Positions 1-64,000 of a DNA stretch of 64,000 nt are shown one piece after another. This DNA comes from Moniliella sp. 'wahieum' (lineage: Eukaryota). Below the pieces are notes generated by a model, which saw only the letters and a program-made list of their open reading frames with translations, was not told where the DNA came from and made no database searches. Location: NCBI GenBank assembly GCA_003971905.1, contig RSEE01000019.1, positions 434,001-498,000 on the forward strand, read 5' to 3'. How positions within the stretch are numbered: the stretch's first letter is position 1; each line of letters opens with the position of its first letter. Both the position numbers and the translations under genes were made by a program.

Positions 1-2120
1 CCGTTTAGGAAACAGGGAGCCGCCAGCAATAAGTCACAGAACACTAGGGTGGCGCGCTTGGATACGAATGAGCGGGGCAGGCGTCCAAGCGGTGAACCGT
101 ATCTCCCATGATGATACTCTCATCAGTTAATTCTTTCCAATGCATTGTAACCTCGCGTCGTCATAACCAGGGGGAAAGATGTTGGTTGAGTCGTGAGCGC
201 GGCCCTTGCACTTGAGGTTCTTGTCGCATTCTGCTTTTGATCCATCAATCGAAGCAGATCCTTCTCCCGGCGTTCCGAAGGCGTTGCGGCAACAGTGCCC
301 TCGTTAGTAGCGCAACCACCCTCCGATACGCAAACATCGCCTCCCGTAGTGCCACCGAGCCCCGTACCGTTCAACTGGGGCCGGTCAAGCTTCAAGCTCC
401 ACTGGTGCAGTACAGTTTTCGCAGCCCATGGAAAGTAGGCCCGCTAAGGCCGATATGGAGCAAGCAAAAACTACGCCTCTCAAACCAAGACCCCACCCTC
501 TACAGCTCATTAAGCTCATTGACGGCCAAGTCGATCACCGGGTTGACCCCGATGCCCCTGTGAGGTGACGCATAAAAGCGTAACGCGTAGAGAATGCAGG
601 CATCAGTATGTGTGGATGGTAGATGGTGAGTGACTAGTGACTAGTGAGCTCTGCGCAATGGCCGACACGTATTGCCCGATATCACTCCCCAGGACGTTGT
701 TGCCATAGAGCGGGGACAAGATGCAGCAGGAGGGAATAGGGGAAATCACCGACAATCGAGATGCTCGTCTGGGATCGCTGGTGTGTGCCCAGCGCCCATC
801 GCCGATGGGTTGGCACCCAAACCGCGCGGGCTTTTCTCCCACGGTCTCATTGCCATCATGCATCAGTCATCGAAATCATCGCGTCAGCGCGTCAGTGCTC
901 AGCGTCATCGATCACTGGTTTTTCCGTCCCACACAGCGTTCCCAACCCCCGCCGGCAGATCACCGACATGATGATCAAACGTCCTGCATCCTGTGCCATG
1001 TGCGGGCCAATGCGCGTGGGGACGTGTTGGGCGCGCCGGGGAGGATGGGACGGTGGAACGGTGGAAGGGCAGGATGGAACGTGGATGCAGGATGGGGCGG
1101 GTGCGGGCGGGTGGCAGGGGAGGCCCCAGCAGCCAGCGTATTTCCGCACATGGAGATGGTGTGGGGCATGCCAGTCGCACATGGCAGCACAAAAGGCGCC
1201 GCAGCGCTCGCGTGCGTTCTAAGGGCGGCGGGTGACCGGTGAAGGCCTGCGGGGGTAAGCGGTAACCGGTGAGGCTCACCCCTCTGCTTGGGGCCAAGGG
1301 GTGGAGGAGGGCAGGGGGTTCTGCTGTGGAGGATCTGCGCGGGGGGCTGATGCATGGGGTGTGCATGTGATTCATGGGATGTGTGATGCATGGATGCATG
1401 GATGCATGGATGCATGGATGCTGGGCTGGGCCGCGGGTGGGCCGCATTGGATATTGGCCAGGCCAGTGGTTGGTGTGGCTGGCCATTGGGCATGCAAGCC
1501 AGTGCGAGCGACGCGTGCGCCTGGCTCCCGGTTGGTGTTGGCAGCGTGCTTCGCTGGTCGCATCGGGCGGACGCAGGGCACGGGGGCTGTGTGCGGCTGC
1601 GGCTGGCGCCAGCGGGACAAGCCGGGCCAGGGCGCGGGGGGGACAGCATCGGCCGCAGTGGCGCTGTGCCTGCGGCTGGGGCGCATGGGATGCGTCAGCG
1701 CTCCAGAGCTTCCGCTGCAGCCGCAGATGCATCTGGGCAGCGGGCGCTGCGGGGCGGCGAATTACTAGTCACTAGTCACTCGTCACTCACACTCCAGCAT
1801 TCGGTTGAATAGTTGAATTGAGACGTTGAGCAAGCACGCCCAGCACACGTGCCACGAGCCAAGCGGGCCTTATCTGCCCCGCTGTTTTTATTGGTGCGGT
1901 CGAGCCCCTAACCCTCCCCTCCTCCCTTCTCCCCTCCACCCTCCACCCCACCCCCCTCCCCCCACCCAGCTATGGCCATCATACGCACCGCCACAGCCTA
2001 AACGGCGCCTCCTCTCCTCCACCCAGCAGCTGCCCCACGCCGTCCATCTCGCTTCCCGCGTCCCTTCCGTCGCCTCCCACCCAGCCCTGCCACTCCCCCC
2101 ACCCCCCCCCTACAGCAACC

Positions 2121-3434
2121 ATGTCCGCCACCTCCACCCCCAATCCCCCCCCCCCAATCTCCACCGAGATACCGAGCCCGAGCCCGAGCCTCTTTCAGCC
2201 TGGCTCCCGCGCCCCCCCATCCGGCCCATCCGACCTGCCTTGCGCTCCTGCCTCAGGCGTATGCCCAGCCCGACAGACGCAGTCCTGCCGCGCTCGCTTC
2301 CTCGCCTCGTCACCCCTTCCTCCTCATCCACCTCCCTGTCCTCGTCCGCGAGTATCCGAACGGTGCGCTTTTCGGAGGAAGAGGTGCCTGTGTTTGTGAC
2401 GCATAGCGCCAGCGACTATGACCGTCGGCCGTCTGTGGTGGCCTACCATGGCATGGCAAGTCTTTGGGTGCTGGTCCCCATCTCTGTGAGGGTCAGGAGG
2501 AGGGTCAAGAGGCTCCTCCGCCCGGCACGGGAGCTGGACAGGCGTGGACTAAGGCCCGGATCGCCTCGGCCAACGCAGCCGAGATGGAGCAAGCGACCTC
2601 CATCTGATGTCGAGGACAGCGTCGAGGCGCTATGGGTCCCTTGGCGCAGCGCGTCTCATGGGTTTTCCTCGGAGGAGGATTCTGCCGCTGCTGAAGAGGT
2701 CTGTACACCCGAGCAATTGCCAGCGCCGCGCATGCTCGCTTCGGCGCTCCGGCTCTGGTTGTTTCGACAAGTGAGAGTCCTGCGTCTCCCGTCTCGAACA
2801 CGTTTGGGGTCGGACACTGAGTCCTCGACTCGGATGCAGACGCCGAGCCCCAGACCATCTTTTTGTTCTCGCTACGGGGAGATGAGAACGAGTTGACGGT
2901 GGCGCGGCCCAAGAAGCACAAGCTTAAGTCTACTCGCTCTGTTTCTCCCGAACCGGCATCGTCGACGAAACTGGCGCCGGTGCCAACGCTCGATGAAGAT
3001 TGTATCCCCTCCTCTGCGCCCATCTCATCAGTGGTGGTACGGGAACGGACGCAGCCCAAGTGCCCCGCCTCACCCCGAAGCCGGTCGGGAGGGATGTCCT
3101 TCTCGCCTCGCACCCACTGGGCTGGTGGATCAAACTGGCTCCGCCGCTCGTCCCCATCGTCAACCGTAATTCCCGCTCGGCATCACCTACGATGCCATTG
3201 ACCGTGGTGCCGACGCTGCCACCGCCTCGGACCCCTGAGCAAGCCCGAACGCGCGCTGATGGGTATGGGGCCGCACCACCATGCCAAGCTGAACCGCAAG
3301 GCGCATGCCCAGCGGGTTGCCTCATGGCCCGGTTCGGGTTGTTGGAGCAACCGCCACCGCCGTTGCCTGGCGGCCCCGCGGCTCAGGCCACGCCTGCACG
3401 CGGCCCTACCGCCCCTGTTTCCTACATGCAATAA
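2121..3434 (+). CDS. Proline/serine-rich protein with RVxF-type PP1-docking motif (Bni4/Phactr C-terminal-like); frameshifted
   Basis: ORF 1826-2896 contains TVRFSEEEVPVFVTHSASDYDRRP, resembling the VRF...(TY/TH)S..DYDRR motif of Bni4/Phactr PP1 regulators. The ATG at 2121 and stop at 3434 were inferred by joining overlapping ORFs. Confidence 0.55.
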
Positions 3435-5558
3435 CCCCTGTTTTGTCTTCTTCTTTTTCATCCTCCTCCTCAGTATGGTTATACTCGCCTCGGTTTCTTT
3501 TCTGGTCCCTCTCCCACACGTTCGACTGCTTTATGGCGATGGTCTACGCGCGTCAGCGTGAACGTCTGACCACTTGGAGTGGTCACAGTATGGACTGTTT
3601 TTGTCATGGGCTTGCTTGGGGCTACTGGTATGCAGCGGTAGTGGTACATAGCCATTTTTGTGATATCTTCTTCGAACGTCGAGGATGAGGTAGAGAGAAG
3701 AGAAGGCATTGCGCGGCGCACACGAAAAGGGGTGGCTTGGATTCCTTGCCATGGAGGCTCACTGGCCCAGCAGGACAGCAAAATCATGGACAGTCTCGCT
3801 GACACTGCCGTGCTACGTCGTATTGTGGGTTAGTACGTTAGTACGCGTGGGCCTCTCCGGCCCGCTCGGGCATGCCAATAGGGGTAGGCGAGGACTCAGT
3901 GCTGCGCTAGAAGGCGGCCGACTTGGGACTGCTCAACGTTATGGCGGCAGTCTACGAGTAAATTGATGACCCAGCGTTTTGCTGTTGGCGGCCTGCTTGC
4001 CTCTGTTTCCTGAACCAATCTTGGCCTTGAAGCTTGAAGCGTGAAGCGTGTGAAAGAAAGGTCTTTTGACCATGCCTATCTCCCCACACTATATCCGTCG
4101 GTTCTTCTTTTCTGGCTACTTACTACAGACCACAAGCGACCACCAACAGGGAGACTGGTGTGCCCGCGCGTTCACGGCAGAATCAGATATCATGTTTTTA
4201 CATGCACATGCTGTACCTCTACGTGAGTGTGTGAAGGCGTGAAGAGCGTGAGCCGACGGGGGCTGCGGCGCTGAGGACGTCGAGTGCAAAGTACAAGACC
4301 CCTGCTTACCCGGTGCAGGAGCTACGCCACAGCGGTCAGCGGGTAGGCAGACACCATATGGATTGGCCAGGACCACGTGTGTTCCAACCTGTGCAAGCTG
4401 CCCCAGTGCTCGCAGCTGGTTCAACGTTGAGTTCAAGTTCAACGCAGCTTGAAGCTTGAAGCTTGAATGTTCAACTTGACGCTTGACGCTTGACGCTACG
4501 TGGACGCGTGGACGCGTGATGGAGCCACGGTGCAACAGCAGGCAACAGCATGTGGATGCCCCCCCAGCACCCGTTTCGCCACGCCGCCCATGCGCCGCCC
4601 CCGAGGTCCCGACGCGAGCGGCACATGCCTTCTGCGGGCATCACGCGTCCCTGCACCCCTCCGCCCGTTCTCTGTGCGGGCCCGAACCAGCGTCGCGAGT
4701 ACTCCGGCTGCGTACGCGGTCATTAATTATTGTTGAATGTAAGACCGGAGGAACCCAAGGGATTGGGTGAAGAACCTCTGGAAATGTAGAGCAATGCAAT
4801 CGCGATGGTGGTGGTTGAGGTTTAAGCCTTGTGCCACACTAGAGACAGGGGTTCAGACAAGCCTGAGTATACACGTGGAGGCTTCGGAGGACAAATCAGG
4901 GGTGAAGGGTGATGAGGCGCCTTGGCCTAAGTACGGGACCACGGGTCCCAACATTGAATTTAACCTGTGCTTTCTCCTCGCCGGGCAAAAGGGCGAGGAT
5001 GGATGAGTACGTGTGGCGAGGCGTCGTGCGAACAAGGGGGCTCGCAGCTGGAATGGGGGTGGCAGGCTACGTGCATGGCCTAGGGCGTTGAGTACGTTGA
5101 GTACGTTGGACGGCGGCAGCTATAATCGATGCATGCGATCGATGGTAATTCTCCGTGTGGGGGAGACGGGCGGCAGGAGACGACTGGTCCGAGTGGCAGC
5201 GGCGAGCGAGGGACGGGCCAGGCGGCGAGGGAGGGAGGGGGGATGGAGGAGGCATGGCAGTCGATGGCAGTCGATGGCAGCCGATGGGCGCGGGCCGAGG
5301 TGGGGGTGCGGGGGGCCCAGAAGCGACGAGCGCATCGCCGCCTGAAAAGGGAAAATTTGATTGGCGACAGCACGTGGTCCTCCCGGCCTTGCCGCCGCTG
5401 CGCCCCACCGGGCCACACCCGACCACACCACATGCTCTGCTGCGCACCCCGTGCACCCCACCCGGTGCTGGCCGCGCTGGGCCTGCCCCCAGCATGGCCG
5501 CCGCCGCTGCCCTTGCGCTTGCCCACGGCCACAGCCCTCCTCCCCACCACCACCCGCC

Positions 5559-8517
5559 ATGTCCCCTCCCGGCAGCCTGGGCAGCAGCCCCACCGATCCT
5601 GCCCTCGCCCCTCGCGGCGTCGGCAGGCGCGGTCCTCGCTCTGCCCACGCCACCTCCTGCCCCTGTGTAATCAGGTCGAGGACGATGTCTCCTGTCGCCT
5701 CGCCTCGGTCTCACTCCCCTCGAGGGGGTCGGGGTCGGTTGGCTCGGGCGGGTCTTGCCGCTCCCCCTCAACTGCTGTCTTCCCCTGTTGGTTGGGGCCG
5801 ATGCCTGCTCCTCCCTCTCCTCCTCAATGTCGTCGCGTTATGTCCCACCGCACCTACGCTCCCTCGCCTCCGCTTCCGGTGTGTGGGGGTCGCACGTAAG
5901 CAGTGCATCCTCCAGCCGCTCTTCGAGCCGGAGCCAAAGCCATGGCCGATCTCAGTCCACGCCATTCTTGGTTCCCCCTGGCCCCGACTCGGTTGACTCT
6001 GCCTCGCCCCTGACCCTTCCCCTCGACTCCTCTCCCTCGCCACTCTCCTGCGCCCCTGACACCAGCACCGATCCGGCACCCGTGTCGCCTCTGACTGCAC
6101 CTGCTGCCGTGCTATCATCTGCCCCATTGCCAGCACCAGTCAAGCGCCCCTCCCACCCCGCCAGTCGCCATGTCCCCGATACCCTCAACGAGCCTGTGCT
6201 GGAATTGGGCTGTCGGATCGGTCCAGAGGAGACCCACCGTTCTCACCAGGTCTGTGTGGTAGCTCTCCGGCCCGACACGCCAGGCCCAGCGCCGACGGTC
6301 CAAGTGGTGCAAAGCTTGGGACAAGGCGATTACTCCAGCATATATATCGCGCGCCAAGTCGCTGGTGCACCTTTGCCTTTGCCACCCGATTCCGAGGGAG
6401 ATGGAGAGCTGGTCTTCTTGCTTACCTGCATGTCCAAGTATCACCTCTCCCCTGCCTTGCTGGCCGACGAACTGGCCGAATCGCAGCTCCACCTTTCTCT
6501 CCCCGTCCACCCCAATCTACCAACCCGGTACGCTGTCTTTGCCACGCCCGACCACCTTTTCTTTGTCAGTGAGCTCGTTCTGGGTCACGATTTGTTGGTG
6601 CTTCTCCACCAAGGCGAAGCTCACCTAACCGCCAAGGACCACATGGCTTCGCCGAACGGACACCACCCGAATCCTCTTGCATGGCTGGCTGAGGTCGATG
6701 GTCCTTTGCTCCTCTCCCGTCCACGGGTCCATTTGGTCACGGGCATTTTTGGCCAACTGTGCGATGCGGTCCAAACTCTGCACGGATGGGGCTTGGCTCA
6801 CCGTAACGTGACGTTACAAAACTGCGTGGTCATTGAGAGTCCGACGGTGCACCGAGCGGTCCAGCGCACCGATCTTGCTCCAGAACACGTGGATAAAGAC
6901 GTGCGGTTGAAGCTGATGGACCTGAGTCATCTGACGGACGAGGCGGCGGTGCATCGATGGCGCTTGCGCTCCCGATGCTTACCTTGCGCCGGAATGTTGC
7001 ACGCCCGAGGGCATTGGGTATGATCCCAAGAAGGCTGACATTTGGTCGCTTGGGATTGTTCTGCTGAATCTCCTCTTCCACCGCACCCCGTTTCGAAGGG
7101 CGGATCAAACTGCTTGTCCGTCATACACATGCTTTGTCTCGGACCCCGTCGGATTTCTTCAGACTGCGTTTGACCATCTTACCTTCACCACGGCGTCATT
7201 TTTGGCTCAGCATGTGTTCAACCTCGACCCAAGCCAGCGGGCTTCTCCCGCCCAGGTCGGTTTGTGGGCCAGCACGGCCTTCTGCCATCCTTGACTCATC
7301 CGGACTCCTCCACTCTCTCCCGTGGCGGCTGCGGGCATCACCCTGCCCCTGACGAGCGAGCCAATGTATCAATCCCGTTCCCGATCGCTCCCTCGCTCCA
7401 TGCGTTCCGGCCGGTCGTCTCGCCCTGCTTCCATTCACACTGCACGCTCGGTCCGGGATGGGTTGTTACCCCGGCGCGTGGCCGATCCCGCACCCCGGGG
7501 TATGTATCCGACGAAGAGGGGGAAGCGGAAGACGGGGGCGCGCACCCTGCTAGCCCCCATCCGTCGGGGCGCCGGCGCAAACGGGGAAATCGGAGGGCTA
7601 CATCGGCTCACAAAGGACAGGCCTCTGCAACGGGTCGCAGCTTGTCCGAACAAGCGTCGCTCAGTGCCCTCTCACTGGGGGGCGAGGGCGATTCGGACTT
7701 GGCCTGCCGCCTTCGCCTTCGTCCCTGCTCTCCTTGGCATCTCGTCGCGCTTCCGGCGCCAGTACCTCCTCTCTCCATGGTGCGCAACGGCTTCGGAACA
7801 GCACCACGTACCCCTGCCATGTCCCCGAGAAGGCTGCGCGGTTGCTGGGAACGCCACTTCCCCCCCGCTCCTCCCGTGCAAGCACGGGCGCCGGTAGCTT
7901 GGCCAGCCAGGGCAGTGTAGGAAGCGGGGACGATGTCCAATCGCTCCGTTCTACCTTCTCCTCGCTCCGCTCCGGCCATCCGCAAGTCGGCCGATTCGTC
8001 CCGGCGGCACTACGGCCGGCGAAAGCGGGTTATGGAACCGAAACTTGCAGCCCATTTCCGAACAGCGCGTTCGTCCTGCTCTCCCTCGTGCTCATACTCC
8101 TACTCCTACTCCTACTCTACTCCTTTCCCCGCTGCCTCACGCTCTCTTCCTGCTCTTCCCCGCTTCTCGCCCGCGCTCCTACAAGCGCGCTCCGCCTCCT
8201 CCGCATCCCAAATCGCATGCGCGCACCGAGCTGGATGCGAGTTACTTGGCCGAGATTTTTGGCGTGACGCCGCAGCGGCAGGCGGGGCGGACGAGCGGAC
8301 AACGGTCGCTGCCCAACATGCCCCTGTCGCGGGGCAAGCCCAAGAGCGGCCACGGGCCCAGCTTGCTTGCTGCGGCGCCCACGCTGGCCAAATCACCTTC
8401 CTCGCTCGCCTCGCGCCCCCCGCCGCCTCCTTGGCTCCACCGCGGCCAGCGCCAGCGCCCGAAACCAGCGCGCTCAGCCGCATGTTCCGTGTCGGCCGCA
8501 AGGAAGGACTGCTGTAA
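5559..8517 (+). CDS. Ran1/Pat1-like Ser/Thr kinase-fold protein, probable pseudokinase, with long S/P-rich tails; frameshifted
   Basis: Kinase subdomains appear in order: LGQGDYSSIY, LHLSLPVHPNL, IFGQLCDAVQTLH, HRNVTLQN, LKLMDLS. After a frameshift near 6950 the sequence reads YLAPECCTPEGIGYDPKKADIWSLGIVLLNLLFHRTPF. The start is at 5559 or 5827 (MSSRYVPPHLR). Confidence 0.75.
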
Positions 8518-8878
8518 CATTCAACTCCCCTTTTGACCTTCCCTTTCCCCCCTTTCCGCCTTCCATGGCGCCCCCCCCCCCCCCCCCCCCGCTACCCTCG
8601 TTCCTATCCATCGTTTGTCGGTCACAGTTTGTTTTCTATCGCACTTTTGGTATACCATCCTGCCTTTCTTGCTCACGTGCCGCACCCTAGGAAGCACCCA
8701 ACCTTCTTTTTGTCTCGCCTCGTAAGCCTCGTCTCTTGTCTCGTCAGAGAGATGAATGGATAGATAGACCTGGTCAACATGATACGGAGCAATGGCATCA
8801 TAAGAGCCTGCTAGCCTTCCTAGCATCTCGGCCCCAGCTCCGGTTGGGACGAACGGGGAGGGAAATCAGGGGAGGAGG

Positions 8879-10587
8879 TTATGGCTGGGCGGCGACGGCC
8901 GGGGCGGTGCCCGCGGGGGCAGCGGGCGCTTGGTGAACTTGAGATGGCAGTCGTCCTTGGGGAAGATGGTGGCAATGATCTTGACCTGGTCCGATTCGGC
9001 GTGACGTGGTGCTGCCAGTTCATCTTGACCGATGCGGCGCCCAAGACGGCGTGAGGTGCATCAGCGCGTACTGCTGTCCAATGCAGTTGTGCACGCCCGC
9101 ACCAAAGACAAGGTAGTTGCGCGTCATTTCAGCATTGTCGCCGCCCTGCGCCGGGTCCCAGCGCTCCGGCACAATCTTGTCCGGGTTGGGGTAAATCTGC
9201 TCGTCGTGCAGCGAGTTCCAAAACGAGGGAATGACCATCGCGCCCGTAGGCGCCGTGTAGGACTCGGACATGGGGAACGGTTTCTTGGTCAGGTAGGGCA
9301 CCATGATCACCGGCGGCGCGACACGCATGCTCTCCTTGACGACCCACCGCGTGTACTCCATCTCCTCCAGCAAGTCAAACGTGATGGGCGCCTCGAGGTC
9401 GTCGCCACGGAGCCGGTACTGTTCCTCGCGCACCTTGCGCAGCAGTTCCGGCTGGTCGCCATGTGCTGGAACAAAAACGTCAGCGCCGACGACATGGCAT
9501 CCTGCGACGCAAACAAAAACGACAAGACCGTCATCGCAATCTCGCGGTCATCAAACTCGCGCACAAGAGCGAGACGAACGACTGAGCTCTTCCGATTCGC
9601 CCTCCGTGTCGCGACGCGCTTCCATCATGTTCTTCACCCACGCATCGGTCACACGTCACCTCCTCCACCTCCCGCCGGCAGCCATGGCCTTTTTGCTTTC
9701 TGCGGCAGCCAGCATGAGCCACTTCATCATGCGCTTGCGTGCCTGGATCGCGTTCCACACCTTGGTGCCGGGCAAGGGGATGGGGAAGTTGACCAGTTCG
9801 AGCGCGACGGTGATGAGCCAAAACTCGGCGCTGATCTGGTCGGCGGCGTGCTGCGGCAGTACTCGCCACAAAACACACGCAGCGACGTTTCCATGTTGAG
9901 GTCGCGGAACTTGAACATCATCGGCTGCGCCGTCGGCGTGGGGTCGGCGAGCCACTGGTCAAAGTACTTGGAATGATACGTTCCTGGATGGTAAGGTAGA
10001 TGGCCAGCGAACGGCGAGTAAAGAGGGTGTTGAGGCCCTTGCGGTAATCGACGTGCGCCTTGCCGCCGAGGAAGACCCTAGGAAAGAGGCAGACGACAAT
10101 AGGCCGGTCAGTACGGGGGTACGGGGCGCGCGGATGCGCAAAAGAAGACAAGGAAAAGAGAGAGCAGAGGGAGGGGAAAGAAGGGACGGACCAGTTGTCG
10201 GGGGAGAGGACCTGCTTGGCTGAAGCGACGAGGCAAGGCTCGGCATAGGTGGGGCTGGTGAGGATCTTGCGGGCGAAAAAGTTGTCCGAGGCAAGCACGA
10301 TAAAAATGTGAAAGACCGAGTGACGGAGAGGGGCCCTGGGCCCAGCCCTTTTTGTAGTTCTCCAAGGTCGGGTTGAGCGAGTCGAGGAAGCGGCCGATGA
10401 TGGGGATGTCCAGTGGCGCCGGGCAGGCTGCCCTTCTTGGTGCGGTAGTTGAGCTGCTCAAAGACGAGGATGGTAGCAAACAGCGCGACCACCGACACGC
10501 CAATGCTGGTCGGAGTCGCGAGCGCGGCCAGGGCCGAGGGGGGGGGGGCGCCGCCGGCGGGGCAGAGGCGTTGGCAGCGAGCGACAT
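8879..10587 (-). CDS. ERG5: Sterol C-22 desaturase (cytochrome P450 CYP61)
   Basis: Motifs [51 protein letters not shown] (ExxR), PERW, heme motif [10 protein letters not shown] and C-terminal [13 protein letters not shown]. Intron at 10078-10191. Several frameshifts. Confidence 0.93.
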
Positions 10588-11187
10588 GGGTCCAGGCGGC
10601 GCCCAGGCAGGAGGGGAGGGGCAAAGAGGGTGGTTGGGATGTGGGTCGCCTGGAGAAGAGTCGGGGCGAGTCGGGTAGGCGAGGGGAGCACGGTGCGGCG
10701 TGCTGCCCTGGGCGCTTCTCTCGGCCTGCGCCGCCCTGCGTATCGGCGCGCGGGTGACTGGGTGACCGGTGACTCGTCACTGGGTCACTGCCACACTCGT
10801 CACTCACATGGTCAAATTATCCCACCGCGCCGCCCGCGGATGGCAGACGCACTGGCGCCGTGCGGCCGCCCGCGCCCACACTGCCCCACGGCGCCGCACA
10901 GGCTGCTTGGCTGCTCAGCGCCCAGCCAGCAGCACGCCAAGCGGGCCGGGGGGCAGTGTGCCTGGCTGGCGGGGCAATCAATTGATCGTTAGCGCTTAGC
11001 GGTAGTGCATTAGCCGGGAAGCACCAACCATGCATCCCGTTTCGTACGAACCCTCGGCGTCACGCATCCCACATCATGCATCAACCACCATGCATGGCAC
11101 GTGGCTGCTGTTGGCGCTGCGGCCCTTCGGTTGCAGGTTCCGCTGGTCTCACGCTGGTCTCACGCTGCTCCCACACGACGGCAGCTG

Positions 11188-11267
11188 TCTCCGATAGTTT
11201 AGTGGCTGACACGTCCCTGTCACCAGGACGTTCGGACGAGACCCGGGTTCGATTCCCGGTCGGAGAG
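11188..11267 (+). tRNA. tRNA-Asp(GTC) with 10-nt intron (11223-11232)
   Basis: Acceptor stem TCTCCGA/TCGGAGA plus G discriminator. Anticodon stem CGTCC/GGACG with loop CT-GTC-A[intron]C. T arm CCGGG-TTCGATT-CCCGG. A-box TAGTTTAGTGG. The D-loop looks about 1 nt short, possibly an assembly deletion. Confidence 0.9.
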
Positions 11268-11271
11268 GTTC

Positions 11272-11279
11272 TTTTTTTT
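11272..11279 (+). terminator. RNA Pol III oligo-T terminator
   Basis: Run of 8 T beginning 5 nt after the tRNA 3' end. Confidence 0.8.
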
Positions 11280-11441
11280 GATGTGGCGCCACCGCGAGAG
11301 TGCTGCTCCCCCCCGCTTCGGGCGGCATGGCATGCTCCCAACCAGCTCTGCTGAGAACAAAGAACGCGGGCGGGCAGCGGGCTATGGCAAGCACACATCT
11401 CGCAATAGGAGCCTTGCCAGGCACCAGCTCGGGGGACATGA

Positions 11442-12817
11442 TTACGTTACAGTGCAAAGGCGGCGGGAGAGAAGGCGCGGCCGGTACGGGGTGGCGGGGG
11501 GGGCTGAACAGGGGAGCCACACCCGGAAGAATGGCTTGACAATGATAATCGTCACCAGCAGCATCAAGCAGAGGACCAAGGATGATGCACTGCACTCGCC
11601 CGATCGGCGCTGGTGGCTTTGGGCGGCTACCAAATGCCGCTGGGCCAACTGCACATTTTCTGTTGACGTCTCCACATTCCAGTCAATCCGGTCCACCAGT
11701 GCGCCTTGCTCAATCACCAACGCCGACAGCTGCTCAAACAGTTCGCCAGCTCCGAGATGCTCTGAGCAATCTGCGATACTTGGCGGTCCCGCGCATTGAT
11801 ATCGTCCAGCCGATTTGATCGTTGATGGGCCCGATTGAGCTGGGCTTGGGCCTGCTCACCTTCCTCGACAGCCAGAGCATTTTGGGACTGAGTACAGTGC
11901 AGTTTACGGTCAGTGCCCCGCGGCGACAACAAAAGAAAAGAGAGTTGAAACAAAGGGAGACGTAGAACGTACCAGTTCCAGATCTGCTCTGAGATCGGCA
12001 TCCAAGGCAGCCGAGGTGGAAGGTACAAACCCGTTCTTCTGCCCCATCGCTGCGACGCAGCGGCCAAGTCCCGCCCTCGCACCTCGATGCCTTGGAGGCG
12101 TCGGAGATAGACGGACTGCTTTTTGCGCAACAAGGCAGAGGCAGCTTGAACCTTGCCTGCCAAAGCAGCCTGGACGTTGGACGAAACCTGCCTTTGTCGC
12201 TCGACCTGGGCCAATGCATCAGACAGACGGGTTTGCCTAGCCGCAGCGCGCTGCTGAACGGGCATGGGGGGGAGCGATGCATCGGCCCTTTCCCCTGCAG
12301 AGAGACGTGCAATGGTCTGGCGAGCACGGAGATGGGTTGCGCGCGTGGCCCTGCCAAGGGTAGCTACAGCGCGGGTAGCCGAGCGCAGCTGCTTGGTAAT
12401 CTCACCGGTAAGGCGGTCAATCGCCACCTCCTCGGCGCGCCGGTCGGAAAAGGAAGGCAAAAGTGGCAGCATGAAGACGATCTAGTTGCGCCATATAGAA
12501 GCAACTGGCCCATCCAACAGCGACTCAACTGCGCGTGACGTCTCGGCCCAGAGCGGTTCGCTCCGCTGCGAATCTGGGTCGTCGGCGCCGCCAACAAGGC
12601 CAAGGTGCGACAGGTCGAGGGAAGTGTCGCGGCCACCGTTGCGGGGGGTACGTGTTTGCTGTCGCCCAGTAGCGCATCATGCTCATCATCGGGCGACTCA
12701 TGCCCCGTATTCTCGAGGGTGCTGAAAGAGGAACGTGGCCGTGGAACGGACGCGCGGGTAGGATTCGAAGAGCAACTTGCGTGATCGAGTCACTCCCAAC
12801 TCGGGCACCTGGCTCAT
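11442..12817 (-). CDS. TLG2: Qa t-SNARE, syntaxin-16/Tlg2; frameshifted, with intron near 11900-11970
   Basis: N-peptide GVTRSRKLLFESY, LLPSFSDRRAEEVAIDRLT, RKKQSVYLRRLQG, SNARE motif INARDRQVSQIAQSISELA...VIEQGALVDRIDWNVE, and C-terminal TM LVLCLMLLVTIIIVKP. The 3' end is approximate. Confidence 0.88.
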
Positions 12818-13450
12818 CGTCTCGTGGCGGGAGAGCGAGAGCAGGAGGGGGAAGGGGGGAGGGGGCAGTGGTGGTGGCAGTGGTGGGGCATGGTGGTGGC
12901 AGTGGTTGCGCAGGTTGTGCTGGTTGTGGCTGTCGTCGGCCTGGGGCCGCGCGCCACACCAACCAACTGAGCGGGGGGATGAGGATTTCAAAACGGCAGT
13001 GTGTACCAGCAGCTCCAACCAACTAGTTATTCAAGAGCCAGCCGGAGAGGCGACGCGCCTCGTTCGCCAACCGAAGCAGACGGCAGCGCTGCGTTTGGCA
13101 CCCACGGCGTCTGTTTGCCCGCAGGCATTCTACATGTGCGCCATGGCGAGGGGCATGCGCAGCAGGTGGAGGGAGAGCCGCGGTGGCCGGCGGCGGCTGG
13201 GCAATTGGGTTGGGTTGGGCTGGGCTGGGTGGGGTGTAGGGCCATCGTGTGTCGGCTGCAGTGCCATCCAGTGCGCGCCTTACCTAATCCCCCGCGGCGA
13301 CGCAGGGCACGTCACGTGTCCTGGCCAGCAGCACAGCAAATCCGTCGGCCTGTCCGCTCCCTGCCGCGCCCACGCCCTTGCGTTTCTCACCACTGCCGCC
13401 GCATCTGCACCGCCTCCACCCGCGCCTCCACCCGCCCCACGCTGCCCCCT

Positions 13451-13545
13451 CCACCGTCTCCACCACCGCCACCACCGCCACCGCCGCCACCACCGCCACC
13501 GCCGCCACCGCCCACCGCCACCACCGCCACCGCCGCCACCGCCCC
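13451..13545 (+). repeat. Mixed (CCA/CCG)n trinucleotide tract
   Basis: ccaccaccgccaccaccgccaccgccgccacc... just upstream of the P4-ATPase ATG; it reads as poly-Pro, Thr/Ala or His/Arg depending on frame. Confidence 0.85.
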
Positions 13546-13587
13546 ACCCCCTCCACCAGCGATCCCTACGTATGCCCGTCGGATAGC

Positions 13588-16500
13588 ATGGGAATGGCGC
13601 ACCGACCGCAGGTGGCTCGCATCGTCACCGATGCCCCTCCCCCGACCCCCCCCACACCCAGCGTTGTTGTTCGGTCGCCTTCGGCAGAGGGGGCACAGGA
13701 GCAGCCAGCACCGCCCTTGCCCGCCTCGCCCTCGCCTCTTGCGGCTTCCTCGCCGATCGAAAACCCCACCAGCGCGCCTGTTCGCTCCCACCCTATCCCT
13801 TCCTTGCCAATCCGCGCGGACACCTTCCCCCCGCCCCATCTCCCCCCTGCCCCAACCTCCACTTCCAGCCCGCCGGCCAATCCCATTGGCCCGCTCGCCG
13901 ACTCGTCGCCATCCTCGAACAGCCATTCTCGACTCGCCTACTCGCCTCGCGTGTATGCCGGGAGCCCACTAAGTCCCTCGCGTCCCATCTTCCCACCTGC
14001 GGCTCGGCCGCTCCGCGTGCCTCCCAACCAGGGCGCGTGACGAGCCTGCTCTTACCCGCCAGCCTCTCCTCTGCCGCCACGGCCATCGCGGGAACACTCA
14101 CAAATGCCGCCAGCACCACGGCAGTCAACACTACCCTTCGCAACTCCTACACCACCGGGCGGGCCCAGTCTGTCCTTCACCGCTCCACACCGTCCATTGA
14201 CGACAAACTGTACGAAGGGAAGGACCCACCAGACCTTGCCTCCCCGTCCGCCTCGGCACTCTACCGTCGTCGCAGTCATATGCGTCACAAAAGCAATCCT
14301 TTCGACCACTCCAAGACGCTTGAAGAAACCGAGGAGGCAGTTGAGATGGGCACCTATCCTCCTCCTCCTCGGCCTCTGACTTTGGCGGCTCGGATTATGG
14401 TGATCTGGACGATGGCGCTCCCACCTGGGAAGGGGAGGGGAGGCGCTTCCAACGCACCCTTGGGCTCATGTATCAACGCCGGGTCCATGTGGGTGATATG
14501 CCTGGTACGCCAAGCCACTTGTTTGCCCCCCTGCCCTCCACGCCGTCGGCAGCCGGCCTCACCTCTCTGCGAAACGTCAACCAGTCGCGCTCAGCTCGGC
14601 CATTGACTGGCTGGGCTTGGCTTGTCCCCCCGCAGTGGCGGCGTCACATTCTCGGGCCCCGGTTTGGTGGCGCTGGTGGGGCGAATGAGAGCGACCCAGA
14701 AAACCCCTACAGCGACACCCCACTTCGGGGTTGGACAGCTTTCCTCTCGTCGTTGGGATACCGCCATTGGGGACGCAACGTACATGGGACAACCTATGTT
14801 CGCAGCCTTGAAGAGTTGGCAACCCGCAAAGAAGTACATAAACACACAGTCAAGCGACGGCGCCTCGGACCACCCCAGAGCGCTCTCGAGTCTCAGTGGG
14901 GTCCCGAGTCGCCTTCGTTAGGACTTAGTACGCGGAAGCGTCCCCAGTGGAAACGGACGCGCCATTGGACTTCTTCAATTCGGAGAGTGTGGACATCTGC
15001 CCACTCTTTTCGCTCACCTTTTGCCCGTTCACGGCTTGCTTGGCGACGCTTCCTGCACCGCGTGGCCTACCCCGTCCCCGCTTCACCCCCTCCTCCAAGG
15101 ATACAGGATTCCATCGCATTTGGCCCCATGGCTTCGCATGAACCTCCCCTTTCTTCATCTCTAGATCCCCCACGCCGCACATGGTCCCGAGACTTCTGTC
15201 TTCTCCTCTGCACCTTTCTTGGTACGTGCACTCCTATCATGCTACGCCCCTCAATTACTAACATTGGTATTAGATGAAGTCATTTCCGTCCCCAGCCTCT
15301 TCTTCCTGTTTATCATTATCATGCAGCAGATTCCCAGCGTCTCTCCCTTTGACCGCTGGGTGATGCTTTTCCCATGGGGCCTCCAGTTGGTCGCCATGAG
15401 CTTATTCCGTTGGACTGATTTCCCTCAGCCGCGTAAGGCATCCTCCGACCCTGATTCCCCGCCTGTTCACGTCTATGACCACACCTCGAGCACGTTTCTT
15501 CCTCGGTCTAATGATGAAGTTCGCGTGGGCTCGTTGATCTGCGTCAAAAACGGGGAACGTGTCCCCTGCGATATGGTCTGTCTCGCCACGTCTGAGCAGC
15601 AAGGGTGGTGCATGGTGGACCACAGTTCGCTCAACGGTGCGGAACACCTAGATATCAAGATGTCACCAGAATCTTCAAGGGGGTACAACACGCCCTTGTT
15701 GCTTCAGTCGTTGGCGGGCAAAGTCGAGCTTGACTATCCTCCTGGGTCAGAGACACTTGCGCAAGCGCGGGGAGGTACGTTGACTTTGTCCAGCCCAATG
15801 ACGGCGACGAGGCGCTCGAAGCGTCTCATCTCCTGTCTCGAGGAGCTCAGATCAAATTTACAAGCTATGTATATGGGCTGGTGACCCATCCCCCTCCCGC
15901 TCCTCCGCCGGGCGCCGAGCCCAGCTTAACTGAAGTGGAGCGGCAAGTGGACAGGATCACCAAGGTGATCATATGTGCTTTGGTTGTCGTTTCTTTTTTT
16001 GTGCTGTGGGCGGACTGGTACAGGACCTTGACAACTGGCAAGCGCGCCAGTACCTGCTGTCTAGCTCACACTCGGACACGGCCCAAGCAGCCCGCACCTT
16101 CTTCAAGACCTGGCTCGCCTTCCTTGTTGCGATGGCCAATGTGTGTCCCCTCTGGCTCCCCTTTCTCCTCCGCCTCGTCAAGCTCAGTCTTAGTATCATG
16201 GTCTCGGCGGATTTGGACTTGTATGACCCCGAAACCGACACGCCGGCCCAGTGCCGCCGGTCCCACCTCCTAGACGAGATGGGGCAGATCGATTATCTGT
16301 TTCTCGACAAGACGGGTACCCTCACACGAGGCGACATGGACCTGGTGCATGTCTCGGTGGCCGGGGCATCGTACGCAAAGGTGTGGGACGAGACCAAGTC
16401 CGCATCCATTGCTGCCGTCCCCCTCGGGGATGACGGAAAGCCCAACATGGCCACGCCCTTTCTCTCATGGTCCAACCTGGCCGACCGGCTCAACTCGCTC

Positions 16501-18850
16501 GACCGCGCCCGGTTGGCATTAGGGTACGATTCCTCAGCTCCTGTTATGCCCACTGGGATGTGGGGGCCTGGTTCGTCTCTCTTTCCCTCAGTCGATGCAC
16601 CGTGGGGTGCCGATCGAGTGATGCACGAGATGTTTGTTGCCCTTTCCGTCTGCCACACCGTCATCCCGTTCTGGACGGGCGATAAGATCACCTACCAAGG
16701 CACCTCCCCCGATGAGTTGGTGCAGTCTATGGCGCGGCCAGCTTGGCTACCGCCTCATTGCGCGCCAGCCCGGTGAAGTGTTTGTCAACTTTTGCAAGCA
16801 AGAGACGGACCGGTTCGAAGTGCTCTACCTCTGTCCCTTTCGTTCGTCCCGACGGTGTATGTCCCTTTTACTTCGTTGTCCGGACGGAAAAGTGCGGCTG
16901 TACGTCAAGGGGGCCGATCAGGTCATCTTCCCGCGCCTTTTGGATTTGTCTCCTTTGGTCCAGCTCTCGGGCGCGGATCTGCCAAGCACACTGCGCCACC
17001 TCAATGCCTATGCGGTAGATGGCCTACGAACCATGGTGTACGCCGCCCGGGATGTGCCCGAAGCAGAGTATGTCCAATGGGAACGCACGCTCCGTGGCAG
17101 TCTCTCCGATCGCGCCTCGCCCGCCGAATTCGAAATGGCGCTGGCCAAGATGATGGACATGCTGGCTGGCCAGTCGCTCACCCTCTTGGGCGCTACAGGG
17201 ATGGAGGATACTCTGTCCGAGGGCGTGGTCGACACGGTGCAAGCCTTCCACCGCGCCGGGCTCAAGCTCTTTGTCGTGTCGGGCGACCAGAGAGATACAG
17301 TGCTTTCCACCGCTGTGAATAGCAAGGTGTTGGATCCCCATCTTAACCTTGTTGCCATTGACCAACCCGATGTGGGGTCGGCGTCGGAGCATGCTCACGA
17401 AGTACTGCGTGCTTATTCCGAGTCAAAGCGGAAAGAGACTGGAGACAAGGGCACCTTTGCTCTCCTACTGCAAGGCGCAGTGATCGATGCGCTGGACTCG
17501 GACCAATCCCCCGCCAAGGAGCAACCCGAACTGCTGGATGCCCTGCTGGAACTCATCTTGCTCAGTCAGGTCGTCATCATCCCTCGCGCTACGGCCCAAA
17601 ACAAACTCGCGTTTACCCTCTGGGTGCGAAAGAGTTGACGGCCCGCATCTTGGCCGTTGGAGACGGGGACAACGATGAGGGCATGCTCCGTGCAGCCCAT
17701 GTAGGAGTTGGGATGGCGGCTCTGGTCCATGGTTCCACTGCGGATGTGACCCTCGCCGAGTTTCGTATGCTGCGCAAGCTCTTGCTGGTCCATGGATCCT
17801 GGTCCTACACGCGGGTCAGCAAGATGGTGCTGTATGTGCTCTACACCAATGTGGCCTTGTACGGCTGTGTATTTTGGTATGCCATCCAATCGGGCTGGTC
17901 GGGCGCCACGCCGATTGAGGGGTGGGAGATGACCTTTTTCTTCTCCACCTTCTTTGTCTTGCCCCCTGCTCTGGGATTGGGGTTGTTTGACACGCCGCTC
18001 AACGCTCGGATGCTGGAGCGCTTTCCTCAGCTCTATGGTTCGCCCCTCTTGAGCCTGCAGCGCGGGTACGACTTTCTCCTCAATGGTCTCGTGCATTCAG
18101 CAGTCACGTACCTCTTGGTCAGCTGGGGGTTATGGGACACGCAATTGACCGGCGGCTACACAGCGGCCGAAGGTGTCTTTGGCCAGACACTCTTCTTTTC
18201 CGTCCTCGCCACTATCCTGATCAAGGCGGTTGCGATGAGCAACACGATCAATGTCTACACGTTTGCCGCCTGGGTGGGAACCTACTTTGCGGCGTTGGTG
18301 TATGGTCTGCTGTGGACGATCATTGCGCCTGCCATCCCGCGCATTCATCTCGCCTGGTCCCTCCGCCACCTCGTACCGCGCTTGTATCCGTTCAGTCTGT
18401 TTTGGTTCGCCACCCTGCTCACGCCCGTGGTGTCGTGCTTCCGCGACGTGCTCTGGCGCTTTTGGCAGCGCACCTACCGTCCCGAAGTGATACATTTGGT
18501 GCAGGAAGTGCAACACCTCAACGTGCACGACTACAAGGCACGCTTGACCAAGTACCAAAAGAACCGGAACCAAGTCGCGCCCCGACTGCCACGCCGCAAG
18601 TGGGGCGGGGGCGGGTTTGCCTTTGCTCAGATGGATCCGCCGCTCTGGGCCTGGCCTGCTTCCACCTCGCCTACCTCCTCCTCCTCCGCCCTGCCCTGCC
18701 CTGCCCCGCCTCCCGACCCACGAGCTCGAGCTCGAGCACGAGCACGAGCACCCGCCAGCTTACCGCGGCTGGACCCTCGTGGACTTTGCCCGCGCGTTTG
18801 ACTCGAGCTTGGCGCGCTCGCCCGCCGCTGCCGCAGATACCCCCCCGTAA
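13588..18850 (+). CDS. P4-type ATPase (phospholipid flippase), divergent Drs2/ATP8A-like; frameshifted
   Basis: EVRVGSLICVKNGERVPCDMVCLATSE; DEMGQIDYLFLDKTGTLT (phosphorylated Asp at 16306); YQGTSPDEL; FRSSRRCMS...LYVKGAD; GLRTM; LLGATGMED; SGD; LAVGDGDNDEGM; C-terminal TM bundle; Drs2-type tail RTYRPEVIHLVQEVQ...GFAFAQ...ARAFDSS. Confidence 0.9.
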
Positions 18851-21800
18851 ACGCGTAAACAACCAACTTGAAGTGCATCCTGTATATCATCCATCGGTCT
18901 CCATGGCCCTGGCGCCTAGCGTCGTATGGTTGGGCGTGTGGTATGTGAAGACCCCCGGGAATCCCGGAGTGGGGTCCAGGAGGGGGTGCAAGGATCGGAT
19001 CGGTTCCGCAGTACACTTGCGCGTGCTCTCGGGTCCCTGGATAAAGACCTAAGATCTGAGCCTAAAACCTAAAGCCAAAGCGGGGTGGCCGCTACCCCCG
19101 GGCACATGGCGAACTCTGCGGTCAACGTGCTGTTTCCACGGAACCTCTTCCAGCTTAGGCTCAGATATCAGACCCAGGCTTCAGGAGCTTCAGGGCCTCA
19201 GGCTGAGGCCTGAGCCTCGGGCGTCAAGTTGACGCGGCGTTACAATGGGGCCGGGGGCTCAGGCTGCGGCCCTGAGGCCCTGAGGCCTAATCAGTACGAA
19301 GTGAGGGCCAGACTGAGCGCGGGTAGCGCGGGAAACTGGAAGCTTGACACGTGAAGATAGGAGATTGAATTTAATTATGCACGATGGAGCAGGGAGCTCT
19401 GAGACTCTCGCTATTGCCTGTTGTTGCTATTATTACCGCCGCAGGCTCAACGTTCCTTGATGTGTCCAGCTAGCTAGAAGCTTCAATTGGGCTCAGGCTG
19501 AGTGCGGAGCATGTGAGGCCTTGGCGCCCTCAGGTTCAAAGCATCCAGTACACAGTAACTAGAGTGGCTGCCGATAGCTGGTAAAGCAACCCAGATCAGA
19601 TCTCAGTCTGGGATCGGAGTCGATTGCATAAGGGGGGGGACACGAGAGGGAGCGTCATGCGGGCAAGCATGTGCCCCTGCTGGCCGCGAACGCAAAGCTT
19701 AAGGCCTAAGGCCTAAACCTAAAGCCTAAGGCCTACCCGACCACCAGCGGCGAACCAGGTACGATAGTGATAACTACGACGGATAATCGAGATAATCGAT
19801 AATCGAAGACCCACAACAACCACAATATTGTACCGGAAGCTAATACTTTTCTTCGATCCCAAAAAGCATAATCCAACCCGACACGATTGGGCAGAAAATA
19901 GGGGGAGGCGGGACCGAGACTACCGGTGGGCTGCTGGCTCTCGTCTGGCGCTCGTCTCGGCCGTGCGCAGGCGAACAAGAAACGGCGAAAAGAGCGGCGC
20001 ACGAGAAGGGTGCAGGATAGTGCGTGTGGGGGTTGGCACGTTGGCGGTTGGCGCCAACGAAGAGGAGACATGTGGTACGTACCGCCCTCGCTACGTACCG
20101 CCCATCGGAATTTCCGTTTTGGCGAACGATCCACACCCGAGGGGGACCTGGCCCACCCACCTACCCGACCCACCCGACCTACCGACGGTGCCGGCGACTA
20201 GTGGCCGACGAACAGGTGCGTGACGACGTTAGACGTTTAACCTTAATTTTAAAAACCGACAACGCTTGTATGTGAATGTCACATGTCATGTGAATATGAT
20301 ATGGAACAGTGGGCCCGCGGGGTCCCGCTTCCTGACACCTGATGCATGATGCAGGATGCATGACGGCGGTCGCGCGCGGCCCCTTGCCCACCAGTGCACC
20401 AGCCAGCATACAATCGATCACGTTCATCAAATTCAAAGACCATCGAGACCATTCAAGCAGCAAGGCCAGAGTGCGGCCTAGTGCCACATACATGATGGTC
20501 AGGGAAGCGCGAAGCGTGACGCCCGTGACGCGTGACCCGAGAATAGTCACTACTTTCATCCCACATGTCATGTGACATGTGGCAATACGTCGTCTGGGAT
20601 ACGGACGCGCTCTGGTGAGCTTCGCGGGTCCCAGCCACAGTGTCGGTGACATGGTGACACACTCAATTGTTCTGGGCAGCTGGCTCGGACCTGGTCGGGC
20701 CCCAGTAGGCCCCGGGCTGCCCCCGCTGCCCCGCGGATGCACTCAGTACTCAGACTGAGTACTGACTGATGTACTGATGGTTCAGACTCTCCCAGGCTCC
20801 AAAGTTGGATGGAGAAACAGGGAGAAAAAGAGAAGCGCGCGGGCAACGAGAATGAGTAATTGATTGATGAGATCGATGATCCTGCTTGTGGATGCTGAAA
20901 TGGTTCAGCGCTTCAGCGGTTCACCGGTCACCCACCGGTCACGGTTCAACGTTCACCGTTCATGCAGTTCAAACGTTCATGCATCCTGATTAGCGGGCTA
21001 CTACATACAATACTGTTGGGACGTGCCAACGTTTGGGTCTCTGGGATCTGGGGCGAAGGGTTTGGCGGGGAGAGGGAGATTATCAATTCCTGGTGACCTT
21101 CACCGGTGAAGCAGCTGGTAAAGCTGTTGAACGTTGAAACTTGAAGCTCGTGAGAGTCACATCGATGCGCTGAGTGCATCAAGTAGGAGTACCGATGAAC
21201 GAAGAAGCTTGCTTGTGAATATGAGATCGATGAGAGGACTTGAAGCGCTGAAGGTTGACTTCAACTTGAAGGTTGTAAACACAGGAGTTCGAAGCTTGGA
21301 ATTGAATGTTGAAGGGTACGCTTGAAACTTGAAGCTTGAACGCTGGAAGAGTAGGAACATAGAAGCGCTGCAGGCCACGCACGAGCCCATGAATCAGCGG
21401 TTAATAAGCCGTCAGAAAAAAGGGGTGTAGGACGTGTAGGGCCTAGGCGTTGACATGCTGACACGTTGGCCGTTGCCCTTGAAGCCGAAGTCGTCGCAGC
21501 AGCCCCCAGCCCAGTGTGCACGAACAGGACCATGATACACATGATGCATGATGCATGATGCATGATGCATGACCTCCAGCCAATTGCGCACCACAGAGCT
21601 GGCTGATACCTACGATCTAAGATCTAGTCGTCGGCCTGATCGATGATCTATGGTCAAAGGTCTCAGATCGTCTGATTGATGCATGATGTATGATCCACGG
21701 TGCATGGTGCGACCGGTGACCGGTGACTGATTTGTACGTCGATTAGTGATCAATGAATGATTAACGATGCATGATGCATCGTGTGAGATGTGGGATGAAT

Positions 21801-23317
21801 GATCGATGATAGGACTACCGCCTATTAAGGACAAGTCGGTGGTCTATTGCAACCCCAAGCAATACCCGTCCGTACCTTCGTGAATGCCCAGCGCGCGCAG
21901 CGCTGTCCATGTCCCCCGTCCAACGTCCATGTCAACGCAAGTCAGTACCGTACACGTACCGGCGCAAAGGGGTCAGGAGGACGGGTGACACGGTGACGGA
22001 CGCACGCGTGTTGCTGGTTGTGCAACGCTGGGCACTGGGCTTGATCGACAGAATGCATGATGCATGGACTCGGAGGATGGAGTGGTCACTAGGTCACTAA
22101 AGTTACATGTCAAAGACAGCACCACTGACAGCCGTCTCTCTTTCGGGGCGCCTAGGTTTCACATGTTCTCCGAGCACGAGCCTGCACCAGCCTGGCAGGA
22201 AGAACCCCGGTGAGCATCCCTGTTCCCATTTGAAACGTGGTGCATATCGAAACGTGCAATTGCGACCGATGAGTCCGATGCCAGTAACTAGTAAATGGGT
22301 ATAAACGTTTTTTGAACGCGTGTACCGTACCATCGGCCATCTCATAAGCGCTATGCGCTGCGCGCTAATAATTAATAACTAGCTGTTCTTGTGTGTGAAA
22401 TGCTATACCAGGCTGTACCCCGTCAGTGCCTCGCTGGCCTCACCGATCGGCACGTTGCTTCGCCAGACGCGGATGGATGGCTATCCCATACAAGGCAAGC
22501 GCTATAGGACGCAAAGGCGCCGCACAAGAGACACACCCTACTGCAGCTCCGATATGGCGCGGGGGAAGGGTGCGCTGCGTGGTGGCCTGCGCGTCGCTGA
22601 TGCAAACTGGGGTGGCCCATGGATTACGAAGGCAGAATATGAAAAGAGGAGCAGGCCAGCCTAGCAGCTGCGCTGCGCCTGAATCCTGACGTCAGTACCA
22701 GTGAGGCCCGAGGGCAGGAGGGGCAGAAGAGGAAGCTCAGATCTCAGATCGCAGAAGAGGGGTTGGAGGGGGTGCGGCTGGCCAGGCACGGCAACCAGCG
22801 GGGGCGGCGTGGGTGGCAGGTGTTGTGGTGGGTTGTATTCGATGCTCTGCGCGGCCAGGCGAAAGGCAAGGGCAGGCGAGGGCAGCACAGTCAGACTGGC
22901 GTAGTGGACCCTGGCTGCGGTGAGCGCAGCTGGAAATCAAGCCACCTCCGCTGTGGAACCAACGCTGGGTACGTACATCAGCACAATATCCCATCGGTGG
23001 GCAGGGGCCGCAGAGCAGCAGAGTGCTGCGCTGTGCTGCGCTGCCCCACGCTGCGGCTCGAGGCCCAAGGCGGAGGCCTAAGGCCGAACAACCAGCAGCG
23101 CAGGGCTGCTATAGCAGTTGCTACAGCATAGCAGCTCGATAATCGCAACCCTGCGCTGCTGACGCGCTGGCGCTGTCCCTGCATGCTGCCGCTACGCAGC
23201 ACTCAGGCCGCCGTCCCCCCCTCCCCCCACGCGCCGCCTCGTCCTCCTCCCCCCCCAGCCTGCCCGCCGCCATCGCCCCCCCACCTCGCCTCCCCCCCCC
23301 ACCCACACGCCACCCCC

Positions 23318-25228
23318 ATGGCTTCTGTCCTCACCGACACGTCCCTTGCCGCTGTGGGCCCACCCCCGCTCGCTTCCGACTCGCCTGCCCCTCCCGTCAC
23401 CGTGACGGTGGCCAGGCCCCGCGACCTCCACACCGCCTCTGCCTCCCGCCGCCCACCCCCCCTGGGCCATGCCACCCCCGGCACCGACTTCTTCGCCCCT
23501 CCTCCAGGCCCAGGCGCCAACAAAAAGCCCACTGGCATCACCGCCTTCTCCCTCGGCATCGGCTTCTCCTGGGGGGTGAGAGGAGCCAGACCCGATCCAA
23601 TCGACCCAGCCCGATCCTGCACCTGCTCTGTCCTCCGTCCCCAGCAGTCGTGACGCTTCCACCAACCCGGCCATCATCGCCTCTCCTTTTCTGTCTCCTA
23701 CTGGCCCCCAGCCCACTGCCAACGGTAGGGCAGAAGAGGAGCCCGCTCTCGTTTCGCCTCGGCCAGCTCCCGCCCCAGAGCTCCACTCCAACACATTGGT
23801 TGGGGCTTCCCAAGCTGCCCCAGGAGAACCAGTTGGACAACCCCTGGTCTTCCGGTGAGCTGCCCTCTTCTGCCTCAACAGGTTCGCCATGGCCCGCCTA
23901 CTCGGCTTGGTACGGATCCCAACCCTCATCCGCCCTGCTGGCTTCATCCACTGTTCATCCCGAATCGCTCAGCATCTCTCCTTCCACCTCGTCTTCCCCG
24001 CCCACCCTATGGTACCCCACCATTGTCCAGTCCCCTGTACCAAGATATGCCGTCCGCCTCGGCTCATCCACTTCCTTCACCTTGCCTCTTCTGGTGAGCC
24101 CGCACTCCCAAGAAGCGGCTCACCCCATGGAACCATGGAACCAAAAGCGCTCTGGCGAGGAGCATGATGCCAGTGTCTCTGTCCCCATTCTCACCACCCC
24201 CGCCCCGGAATCAGCCCTTGGCAAAGAAAATGGCCATGAGAGTGCATCCGCCGAGGGCAAGCCGACGACGAACCGGACGAGTGCAACGATCTTTCTGTCC
24301 AGCAGCCAAGTCCCAAAGAGAACGACAAAGAGTCCGAACCCATTTCCCCACCACGGACGACCCTGCCAAGGATCCTAGCAAGTCTCCCGGTGATCGAGGT
24401 AGAAAAGCTCCCCGTCGTGACACCAAGGGCCTCCCACGCCAGTTTGCCTGCACCATCTGTGGCACGGCATTTGCCCGCAACCACGACCTGCGCCGCCATG
24501 CTCGTATCCATATGGCCAACAAGCCCTATGCTTGCACCACCTGCCGCAAGCAGTTTTCGCGCAAGGATGCGCTCAACCGTCATTGGCTGTCAAATCTGGC
24601 TGCCAATTCCGCCGACGTTCTTCGCAAGGCGCTCCCCTCCTCGCGCCTGGCGCGGGGGCAACCGAGGGAGTAACTGTTGCGCCCCACGCGCCGTACCCGA
24701 CAGCCGGCATCCCACCTCCCTCTCGAATGACCGAGTATCAGCCCTACACTGTCGGTCTCTCCAACCCATCCGACTCGACGCCCCTGCCGCGCCCGGGCGT
24801 ACCTGCCCCGCTCAACATGGGCTTTGACTACAACCCGATGGTGCCATCCATGTACAACCCCAGCTCGGCTCCGAGCGAGTACGGGCGGATGGGCATGTAC
24901 GCACCGAGCGCGGCCAAGCCGGTCCCGATGGTGTACCTACCCGCCTCCCACCCGTCCATGCCCTTGCTCTTTTCCGACACGTTGCCCGGCCCGCGCGCGC
25001 TCTGCCACCGTTCCCGGGCCCAGCCCGGACTTGTGGCTCGGGATGGGCCGCGCTCCCGCCGACAGTCTGGACCCGAGCCTGAGCGGGCCGATGGCCTCCC
25101 ACCCCCCCGGCTCGTCCTCCCAGGACCCTGGCGTTTCGGCCAACGTCCCCCTCGGCTTTATGCCGCTCTCGTCCCCCCACCAACGGCCGAACGCACAGGG
25201 GGGCGTGGGCAACCCCATGTGGCGCTAA
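23318..25228 (+). CDS. C2H2 zinc-finger transcription factor (2 fingers); frameshifted
   Basis: FACTICGTAFARNHDLRRHARIH-MANKPY-ACTTCRKQFSRKDALNRH at about 24440-24585, flanked by S/P-rich low-complexity ORFs. Confidence 0.85.
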
Positions 25229-26910
25229 TCTCGCTCCCAACTCGGGTTGTTGGGCTCTCATCTCAGTGTCGATGAAAGACGTGCCGAATAGGCTTCCATC
25301 ACCACCACACTGTCTTCTCGTGGCGAGGGCGCAATCTGCGTTCCTTCTCGTATTGCTCTGGTACATGAGCTTCCAACCCCTTTTTTGAACCTCGATCTGG
25401 GGTGGTCATCAGCCCCCTACTCGCCGTGGCCTGTGGAGATCCCATTTGAGCCGATACGGTAACCCCATAACCCCCTACCATACCCTTCCAACTCGGCTGT
25501 TCAGTGCCGAGTCACACAACTTGGTGGGTTTTTTCTCCCTTTGGCCGTGATGCATGAGATGGCTTCCTGTACGTGTGCAAACCTTGTCTGAGAGAGGCTC
25601 TGGCCGTACTTGGCTCACGCTTTGTGCGCTGGGCAACAAAGCGGCGGAAAGCCCCAAGACGGTCTATTTTTTTGTCCAGCGCTCACTGGCTCTCGTTCTC
25701 TCTCTTTGGCCTATCCCTACCTCTTCCTCTTCCCTCTTCCGTCCCCATTTCCTTCCTCACTGCTGCCTTCTTTTTTTGCTTCTACTTCTCTACCCCGGGT
25801 TGGCCTGTGCTGGCCACATCCAATCTGCCTACATATGTTTTGCTCGTGCTCCTCTCGCCCCGCCCACTGTATGGACCTGTATCTACCCTCTACCCCCCTC
25901 CCTTTTCCGTGCCTGCTTTGCCTCTCGCCTTTGCCCCCCTCTAAGCCCTCTCCCCCCGCCCCGCTTTCTGTGCCCCCTAGCGCTTAGCTCCCGCGACCCC
26001 CCCACGACCAGATGGCAGTCGTTTTTTGTCGCGCACGAACGCTCGCTCGCCCTCGCTATCGTACCAAGTACCCCTGCTTGGTTCATAACCGTAGACCCCA
26101 TTCCCCTATAGTTGACCTTAGTCGCTCGGTCGGTCTCCTGTCTCGTATCATTCAAAATGTGTATAGCATGTAAGGTTTGGTTGGTAGTTGAGGTCTTGCG
26201 CGGTCCAGTGTCTTGTGGGTACCCTCAGATCCTCTCTCCTGCTATCCTCACTCGCAGTAACAGACCGATACACCACATCAGAGAGCGATGATCATGTCGA
26301 TGATCGATGAGAAGCGTGACGTCACGAGACCTAGGAGGCGAAAGATTGCGTCTGAGTGTCTCAACGCTCACCAACGTCCAACGTCTCCCTAGCCGAGCGC
26401 ACCCTTTCACATGGAACTGTGCTCCCTCTCGGGGTTTTACAAGCGGGGCAAAGGGGACAAAGGGGGGGAGGGGGGGCAGTAGCGTGTGTGGTTTTGAACC
26501 TATGGTGAACCACACCATTGTGCACCGCATAATGCATGTAACATGCATACTCCTGATCCTCAGGCCTCATGCACCTCATGAGGTTAATGATGCCGATGTG
26601 GATTCAGTTTGGCTCCAGGGGACAAGTCGATTGTTCTCCATCTCAGGCACCACATAATGCTGTGGTTCGGCGTGGCCAACGTCAACGTGATCAAACCCCT
26701 GAGCCTCATGCTTCCGGGCGTCAGGGCAGTGTTTCTTGTGTACTGTGAGTACAGGAAGACTAATACAATGCACGCGACCAGCTGGTGCTTGGCACATTCC
26801 ATGTACCATGAGAGATCCATGAGGTCATGGGATGAGGAGAATGTCTTCGGCTGTTGGGTTGGCTGTTGCATGGTTGTAGCTTATCTGACCGGGACGTGTG
26901 GGACGTAGGT

Positions 26911-27470
26911 ACGTTGAACGTTGAACGTTGAACCCGTTGGGCGTTGAACAGATTGACAGGCATCGAACATGCGACAAGAGATGTGTGCTGTAACATGTGG
27001 CAGCGTTGTTGACATTTTGACAGGACGCCTGTTGGAACGTTGAACGTTGATGCATGCATGATGCACGGTAGCCGGTAGCCGGTAGCTGGTAGCCGTAGAT
27101 GTCGATTATGGCACGCGGCAAGTGACTAGTGACTAGCGTGTGACATGTGATATACATGTGACACATACTTGTCAATGGACAAGGCTTGAAGCTTGAAGCT
27201 TGAAGCTTGAAGTGACATGTGACATGTGACAACTGTGGCAGCTCGCCCTAGCTAATAATGTGTGCATCGTGCCTGGCGTGTGCAAGTGACTAGTGACTAG
27301 TGACATGTGACATGTGACATGCATGGCATGCGACTGTGACTTAATGATTGATGATCGATGATCGATGATCGACGACATCGATGATCAATGATTAATGACA
27401 CGTGCTGCTCTGTTGAACACGTTCAACTTTTTGGCATATACGTTGGGCGCATTACGCGTTACGCGTTACC
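26911..27470. repeat. Dense cluster of 7-bp tandem arrays (TGA/TAA/TAG + 4-bp palindrome)
   Basis: (ACGT-TGA)3 26911-26931; TAG-CCGG-TAG-CCGG-TAG 27069-27085; (TGA-AGCT)3 from 27187; TGA-CATG arrays 27213-27229; TGA-CTAG/CATG 27287-27321; (TGA-TCGA)3 from 27352; TTA-CGCG 27452-27468. Confidence 0.9.
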
Positions 27471-29374
27471 GAGCGTTACCCGTTAAAGGGCGACGGACCG
27501 AGGCTGTTGAGGCTCCCGACACGCCAGTGGGAGAATTGACACTCAACGCGTTCGTGTTCGCCCTCGCGTTTGCGTCATCACCCGGGTTACTATATGCAGT
27601 TTTGGGCTGCGAAAACGATGCCCGCGAAGCTTTTTCCAGCGCGTTCAAGACGCGTAAACGCGTGTGAACGGTGCACGTTGAGATCGACGCGTCTAACGAT
27701 TAGGGCAACGCCCTAAGCGGGTTATTTACATGCATTGCACGTTACAAGTTGCCCGCGCCCGCGAGAGCACGCTCAGTACCTAATATACACAACGGAGAGA
27801 GTTTCGCGTGCCTCTGCAGCAGCCGTTCCCTATAGGCTCTGTATGACACACAAACAGCACCGAGTATTCCATGGCGTTTTGAGTTCATGTGAACGGCCAC
27901 AGAAGAGGTTCCACAGATAGAACGTCTCGGAGTTTTTTTTGCAGCTGCTTGTGAACGTACGCTGGAACTTTGCGGTATAGTGAGAAGCGTTTCTTCTGTT
28001 CCTGCCATATTCCGATCATTTACAGAGCTTAATAAGGCTTTTGGACAAAGACACCTATTCTGCCCCTGGTTTGTCTTCACGTGTCTCAAATGGTATATGC
28101 ATTCAGCAGAAGGAAACAAAATGAAGGTGAGTGGGAGATCTCTAAGAAAGGTGCAGGGACATGCGAGGGGTCTTGCATATGCTCCCGGGCAAGGAGCTTG
28201 ACTTTCAGCTTAACTTGGGAATCGCACCTTTCCCTTTTTTACCTGTACCTTTACCTTTACTTTTACCTTTACCTTGATGTTTGAAGGCTCTGCACGGGTC
28301 TCAAGTTGAACGTTGACACTCGCCTAGCCGGCCGGAAGAAGAGATCCCCTCGGAGACGCGGCGCACTCCCTGTGGGCTCTCCCCATCTCCCTCCTCTTTA
28401 TCCAGTCTTCTTCCCTTCAGATGTTGCTTGAAAACTTGTGGCTCACCATACTTCTTCGTTTTATGCATTTTGTCTGAAGGCTACTATGCAATAGGATCCC
28501 CGTCAGAGTGTTCCCAAAGCCGCCAGCACCCGGTGGCACTTTACTCGTTGAAGGTTGACTCCAAAGCTTATAACGAGAAAACGACGAAAGACTTTTTGGG
28601 GGGGTGGCGAAGCTGTCCATGAAGGCTGTCAGCAAACAGGATACCGGCACTTGGGTACTTAAATCTGAGACGAGATGAGATGCACTTCAGAGCTCTCCGT
28701 AGTGTAATGTTGGGGAGCACACCTTTGTGTCCCTAGTATAATAGGCTAAAGCAAATCCTGATAGCGAGGGCTTTGTCGGGCCCAGCTAGACCTGCACCAC
28801 TGGATTCGAGGAGTGTCAGAGCTGAAATAGCATGACGAGACCATCCGCAGTGGTAGCGAGGAAGAGCAATGAATACAGCTCTCAGACTCACAATGCGCTT
28901 GATGCGTGCTCGAAGAGCGCGCTGAGAGGCGAGTGCTGAGTGCGGAGCGTGAGAAGCTAGAAGGTTGAGCTTGGAAACTGGAAGGCGCTGGTATCACGTG
29001 CCCTTGCGCAGGGCGGCATGCTTACGCAATTAGGCAACCCCACTGGGATCATCGGCCATTTGATCAATTGGATCGATCATCGATACTTTTTGCTCCCGCC
29101 GGCACTGGACTGCTCCACCTTTCTGGCCAGCAGCCCATCTTCTGGCCTCCAGCTTCCCGCATCTGCCATCCGCTCGTTCGTCATCCACTGCCCCCCCGAC
29201 GCGTCGTTTCCTTGTGCTCTGTGCTCCCCGCCATCCCAATGCGCATCCCCGCCGCCTGGCGGCCCTGCGTGCTGCACTCACGCCGCCCCCACCTTCTTCC
29301 TCGCCCCCACCTCCCCCTCCTCCCATCCGTCCGCTACGCCCACTCCCCCGATCAGGCCACCCTTGCTGAACTCC

Positions 29375-31834
29375 ATGCCGCCAACAAGGCTGCCGCACGC
29401 ACCTGTCCCCGTCCTTCCCGAGTCGGCGTGGAGCAAGACCCTGATCGATGGTCCTGCTCGCAGCAAGGGGACCGCCTCTCTCGCTTCATCAGCGAGCCCA
29501 GGCAAGCTTTCGACTGAAGGTAAGCACATCTTTTTTTGTGTCCGCCCCTACCTTGCTCTTTGACCTGTGACCTAACGCTTGGATTCACGTCAGCCCTGGA
29601 AGACAGGAAACGCAATGCGGCTACCACGAGAGTATCCTCCTGTCACGCCCTTGCCGGACGCAGTGGTCTATGACCAGCCAGCGATTCCCAACCCTGCCCA
29701 GACAGCCGAAGCGCACCGCACATTGCGTCGGCGCAGCTATTTCATTGGCAAGGTGGTTGTGGGAAGTGCTCTTGTTGGTGGGATTGTGTACCTTCTGCTC
29801 CCCAATGCGTACCTCGATGCGCCGGCGGATGGTACTAAGGACCTTGTTCCGGTCGGAGCAGAGACGAAGGATGAGTTGATCGCGCGGTTGACCCAGGCCA
29901 ACAGTCTGGTCTCGCCCGAAGAGTTGGACCGAATGATTGCGGTCGAATTGCGCAAGCACAGGGCTCATCAAGCCCGAGAGCAAGCTACCAGCTCGGTCGA
30001 ACCTAGCAAAGTGAGCTACGTGTTGCTCAGCATTCAGCGTTCCTCTACGATCGCTAAAGCTGTAGTGGCGAGCATGTGGGATTACCGCAAGACCCTCAAT
30101 GCTTCCTATGCGGATGAGGAGGCTGAGCGAGCTGCCCTGGGCCGCTGTCACACCCGCAGTGCCAAGCGTGTGCTACAGGCCCTCCAAGCTAACGGCGGAA
30201 TTTACATCAAACTTGGCCAGCACGTCAGCGCAACGCTCTTTATCCCCCATGAGTGGAGAGATGTGCTCCGACCGTTGCAAGACCAAAACAAGCCTACACC
30301 CCCTGCCCGAGCTCGAGGCCACGTTCCGAGCAGAGACAGGCAAGTCGTTTGAACAAGCCTTTAGCGTCATCGACGCCACTCCGATCGGCGTGGCGAGTTT
30401 GGCACAAGTTCACCGTGCTGTTGAGCGCGACACGGGACGCGAGGTGGCTATCAAGATGATGCACCCTGATGTAGAGCGGTTTTCGGCGATCGACATTGCG
30501 ACGGTCAATCGTCTTACCGCGTTGGTCAAGCGTACTTTCCCCACATTGAATTTACTTGGCTTGCCGAGGAGATGAACCACAACATGCCTCTCGAGATGGA
30601 CTTTGCTCACGAACGGGGAATGCGGAGCATGCCCGTCTAGACTTTACACGGTACAAGTCGACGCCCGTGTACATTCCTGAGGTGTACTTTGCTAGTAAGC
30701 GGGTGATGGTCATGGAGTTCATCCACGGTCGTCGCCCCGACGACCTCGAGTATCTGCGCAAGCATCATATCAATCGCAACGAGGTCCCAAGAATTGAGCA
30801 AGGCGTTTGCCCAGATGCTCTATATCCATGGCTTTTTCATGCCGATCCCCATGCGGGGAATGTCCTGATCCGCGCTATTCTACCCAAGAGTCCCCTCGCT
30901 TCCCACACGCGGTCGCCACACAACTTTGAACTGGTGCTGCTCGACCATGGTCTCTATTTCCATATCCCACAAGCGCTTCGGGCGGATTATGCACGCTTTT
31001 GGCTGTCCCTCCTGTCCCACGGGACCCCATCGGTCCAAACCCAGCGCCGCCAACTGGCCAAGCGCGTGGCAAATATTGGCGACGACCTCTACCCTATCCT
31101 GGAGAGCGCGATCACTGGTCGCAGCGGTCTGGAAGGGAGCGACCCCAACAACCCGCATGGTGTGGGAGGAAAGCGCCGCCCCACCTCGCTGCTTGACATG
31201 GACGGTGGCGCTACGATGACTCGTGCCGAGAAGGCTCACATTCAGAAGACCATGATGGAGCGGGAAGGACTATTTGAGATGTGTTGCGGATGTTGCGAGC
31301 GATGCCACGGCAAATGTTAATGGTGCTGAAGCTCAACGACCTTACCCCGGCTTGGACATGTCTCTCCACACTACCCATGGCCCAATCCGTCCGTTTATTA
31401 TCTCTGCTCGCTTCTGTGCCGCATGCGTATGGGACGACGATTGGCGTACGCTCCAAGCCGAGCGCAGGAGGGACGGGTGGAGTATGGGGTGGCTCAAAGC
31501 CTAGTAGGGCATGGTATAGCTATGCCGTACGTACTTCCCGGTTTGTTGTTTGCACTAAAGAGGAAGGAGTTCAACTGACCACTTGGAACGCCGCCAGTAC
31601 TTTAACTACGGCTTCCATCTACTCGAGTGCTACTCGGACGCCCAAGCGCGCATTGGGATTGTATCGCTGTATGTGCGCACGATGCTGTTGCATGGGTTTG
31701 CGGCGGCGTCCCGTGCGGCGGCTGGGATCGAAGAAGAGGAGGAAGAGCAAAACGCAGAGGAAACCCAGGCCGAGGCTGAGATGGACAATGCGTTACTGGA
31801 GGCTCATGCGTCCTTGCCTACTGCTACTGCCTAG
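29375..31834 (+). CDS. ABC1/UbiB-family atypical kinase (ADCK1/Mcp2-like, mitochondrial); frameshifted
   Basis: NGGIYIKLGQH (KxGQ), PIGVASLAQVHRA, VAIKMMHP, VMVMEFIHG, FHADPHAGNVL, LLDHGLY. Introns at 29520-29593 and about 31527-31597. Confidence 0.92.
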
Positions 31835-32958
31835 ACTTGATCGGCCCCATTCGCATCTAATCTATACGTGCTGTGTTTTTACTCGTGTTGGCCCAACTAT
31901 TACCCGGCCGACTAGGCTATCATGCAAGCAGTCCAGCGACCTCCTCAACTTTCCGATAATAGGGGTCAAAGGAGTGATCACGGCATGGGAGTAAGAATTG
32001 AAGGGGAGGCGAGGGCGAAGAGATATGCTTGCTGTACTCCCCCTTTTGACGAGTAAGGATACGTATGTAGATGTAGAGCATGGTGGGGACGGGGACTGTA
32101 TGGTTCGCATCTAGGGTACACCTCAGGAGGAAGAGTTGGTGGTAGATGCCTTAGTAGTAAATATGACGGAGAGGGAAGTTTTGCTTTATTCTTATTGTGG
32201 CTTTCCCTCGACAGTGGAGGTACACGCCACCACTCTTTAAGGCACGCACGGAGACTCATCGACAAAGGGGTTGTGGTAATATCCCACCGAATTCATATGC
32301 ACTATCCGGCTGCGGTCCATGAATAGCGCAACAGCCACGGAATGGGCGAGCGCATCCTCCCACACTTTGTTGACGGCAGCTGGGATGTAGGCTGGGGATA
32401 GAGGTTTCCACCATCCCCCTTCGCGGCCCACAATCTCAATTCTTCTACCGATACGGATGGCAATCCAGCCACCGAATCGTACAACCACTGGCACAGGGGA
32501 TCAGCTGCACTTTTTTCGGGAAGACATTTGCATGTTACACCTCTTCGAATTTATCTGTCCCCTGCCAAGCTCTTGTGACTCTACCGTTTACCCTGGCTGG
32601 AGAGGGTTGGAGTCTGGCAATGCAATCTGGCTCATACACTGGCGGGGCAGATATGGGGAACTTGCACTTTGTAACGTCGAAGCTTGACATGCTTGAAGCT
32701 TGACAGCTTGACAAAAGGGTTAGGTTTGCTTTGAGCAGCAAGCGCAACCGGTAATCAAGTGTACAGGGCTTTTTGGTGCTATGGCCACCACAACCACAAT
32801 AACATCAGTGTGCATGAGCACCACATTACAGATGTCGACGCCTACGTGATAGCAGGGGTCACGTCAAAGATCGAGATCGGTACGAGTTCAGTACTGAGCA
32901 AGCAAGAGCTCATCTCAGGACTAGCGGCTTAGTTTAACTACCGCCAATACGAATGCAA

Positions 32959-34284
32959 TCACAGATCTTCATGAGCCGCTTCCCTTTGCTCGTCAGCCTT
33001 GGCTTCCTCTACCTTGGTCTTTTCTTGGTCCGCCGCCGCCTTGAACGACTGAGCCAATTTCTCGTCCACCGTAGCGCGCAGAATATTCAGCTTAGTCGTG
33101 ATTTGGTCCAGCTTGGCCCCACCCAACGCGACGTGGGACGAATTGTCGGCAGACTTGGCCAGGATCTTTTCCAAACGAGCGATCTCCTTGGTTACCCAGC
33201 TTTCCGACTGTTTCACCTTGTCCAGCACACGGCCATAGTACTTAGCCGCCGTCGCCTGGGCCTCCCCGCTACCCACCTCGCCCGAACGAATCTGGGCCAG
33301 GAGTGTGTCAATGTAGTCACGTGCCGAGTCAGCAATCGACACTAGCTCAGCTGCGAACCCATCGGCCTTGTTGGTGGCAGCGGTAATGTAGTTGTTCAGC
33401 ATCCGATCCAGTGCAGGTAGGCGACCAGCAAGGTTGGATAGGCCGCGCCGCCCGCTGGCGGAACGTGCCAGCATTGGCATTGATGTATGACAGTAGCCCT
33501 TCCTCGGTGCGTTCGCCGTTGAACGCCTGGTAGGTCTTCTCCTTTCCCTCAGCCTGCTCAGCCGAGGTCAAGGCAGGGAAATAAATCAGGGTGGGGTAGC
33601 TCTGAATGTTGAAACGCTCACCCAGGTCGCGGTACTTGTCCGCATCCACCTGGGCTAGCACCACCTCTGCATCACGCTCAAAGTCCTTCGCTGCTGCGTC
33701 GTAGGCGGGTGCGAGACGCTTGCAGTAGCCACACCAGGGCGCAAAGAACTCGACCAAAACATTCTTGCTCGGGTCCAACGCGACTTGGTCAAACGTGGCA
33801 GGAGTAAGCTCCTGGGCATTGGTGGCGTGCGCCTCGCTCTTCTTAGGAGCTTCAGGCTTGACAGGCGACTTGATCCCAATCTTCCCTGACACATACGTCG
33901 AAAGCGACGACAAATCACGTCCGACCTCGACAGTTTCGGCCTGCTCCTTGGTTGCCGCATCGGCAGGGAACCAGAGCAAGGTGGGGAACCCTTGGATGTC
34001 AAACTTGGACATAAGCTTACGGTTGCTGTCGCCATCGACTTGGGCAATCAGGACTTTGTCTTGGTGCTTGGAAAAGGAATCGGCAAGCTCCGCATAGGTG
34101 GGGGCCAGGTTTTTGCAGTGGCCACACCAGGGGCAAAGAACTCGACCAGGGCAGGCTTGCCCTGGCCAACAAGCTTGTTGAACTCCTTTTCGCTGCCGAT
34201 CAGTACGGCCTCGGCTGTAACAAGCAGTGCGCCGACGACCGCCGACGCGAGCAACAGGAGGATCGATCCCGATAGTCCACGCAT
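32959..34284 (-). CDS. Protein disulfide isomerase, ERp38/TigA type (two thioredoxin domains plus helical C domain)
   Basis: Signal peptide MRGLSGSILLLLASAVVG; VEFFAPWCGHCKNLAP (across a 1-nt deletion); VEFFAPWCGYCKRLAP; ERp29-like helical tail KYYGRVLDK...KEIARLEKIL; C-terminal HEDL-stop. Confidence 0.92.
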
Positions 34285-34666
34285 GGCTGGCTGCCCCGAG
34301 AAGAGTAGGTGGAGGGGAGTTGAGAAGGACCCTCGAGCCGATGATGGAAGGCCGCGCGGTCTGGGCTGCTGAGTGCTGATCGCCTGCAAGTCGCAGCTGT
34401 TTGTTGCTGGGGGCTGGGGGGCTGTCTGGAGCGGGCGGCGCAGCGGCTCCACGTCATGCGATGTTGTATCCTGCAACATTGCCTCGGGGGCAGCAGTGAT
34501 GCATGACGCGTGGTGCATGATAGACGATGTGTCCATGCATGTCTGGCTCGTGCGCGCAGCCGCTTACCTCATACGAGCTGGGTCCCAGCGCCATGGCCGC
34601 CGGGTGCTCAGCCCCACCCACCGCCGCACCGCCTCGCCCGACCAGCCTCCCTCTTGCCCCACCACC

Positions 34667-35832
34667 ATGTCCGAGCGTGACCCACTGCGTGCTGCCAGGA
34701 CCTTATGCGGCGCCTCCCGCCCCAGCGCACGGCGGCCAACCGGCTCTGCTGCTGGACAGCCTCCCCGATCTGGCTGAGGACCTGAGCACCCAGCTGGACA
34801 TGCCTCTCCAGGTCGCCATTGATTCGTCACCCGAGGGAGCCGGCCGTGAATACCTTTGCTGTGACTACAACCGCGAGGGCGACTCTTTCCGCTCTCATTG
34901 GTCGAACGCGTACTACCCTCCATTTACCACGGCTGACGGGTACGAGGGCGAGCTGCCTTCGCGCGAGATGCGCGCCCTTGAGATCAAGGCCAACCAAGCA
35001 TTTGACACGTACCGCCAACTGTACGTTTCAAACCCTTTGACTAATGCGCACTTGCATCCCTTTCTTTATACTCACCTGCACCTCCCTGTGTATTCAGCTA
35101 CTTCGAAGGTGGCCTGTCTTCGGTATACATGTGGGAGAACCCACCGCTCGGTTTGCCGGGGTGGTGCTACTGCGGAAGGATGTGTCGACTGGCAGTGCGG
35201 ACCCGATCGCCAAACAGGAAGGCGCGGAGTTGGCGTGCTCCCCATTTCGGGCACGTGGGACTCAATCCACATCTTTACAGTAACTCCCGAGGCGGCCGGG
35301 GGAAGGCGTTCCGGTACCACATTGACTCCAACATTATGCTCCGCATGGCCAAGGGCAAAACCGCAGACCCAGATGCTGCTGCTAACCGGATCTTACTGGG
35401 GACGAGATTCCTATCCCCCCTGGCTTGGCCGGGTTTGGCTCGGAGGCAATCTGAGCAATCGGTGAGTTACCTGTTCCGTTGCGAACAGACGCCGTTCTGG
35501 ATCCTAATTTTGTATTTTCGCAGGTGGACGAGGAGCACCAGGCATCCGACCCGGGGGCCCACATTGTTAACTTGGGTCAGATGGTGGAGGCTCAAGAGAA
35601 CTTGATTCGTTCACAAGTCCAAGTATGTGAAGTTGACCCCTGGCAGAGCGAGAGAGTGGCTGAGTACTGACCCCCCTTGGTTTTGGCGTGAAAGGACATT
35701 TACTTTGGCAAGACCCGCGTCGTGGGCAAGCTGCGTAGTCAAACTAATAATCTTCAAGAGGCCCGGGCTCAGGATGAAGTACGGAGGGAGCTAATGGCGC
35801 GTGTGCTGCTCCGAAAGCCAGCACAGGCTTGA
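34667..35832 (+). CDS. CAP2: F-actin capping protein beta subunit
   Basis: DLMRRLPP, REYLCCDYNREGDSFRSHWSNAYYPP, LEIKANQAFDTYRQLY|YFEGGLSSVYMWE, GTWDSIHIF, HIVNLGQMVE, DIYFGKT. Introns near 35021-35097, 35462-35523 and 35623-35694. Confidence 0.93.
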
Positions 35833-36480
35833 ACCATGGACGGACCAGAATTGTGTGTCTTATCAAGCTTGCCTGTCAATGGCAAACCAGCTGGCAGACC
35901 AACTATGACCAACTATGACGTAAGGTACATGTCTGCGCGCCAACAACCTTCAGGTTCTCCGAATGTGAAGCTCGTGCCCGCTCATATGGTTTCTATGGAG
36001 GCAGATTACAGCTTCTTGATGTTGGTGAAGGAGAGGGAGGGCAGCGCACGGAACTGTTGGCTTGGGGACTGCCTGGATGGTCAACGATGTCGGATGGAAT
36101 TGACTGTCTCGTGGCATGGGGGGTGTTGGTTGTGTGTGAGCTCGGCGAAGAGAGAGGTCCTCTTCTCGGTTGGCGAGTGCGCGCAATGGGGCCAGAGTGA
36201 AGGCTAGAGGGTCAGTCTGTGTTGAACCACAAGCGGAGCTGGCGTAGCCAGAGGCGTGGGGTCCGCGTATCTATCAGAACAGTTGCTTACGTTACAGGAT
36301 CCGCACAGCTTCAGCACCGCAGGTGCAACCGGTGACATTGCAACAAACCCACCCTGGCACAGGGCCAGTGTGGATGGCCACGTCGATCGTAGCCCATCCC
36401 TATTGCTCTTCCTCCATCGCACCCTCCTTTTTTCGCTTGCCTTCCCTCCCCCCCCTTCACGCCCGCCCTCTGTACCGCCC

Positions 36481-39400
36481 ATGGGCGGACTGATCACCCC
36501 CTCGACCGGCCAGTCGACTAAGTCGGGTTCAACCAAACCACGGCCGCAACAACACAAAGTCCAATGGGCTGGCTGGGCCAACACAGGCTTCGCCAAGTCC
36601 ATCAAAGTCTCTGATTGGGCTGCCGGCTACGTCAATGCCGCCAGCAACAAGCTTGGCAGCGAACGCTTCTGGCCCAGCTCTGGCGACTATGTCGAGAGAT
36701 CGAGAAGTGTACTCGCATTCTCAATGGCTTTACCAAGCAGGGCTTCGTTCGTGAGGAAGAACAAGTCGTTGCTGATGACGACCCCGACGGCAAGGTCGTC
36801 GAGGAGCAGACCATCGGTCCGACGGTCAGCCCCTAACAAAGGAGGAAGCTTCCCAGCTTCCCCCGAGCGAAACCGCACCCAAAAGATTACCAAGAAGATC
36901 AAAAAGTCAAGATTATCCGCAAGGTTCGTCCTCTCCCTCTCCCTCTCCCTCTCCTCTCTCTCCCTCTCCCTCCCTCTCCCTCTCCCTCTCCCTCTCCCTC
37001 TCCCTCTCCCTCTCCCTCTCCCTCTCCTATTTTCTGCCCATTAACTCCCCTCCCCTCCCCAAAGATCCCTCCCCAAGTGATCCAGAAGGCATGTGGAATC
37101 GCCATCTACACGTCTATGCGGTCAGGTATGGCGCCATTTGGCGGTTCCGGCGGCTCTGGTGTTGTGATGGCTCGTCTCCCGACGGCTCCTGGTCCGGACC
37201 TTCGTTCATCACGCCGCAGAATGTTACGGCGGGGTTCATGTTTGGGGTGGATATTTACGATGTGGTGCTGCTCATTATGTCTCCGACCGCTCTCGAGGGG
37301 TTTAAGACGCACAAGGTTACTCTTGGTGCCGAGACGGGAATTGCAGCTGGACCAGTAGGCACTGGTGCTTCTATGGACCTGAGTGTAAACGGAATAGACT
37401 GGGCCAACTCCAAAGAGCAAACTCCCGAGGGGAGAAGAAGAAAATTTCGAAGCCGCCTGCGCCTCTGTTTCTTATACCCGCAACCGCGGTTTTTACGCTG
37501 GTCTGGAAGGCATGGCCATGGTCTACCTCACGCGTTTTGACGATAACGAACGGGTGTACCACTGGCCAGGTATCAGTGGCCGCGACGTGTTGGATGGCCG
37601 GGTGCGCAAGCCCGTTGAGGCTGGTTCGCTGTACGAAGCACTGGCGGCAGCTGAGACGGGCCAAGCCCAGCGACGGTGTCCGACTTGCGCTTGCCGAAGG
37701 AGCTCGACAATGTGTCTTTGGCCCAGTTGTCGCACCAGAGCAGCTTCTCCAAGACCAGTATGGCCGATGTTGAGACGGGTTCAACCACCGATTCGGCCCA
37801 CGATGGCTCGTCTTCTATCAAGACCGGCTCTGAAGAGTCAAACTGAAAATGGCGGTTCACTAGTCCTGGACGATGGTGAGCGTCTCCGTTTCCGCCTACA
37901 CCTGAGCAACTTGACTTTATGGAGCAGGCGGGCATTCAAGACGAGAAGATGAGGGTTGGAGGCGGCGCACAAGGAATACATCTGGTCCTTACCCCCTCCC
38001 CCGCGTCATCCAGGGGCTTTGAAGCGGGCCGAGGCCATTTCTCGCACCAAGGCTGGACACCGCTTTGTTGCCCCTGCACAGTTGCCTTCTGCCGGCTCGA
38101 ATCGCTTTGTTGCTCCGCCTCCACTGCTAGATGCAAAGAAGGCCCCGCTCCCTGCCTTGCAGCGCTCCATTTCGCATGAGAGCACCGGACCCTTAAGCCT
38201 TCAGGCCTTGACTCTCCACCACCATATGAATCTAGCCCGCAGGGCATGCCCTCGTTCCAGGATACGAAGGCGCCTCCGCAGGAGGCAGAAGAACCAAAGG
38301 AGGTTGCCTCAAGCGATTCAATCACCGAAGCCATCTCGGAACCTGGCTTTGCTGCCGAACCGACTTCCGGCGATCACAATGGAAATGGGGTCGTTGCCAA
38401 GGTGGTTGAGCAGGCCAAGGCGGATCTTGGAACCGTCCACCGGTGTTGCACCCACGCAGAAGGAAAACACCATCAACGAGAGGAGGTCCTCACCTGAGTT
38501 CATGGACCTTCCTCAAGAGGACTTCCCCCAGCTGCGGTCCACCGCGCAAAACCCAATCTGTGCCCCCACACTCTAAGGAGGCTGATCTCGCCAAGGTGAT
38601 GCCCCCAAGCGGGACGCTGCATCTGCCCAGGATGCTGGATGGAGGAAGTGGTATCTGTCACCGACAAAGCGCCAGAAGTGTCGACAACTGGGTTCGTGGC
38701 GGAGGAGCAGGAGTTCACGCCTACTGCCGATTTGACGGAAAGTTCCCTACTCGTCCAGGAGAGGAGGAGCCGTCCAAATCGCTCGTTCTGTTGGCGGCGC
38801 TGAGGGGCCGGGTATGGAGCACAGCACGGAGCAGACGGGAAGCGACGACCAGAAATCCTTGAGTATTGAAACGGATTCGCAAACGATTAAGAAATCGAGG
38901 CGCAAGACAGCAACCGAGTTTTGCTAGACTCAATGTGGAACGGGCGCTCGGGGACTCCTGCGTCCGGCCTGGGACTGTTACCTGGAGAAGGATCTGCCTC
39001 GACCCCCGTCGGACGATCATTTACCCCGGGTCGCTTGTTTGCCAAGAGGTGCCCGAAGAAGAAGAGCCAGAGGAACAGGAGCAGGAGGGAAAGAACAGAA
39101 TGCGTCCAAACAGCATCTATGGCCACCTCTGATCAGAAGATTGCTGTGCCTGTGGCTCGGAGGGAAAGTTTACATCTCGGGACGGGTGATGACGACCTGG
39201 ACGAAGAGGAGGTTGACCCCAAGGGCTAAGGGATGCATCCGAGTCGGGCCCCAGCACGAGACAAAGTATGGACCGTGGCGCCCTGATTACGATACGGACG
39301 AGGCCGATGAAAATACGACGGATGCGTTTGCCATTCTTTTCCCGTCGTTTCTCAGCTTACCCTACCCCCTCACGCAACCCAGCGTCGGAGAACGGGTGGA

Positions 39401-40122
39401 GACAATGCAACAAGACCAGGAGCAAGCTCAGAGCCGGCAAGAAATTCCTTTTCTGCTGCGCCCACGCCTGCACCTGTGACGGGGAGGAAACAGACCTGTC
39501 CGACGTCGAAAGCAATGACGACTTTGCTGAGGCCGAATCGCACGAACCCTCTTCAAACCCAAGCGCGGCCGTGGACACGATTCAAGAGGAGCCTAGACTG
39601 GAGACCGATGCTGAGCAACCGTCTCAGACACAGTCCCAGGCGCAACAGAGGAACTGTCGGCTAAACCACACAGCCAAACGCCTGATCCCCCTAGTTTGCC
39701 TTCAATCCAGACCCTTCCCACGTTCAATCGTCCTGCGCGCACCCGCCCATTGAGCATGATTGGCACCTCTCTTGAGCGATCCACCACACCTGGCACCCCC
39801 ACCACCCCTTCCACTCCTGTTGCGGTGCGCCCGTCCGCCCTCAACGCTCCGCTTCCCCCCGCGCTTTCCGCCCTCCGCGGTCCTCTGCGCGGCCCACCAG
39901 CATGGTGGAGCCCCTGGGTGCCCCGATGGACACCGAGGAGCGGTCGTCACGCTAAAGGCGCGGTGTGTCGAGGCGGTTTGCGAGAAGTTGGTCACGTCGG
40001 AGTCTGCGCCCATCAACATTATTGACGTTCTTAGGCCGGCTGCGCCAGCCACTTACTTGGGTTGTTGGCACCTTGTTCTCGATATTCGAAATGCGCATCT
40101 GTTGGGCCCACCCAATTCTTAA
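36481..40122 (+). CDS. SYLF/Ysc84 (DUF500) domain protein with long low-complexity C-terminus; frameshifted
   Basis: ERFWP..EIEKCTRIL; IPPQVIQKACGIAIYTSMRSGMAPFGGSGGSGVVMARLPDGSWSGPS...GFMFGVDIYDVVLLI...KVTLGAETGIAAGPVG. The 3' end is uncertain. Confidence 0.8.
36930..37027 (+). repeat. (CTCTCC)n polypyrimidine microsatellite inside intron 36924-37064
   Basis: About 16 near-perfect CTCTCC units between a GTTCGT donor and an AAG acceptor. Confidence 0.9.
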
Positions 40123-40974
40123 TCCACCCTCGTTTGTTATCCCTTGATGCATCACCACATTACCTTGACTACAACTATAGAATGCGGGTGTGTGAAATCG
40201 CGAGGCTGAGAGGTGTAACAGTAACATGCAACATGCAAAGGGCCACGTGCAGGTGATCCGGGCCGTGGCCGGATCTGGCCTCGTGGATGCCGGCCTTGGG
40301 GGCAGTCGACCCCAGGCCTGAGGCTCAGACCTGAAGATGCGGGTGTAGTCGCAGGACGAACGCTAGAGAATATAGGCATGCGGACTGGACGAGGGCGAAG
40401 GCGCCGGCATGGGGGCAGTGAGAAGCGGTCCAGTTCTGGGCTGATGTTCCTCACTGGCAGGATGCGTGCACGTGACCTGCTGGATGACCGGGGCTCCGCA
40501 TCCCGCAAAATCAGACCACGACCGCCTGTCGCTCAGGCCCACGGGGCTTCTCAGCCCACCACCCCTCTTCGGCACGGGTATCCTGATTTTCCCCAGTACC
40601 ACCCTATCCAGTGTGACCCATGTGACCGCGGGTCAGCATGCCGCCGCCCCCTACCCAGGAAAAGCGCGGCCGGCGAAGACTGCCATAGGGTGAGAACGCG
40701 GGGAAAGGCGCAGGCTTAGCAGTGGTAGCTCTAGCAACACGATGCAGCTTACATACATTCTTTGTGACTTGTTCGGGGGAATCCGCTGTATGTTCGATGC
40801 AATGCGTCTGCCGTATTGCCTCTCTCCTCTCTCTCTACTTTAATCCGGCCTTAGGGCCCTTAGGCCTTAAGGCTTACGGAAATCCCCGCGATCATCCGCA
40901 TCATCCGTCAAAAGATCACAGACATGTCGGAGGAGAGAAGAGCCTGACAGAACGCTTTTGAGCTCAGATGCTGG

Positions 40975-40981
40975 TATAAAA
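40975..40981 (+). promoter_or_regulatory. TATA box of NDUFA4-like gene
   Basis: TATAAAA about 105 nt upstream of the ATG at 41082, followed by a CT-rich leader. Confidence 0.55.
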
Positions 40982-41081
40982 GCCCCCCCTCACTTGGGTG
41001 TACTCCTCTCTTCCTCATCCATCACCACCTCCGCATCTCCTGCTCTTCCCTCTCGCATTTTTTTCGCCTACATCGCACCCC

Positions 41082-41404
41082 ATGTCCCTCGTCGGTCACT
41101 TCTTCAAGCACTGGTACAGCCACGATGCCGTGCCTCTTGCTGTGCTCATGGTGACCGTTGTGAGCGGAGCCAGCTTCGTGGCCTTCCGCGCTGCCCATGC
41201 GCCCGACGTTGTGTGGGACAAGAGGAACCCAGCGCCTGGAACTCAATCAAGGATGATGAGGGTCAAGCTGGTTCAGATCAACGTGCGTATTATATACTCC
41301 AACTTGCATATTCCTCTTGTACACTTCGAGGGCTAACTTTCTCTACTTTTTATCCTCCACAGCAAAAGTTCGACCGCCAGTGGCATCGCGACCTGAGGGC
41401 TTAA
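41082..41404 (+). CDS. NDUFA4/B12D (COXFA4)-family small mitochondrial membrane protein
   Basis: HWYSHDAVPLAVLMVTVVSGASFVAFRAAHAPDVVWDKRNP.PWNSI...KLVQIN|QKFDRQWHRD. Intron about 41284-41361 (GTGCGT..CTAAC..CAG). Confidence 0.85.
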
Positions 41405-42334
41405 GTGTCTCGGCTACGTTAACTTATAGCGTCTCTCGCCCAAGCGCGTTTTCCCTTCTTATATGACACTTGCTTTTGGTTCGCATCGCCTCTGGCTCAT
41501 GCTACGCTCTGCACGACCCGAACATGTCGACCTTCTAGTTTGATTTGTGACTTCCAATAATGTACATCACGTTTGCAACCTCGTCGACCTCATCAGAGAT
41601 GTTTGCTCGGCCTGAGCAGCATTTCGGTAGCGCATATACAAAAAGTTCTTTGCTCGCCGATTCCGTAATCCGCTATGAAGGCTCTGTAACCGTCAGCTTC
41701 CATGTGGTTCGTTCCATTGTGAAGGGGTAGATCTTGTTCCCCGGTATTCTAAAGACGGGCGGAAACAAGGGGGAGGTGTCGGCAGCGACTTCGTCTGATT
41801 CGTTATTCAGCGCTGACATTGCAAAGAGTGCGCGGTAAAAGGAATAGGAGAGAGAATATATAGCTGTGGACAAAGCACACAGGAGGCAGGTGGCCGGCGC
41901 AACACCGCCCACATCTCCATTGCTTCTCCCATTGCAAATAGGAACAGAAGGATCGTCCTGATCGCATGGCTGGCGTGTACCCGCGTTGGGCAGACGAAGA
42001 AGATGGGAGGAGGATTGCTGGCGCCTCAACAGCAGGGGCACCCCGCGCCAAATGCATCAGCTCAAATAATAACCCTACTGCAAGCGCTGGTGTGCCGACT
42101 GCGGGCGGGCTGCTGCCGAGAGCCTGTGTCGCCGGGTGGGCAGCAGGCGGCAGCGTGGCTGGCGTCCTGCCCCGCTTTGGGCTCACGTGGCTGGCCACGG
42201 GGGCAGCGTTCGGATCTGTGGGGGGCACCAGCAACCGCAATCGCGCGCTGTGTTTGCGTCCTCCGCGTCCTCCCCTTCTACCCCCTTTTTACCACCACCA
42301 CCCCTCCTCCATTTCCCTTGTTCCCACCGCCAAC

Positions 42335-43222
42335 ATGTCCGTCGAGCTCTCCCCTTCCTCGACGCTGGCCTTTGAGCGTACGTATGTCCCCTGCTGCGTG
42401 CCGGGCAGCCGCTCTGCGCCTTGGCTGCGCTCATATCTCTGACGGTGCTACTCTGCCGCCCTGGTCTCCAGGCCCGCTCACCCGCCTCATCCCCCTCGTC
42501 CTCACCCTCCGCAACACTAACACCCAGCCCATCGCCTTCAAGATCAAGACCACTGCGCCCAAACAGTACTCTGTTCGTCCCAGTGCCGCCCGCGTCGAAC
42601 CGGGCGAGTCGGTTGGGATCCACAGTACGCTCGCTTTCTGCCCGCGGCGCCACAGGTAACTTACCCCTCGCACCTCTTTCTCTTTTCCCCAGTCGCCCTG
42701 CAGCCCTTCAAAGAGGATCCCCCCGCTGGAAGCCGGTGCAGGGATAAGTTTCCTGGTGCAGAGCCCTCCTTACGCTGGATCGGGAAACGATTGATATCCA
42801 CGACATCTGGACCGCCTGCCTAAGGAGGACATGTACGAGCAGAAACTTCGGTAGCGTGGGTTGGCGATGCGCCTGCTCCCGCTTCGACGGCGCCTGCGGC
42901 TGCCCCCCTTGTGACGGGGGCGGGCGCGGCGACGCTGACCAGCCCAGTTATGGCCTCCCCCTGGTGCCATCGCCAATCAGCGCGGATGGCTTGCAAGCCG
43001 GGGAGCGTGCCTTGCCGGTCTCTACCTCGGCTCCTGTGTCTGGCATCGCCCCAGTACCACCCGCGGTGGTGGACAAGCCATTGAGCGCGTCAGAATACGA
43101 AGCAAAGATCAAATCGCTACAAGGGGCAAGTGGCGGTGGCTCAGGCGGAACGGGGCGTGGCAGGGCAAACGGTAGCGATGGTGGCGGGATTTGTGTTTGT
43201 GATGACCTATCTCTTTTTCTAG
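42335..43222 (+). CDS. SCS2: VAP/Scs2 ER membrane protein (MSP domain plus C-terminal TM)
   Basis: LTLRNTNTQPIAFKIKTTAPKQYSVRPSAARVEPGES, RDKFLVQS, MYEQKLR, and tail anchor QTVAMVAGFVFVMTYLFF-stop. Two introns, about 42378-42471 and 42625-42692. Confidence 0.9.
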
Positions 43223-43899
43223 AGGGTTTGCATGGCTCCTGTGATCTTGGTTTGGCGGGCGGGATGAGCGACACGAGCCCCCGGTCCGGCCTGCTGTGCT
43301 TCTTCGGCCATAAATGTTTGGTTACCCCAATGACCGGTACCCCTGTCGTACGCTTCGCCCAATCCAAGTGTGACATGCGGGCAGCGGGTCTCCGGGCAGC
43401 AGAGGATATGTAGTGGCGTGGGTGCTCTCGTTGTCTATAGGGGTAGATGCCATGAATGTAAGTGAAGGCAACTAGGGGCTATACTGGCACGCGGGACTAT
43501 AAGGGAGAGGAAGATTGGTGCCTTGCTGGGGTGAGGTGGACATGCTTTGAAGGAACGGTGGCCACGAAAAGTCAACACTGTAGTACAAAGGTGGGAAAGG
43601 AAATGTGTTTTGGAAAAAAGTAGGGTGTGCGTGGAATGGAAAATGAGCGTCGCCAAGTGGAAGCCCTTGGGAAAAGAACGAAAAGAGACAAGTTGAGATT
43701 GTGGTGACGCAGAAGGCAGGCGGGTATAAGAGGGAATGTGGGCGCATATCGGTGAAAAAGAGAGCATAGGGAAGTCTTTAGTGCTTCATTCGGAATGAAT
43801 GTGGACAAGACAGTCTCGGCTCGTCGTGCCTGCGCGAAGGGGTGTATAGTGTTGGTGACTGTGCTCTCGACGGCCATCAAGTGGACAATAATAAGCTCA

Positions 43900-46800
43900 G
43901 ATCGCCCTCGACTGAATCCTGCTCCGACGTAATAAGGTCGGTGGAACGGGAATCGGTATTCAGGCATGAATGAGACCGACTCGGATTCGACGGACCATAG
44001 ACCGTATCGCCATCGCCGTCGTTTTGGGTCTGGAGGTGGAGGGGAGTACAAGGCACCCGTCATCCCCCTCCCATATCGACCGTTCACTTTCCCGGGAGCG
44101 ATGATAACTTCGCCAAGTGGTTGCATACTGTGGTTGTCGTGAGAATCGGTCCCACCAATAGTATTCCTGTAAGCTGCAAGGCGAGCAGCAATCTGATGAT
44201 TGCTAGGGCAAAACATGCGTTGTGAGGAGTCCAATCTGCCGTATCCAGATCAGGAACCAATGTCTCGAGTTCGCCCCAATGTTTGCATACCCACCCCCAC
44301 GCTGGCCGGGGCTCTGGCTGACGCAAATCGAGTGCCTCTCGCTGGTTCGCCTCCCAGCTGGTCGTCCGCTTGCGTGAGGGGAATAATCGAGATTCTGGGC
44401 TCCTCAGTGGCGACGCCACTGATGGTGGGTACGAATTCCAGCACCAGTTGTGATCCCTCTATCCACTCCCGCACCATGGGAGGGATTATCTCATGTTTAG
44501 ACGAAGAAGGAACATGGTCTTCGGTGATTACTGCAAAGGAGAGTCCATCTTGTCGCTCAGCATCGGGTTCCTCCTCGCTCTTTCCCCGTCCCTTTTCTCT
44601 GTGCTCAGGTGACTGGAACGGACGAAGCGGAGAGGAGGCATGCGAACCACCCGAGTCAAAGAGCCAAGATGAGGGAGTACAGATCCTACTGTACCAGCAA
44701 TCCTGGTCATCAGACCGGTTCTCGCAGCTTCCGGAGGGTGTGACGGGAAGTGCGGTTGGGCCGAGGGGACGGCGAGGTGACGTTGGCGAAAACTGCGGGA
44801 AGGGGATTGAACCCTTTCCGTCTCCACATCAGTATCGCCTATCTCCCAGTCCCCCTCTCCTGCATCCAAAGCACGCTCAGCGGCCACATGCTCAATCTCC
44901 TCCTGACATGTATCGTGGTGTGCAAACGAGATGGTACGGGCTTGCATGGGGACGCCGACCCAGCGTACAGGCGAGGGCACAGTGTCAGTCTCTGGTTGTG
45001 CCCCCCTTGTGGTAAAATGTGTTGGCACGTTGCCAGTGGCGACAATGGAGGTGTTGTAGTCATCGCAGACGCCGGCACAGAGTGGCCGTCGTCTGCTTCG
45101 GGCGAAAGAGACCAGATCATCGTTCCGGTTCGGACCACGATCCAACTGAGACGGAGAAAGGAAGCGACCAACTTCCTCTCTGCTGCTGCCTTTTCCCCCT
45201 TGTATTGCACTCTGTCCGGCGTCCGCCACAGGACCGTTCACGTACTCCCTTCCATCCAGTTGGGACGCCAACACACGTCGAATCTCAGCCAGGTTTCCGC
45301 CTTGCTTGTCTCCCGCCTCGTCCGGCGATCGTCGGACCATTACCTTGTCTGACCCCAACGTTCGGAACCGGTCAAACGCTCGGTTGGCCCACATTCCCAG
45401 GTGGCAGTTCGAGAGAGGGAGAGGGAAGTGACGCCCAGGTCGGCTTGGGAGAGAGCGGTGCAAACGCCGGGTGGAATGGCGAGCGGCCGAGAAAAGGGAA
45501 CGGTGAGACCGTGGACGCCAATGGAACAAAGGACAAAAAAGTAGGTGATGGGGATCATGGCGTTGGCCAGGTAGTCGTTGGGGTGGGTAGGCGGGGTGGG
45601 AATCTGGTTGGGCAAGAGGGTACGTCCCAGGGTGGAAATGAAAATTGCGCCGCAGCCCATGGGGCCAAAGTGTCCGACAAACAAGCTTCGCGGAACGTCT
45701 TAATGTCGGGTACGTATTTCCACAGCGCAACAATGATCGGGATGCGCTTGAGAAGATGTGAGGATGGCAATCGCAAAGAGCGTCTAATGTCGGGAGGGTG
45801 TCGGGGTTAACCCAGGCACTGAACGGCATCATGGCCCCTAGATAGACAAACGTTGCCGTATTAAACAAGAGGTCGACAATGGCAGAGAAATTGGACGATT
45901 CAGTTTGGGAAGAGAACCAGCCATCCCACGCAAACGCCGTGCCGGCCGCAAACGCCGCCAGCAAATCGTCCGAGCCCAGCAGCACATTGATTCCGACGGA
46001 CAAGAGTGCCAAGGCAACATAGTGTACTACAAAGGACTCACGATCGACCAAGTGCCACTGCTCCGACAGGCGAATCACCTTGCGTGCCATCCAGCCGACC
46101 ACAGCTCCAATGACAGTGCCCATAATAATCTCGTAAAGGATGATTTGGCAGACCTGTCTCCACAGCGCCCTCCCGTCAGTACTGCTCATACACCTCGTGT
46201 ACAGATGGTATATATATAGGGTCTGTGAGAGGTGAACAGGAAGGGCTTACCCAACGACCAATTGCCCATCCGACGTTCTGCCGATTCATGGTCAGGTACA
46301 AAGCCAGGTAGAGAAAGGGGAATGCGGCGCCATCGTTGCAACCTGATTCACAGGTGAGCAAATGGCGAATATGTGCAGGGACGTGTTTTTCGGCCCAAGG
46401 GCCCCCGACCACCGAGGCCGACAAGATGGGATCGGTGGGGGTGACGGCAGCGCAACGACGAGAGAGGTGAGGTAATCCAGGCCAGGTACCAATGCCCACA
46501 GAAACAGGCCGGTGATGAGCCAGCCCCAGAGCATGACGGGTCCGAGGAGGACAAGGAGTGACTTCCAGTGCCGAGCCATGTACTTTTTCGGAAGCTCGAC
46601 CCCAGCGGCAAAGACAGAGAGGGCAATGGTGACGCGCAAGACTTCGATGGTGATCTGGTCGGTCACGTAGGTACCGGGCGGGGCCTGATGGGGATGGGGG
46701 CCCAATGGGCAGGGTCAAAGAGGTGAAGGCCATATGGACCGACAATGATGCCAAACACGGCCGCGAGGGGAGCCTCTCCAAAGTAGAGCTTCTCCTTGAT

Positions 46801-47035
46801 AAAGAGGGAGAAGCATGCAAAGAGGACAACAAATGCGCCAAAGCCGGCGTAGATGCTGTGTGGCGGGGCGAGACCTGAAAGGGCTTGAAGTGGTGCGCCG
46901 TGACGGGTGTCGTGGGGGTGGGGTGGGGGTAGCGGAGGTGGAGGCGGAGGCGGGCGAGGCCGAAGCGGCTGGCGATGGAGACGCGGCGATGGTGGCGAGC
47001 TGGGCGGCGACACTGACGGTGGCGAGCAGCCGCAT
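43900..47035 (-). CDS. NHA1: Plasma-membrane Na+(K+)/H+ antiporter, CPA1 Nha1/Sod2 family; frameshifted
   Basis: FSLFIKEKLYFGEA, VFAAGVELPKKYMARHWKSL, TPTDPILSASVVGG, HIRHLLTCESGCNDGAAFPF, LLGSDDLLAAFAAG, FVGHFGPMG. Intron 46154-46250. Long hydrophilic C-tail; the stop position is uncertain. Confidence 0.9.
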
Positions 47036-47775
47036 GGCGGTGGCGGAGGAGCAGGGCGAGGGCGCGGGCGAATGCGAGTGGGGCTGGACGCAGGCGGGAG
47101 AGCCCAGACGTAGGGGGTGGGCGGGGGCCGTCGCCTGCTGGCACTGGCTGATGTGTGCCAATCAACTCAATTAACGTCTGCACTCTGTGCGGCTCCTCGG
47201 CTTTGCCCTCGCCTCGCATCTTATCGATCGGGATGCAGCCACGAGGTGTATATACCAGCCGTCCGGCCTGCGCCACACCTCGGAATCGGTCGGGATACCA
47301 TCCGCAGCTGTATTACCTAAACACCCCGCCTCTCCCTGCAGCTCAATACTCTTGGGCCGTGAACAGGAGACCGCTCCGCAGCGTCTATATCAATCCTACG
47401 GTACTCCCCCCTCCGAGCAGAGAGCAGATGCATGACACCCATTTGTATTGCTGCCTCTTCGCCGCGCCCGGGCGGTCGATAGCAGACTGATGGCATGCAC
47501 ATTGTGGGAGACCAAGCAGACCAAGGTCACAAGAACAAGGGACGGAACCGATCGGCAAGGCAAGGCAAGACAAGGCAAGACGAGGGGGATACAACGACGC
47601 AGTAGGGGGAGGTGGGAGTCGGACAGCGACCGAAGGGGAGAGAAAAGAAGAAAAAAAACAGGAAGACAGACACAGAAGGAAAGGGACCCAACCCAACACA
47701 ATCCACAGCCGAGCCAAGTTGGGGCGACAAGAAGGAGGCACAGAGAGCGCAGGGTTACCCGCCACGCCCGCTTTG

Positions 47776-50700
47776 TCATTTGGTTACTCGGCACGCCCAT
47801 ACTCCGCTCAAGGCGCGCTTAATCGAATCCAGCGCCTGGCCCGTCTGCGCCGCACGGGGGGAAAGGGTACCCGTCGACGGTTTGGTTGGCACCCTCAGCT
47901 TGTCCCGGCGCGCGACCTTGGTGTCCGCTGCCACGGTCGCTACCGGACGCGTTCCATACACCAATGCCGGTCGCGGCACGGGCCCCGCCTGACCGGGTGG
48001 CATGGGCGCGGCAACCTGCGCTGCGCGTCGGGCCAAGTCGCGAAGCGCATCCTGGTTGCCTGCCTGGGCTTGCTTGGCGAGGTAGGATGGGTAGTAAGGT
48101 GGCGCTGCTGGGTCAGTCGGCTCGGCAGCCGAGCCAGCGGCCGAGGTGCGGGGATCGGCCTTCTGGGCATTGGCCACACACCACCCAGTGCGGAGGCTGA
48201 GGCCGAAGCCGAGCTGGCTAAGGTCCCAATGGTAGAGGTAGCTGCGGACGAAGTCCGTGCCGTGGAGAGGCTGCTGCCGGTCGTACGGGGCGGGAAGGGA
48301 CCGAAGGCCCAGTCGGCCCGCGCCATTGGTGCCACCCCGGCCGAGGCACGGTACACGCGGCAAACGAGTCGCGCAGCGGGGAGCGAAAGGTACGTGTGAC
48401 AGCGTGCGGACGAGCCTGGTGAGAGGCTTGGTAGGTGAGCGCCAGGGCTCGTGCGGTCCGGCGTGGGAGCGTGAGCGAGGGTTGGAACGAAGTTGGCATC
48501 TCCTCCATCGCCACCTCGCCAGTAGCGGGATCGATGAGCAAGGTTGGCTGCGCATACTGCTGCAGTTGGGGAGGAAGGTCGTCCACGTCCAACGCGCACG
48601 TCTCTCGTGTGGTAACCAGAGCTTGGGTCGCATACATTGGCATCCCCAATGGATTGGGCGGTGCGTGTTCCACTCGGCCAGGCCCGGGTGCCCATACTCC
48701 TCCACCTGCCCAGCAGTGCCGGAGGCATCGTCACTCCGCCCGTCAGCGGCGGATTGAGCACCGGTTCCAACAATGCCCCGGTTACCTCGTTATTTGGCAA
48801 CGCAGGACCCATCAGGTGACCGCCGCCTTCGGCGCGCACGTACTCACCCCGCTCCGGCCGCGGTTGTATGCCAGCAACAGCCGCGTTCAGCATCGCACCA
48901 TACCCAGGACGCCAAGGCGAGTAGGGCCCCACAACGCGGAGATGCAGGCGCGGGAGGGGAGACGTAAACGGGTTCCCGCCCACCAGCGCCGACGACAGCA
49001 TCGACTCCTCCGCGGTCGCGTGCGACGCGTGGGCCGAATGCACGTGGCAGTACGGAGGAGGGGGGGGGCGCGACGTGACTGGCGAGACGAGTGCGGGGAG
49101 GTAGGACGTTTCCCATCTCCCCCGGCCCTTCGGACGGGGGAGAAAAAGTAGAGATTGGAGAGAGCTTGGATCGTGCCTGGCGCGAATTCACCGGGGATCC
49201 AGGCGCAGTCTGCGCTCCCGTCTTGAAATCAGGCGCAGGAGAGATACGAGAGGTGTGGGGCGAAGGCGGAATCCAGACTGGAGAGGGAGAGTCAACGAGA
49301 TCCGTCTCGCTTTTTCCTTTGCCTCGGCCAGCCGAGCTCACCGTGCGCTCCCGCGGAATATACGTTTGAGAGGGAGAGACGATACGGGGAGACAACGATT
49401 GGCTCGGATCGGCCGGGTGATGCGATGGCGCACAACCAACCAAGACGGGCGAGATATGAGCCTCGGTCGGGGAGCCGGCAAGGTAAGAGCGGGACTGGGA
49501 GTGACCGCCCCCGTGTCCGTTCTTCTGCGGTGAAGCAGCTTGGCGAGACACGGTCGAGTGGGACGAATGTCGCATCGCGCTCGTGTTACTGACTAGGGCC
49601 GGGGCAGCGGTGGTGGCCATCTTGCGCTGAAGGAGCACGTCGGCGGGAGAAGAAGAGTAGGAGGTTGACACGCGATTGGTCAGGTTCAAGAGCGAATGCG
49701 AACGTTTGGCCATGGGCGACTTGGAGCCGGCGGGTGTGCGCGGGGCATGCGAAACATCCGCCGTGGTACTCGCAGTCTCCTCAGAAAGATGTGAATCTCG
49801 GGACGAGCTGGGAACTTCCGAGGTCGAGCCCGCTTCTCAGCTTGCCCTTGGGGTGGGACGGTTTGAAGCGGGAGGCGTCGGGGGCAGATCGTCTCTGGTC
49901 GCCTTGGGCACCTGGTCATTGCCAGAGGGAGATGATTCCGGGGTTGGAATTGCTGTTGACGCCGTCGTAGTGTCACTCTGATTGTCCGTTGAGGTACGGA
50001 GCGGGTCTGGACACCTCTCCTCGGCCACCGCGGGACCTGGCGTGGCAGGAGGGGGCGGTGAGGAGCAGGAAGCGGAAGTTGGAACGACAGTGAGCTCAGG
50101 ATGGTCCGAAGGCTGAGCATATCCATCGCGTTGTATCCTCTCTCCTTGGGGATTGGGCCCAGAGGATGTGGCAGTGGACTGATCGCGGTCCAGCAGAGTT
50201 CGATCCGATGCAGGCGCGCTCATCATCGAGGGCGTACATGGCGACGAAGACACGACTGTGGCCGCCGTGTCAGTGTCGGACAAAGGTGTGCCGTGTGCTG
50301 CACCACCCAGGTGGTGTCGCGCGACAAGGTAGTCTGTCTGATTTGGGGTTGGGCCAGCAGTGGGTGCCGGGGCAGGGAGTGAGGGGGTAGGTGAAGAGGT
50401 CCACGATCTCAGGCGGAGGACGTGGTTGGGGTTGGGGATTGAGGCGGGAAAGGGAGTAGAGGTAGTGGTGGAGGGTGGGACAGACGAATCAGCCTGCCGC
50501 CGACGACGGGGGGCCATGACCAATACATCGCGCTCGTCATCGTCATCGTCTTGGTCCGCATCGTCGTCGGCCTCAGGTCCGGCACCTTGGGCGGGGTCGG
50601 GAGGGACCCTGCGGTGGGCCTGGTAGGAGGCAGAGGCGGGTGCGGCTGGGGCAGGCGGATGGGCAGGGGTGAAGAAGCCGATGTTGGCACGGGCCGAGAG

Positions 50701-50895
50701 AGAGCCACGGGATCGATTGCGCGGGAGGGAGCTGTGGCCGACGGTGTGAAGACGGTCACTGCTCTTGCGCGAGCGCAGGTCGGTGGTGCTGCCGCGAGCC
50801 GAGGGACGAGGGGCACGGCGGCGGGCAGCGTGGGAGGCGGAGGGGCGACCCGGAGCAGAGGGAGGCAGCGGCGGGGCGGGGGAGGGGGTGGGCAT
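47776..50895 (-). CDS. Hypothetical S/P/R-rich protein (about 1000 aa), no recognised domain; frameshifted
   Basis: Chain of long overlapping minus-strand ORFs (49837-50967, 48844-49713, 47776-48705) with protein-like composition. ATG in ctcgccATG context at 50895. Confidence 0.6.
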
Positions 50896-53471
50896 GGCGA
50901 GGGGATGGTGGAGGCGGCTGAGGACGGCCAGTCGCACAGGGCGCGGGAGGGCAGATGAGATTGGCAATCAAGTGACTAGTGACTTGTGCGTGAATTGGGC
51001 AGCAGCAGCTGGCCGTTGCGGTAAACTTGAACGTTGAACGTTGCGTTTTGAACGCGGGAGGAGTGAAATGCGAAACGATGATGTGATGCATGCACCTGCG
51101 CTTGAAAGTTGAAGCTGAGCCGGCGCGGCGAGCTCTGAGTCTGAGATCTGAGCGTAATTAATAATTGTCTTCCCACGGCCTACGGCCGGAGGCGGCCCGG
51201 AGTGCGGCGTACTGCCTGTCCCGTGTGGGGCGGCGTGGCTTGCTCCGCAAACAGTAGTGCAGCGCACTGGCGCCGTGCGGTGCGCGATATGGCTCGGTTG
51301 CCCGCTGCGCTGCCGACTACACAATCGGCGCGACTGAGTGGCCGGTGACTAAGACGAGTGGGCAGGATGCCTGATGTGACACTGATGCATGATGCCTGCC
51401 GCCAGAGACACAGGGCATGTGCCATGTCACACGTGACCTATGACTGGACTGGTTGTGCATTGTGATGCATGTGGACGCCGCGAAGACGATAGCGCCCCCT
51501 TTCGGCTCCTTAGTAAATCCTCTCACTCCAAGCCCCATCCTGCCTCTGCTTCTCCATTCTCCATCTTCCCTAGATGGCTTGCTGCCCTGCGCTTCGACCA
51601 TGGCAGCAAAAAGGAGATCCACATCGGACAAAAGCAGGCGCCAACCTCCTGTCGGGAGGGCAGAGCAAAGCCACAGTGGCTGTGGCTCTGCTGCCAAAAG
51701 GCCAAGTGTGGAGCATAAACGTGAAAGAGACAGGCGGGAGGAGGCCAGTAGCCAGCAAGAGGCAGAAAAGCGTTCTCTTATTACGTTAAACGTTTAACTT
51801 CGACGAGGCTTTACCGTAGTGGTCTGTCGGTGCCTCAAACAGGCCTGAGGCCCGAGAGAGACTGCCTCTGTCCTCAAGCTCACGCTGGCCTCGCTCAGGG
51901 GACCCGGGACAAAGAATGGAGGGAAGCAGCAGACCCACTGCTCCACCTAGTCAAAGGTACACTGACAGCGAGAGCGCGTGTCGTTTCCTTACCGGCCTTA
52001 CCGCCTTACCGGTTACCGGTTACCGGTTACCCTAAAGCTGACGGATCCGTATATGGGAGACATTGTAGACGCTGACAACGTCGGCAGAAAGCACATGCTG
52101 CTCGTAACAGGGCACGCGTCTCAGTTTCTGGGGAACACCGTGTCTCTGTATCGAGTACCCCCTAACCACGCCGGAACGGCACTTGTTCCTGGCGATGCAG
52201 CCGCCGCTTCATAAGTAGCTGCTATATAAGTACTACTAGGTACACTCTTTGGCTGGCAGACTATGTATAGTAGCAAGGGCTACATTAGTAGTGAGGTAGG
52301 GTCAAATTCCCCTTTACTGCCACCGCGGGCCTATACGGCACCCTACTATTATGGCACCCACGGCGCCCTATGGCCGAGTTGGGTGGATTCTTCGTCGTTT
52401 TATAGGAAGTAGTAGGTGCCGGGACGTTTCTTGAGGGCCGAGTAACTAGTGAGGCTTGAGAGGCTTGAGGCTCAGACCCTCAGGGTTCTACAAAGATCAC
52501 AAGCAGTCAATTCGAGGTGTAGGAAAGCATTTGCATAATTGGGGCACTGTCTATTAGTATAGCAACAGAACGCATAAGCTGTCCTTCCCTCTTCTTCCGC
52601 TCCGCATCATGCTCTCTGCTCTTGCTTTCACCCCACGAACGATTTCTGCCATTCCTTGGCCTATAATCCCGACTCTGATCTCCCTCTTGCCTTAATAGCC
52701 CCGACTGCGTGACAAAATTGAAGAGCTCATCGGTTTGAACAAACCGGAGGGCAGCTGAAGGAGATTTGGATACAATCATTACGAGAGATTTTTGGAGGGT
52801 ATATGTTGGTGATGTTGGCCACACAGTCTTGCGGAAGGAAATCCTACCACAACGCGGATGTGCTTTTCGCCCCAAACGGCATTTCCCCTCCATACATTAT
52901 TGTCGAGGAAGAGGATTAGCTTCATGGATTGACGTAGTATTAGTACTAATACACTCCCTCCGGTGCGCGGAAAAAAACATCCCAGAGCGAGACGCTGCCG
53001 GAAAGAAGAATTGGGAATAGGACGAGATCGGACAAACTATGGCAATAGCTATCAAAACATATTATTGATGGGTAATGGTCTAACATGATGTGCATGATTT
53101 GGTACTATTGTGCCATGGAACAGGTCACTCTCCGATGAGACGAAGAGTAGTGTACAGAAGAGGTGGCCAGTCGATTGGGCACAGAGAGTGGGAACGAAGT
53201 GACAATGAAGCGAAGGGCTGAGGGTGTGGAGACACACGACACCAACTGCAGTAGTAGAGAGGACGGCAGGGAAGGCCGGCGCGAGCAAATATGATATGAA
53301 CAGTGGCCTATACTAGTACGTCCTAAGCCATGGCCTACCTTCGTTATAGATACACTTCTACTACACCTGTTATACTAATGACACCCTTCTTTCTATTGGC
53401 CACCAGCACGCTATATATATCCTGTGTCTGTCAATCGTGGAAGTGATCGAGCTCATCTCTGCTTGATTTCT

Positions 53472-54679
53472 TTATTGTCTTTCACCCATCATGGACACCA
53501 TTGTGTCAATATTAGCTATACTTCTACTAATATATGCGGTCTCGGTTGGTGTATGCATCTTTAGTTCTCTACAACCGTCCCTTGTCTGGACCATCTCGTC
53601 CGATAGCCGACGAACCAGATCGCTAGCAGGCAGTATGTCCTTCATGCGCACCACCCCTGTGCCAGCCCAGGTGACGACTCTGTCCAACCGTGAAGGACTG
53701 TAGGCAGTGCGGTAGGTTTCCTTGCCCGCATCGAACTCAGCAACGTTTGACTATACAAGCCGCGTCCGTCGACACCAGAGGGCCAGCCCAACGTGCCCCT
53801 CGCATGGTCAAACGCAGTAGACCGCACAGTAGGTTCATCCGGATTGCCCTGCATCCCTGGTGTGTCGGATCCGGCATGCAGCAGTTGTTTCTTGGCCGTC
53901 ACTGTAGAGTGCCTCGGGGTCAAGAGGAAGCGGGTGCCAAAGACAGCTGCTCGGCGCCAGCCGCAATGAGATGGCCTGCCTCTTGCCCGTTGGCTAGTCC
54001 TCCGGCAACAAAAGCACGGCCGCATGTTGTGCGTCGCAAACGCAGTCTGAACTGATCCAGCAACGCTCGTACGGGTGGAGCGGCAGCCATACCATGTCCT
54101 CCCTCCTCCTCGTGGCCCGTTAGAGAAAGCAGTGGGATTGTACGCAGCGCTTCTTGGGCTTCCTTTAAGGTTCCGACCCCAATCACGATCTGCACTGCTT
54201 CGCTCGTTCCACGAAACTGGTCATCCCAATACTGGAGATAGGCGATCCATGCCCCCAACTCCTTGGCCTGTCCAAATGAGAACCACACTGCCGCGACCCG
54301 CTCCGAGGCAAGTAATGAACCAGTTCATGAGCCGGGCTTGTGTTGGGCGCGTCTGAGCGGTGAGGAAGCTGACCATTGGCCAGTTGGGTCAACCTCCAAC
54401 CAGCACACCGACTCCAATAGGTTTCCGTTCGTTTGGAGGCGTCAAGGAGGGCAAACCAATCGGTGGAAGCAATAAGCAGCTCAGACCGTAACTGGTCGGG
54501 GCCAGTCCCGGCAACCGCAAAGCCTACCGCCAGCGCGCGTGACCGCGCCGCCAGTGCGCCGCCCGATGCTGTGGCAAGAGGGCCACGATAATGGGCACCT
54601 GCAGTGGACCCAACGACCCTGGACACGTGCGGCCAAAGAAGTGCTTGGTTAGGGACATGAAGCCGCGCTGGATGCTCAT
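53472..54679 (-). CDS. Nitronate monooxygenase / 2-nitropropane dioxygenase family FMN enzyme; frameshifted
   Basis: PLATASGGALAA, WFSFG, GVGTLKEA, EGGHG, AGGLANG..GA, VFGTRFLLT, TVRSTAFDHARGTLGWPSGVDGRGL, VVTWAGTGV. Confidence 0.85.
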
Positions 54680-55106
54680 TAGCTAGTGGGGAGGCTCCGC
54701 TTAAGTATATGTTGCGCTCGGACGAGCGGAGCTAGTAAGAGCGCAGTAACCCATGGCGGCGATCGTGGAGGACGAGGGCGGGCACAAGATACATGATGCC
54801 CCAAATTGATCTCGATGCCCATGGCGGCCCTCCAGCTGCCTCAGCCGGCAGATCTGACAAATAGAGACCGAAAAAGTTTGGCTAGGCTATATGCATCACC
54901 ACTGGAGCAGTGTTGGGTATATAAAGGCACTATCCGCCTTTGCATCCTATAGAGACGTCTCGCACACACATACAGCCACTAGTTACCAGTTACCGTTCAC
55001 TGCTGGTCCCTGCGGCACGGTAATAACACCCCCAGAGGTGGGCGCCTTGGAGCTACTCTGGCCACTGACGGCATTCCATTGGATTATGAATAAGTGCAGG
55101 TTCTCC

Positions 55107-56958
55107 TCAAATGCTTGTCCGCTTGTGTAGCGTCGCCTTGTATGGCAGGCGGAGCGGCAAAGTCAGGGTCTGGGCATAAACGGGATACGCGAGATGAGAC
55201 ACGTCTAAGTGCACATCGAACTGGCCCAACAGCGCAGCCAGCACAGCGCAACCCTCATACATGGCCAACGTCTGCCCGAGGCAGAGCCGCGGCCCTGCAT
55301 TGAAGACGTGAAAGACAAACGGGCTGAACGTCTTGAGCGACCCGTCTTCAGGGTTTAAGAAGCGCTCGGGCCGGAACTCTTCACAGTCTTCGCCCCAAAT
55401 CTCCGGCATGCGTGCCATGTGTAATCGGACCAGAAGATGGTGGTTCCCTTTTGAATGAATGTCGGGCAAGCGCTTGCCCGCTTGGCCCCGGTGCCATAAG
55501 GATCGTCGGGCCCTTCCCCCACCCAGTTTCGCGTAGGGCTGAATCACGTCATCCTCTGTCGCGTACTTGAGATTGCGACAGACAGGTGGCCAGAGACGAA
55601 GCGCTTCGCAAAAGACGGCTTGGGTATAGGGCATGGCCTTCAAGTCGTCGTATTCCATCAAACGTTGCTCCTCACCTTCCCCTAAGACACGGGCCACCTC
55701 TTGTCGGAGCTTAGCCACCACATTGTCTGCGTTGCGCAGCTCGTACAAGGTCCATGTCAAACCCTGTGCGTCGTCTCGTCCGCGAGAAGAAAGTTGAGGA
55801 CAACCGCCAGGAGCTCCTCCCGCCCGAGTCCTTGGTCGATAAAATGCTGAAGTAGATCCTTCCCATCCTTGCTCTGAGCGCCTTGAGCCCCTCCATTAGC
55901 TTGATTCTCCATCCGCTTGTCAATTATGCGATAGCAGGCCTCCCGGATCACACTGAGGGCTTTGCGCATGTCCCGCCCTTGACGGGAAAAGCACTCGGTG
56001 AGTTTCCATAACGGGTTGCTAAAGCGCAGACCAGCCACCTTTTCGGCAAAGTCGAAGGCAGCAGCAAAGGGTACCTCAGTTGCCAACCCCTCTGCCTTGG
56101 AGCTTCAGAGTAACAATTGGGTATGTCAGTCAGCGTTCACCCAACATGGGGCGGGGGGCGTACGGCAAGCATCCCAAGTCGGCTCCGAATGCCATGGTCC
56201 CAAACGTATCAAGTGTATACCGAAAGAAGATATCGGGCAGATTTACGGTTGAAGGCTTTGCTGCCAAATCGTCGGCCAACTGAAGCAAGATGGCAAGATC
56301 GTGCTGAACAGTGCGCTGGACATGTGTGCGAAAGTTGGAGACGGAGAACTATATACCAAAATGAGGATGAATCAGTGCGCTTTTGAGTGGCAAACATCGT
56401 CATTTTGGGGGGGAAACGTACAATATGCGAAGCCAACTTGCGCTGGCGCTTCCACGCAACTCCATCCGCTACAAAGATGCCCGTCTCGGACAAGAGGTCG
56501 GAGAGACATTGGCGAAAGGGGGCCCCCTTCACGTACTTGTGGAAACTAGTCTTGGAACCTTGGACCCATGCCAACAGCTCGGGTCGGTTGATGACCGTGG
56601 TGCGGGAACCTAGGGCAAGGGGATATGAAGGGCAAACGGCATGCCCCCGGCGCCCGTGTTGTGCTGCGCTTGGGTCATCAAGTCCAGCCCACCTTCGTTG
56701 CGACCTTGTAGTCCCCGTACAAGCTCGCGCCAGTTTCCCACGAGGGCCAAGCTGCCGGGGACGATGGCCACCCCGGGCACTCGTTTCACCCCCAGCGGCC
56801 GGTCGGGTATAGGACCACGCCCACCAGGAGCAGCAGCACGGATGTGCTCAGAATGATCCAGGGGACGGCGCGGAGATCGATGGGGCCAGCAGGAACGGCA
56901 TTCAGGCGAATGACAGAGCCGAGAGGCAGCTTTTGGGAGAGGAGGTGGTGGAGTTCAT
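55107..56958 (-). CDS. Cytochrome P450, CYP86/94/704-like (possible fatty-acid/alkane hydroxylase); frameshifted
   Basis: GIFVADGVAWKRQRKLASHI, FAAAFDFA, NFLLAGRD.. (I-helix, across indels), EALRLWPPV, FRPERF, heme motif FNAGPRLCLGQTLA. Confidence 0.9.
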
Positions 56959-57642
56959 GGCAGCAGTAGAAGCGACTTGCGTCACAAACGCATTGGCCAA
57001 AGCAAAAACCCCGCTTTGGCAACGGCCTGTGAAAGTCTGCCTCGTTTGCACATGAGCAATTCCACATTTCAAAGTGCAGTCCATATATGCTCTTGCCGAA
57101 ACGCAGGGGACCTCACCGGAACTTAACCCGTCACGCGTCACGCGTCACGCGTCAAGAGCTTCAAGCTTCATCGATGAATGACGTTAATGACGCGGAGCGG
57201 ACGCGTCGGGCATTAGGCGGAGTACGTTGTACGCACAGCCAAGCGACTGCACCTGAGTACTGGGTGCCTGAGCGCTGAGCCTGCGCCCAAGTAACTGAGC
57301 TGAGGCTCAGCGCTGAGGCGCTGAGGCCCAGCCTGAGCGGCAACCAATGGTCTCTAGTGGCTAGTGGCACTGCGCGCTAGCGCTTGAAGCTTGAAGCTTG
57401 AAGCACTGCCGATGGGGTGGATCGAGTATTTAGTGGCACTGGTGGTACTGGTGGTACGCCAGCTGTGCGAGAGGGGCTTGGATTCGAAGAAAAAAGGGAA
57501 TATTGAACTTGTACTGGACCGCTGACGTGTAACGTGTGACGTCCGTTGCCCATTGCCTAGGTGGCTTTTCGATCGACATGCACGGGCCACATTGGACGGG
57601 CCGCTGCCGATGGGACATCGATTGTCGGTTATCGATCGGGGG

Positions 57643-57649
57643 TATAAAG
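57643..57649 (+). promoter_or_regulatory. TATA box of small acidic protein gene
   Basis: TATAAAG 80 nt upstream of the ATG at 57723. Confidence 0.5.
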
Positions 57650-57722
57650 CTGGGGCCCACTCCGGCCCCTCCAATCTCGCCCGCCTCCAGCTGCCCTCGT
57701 CACACCCAGCAACGTTGCCGTC

Positions 57723-58128
57723 ATGCTGTCGCCCATCCGCACCGCCTTTACCAGCATCATCGCCCTCAGCAGCTTCCGGGCTGTGGTACGCCCTGCTCTG
57801 CTCCGTCCCGCAGCAGCACCAGCGCGAGCTTTCCAGGTGAGTTTCTATACTTCTCTCTACCTTCTCGTTTCCTCTCTCTCTCCTCTCTCAAGATGACCCA
57901 AGCTGACGACCATTAGACTTCGCCCGTGCAATCCGGTTCCCAAGCTAATGCTGCCGACCCTGCTGGCGACCCCGAGCCGACCGAGGCAGAGGAAGATGTC
58001 CGTGGGACCAAGAGGAGTCCAACATGTCGCCTCAGGAACTTGCCCAAGAGGAGGCATTTACCCGCAATGAGGAAGTGGAGGACAGTATGACCGAGTCTGA
58101 GCAGGACTTGGATGGCGACAAGTCTTAA
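57723..58128 (+). CDS. Small (about 108 aa) acidic protein with mitochondrial-type presequence; two exons
   Basis: Exon 1 MLSPIRTAFTSIIALSSFRAVVRPALLRPAAAPARAFQ; intron 57837-57916 (GTGAGT..CTGAC..TAG); exon 2 TSPVQSG...PTEAEEDVRG.QEESNMSPQELAQEE...MTESEQDLDGDKS-stop, with one indel near 58008. Confidence 0.7.
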
Positions 58129-58470
58129 CATATCTCACCTGCACTGTCATCCTCTGCTCCTGTGTGCGCAGCTGCTCTTCCCCGTCACAGTATTTCTGTC
58201 GTATTGCAAACTCTTTTTCATGGGGTATAGGTGTTGGGTGGGGTGCGTGGGAAACCCGTGGTGTATCTTTTCCTAGACGAATGATGATAATGATATGATG
58301 TCTTCACCCAAACAATCATTTCTGTTAGCATGCCAGTGGCGCCGCGTGACTTCACGGGCCCGACGCAGCCAGCCTACGTTCCACGATGGGAGCTCTGAAT
58401 GGCTACAGCTCTCGAACTTCTCTGACAAACCCTTTTTGGACGATCGAAGCACACAACAAAAGCATTGAGA

Positions 58471-61400
58471 TTACAAGTCCACAAGCAACCCCATATCGGC
58501 ATCCCCATCGGCATCTTCGGTCTGGGCATTCAGCGCAGGGTCAATTGGGGGGATAGGCTGAACAGTGTCACTGGCGTCAGTGCCCGATCCAACCACACCG
58601 TTGGGCTCTTCAATGGTAGCAGCCCCGCCCTCAACCCCGACAGTTTGGGCAGCGTCTGAGTCTGAGACCGCCACCTCCACAACCTGCTGGTTGTCATCGA
58701 GAGTTGAGCGTGTCGTCCCTGTATCTCCCACATTCTGTTGTTCCACCGCATCAGACTCAGCGTCCTTCTCAATCGGAATATGCACGTTGTCCGGCTCGGC
58801 GCTGGTATGGTTCGCGACAGACTCGGCATCTGTATCAGTTGCAACCAGCTGATCGCCTTGTTTGACAGCAATCGGCTCGTCGCCTTGTTCGATAGTAACC
58901 AGCTCATGGCCTTGTTCGATAAGAACCAGCTTGTCGCCTTTTTCGGTAGCAACGGGCTCGTCGCCTTGTTCGACAGCAACCGGCTCGTCGCCTTGTTCGA
59001 CAGCAACCGGCTCGTCGCCTTGTTCGACAGCAACCGGCTCGTCGCCTGTTCGACAGTAACCGGCTCGTCGCCTTGTTCGGCAACAGCAGACTCGACATCT
59101 TTTTCGGCAGCAACTGGCTCGACATCGTTTTCGGCAGCAACTGGCTCGACATCGTTTTCGGCAGCAACTGGCTCGACATCGTTTTCGGCAGCAACAGGTT
59201 CGCCATTTTTCTCGGTAGTAATCGGCTCATGGCCTTGTTCGATAGGAACCGGCTTGTCGCCTTTTTGGGCAGCAACCGGCTCGTCACCTTCGACGGTAGC
59301 AACGGGCTCATCACCTTTTCCCATAGCAATGGGCTCGTCACCTTTTTCGGTAGCAACCGGCTCGTTACCGTTCACGACAGCAACCGGCTCTTACCGTTCA
59401 CGACAGCACCGGCTCGTCACTTTTCTCGATAGTAACCGGCTCGTCATCTTTTTGGGTAGCAACCTCATCGTCACCTTTCTCGACAGCAATCGGTTCGTTG
59501 CCTTTCTCAATAGCAACCAGCTCTTCGCCCTCTTGGGTAGCAACCGGCTCGGCATCTGCGCCTTCTCGGCCTCCGCTGCGATAGGCTCAACGTCCTTGTC
59601 GACCGCACCGTGCTCTGCCATCTTCTCGTCGGGCACCGGTGGCTTTTCGTCTTGCTCGGCCGCCAGAGACACCTGCTTGGTCTGGGCCACAATAGGTTCC
59701 TCAGTGGGCTCTGCCAGGTCCCGATCAACTGTCGTGGACGGGACAAGCGGATCGGCAGCCAAGGTGGTTGCCTCGTGGGTTTCAATTTCTTCCGCACGGA
59801 CAGGGCCGTGCTTGGACCCTGAGCCACAGCCGATTCTCCTTCCAGCGCGTTGTCTGGCCCAAGGGGGACCAGGCCTGGGTGCAGAGACTGGAAGTGTGGT
59901 CCACTCCGTCGCTGGCGGATCGGGAGCAGCGGAGGCTGAGCAATCACCAGCCATCTCGGAGAGTTCGGGAGCATCAAAGACGTTCGTGGTGAATTCGATC
60001 GGGTCGGCATCAGAATGGGAAAAGCAGAGGGTTGACCGCTGGGAAAGGCAGATGCTCGGAAGATTCGGGAACGGGGGAAAGAGGACAGGCATGCACGGGC
60101 CGGAAGTGGTGTCGGTCTGTGGCGGACAGAGGCCTGTGGCCAGGCCCACCTTGTAAAAGAAGGCCCTGAGACTCAGTAAGTTCGGACGACAGGTCGGGCT
60201 TGATCAGTAGGTCAACGCTGTGGGGTAGAACAAAGATGCGTAATAAGTGAACGCGTGCCCTTCCTCTTTGATGCCTTTCCGCTCGCTTGGGACCGGAACC
60301 TTGTCGTTCATTGCCGCCAGCCCAGGAAAATGTCGGTCACGACGGGCATCCAAGAGGCCATGTTACGCGACTGGGTTGCCGGATCAAGCAGAACGAAGTG
60401 CGAGGCAATCGATTGACCCAACGGGATGAAGCGCTCGAGGACTCGCGCTTGCGATGATACGTGCTCATCCCTTTCGTCCAGCAACATTCGCAACAAGAGG
60501 GACACCAACGTCGAGGCCGCCGTACTCTCTTGGCGGAGCAAATTAGGGAGTTGTCTCATGAATCCGAGTCTCCAAAGCGTCACACGAAGATCCTTGTCGC
60601 TGTTAAATCGCTTGGCGAAAGAATAACTCTCTTGCAGTGCCTCGAGCACTCGCAAGAGCTGGTCTGCTGGTATGCTGGTGTAAAAGTCGGCGTGCTGCAG
60701 TAGCTCTTGCAGTGTTTCAATCAAGAGTAGCTGCAAACACAGCGCATGATGATTTGCTTGAACACTTTGCGGCGCTCGATGTCGTCAGAGGCTGGCTAAT
60801 CTCCCCCGTCTGCTCGAGCCTGCGGGGAAGAGATGTAAGTTCCTCTTCCGCTGGTGAGGGAGAGCTTGTTGGTGGCGGGGCGATTAGCATCGGATCAAAG
60901 AGCTCTGATGGGGTGGTAGTGGCAAACAAGCGGATCACAGCATCGACGATAAGGTTCCACTCGCTTTTGGTGAAGTGGACCACATTCTTCTCCAATAACA
61001 GCTGCAGACTGCTTGTCCCGATTCGAGCTAGAGTATCATTCTCTTGACTGATGCACGACTCCAGAGATCGAGGAGGTCGGGTAGATGGCGCTGGAGAGTA
61101 ATAAAGTGGCTGGTCCAGTTCAATCAAGTTGCGAAGGGCTTGAACCATTGTTGTATTGAGCCAGACCGTGGGATCCTCTTGCAACGGTACCTGTTCACCA
61201 CGGATCAGGCCAAACATGGCAAACAAGATGTCGTGCACTGTTGCATCCCAAAATGTAGACGTAAACTCGGGTGAGTACAGGGAGATAAGTTCAAAGAGTG
61301 AATCGAGAGCGACGCGACGGACCTCGAGGTCCACCGCGCTCAGTATCACTTCCAACAAAGAGTTGAACACAGGGAACCAGTAAGTGGCCTGGGCGTCCGG

Positions 61401-64000
61401 GCCGTCAGGGCCGCCAACGTTTCGTCCCCCTCGTGCGCTGCTTCCGCGAGAGACGAGAGCGACGGTATCATGGATCGCAACAGTCCCACCGCTTGAAGTG
61501 AGACACGTTGAGATGGCGACTGGGCAAAGGTGGCGAGACAGGTGGTTAGGTCGGTGTAGCTGACTTGGACGACAGCAGCCAATTGATTGTCAAACAAGAG
61601 TTGGACCACATCGAACTTGCTGGGCGACCTTGTCTGTTGATTTAAACTCAAGTGTCAGTCTTCTATCCATTAGAGGCAGAACGGTCAAGATACGTACCCG
61701 AAGAGTCGGCAGCGGCGGCGGAAAGGATAGTAAAGATCGATGTCCAACCAGAGCGGATGTGATCCGAGCGGCCTGAACCATTTGGACCAAGCAGTCGAGA
61801 ATCATCTCCCGTGTCTCGATCTCCGGAGAATGACGCATAGCGTAGGCAAAGGGGCGAAGGAAGTCTTTTGGAAAGCAAAGCCAGGAAGCTCTTCCTTCTC
61901 GAGGAACTTGGTAGCCAGTTGACGGAGAGAATCGACGGCAAAATTGCTAATGGCAAGCTGGTTGGTGACGAGCACATTGTTGAAGTGTTCACCCAGGATG
62001 GCCCAAATCTGGGACCACTCCATGCGGATACGACCCATGTTGTAGTATGATATCTCCACCAGCTTTTGCAGAGAGAAGAGCCGTGGGGACTGTCATCCCG
62101 CTCGATTGGATCTCTTCCCACGATACGGCACACAGGGCCTCGACAAAGTCCACGATCGCTGTGCCGGAAAGCCGGGGCGTTTGACTAAACACCTTGTCGG
62201 CTGCCACGGTCACCTCAGTGCTAGCACCGGCCTGACCACATCCACCGCAGGAAGACGGGAAGGTTTGCTGCGCAGGTCCATATTGCTGCTGCTGAAGAGC
62301 GCCGCCAGTGCATGAGTATTGCTAAGCGGGTAGTTCTTGGAGGGCGATCGATTATGGGCAAGCGCCGACCCAGGTCGGAAGGTGGCTTTCATTCACTCCA
62401 CCACTTATGAGCTGAAAACGTTCCAGTTGTGATACGCCGGTCAGCACTTCTCTCCACGATGACTTGAGATAGTTTCCTTCCGTTAGAGCGATGCCAAGCA
62501 GGCATTTGATTGCCTCAATGTGCTTCGGCTGCATCTCGCCAAGTTGTTGAGGAAGGTGAACTTGGCCAGGGTGGTAACAAAGGCGTTGCGTTCGAGCTCC
62601 AGATCAAAAGGCAAGATGTGTGATAGCGTCCTTGAAGGCAGTAAGGCAGAGGTGAACAATGACCATCACTTGTTTCCTGCATCGGGCCAGAGAGTCCAGC
62701 CAGGATCGGCATCCAAGCCACCTCGAACATGGGCTTAACGTGATCCATGTGCGTTGCGGAGAAGAAGCGCTCCACTGCCGCGCGTTGCTCGGGGCCAACC
62801 TGCGCCGGGCCCGTACCATGGAACGAAAGAGTGCCTCGGTCTTGGTGGCCATACCCTCCGATTGAGCTTCGTACGCGCGCGCGGGTCCCGTCCCACCCCC
62901 GCGATGAACCCTGCAATGGCTGGTGCAGGGGATGGAGGCGCCACTTCGTCCCGCATCTTGATCTCGTTGGCGACAATGCTCTCGTAGACCTCGCGTGGTA
63001 GTCTTCCGGGAGAGATTGGCCATCATCAATGCCTTTGTTGTTACGGATGAAATCTTGCAGCGACATGCGCTGCTTCACTTGGGGATTGTGGGCATCCGTG
63101 TTGAGGAGGATGATAATAAGCAAAGACATAGGCGGTGTCGGCGGTAGCAAAGACGCCCGGGTTGCCGAGCACATAGCGCTCGGCAAATTTGAGCATGAAC
63201 CGGTCGATCATTTGCGCCTCGCCGGGCAGACGGAATGTTTGGAGGTAGCGGCGCAATGCCGTCAAAAAGTGGAAGTCTTTGAAGTTCATCAGATCTACAA
63301 AAGCATGCATGGTGGCAATGTGACTGGGATCGCCCGAGCCAAGGTATTCGCCAATCCGGGCCTTGTTGAGTCCATCAGCATACAATAGGAACCGGGCGAT
63401 GTCCTTGGGCTCGGCCGAGGGAATAAACCGATTCTGGACCAGGAAAGCGATACCCCGTTTGGGTTTCTCGTTAAACATGCGGATTCCCTCCAGTAGCATT
63501 GTCTTCCGCGCTTTGGCTGACTCGAACCGGGACGGATCATCCTCCTGCTGAAGGGGATCGGGCACGGATAAGTGGAGAGGAAACCGCACTTCCTCTACTG
63601 GGCTTTCCGGCTTTGCATCTGCTGAATCGAGGCTGGCCCTCGGTGAAGAGGCAGACTCCTCCTCAATTGTGCTTCGGCTGGCCCATTGGACCAGGGAGTG
63701 GAGCACAGCAACCAAGCATTCGAGACTTTGACGTTTGAGGTGGGCTTCGATCGGCATACTGACTTCCTCCGCCGTCAGTGTGGTGAGGCTGCAGACCAAG
63801 CGCTGCCAAGCCTGGTTCATTACCCTTTTGGAGCGCCAACAAGGGAAGGGGCTCGGGAGGACCCAGCGACGTTCCTAGCTGGGTCTGACTGATCTTGGAC
63901 ACATGTTGACCAAGCGCTCATACACATTCTCCAATGCGGCTCGGTCACAGTCGTAGTTGATGTACACCTCCACCAATGCCTGGGGATTTTGACACAGGCG
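58471..64000 (-). CDS. SEC7: Large Arf-GEF of the Sec7/BIG family; 5' end beyond window; C-terminal repeat extension; frameshifted
   Basis: HUS region LVEVYINYDCD...NVYERLVN; Sec7 domain FNEKPKRGI..GLNKARIGEYLG..FRLPGEAQMIDRFMLKFAERY..LNTDAHNPQVK; HDS motifs HVKPMFEVAWMP, EGNYLKSSWREVL..VSQLERFQL, EISYYNMGRIRMEWS, SGW, NLLRQES, LRAFFYKVG. Confidence 0.95.
58836..59553 (-). repeat. 27-bp coding minisatellite (about 26 copies; 9-aa unit like EPVA[AVT]E[KQN]GD)
   Basis: The plus-strand unit cggctcgtcgccttgttcgacagcaac and its variants recur with 27-bp period; translation includes EPVAAENDV x3, EPVATEKGD and EPVAVEQGD. Confidence 0.92.

Follow-up and report, generated by a model that had tools for sequence, protein, structure and literature searches.

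The CNG repeats (CTG/CAG and CGG/CCG) combine a short palindrome with one spacer; their strands fold back with one mismatch per unit, and the two strands are unequal in hairpin stability. The footprints left by excision of cut-and-paste elements (Tc1/mariner; PIF/Harbinger, with 3-bp TWA targets) consist of a direct triplet, a short palindrome and the direct triplet again. The heptamer-armed palindromes of bacteria, together with REP-like and cyanobacterial STRR sequences, are intergenic and have period 7, with a unit that differs between loci, and an excess of heptamer repeats in bacteria is mentioned in one report (PMC4692102). Ordinary microsatellites, finally, are made up of perfect head-to-tail copies, end at an arbitrary phase of the unit, lie in non-coding DNA and exhibit mutational intermediates.

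All these features recur in short arrays found in the sequence analyzed in this work, a 64-kb window (that is, the whole stretch of DNA) of a fungus belonging to the Ustilaginomycotina, the smut-related subphylum; the original prediction, made from the letters alone, had guessed a basidiomycete near the smuts, which is right at the subphylum level. Nevertheless, the arrays differ from each of the systems mentioned above. With respect to the CNG repeats, whose period is 3, they have period 7, are short (2 to 4.7 copies) and very numerous, and comprise many cores under one rule, with a T..A outer pair although G/C would be more stable. With respect to excision footprints, for which constant boundaries and no more than two copies of the target are expected, they show variable boundaries, up to 4.7 units, 13 cores and a prevalence of TGA/TCA over TAA/TTA, and no resident element was found in the 64-kb window. 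In the bacterial heptamer-armed palindromes, which are prokaryotic, a non-symmetric heptamer forms two runs that face each other across a middle, whereas here direct runs of a symmetric unit occur in a fungus, with 6 inverted palindromic cases against 64 direct ones. Unlike ordinary microsatellites, moreover, the arrays obey a strict unit rule, and period 7 is dominant above period 3.

We found no description of this rule (T-N-A plus a 4-bp palindrome) in the literature. It is not general to DNA: in control DNA from 125 metagenome loci, selected because they carry TGA every 7 bp, the rule is followed by 5 of 400 period-7 arrays and by 34 of 1261 decamers. We also considered clusters of transcription-factor sites (bZIP TGAC/TTAC half-sites, MCB ACGCGT and others), which seem unlikely since the arrays have no constant recognition sequence of at least five bases, TGA alone being constant through the 13 cores.

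Abundance and structure of the heptamer arrays

The period-7 palindromic-heptamer pattern is real and very strong. Defining an array as a perfect period-7 tandem repeat of at least 14 nt, we found 49 arrays in the window, against 3.79 ± 1.85 (maximum 9) in 100 dinucleotide shuffles. The unit is T-N-A plus a 4-bp palindrome in 29 of the 49 (TGA in 20, TCA in 5, TAA in 2 and TTA in 2), a class that makes up 2.7% of all heptamers and 4.2% of the non-coding 7-mers of the window; the enrichment is about 15- to 25-fold among arrays and, with respect to the shuffles, about 1000-fold. The share of rule-following arrays is 12/29 (41%) at 14-16 nt, 17/20 at 17 nt or more and 9/11 at 21 nt or more. The 21,062 nt of intergenic sequence contain 40 period-7 arrays (1.21 expected), and the comparison with shuffled intergenic DNA that had been set as a test of palindromic-core enrichment gave 29 rule-following arrays against 0.03 expected (at most 1 in 300 shuffles). 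Decamers of the form TGA/TCA-pal4-TGA/TCA, in which a direct triplet surrounds the palindromic bases, number 64 in intergenic DNA against 0.63 expected and, over the whole window, account for 67 of 117 decamers. The distance from TGA to TGA peaks at 7, with 76 occurrences where the other distances have about 10-20, and the peak is echoed at 14 and 21; period 7 ranks above every other intergenic period greater than 3, and lag-7 self-similarity is specific to intergenic DNA (7.76 vs 0.35 runs per 1000 positions). Perfect period-7 stretches cover 1916 of the 21,062 intergenic nt, about a tenth, and their copies lie head to tail and are mostly 100% identical, many TRF rows having 100% matches.

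The unit is a dyad-symmetric heptamer, Y'X'T-N-AXY, that is, T-N-A plus the palindrome XYY'X' or, equivalently, the 6-bp palindrome A-XYY'X'-T with a single spacer base added, most often G. The constant triplet had been originally described as T-R-R; it is instead T-N-A, and TAG and TGG, which are one-step variants, occur in one array each. The doubt then raised about its stop-codon identity was well placed, in that T-N-A makes the whole heptamer dyad-symmetric while TAG, a stop lacking this symmetry, is found once; such identity is probably incidental. The palindromic share of the decamers is 51/84 for TGA, 16/33 for TCA, 6/10 for TAA and 7/11 for TTA, and 3/14 for TAG, 0/16 for CTA, 5/42 for TGG and 3/39 for CCA. 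No self-complementary outer pair other than T..A (29 arrays) was detected among the 49 perfect arrays. Distinct cores are 10 in the perfect arrays and 13 of 16 at the decamer level, where AATT, ATAT and TATA are the sole palindromic tetramers missing; with so many cores under one rule, a single slipped microsatellite is insufficient as an explanation, as already argued in the original prediction.

The base following TGA in 25 arrays is C in 9, A in 9, T in 6 and G in 1, and the spacer base is G or C in 25 of the 29 rule-following arrays (p = 2e-4; this and the other computed p-values take the arrays as independent and, since the arrays cluster, are too small). The most represented cores are AGCT (6 arrays), CTAG (5), TGCA (4), ACGT (3) and TCGA (3), and the counts do not depart significantly from a uniform distribution over 12 cores (p about 0.1, estimated by hand). 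Outside the arrays, single-copy A-N4-T palindromes are 2.04 times as frequent as expected, the other outer pairs ranging from 0.97 to 1.22. In six of the arrays with an 8-bp unit, one extra base is inserted between the palindrome and the TGA or TAA, so that the 6-bp palindrome is interrupted; because the triplet is split off in this way, TGA appears to be partly a module of its own. A weaker palindrome-plus-one bias exists at period 5 (21/40 vs a null of 28.6%, p = 0.001), without the T-N-A rule; none of the 18 intergenic arrays of period 6 is palindromic, and the dyad bias is absent at periods 8 to 11. The array boundaries fall in all seven unit phases at both ends (chi-square p = 0.056 for the first base and 0.24 for the last), with a weak excess of starts on the half-core Y'X' (phase 5, 10/29) and of ends on TGA (phase 2, 8/29).

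Distribution of the arrays along the window

All 17 arrays named in the original prediction were retrieved at their places with an offset of 0-3 bases, as were its 8-bp TGGA variants (1385-1421 and 4499-4518). Reading units on the forward strand unless a minus is given, the first ones are (TGA-AGCT) x2 at 385-398 (minus), (TGA-CTAG) x2.7 at 629-647 and the 8-bp (TGGA-TGCA) x4.6, i.e., ATGCAT plus GG, at 1385-1421. At two loci the core passes into a one-step variant, namely (TGA-CTAG) x2.4 into (TGA-CGAG) x2 at 1764-1788 (minus) and (TGA-AGCT) x2 followed by (TGA-AGCG) x2.3 at 4026-4050; a single locus at 4446-4518 harbors the series (TGA-AGCT) x3 (4446-4467), (TGA-CGCT) x3.3 and the 8-bp (TGGA-CGCG) x2.5 (4499-4518).

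Two TAA arrays, (TAA-GGCC) x2.4 at 19700-19716, with degenerate TAA units up to 19735, and (TAA-TCGA) x2.3 at 19791-19806, precede several TGA-TGCA ones: x2 at 20340-20353, x4.7 at 21540-21572 (the longest perfect array), and x2 at both 21766-21779 and 22053-22066. The same region contains a TGA-GTAC decamer at about 20756, a heterogeneous run of TCA units, read directly, at 20900-20990 (minus; cores GCGC, GCGG, CCGG, ACGT, CCGT and TGCA), (TGA-CCGG) x2.4 at 21711-21727 and (TGA-GATC) x2.1 at 22736-22750 (minus), and (TGA-TCGA) x2 follows at 26297-26310.

Clustering is strong, nine perfect rule-following arrays (ten including TAG-CCGG) being embedded in 26.9-27.5 kb: (TGA-ACGT) x3.3 at 26911-26933 and x2.3 at 27035-27050; (TAG-CCGG) x3, the sole TAG array, without dyad symmetry, at 27066-27086; (TGA-CTAG) x2.3 at 27121-27136; (TGA-AGCT) x4.1 abutting (TGA-CATG) x2.9 at 27184-27231; (TGA-CTAG) x2.9 abutting (TGA-CATG) x3.1 at 27285-27321; a stepwise core series at 27350-27400, with (TGA-TCGA) x3.3 (27350-27372), then TGA-TCAA and TGA-TTAA; and (TAA-CGCG) x2.6 at 27452-27469 (minus; TTA-CGCG on the forward strand). 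Units of TGA-AGCT and TGAC-AGCT (7 plus 8 bp, period 15-16) lie at 32679-32713, and a run of TGA-TGCA, TGA-CGCG, TGG-TGCA and a last TGA separates, at 34497-34521, the oppositely directed ORFs of a PDI-like protein (Pfam Thioredoxin) and of a capping-protein-beta. The right part of the window contains (TGA-CTAG) x2 at 50971-50984, (TGA-ACGT) x2.4 at 51027-51043, TGA-GATC at 51142, (TAA-CCGG) x3.7 at 52006-52031 (minus; TTA-CCGG on the forward strand), (TGA-CGCG) x3.7 (57129-57154, TCA-CGCG on the forward strand) with (TGA-AGCT) x2 at 57129-57170 (minus), (TGG-CTAG) x2.1, the sole TGG array, at 57354-57368, and (TGA-AGCT) x3.3 at 57382-57404.

All 29 rule-following arrays fall in intergenic intervals (about 21 kb) and none in the other 43 kb or so, on two gene maps that are rough, were made in this analysis and had their intergenic intervals drawn after the arrays were seen; a codon-score classifier assigned 28 of the 29 to non-coding DNA. 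Within these maps, the original observation that the arrays are intergenic and essentially absent from CDS is borne out. In many cases the distance to the 5' end of an ORF is no more than a few hundred bases (1764-1800, for instance, precedes the ORF at 1817); the array at 50971 adjoins an ORF ending at 50967, and that at 57131 is near 56974. The TGA strand is the forward one in 22 of 29 clustered arrays (two-sided p = 0.008), runs antisense to the gene next to it at 1764-1800 and 50971-51383, and has no constant sense-strand relation to the neighboring genes. The arrays read almost identically on both strands. No flanking sequence common to different array loci was found; apart from the arrays, the 64-kb window contains no dispersed repeat of 30 nt or more, convincing terminal inverted repeats are absent, and no transposase or reverse-transcriptase domain was detected in 61 ORFs located in or next to intergenic regions (50 out of 149 with a length of at least 70 aa, plus 11 further ones). 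A 32-nt inverted pair (616-647 and 1769-1800, 84%) is formed by two arrays of this type, both degenerate, and the DNA that separates them contains no element.

Origin and growth of the arrays

We tentatively favor the idea that the arrays may be a lineage-specific family of young, fast-turnover intergenic microsatellites, in which the palindromic state is favored via the pairing of slipped units. Arrays would originate and lengthen through tandem duplication or slippage during replication, and point mutation would give rise to non-palindromic units, also able to expand; palindromic units would win because slipped-out units might pair with one another, thereby evading loop repair. In yeast, palindromic loops and CNG repeats do escape loop repair. 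The palindromic state would then represent an attractor, cores drifting between palindromes via one-step intermediates, and the series found in place at 4446-4518 (AGCT x3, CGCT x3.3, CGCG x2.5), at 4026-4050 (AGCT, then AGCG) and at 27350-27400 (TCGA, TCAA, TTAA) fit slippage and drift. Since array ends fall in every unit phase, slippage is favored over a fixed cut; since the shortest arrays already follow the rule in 41% of cases, the bias might act at birth too, or arrays might shrink back to two copies.

Each array strand is predicted to fold into 5-bp stems with a T-G-A or T-C-A triloop and 1x1 mismatches (G.G or C.C), at -4.6 to -10.2 kcal/mol; the predicted values for the G and C strands are -9.2 vs -7.8, -10.2 vs -7.7 and -8.0 vs -6.3 kcal/mol, and that for the non-palindromic (TGA-CGCT) x3.3 is -0.7 kcal/mol. 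However, the favored units are not those with the most stable hairpins: model arrays with outer pairs GGC and CGG reach -16.2 and -13.4 kcal/mol, against -9.5 for TGA and -8.1 for TCA, and G/C outer pairs occur in no array against 29 with T..A, while pure 6-bp palindromic model arrays have a good predicted folding (-12.4), and period-6 palindromes are 0/18. The preference for a G spacer is the sole feature matching the hairpin-stability expectation. The hairpin-escape reading leaves the absence of period-6 palindromes and the early two-copy bias unexplained, and hairpin energy, as modeled, is without power to explain the constant T..A outer pair. The latter is explained neither by slippage nor by hairpins, so a sequence-specific factor must be added, the candidates being an enzyme, a binding protein or the common descent of the family; an obligatory T..A in place of more stable pairs points to a player that recognizes sequence and acts in repair of DNA, in transposition or in chromatin.

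Most work on repeat instability concerns a few disease repeats; here, a natural genome appears to have repeated the experiment many times, with one period, one fixed triplet, 13 interchangeable cores and mutational intermediates. If the hairpin-escape reading is true, the arrays would be a natural series for testing how the origin and lengthening of repeats depend on secondary structure, spacer base and flanking pair. In this poorly sampled branch of smut-related fungi, they should also serve as highly variable markers, and they bias promoter motif searches in the lineage.

A different, somewhat unlikely possibility is that the units are written by a sequence-directed enzyme, slippage merely lengthening the scars. 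PIF/Harbinger and IS5-type elements make 3-bp TWA/TNA target duplications, and hairpin-opened ends give palindromic P-nucleotides; the writer might be a cut-and-paste element whose cycles, with a 3-bp T-N-A target duplication, each leave target, short palindrome and target, or else a symmetric dimeric nuclease making a 7-nt stagger centered on T-N-A, followed by fill-in. This idea fits the grammar of a constant direct triplet around a variable 4-bp palindrome and accounts for the fixed T-N-A, which hairpin energy does not. The boundary excess (10/29 and 8/29) is the one predicted by half-core, TGA, core and TGA, and a common TGA joins neighboring arrays that differ in core (27184-27231 and 27285-27321). 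However, the phase of the boundaries varies, and a footprint yields two units and not 4.7. Thirteen cores, moreover, would require many element families if the palindrome derived from element ends, the complementarity of T and A is left without a reason, and the window offers neither dispersed repeats nor convincing terminal inverted repeats, nor is there a transposase domain in the 61 ORFs scanned. It is likewise unlikely, in its more general form, that a sequence-directed process of this lineage, run by a symmetric dimeric nuclease, a domesticated transposase or a repair pathway (all of which could be the writer), writes T-N-A-centered heptamers and built about a tenth of the intergenic DNA, with the arrays possibly serving as orientation-independent promoter or chromatin elements.

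We consider it quite unlikely that the arrays are selected functional intergenic elements, such as binding arrays for a protein reading TGA every 7 bp, nucleosome-excluding or orientation-independent promoter elements, or three-frame stop cassettes. Their strictly intergenic position, often a few hundred bases from ORF 5' ends, the constancy of T-N-A while cores vary and the prevalence of TGA on the forward strand agree with such a role. However, 13 cores and a varied base after TGA leave no recognition site beyond TGA, and copy identity and stepwise core series point to recent mutation rather than conservation. Three units do place a stop in all three frames of one strand, but at two loci that strand is antisense to the adjacent gene, and TAG, itself a stop, is used in one array only. 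The binding of a protein to T-R-R half-sites, proposed originally, also seems unlikely because of the 13 different cores and the 100% identity of copies.

A self-reinforcing spread, in which other arrays serve as priming sites for broken ends or slipped strands (through templated repair or ectopic conversion) and T-N-A is a founder signature, is improbable. Dyad symmetry would be advantageous to it, either strand pairing with either strand of other copies, and the recurrence of a few cores at many loci, the clustering at 26.9-27.5 kb and the excess of single-copy A-N4-T palindromes are those expected; nonetheless, core counts do not differ significantly from evenness, the loci share no flanks, and the outer pair should change too if cores change by double mutation. 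Fold-back or template switching at short palindromes, one of the alternatives put forward in the original prediction, would favor perfect inverted forms, and these are rare (TGA-pal4-TCA once and TCA-pal4-TGA five times, against the 64 direct decamers).

An assembly or base-calling artefact is extremely improbable, given that no type of sequencing error known to us produces dyad-symmetric heptamers, that dozens of different coherent arrays with mutational intermediates lie inside unique sequence and in non-coding DNA only, and that an independent metagenome fragment of 363 nt (L089) shows a like patchwork of 7-8 bp duplications, including TCA-GGCC x4.

The heptameric rule

We counted the perfect tandem arrays with two or more copies in the whole window and compared them with those of 100 dinucleotide shuffles. 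With a period of 7 bp, 49 arrays were observed versus a shuffle mean of 3.79 (sd 1.85, max 9), the corresponding values being 98 versus 55 for period 5, 60 versus 14.5 for period 6 and 16 versus 0.88 for period 8. All 17 arrays named in the original prediction, which had proposed a TGA, TAA or TAG triplet followed by a palindromic tetramer, were found where it had placed them, within 0-3 bases. Twenty-nine of the 49 period-7 arrays rotate to T-N-A plus a 4-bp palindrome (rule-following arrays), in four a palindromic tetramer accompanies a different triplet, and the other 16 lack such a tetramer; the expected frequency of rule-following units is 2.7% among all heptamers, 4.2% among the non-coding 7-mers of the window and 1.6% among the coding ones. 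The rule-following share grows with length, from 12/29 at 14-16 nt to 17/20 at 17 nt or more (9/11 at 21 nt or more), and the two exceptions of at least 21 nt, TGA-CGCT (3.3 copies) and TAG-CCGG (3 copies), are each one substitution off the rule.

The triplet of the rule-following arrays is TGA in 20 cases, TCA in five, TAA in two and TTA in two, and it is combined with ten different cores (AGCT 6, CTAG 5, TGCA 4, ACGT 3, TCGA 3, CATG 2, CCGG 2, CGCG 2, GGCC 1, GATC 1). The same picture emerges from the decamers made of a triplet, any tetramer and the same triplet, in which a palindromic tetramer is expected by chance about once in 15: over the whole window, the core is palindromic in 51 of 84 TGA, 16 of 33 TCA, 6 of 10 TAA and 7 of 11 TTA decamers, and in 3 of 14 TAG, 0 of 16 CTA, 5 of 42 TGG and 3 of 39 CCA decamers, with 13 of the 16 palindromic tetramers present at this level. 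The direct arrangement prevails, with 64 same-triplet palindromic decamers versus one TGA-pal4-TCA and five TCA-pal4-TGA (pal4, palindromic tetramer), and the distance between non-coding TGAs has a sharp spike at 7 (76 versus roughly 10-20 elsewhere), echoed at 14 (33) and 21 (23).

If the core is written XYY'X', the unit T-N-A-XYY'X' is equivalent to a 6-bp palindrome, A-XYY'X'-T, plus one spacer base, that is, to the odd palindrome Y'X'T-N-AXY repeated head to tail; thus a dyad centre recurs every 3.5 bp, and the two strands are alike except at the spacer. None of the 49 period-7 arrays is a 6-bp palindrome plus spacer with an outer pair other than T..A, though this class makes up 7.7% of all heptamers. 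TGA, TCA, TAA and TTA are the four T-N-A forms, while TAG and TGG, represented by a single array each, are not; hence, the stop-codon identity of the triplet is probably incidental. Indeed, stop codons as the main rule were rejected, since TAG hardly occurs and the arrays are not consistently oriented, in line with the doubt that had accompanied the original prediction. Of the 29 arrays, 22 bear their TGA on the + strand. Relative to the neighbouring ORF, the TGA-bearing strand is antisense at 1764-1800 and 50971-51383 and sense at other loci.

Genomic location and control loci

To place the arrays, we drew two rough gene maps of our own, without annotation: a codon-score mask, by which 40.6% of the window is coding, and a map of high-scoring exon-like segments. 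They replaced an earlier mask based on ORFs of at least 150 aa, which covered 76% of the window and was too lenient for such GC-rich DNA. All 29 rule-following arrays fall inside nine intergenic intervals (21,062 nt), and none in the other ~43 kb, although these intervals were drawn from the exon-like segments after the arrays had been seen, which is a weakness; by the codon-score mask, 28 of the 29 are non-coding. Compared with 300 shuffles of the same intervals, the intergenic DNA contains 40 period-7 arrays (mean 1.21), 29 rule-following arrays (mean 0.03, max 1), 95 decamers with TGA or TCA on either side (mean 11.1) and 64 such decamers with a palindromic core (mean 0.63). Of the 21,062 nt, 1916 lie in perfect period-7 stretches of 12 nt or more, and lag 7 is the strongest intergenic self-similarity (7.76 runs of at least eight matches per 1000 positions, versus 0.35 in genic DNA, where period 3 is found instead). 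The arrays are clustered, nine perfect rule-following ones (ten with TAG-CCGG) lying between 26.9 and 27.5 kb and many others between 20.3 and 22.1 kb; they are therefore not independent, and the p-values that assume independence are too small. All these counts refer to a single window of 64 kb.

As a control, a metagenome collection was scanned for runs of five TGAs placed exactly 7 bp apart, whatever the cores, which yielded at least 125 loci (330 kb). Among the matches listed, 432 of 458 have no palindromic core at all; in the 125 loci listed, 34 of 1261 decamers are palindromic, and of 400 perfect period-7 arrays, five fit the rule and 13 belong to other palindrome-plus-one classes, the array counts being near the null. 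The palindrome rule is therefore not general to TGA-heptamer repeats. Two matched loci deserve mention. The final 363 nt of the 6.6-kb contig Ga0163179_10008697 (6300-6662; G+C 0.64) form a patchwork made almost wholly of closely packed 7-8 bp tandem duplications, four copies of TCA-GGCC among them; judging from its sequence, this locus looks like the same kind of DNA as the intergenic stretches of the window and may come from a related organism. The other (Ga0137411_1309024, 1500-1700) carries two facing runs of GTGACNN heptamers, ~130 nt apart, with cores CTGG, CCGG, CTAG and CTGA, and the steps from CCGG to CTGG to CTAG are visible. Such arrays are not described in those parts of the full-text literature that our searches, one of them with six 14-nt array strings, reached.

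Possible origin of the arrays

The copies are mostly 100% identical, which suggests that the arrays are young. Their ends occupy all seven phases of the unit, starts on the half-core Y'X' (10/29) and ends on TGA (8/29) being only slightly overrepresented (chi-square p = 0.056 and 0.24, respectively, assuming independence). Non-palindromic variants one step away are themselves repeated and adjoin their palindromic relatives, as in the series (TGA-AGCT)3, (TGA-CGCT)3.3, (TGGA-CGCG)2.5 at 4446-4518, (TGA-AGCT)2, (TGA-AGCG)2.3 at 4026-4050, and TCGA, TCAA, TTAA at 27350-27400. Arrays of different core meet at a common TGA at 27184-27231 and 27285-27321, and at 20900-20990 a degenerate run consists of successive TCA units with different cores. 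Outside the perfect stretches, a palindrome follows TGA in 12.2% and 8.9% of cases on the two strands, versus a background of 6.7%, and single A-N4-T palindromes are 2.04 times as frequent as expected (0.97-1.22 for other outer pairs); we read both excesses as relics of decayed arrays.

Other periods were also considered. Six of the 8-bp arrays consist of TGA or TAA, a palindrome and one extra base, and two of T-GG-A and a palindrome. Among the intergenic period-5 arrays, 21 of 40 consist of a 4-bp palindrome plus one base versus 28.6% expected (p = 0.001), a weaker bias in two-copy arrays, with varied centres and without the T-N-A rule (e.g., 1456-1466, 11324-11334 and 22354-22363); it again points, though less strongly, to a preference for odd dyad-symmetric duplications. 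No dyad bias was detected at period 6 (0/18 arrays palindromic) or at periods 8 to 11. Two 9-bp arrays containing a GTAC palindrome, GTGGTACTG (2.8 copies, 57433-57457) and CGTTGAGTA (2.6 copies, 5086-5108), the latter together with TGA, may be longer relatives of the heptameric ones.

Folded in silico as single-stranded DNA, the arrays are predicted to form 5-bp stems with a T-G-A (or T-C-A) triloop, followed by 6-bp stems separated by single G.G (or C.C) mismatches. The G strand is predicted to be more stable than the C strand (-9.2 versus -7.8, -10.2 versus -7.7 and -8.0 versus -6.3 kcal/mol), and the non-palindromic TGA-CGCT array to barely fold (-0.7 kcal/mol). The spacer is G or C in 25 of the 29 arrays (p = 2e-4, treating as independent arrays that are clustered). 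Folding z-scores against shuffles were low and were not used, since a shuffled palindromic repeat remains self-complementary. Hairpin stability alone proved insufficient as the cause: in model arrays GGC (-16.2) and CGG (-13.4) are predicted to fold better than TGA (-9.5) and TCA (-8.1 kcal/mol), and so are pure 6-bp palindromes (-12.4 kcal/mol), yet arrays with G/C outer pairs and pure 6-bp palindromes are both absent.

We tentatively favor the idea, to which we would grant somewhat less than an even chance, that the arrays form a lineage-specific family of fast-turnover microsatellites in which palindromic cores act as attractors. Tandem duplication or slippage would create arrays and extend them, and mutated units would expand as well; units whose copies pair with each other would win, and cores would drift from palindrome to palindrome via one-step intermediates. 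The cause might be that hairpin-forming slip-outs escape loop repair, in keeping with what yeast work of the Petes laboratory (1989-1999) reportedly indicates for palindromic heteroduplex loops and CNG repeats. This model fits the preference for a G spacer, the trend with length, the arbitrary boundaries, the core series changed in place and the period-5 bias. It does not fit the finding that two-copy arrays are already 41% rule-following, nor the 8-bp variants, in which TGA acts partly as its own module. Moreover, the cores have often changed by paired substitutions while the outer pair stayed constant, which implies that T..A is held by something besides symmetry. The sequence-specific factor missing from the model could be a duplication-starting enzyme, a TGA-reading protein, or common descent with templated spread.

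An enzyme could also have written the units themselves, either as footprints left by an element that duplicates a 3-bp T-N-A target or when a 7-nt staggered cut was filled in. The layout agrees with this and the fixed triplet would be accounted for; however, measured against the general properties of transposon families, boundaries that are not fixed, 13 different cores and arrays of up to 4.7 units are hard to reconcile with it, the arrays aside, searches of the window detected no dispersed repeats of 30 nt or more and no convincing terminal inverted repeats, and a Pfam scan of 61 of its ORFs detected no transposase or reverse-transcriptase domain, so that we consider this origin unlikely. 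A 32-nt inverted pair (616-647 and 1769-1800) was discarded as a candidate for terminal inverted repeats, both arms being degenerate TGA-N4 arrays and the interior having no domain match. Slightly less probable still is that the arrays are selected functional elements: T-N-A is constant and the arrays often lie near the 5' ends of ORFs, but beyond TGA no site is shared by all of them, their copies are perfectly identical and they are not consistently oriented. Self-reinforcing templated spread is less probable again, and an artefact is hardly credible.

Among known systems, the closest in the way they work are CNG-type hairpin repeats, which follow this design with a period of 3 (one base added to a 2-bp palindrome). 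The arrays are formally similar to transposon footprints, and share their period and intergenic habit with bacterial heptamer repeats, but they lack a defining feature of each of the three. They could be described as hairpin-prone tandem repeats whose unexplained sequence rule may conceal something new.

Host lineage and other features of the window

The window is fungal nuclear DNA, and its stop-to-stop ORFs encode eukaryotic domains (P4-type phospholipid ATPase, Sec7, F-actin capping protein beta, ABC1 kinase, Na/H exchanger, thioredoxin/PDI and cytochrome P450). The best named relatives of the ATPase exon all belong to Ustilaginomycotina, at merely 40-47% identity (Tilletiaria 47%, Pseudozyma flocculosa 45%, Thecaphora 44%, Violaceomyces and Tilletiopsis 43%, Malassezia 40-41%), and two further relatives reach 80% and 65%. 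The original guess of a basidiomycete near the smuts was right, and the lineage of the host is poorly sampled.

The G+C content per 2 kb is 51-66%, with its minimum in long ORF-free stretches. About 3 kb at 52100-55100, with lower G+C (0.51) and no ORF of at least 200 aa, differ from the other long intergenic stretches in that heptamer arrays are almost nil; Pfam gave no match there in the scanned ORFs of at least 70 aa. Rfam at the gathering threshold gave no match in the whole window and missed a tRNA gene at 11188-11267 (+), which scored 46.6 bits in a region-only search. The ARAGORN call at this site, tRNA-SeC(tca), seemed relevant to TGA and is a mis-call: the alignment, with the anticodon loop CTGTCAC, ~10 extra bases after the anticodon GTC and a T-run downstream, points to a tRNA-Asp(GUC) with a short intron, and thus not to a UGA reader.

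Other repeats were also noted. A 27-bp tandem repeat (58841-59551; 26 copies, 78% identity; nine residues if translated) lies within a long ORF without Pfam match (58708-60156, +), yet the codon score favors the - strand, and the coding strand is uncertain. A C20 homopolymer (8571-8590) separates convergent genes, a (CCTCTC)17 array occupies 36930-37027, and a CCA/CCG-rich repeat of period 9-12 (13408-13558) is found on the 5' side of the P4-ATPase gene region.
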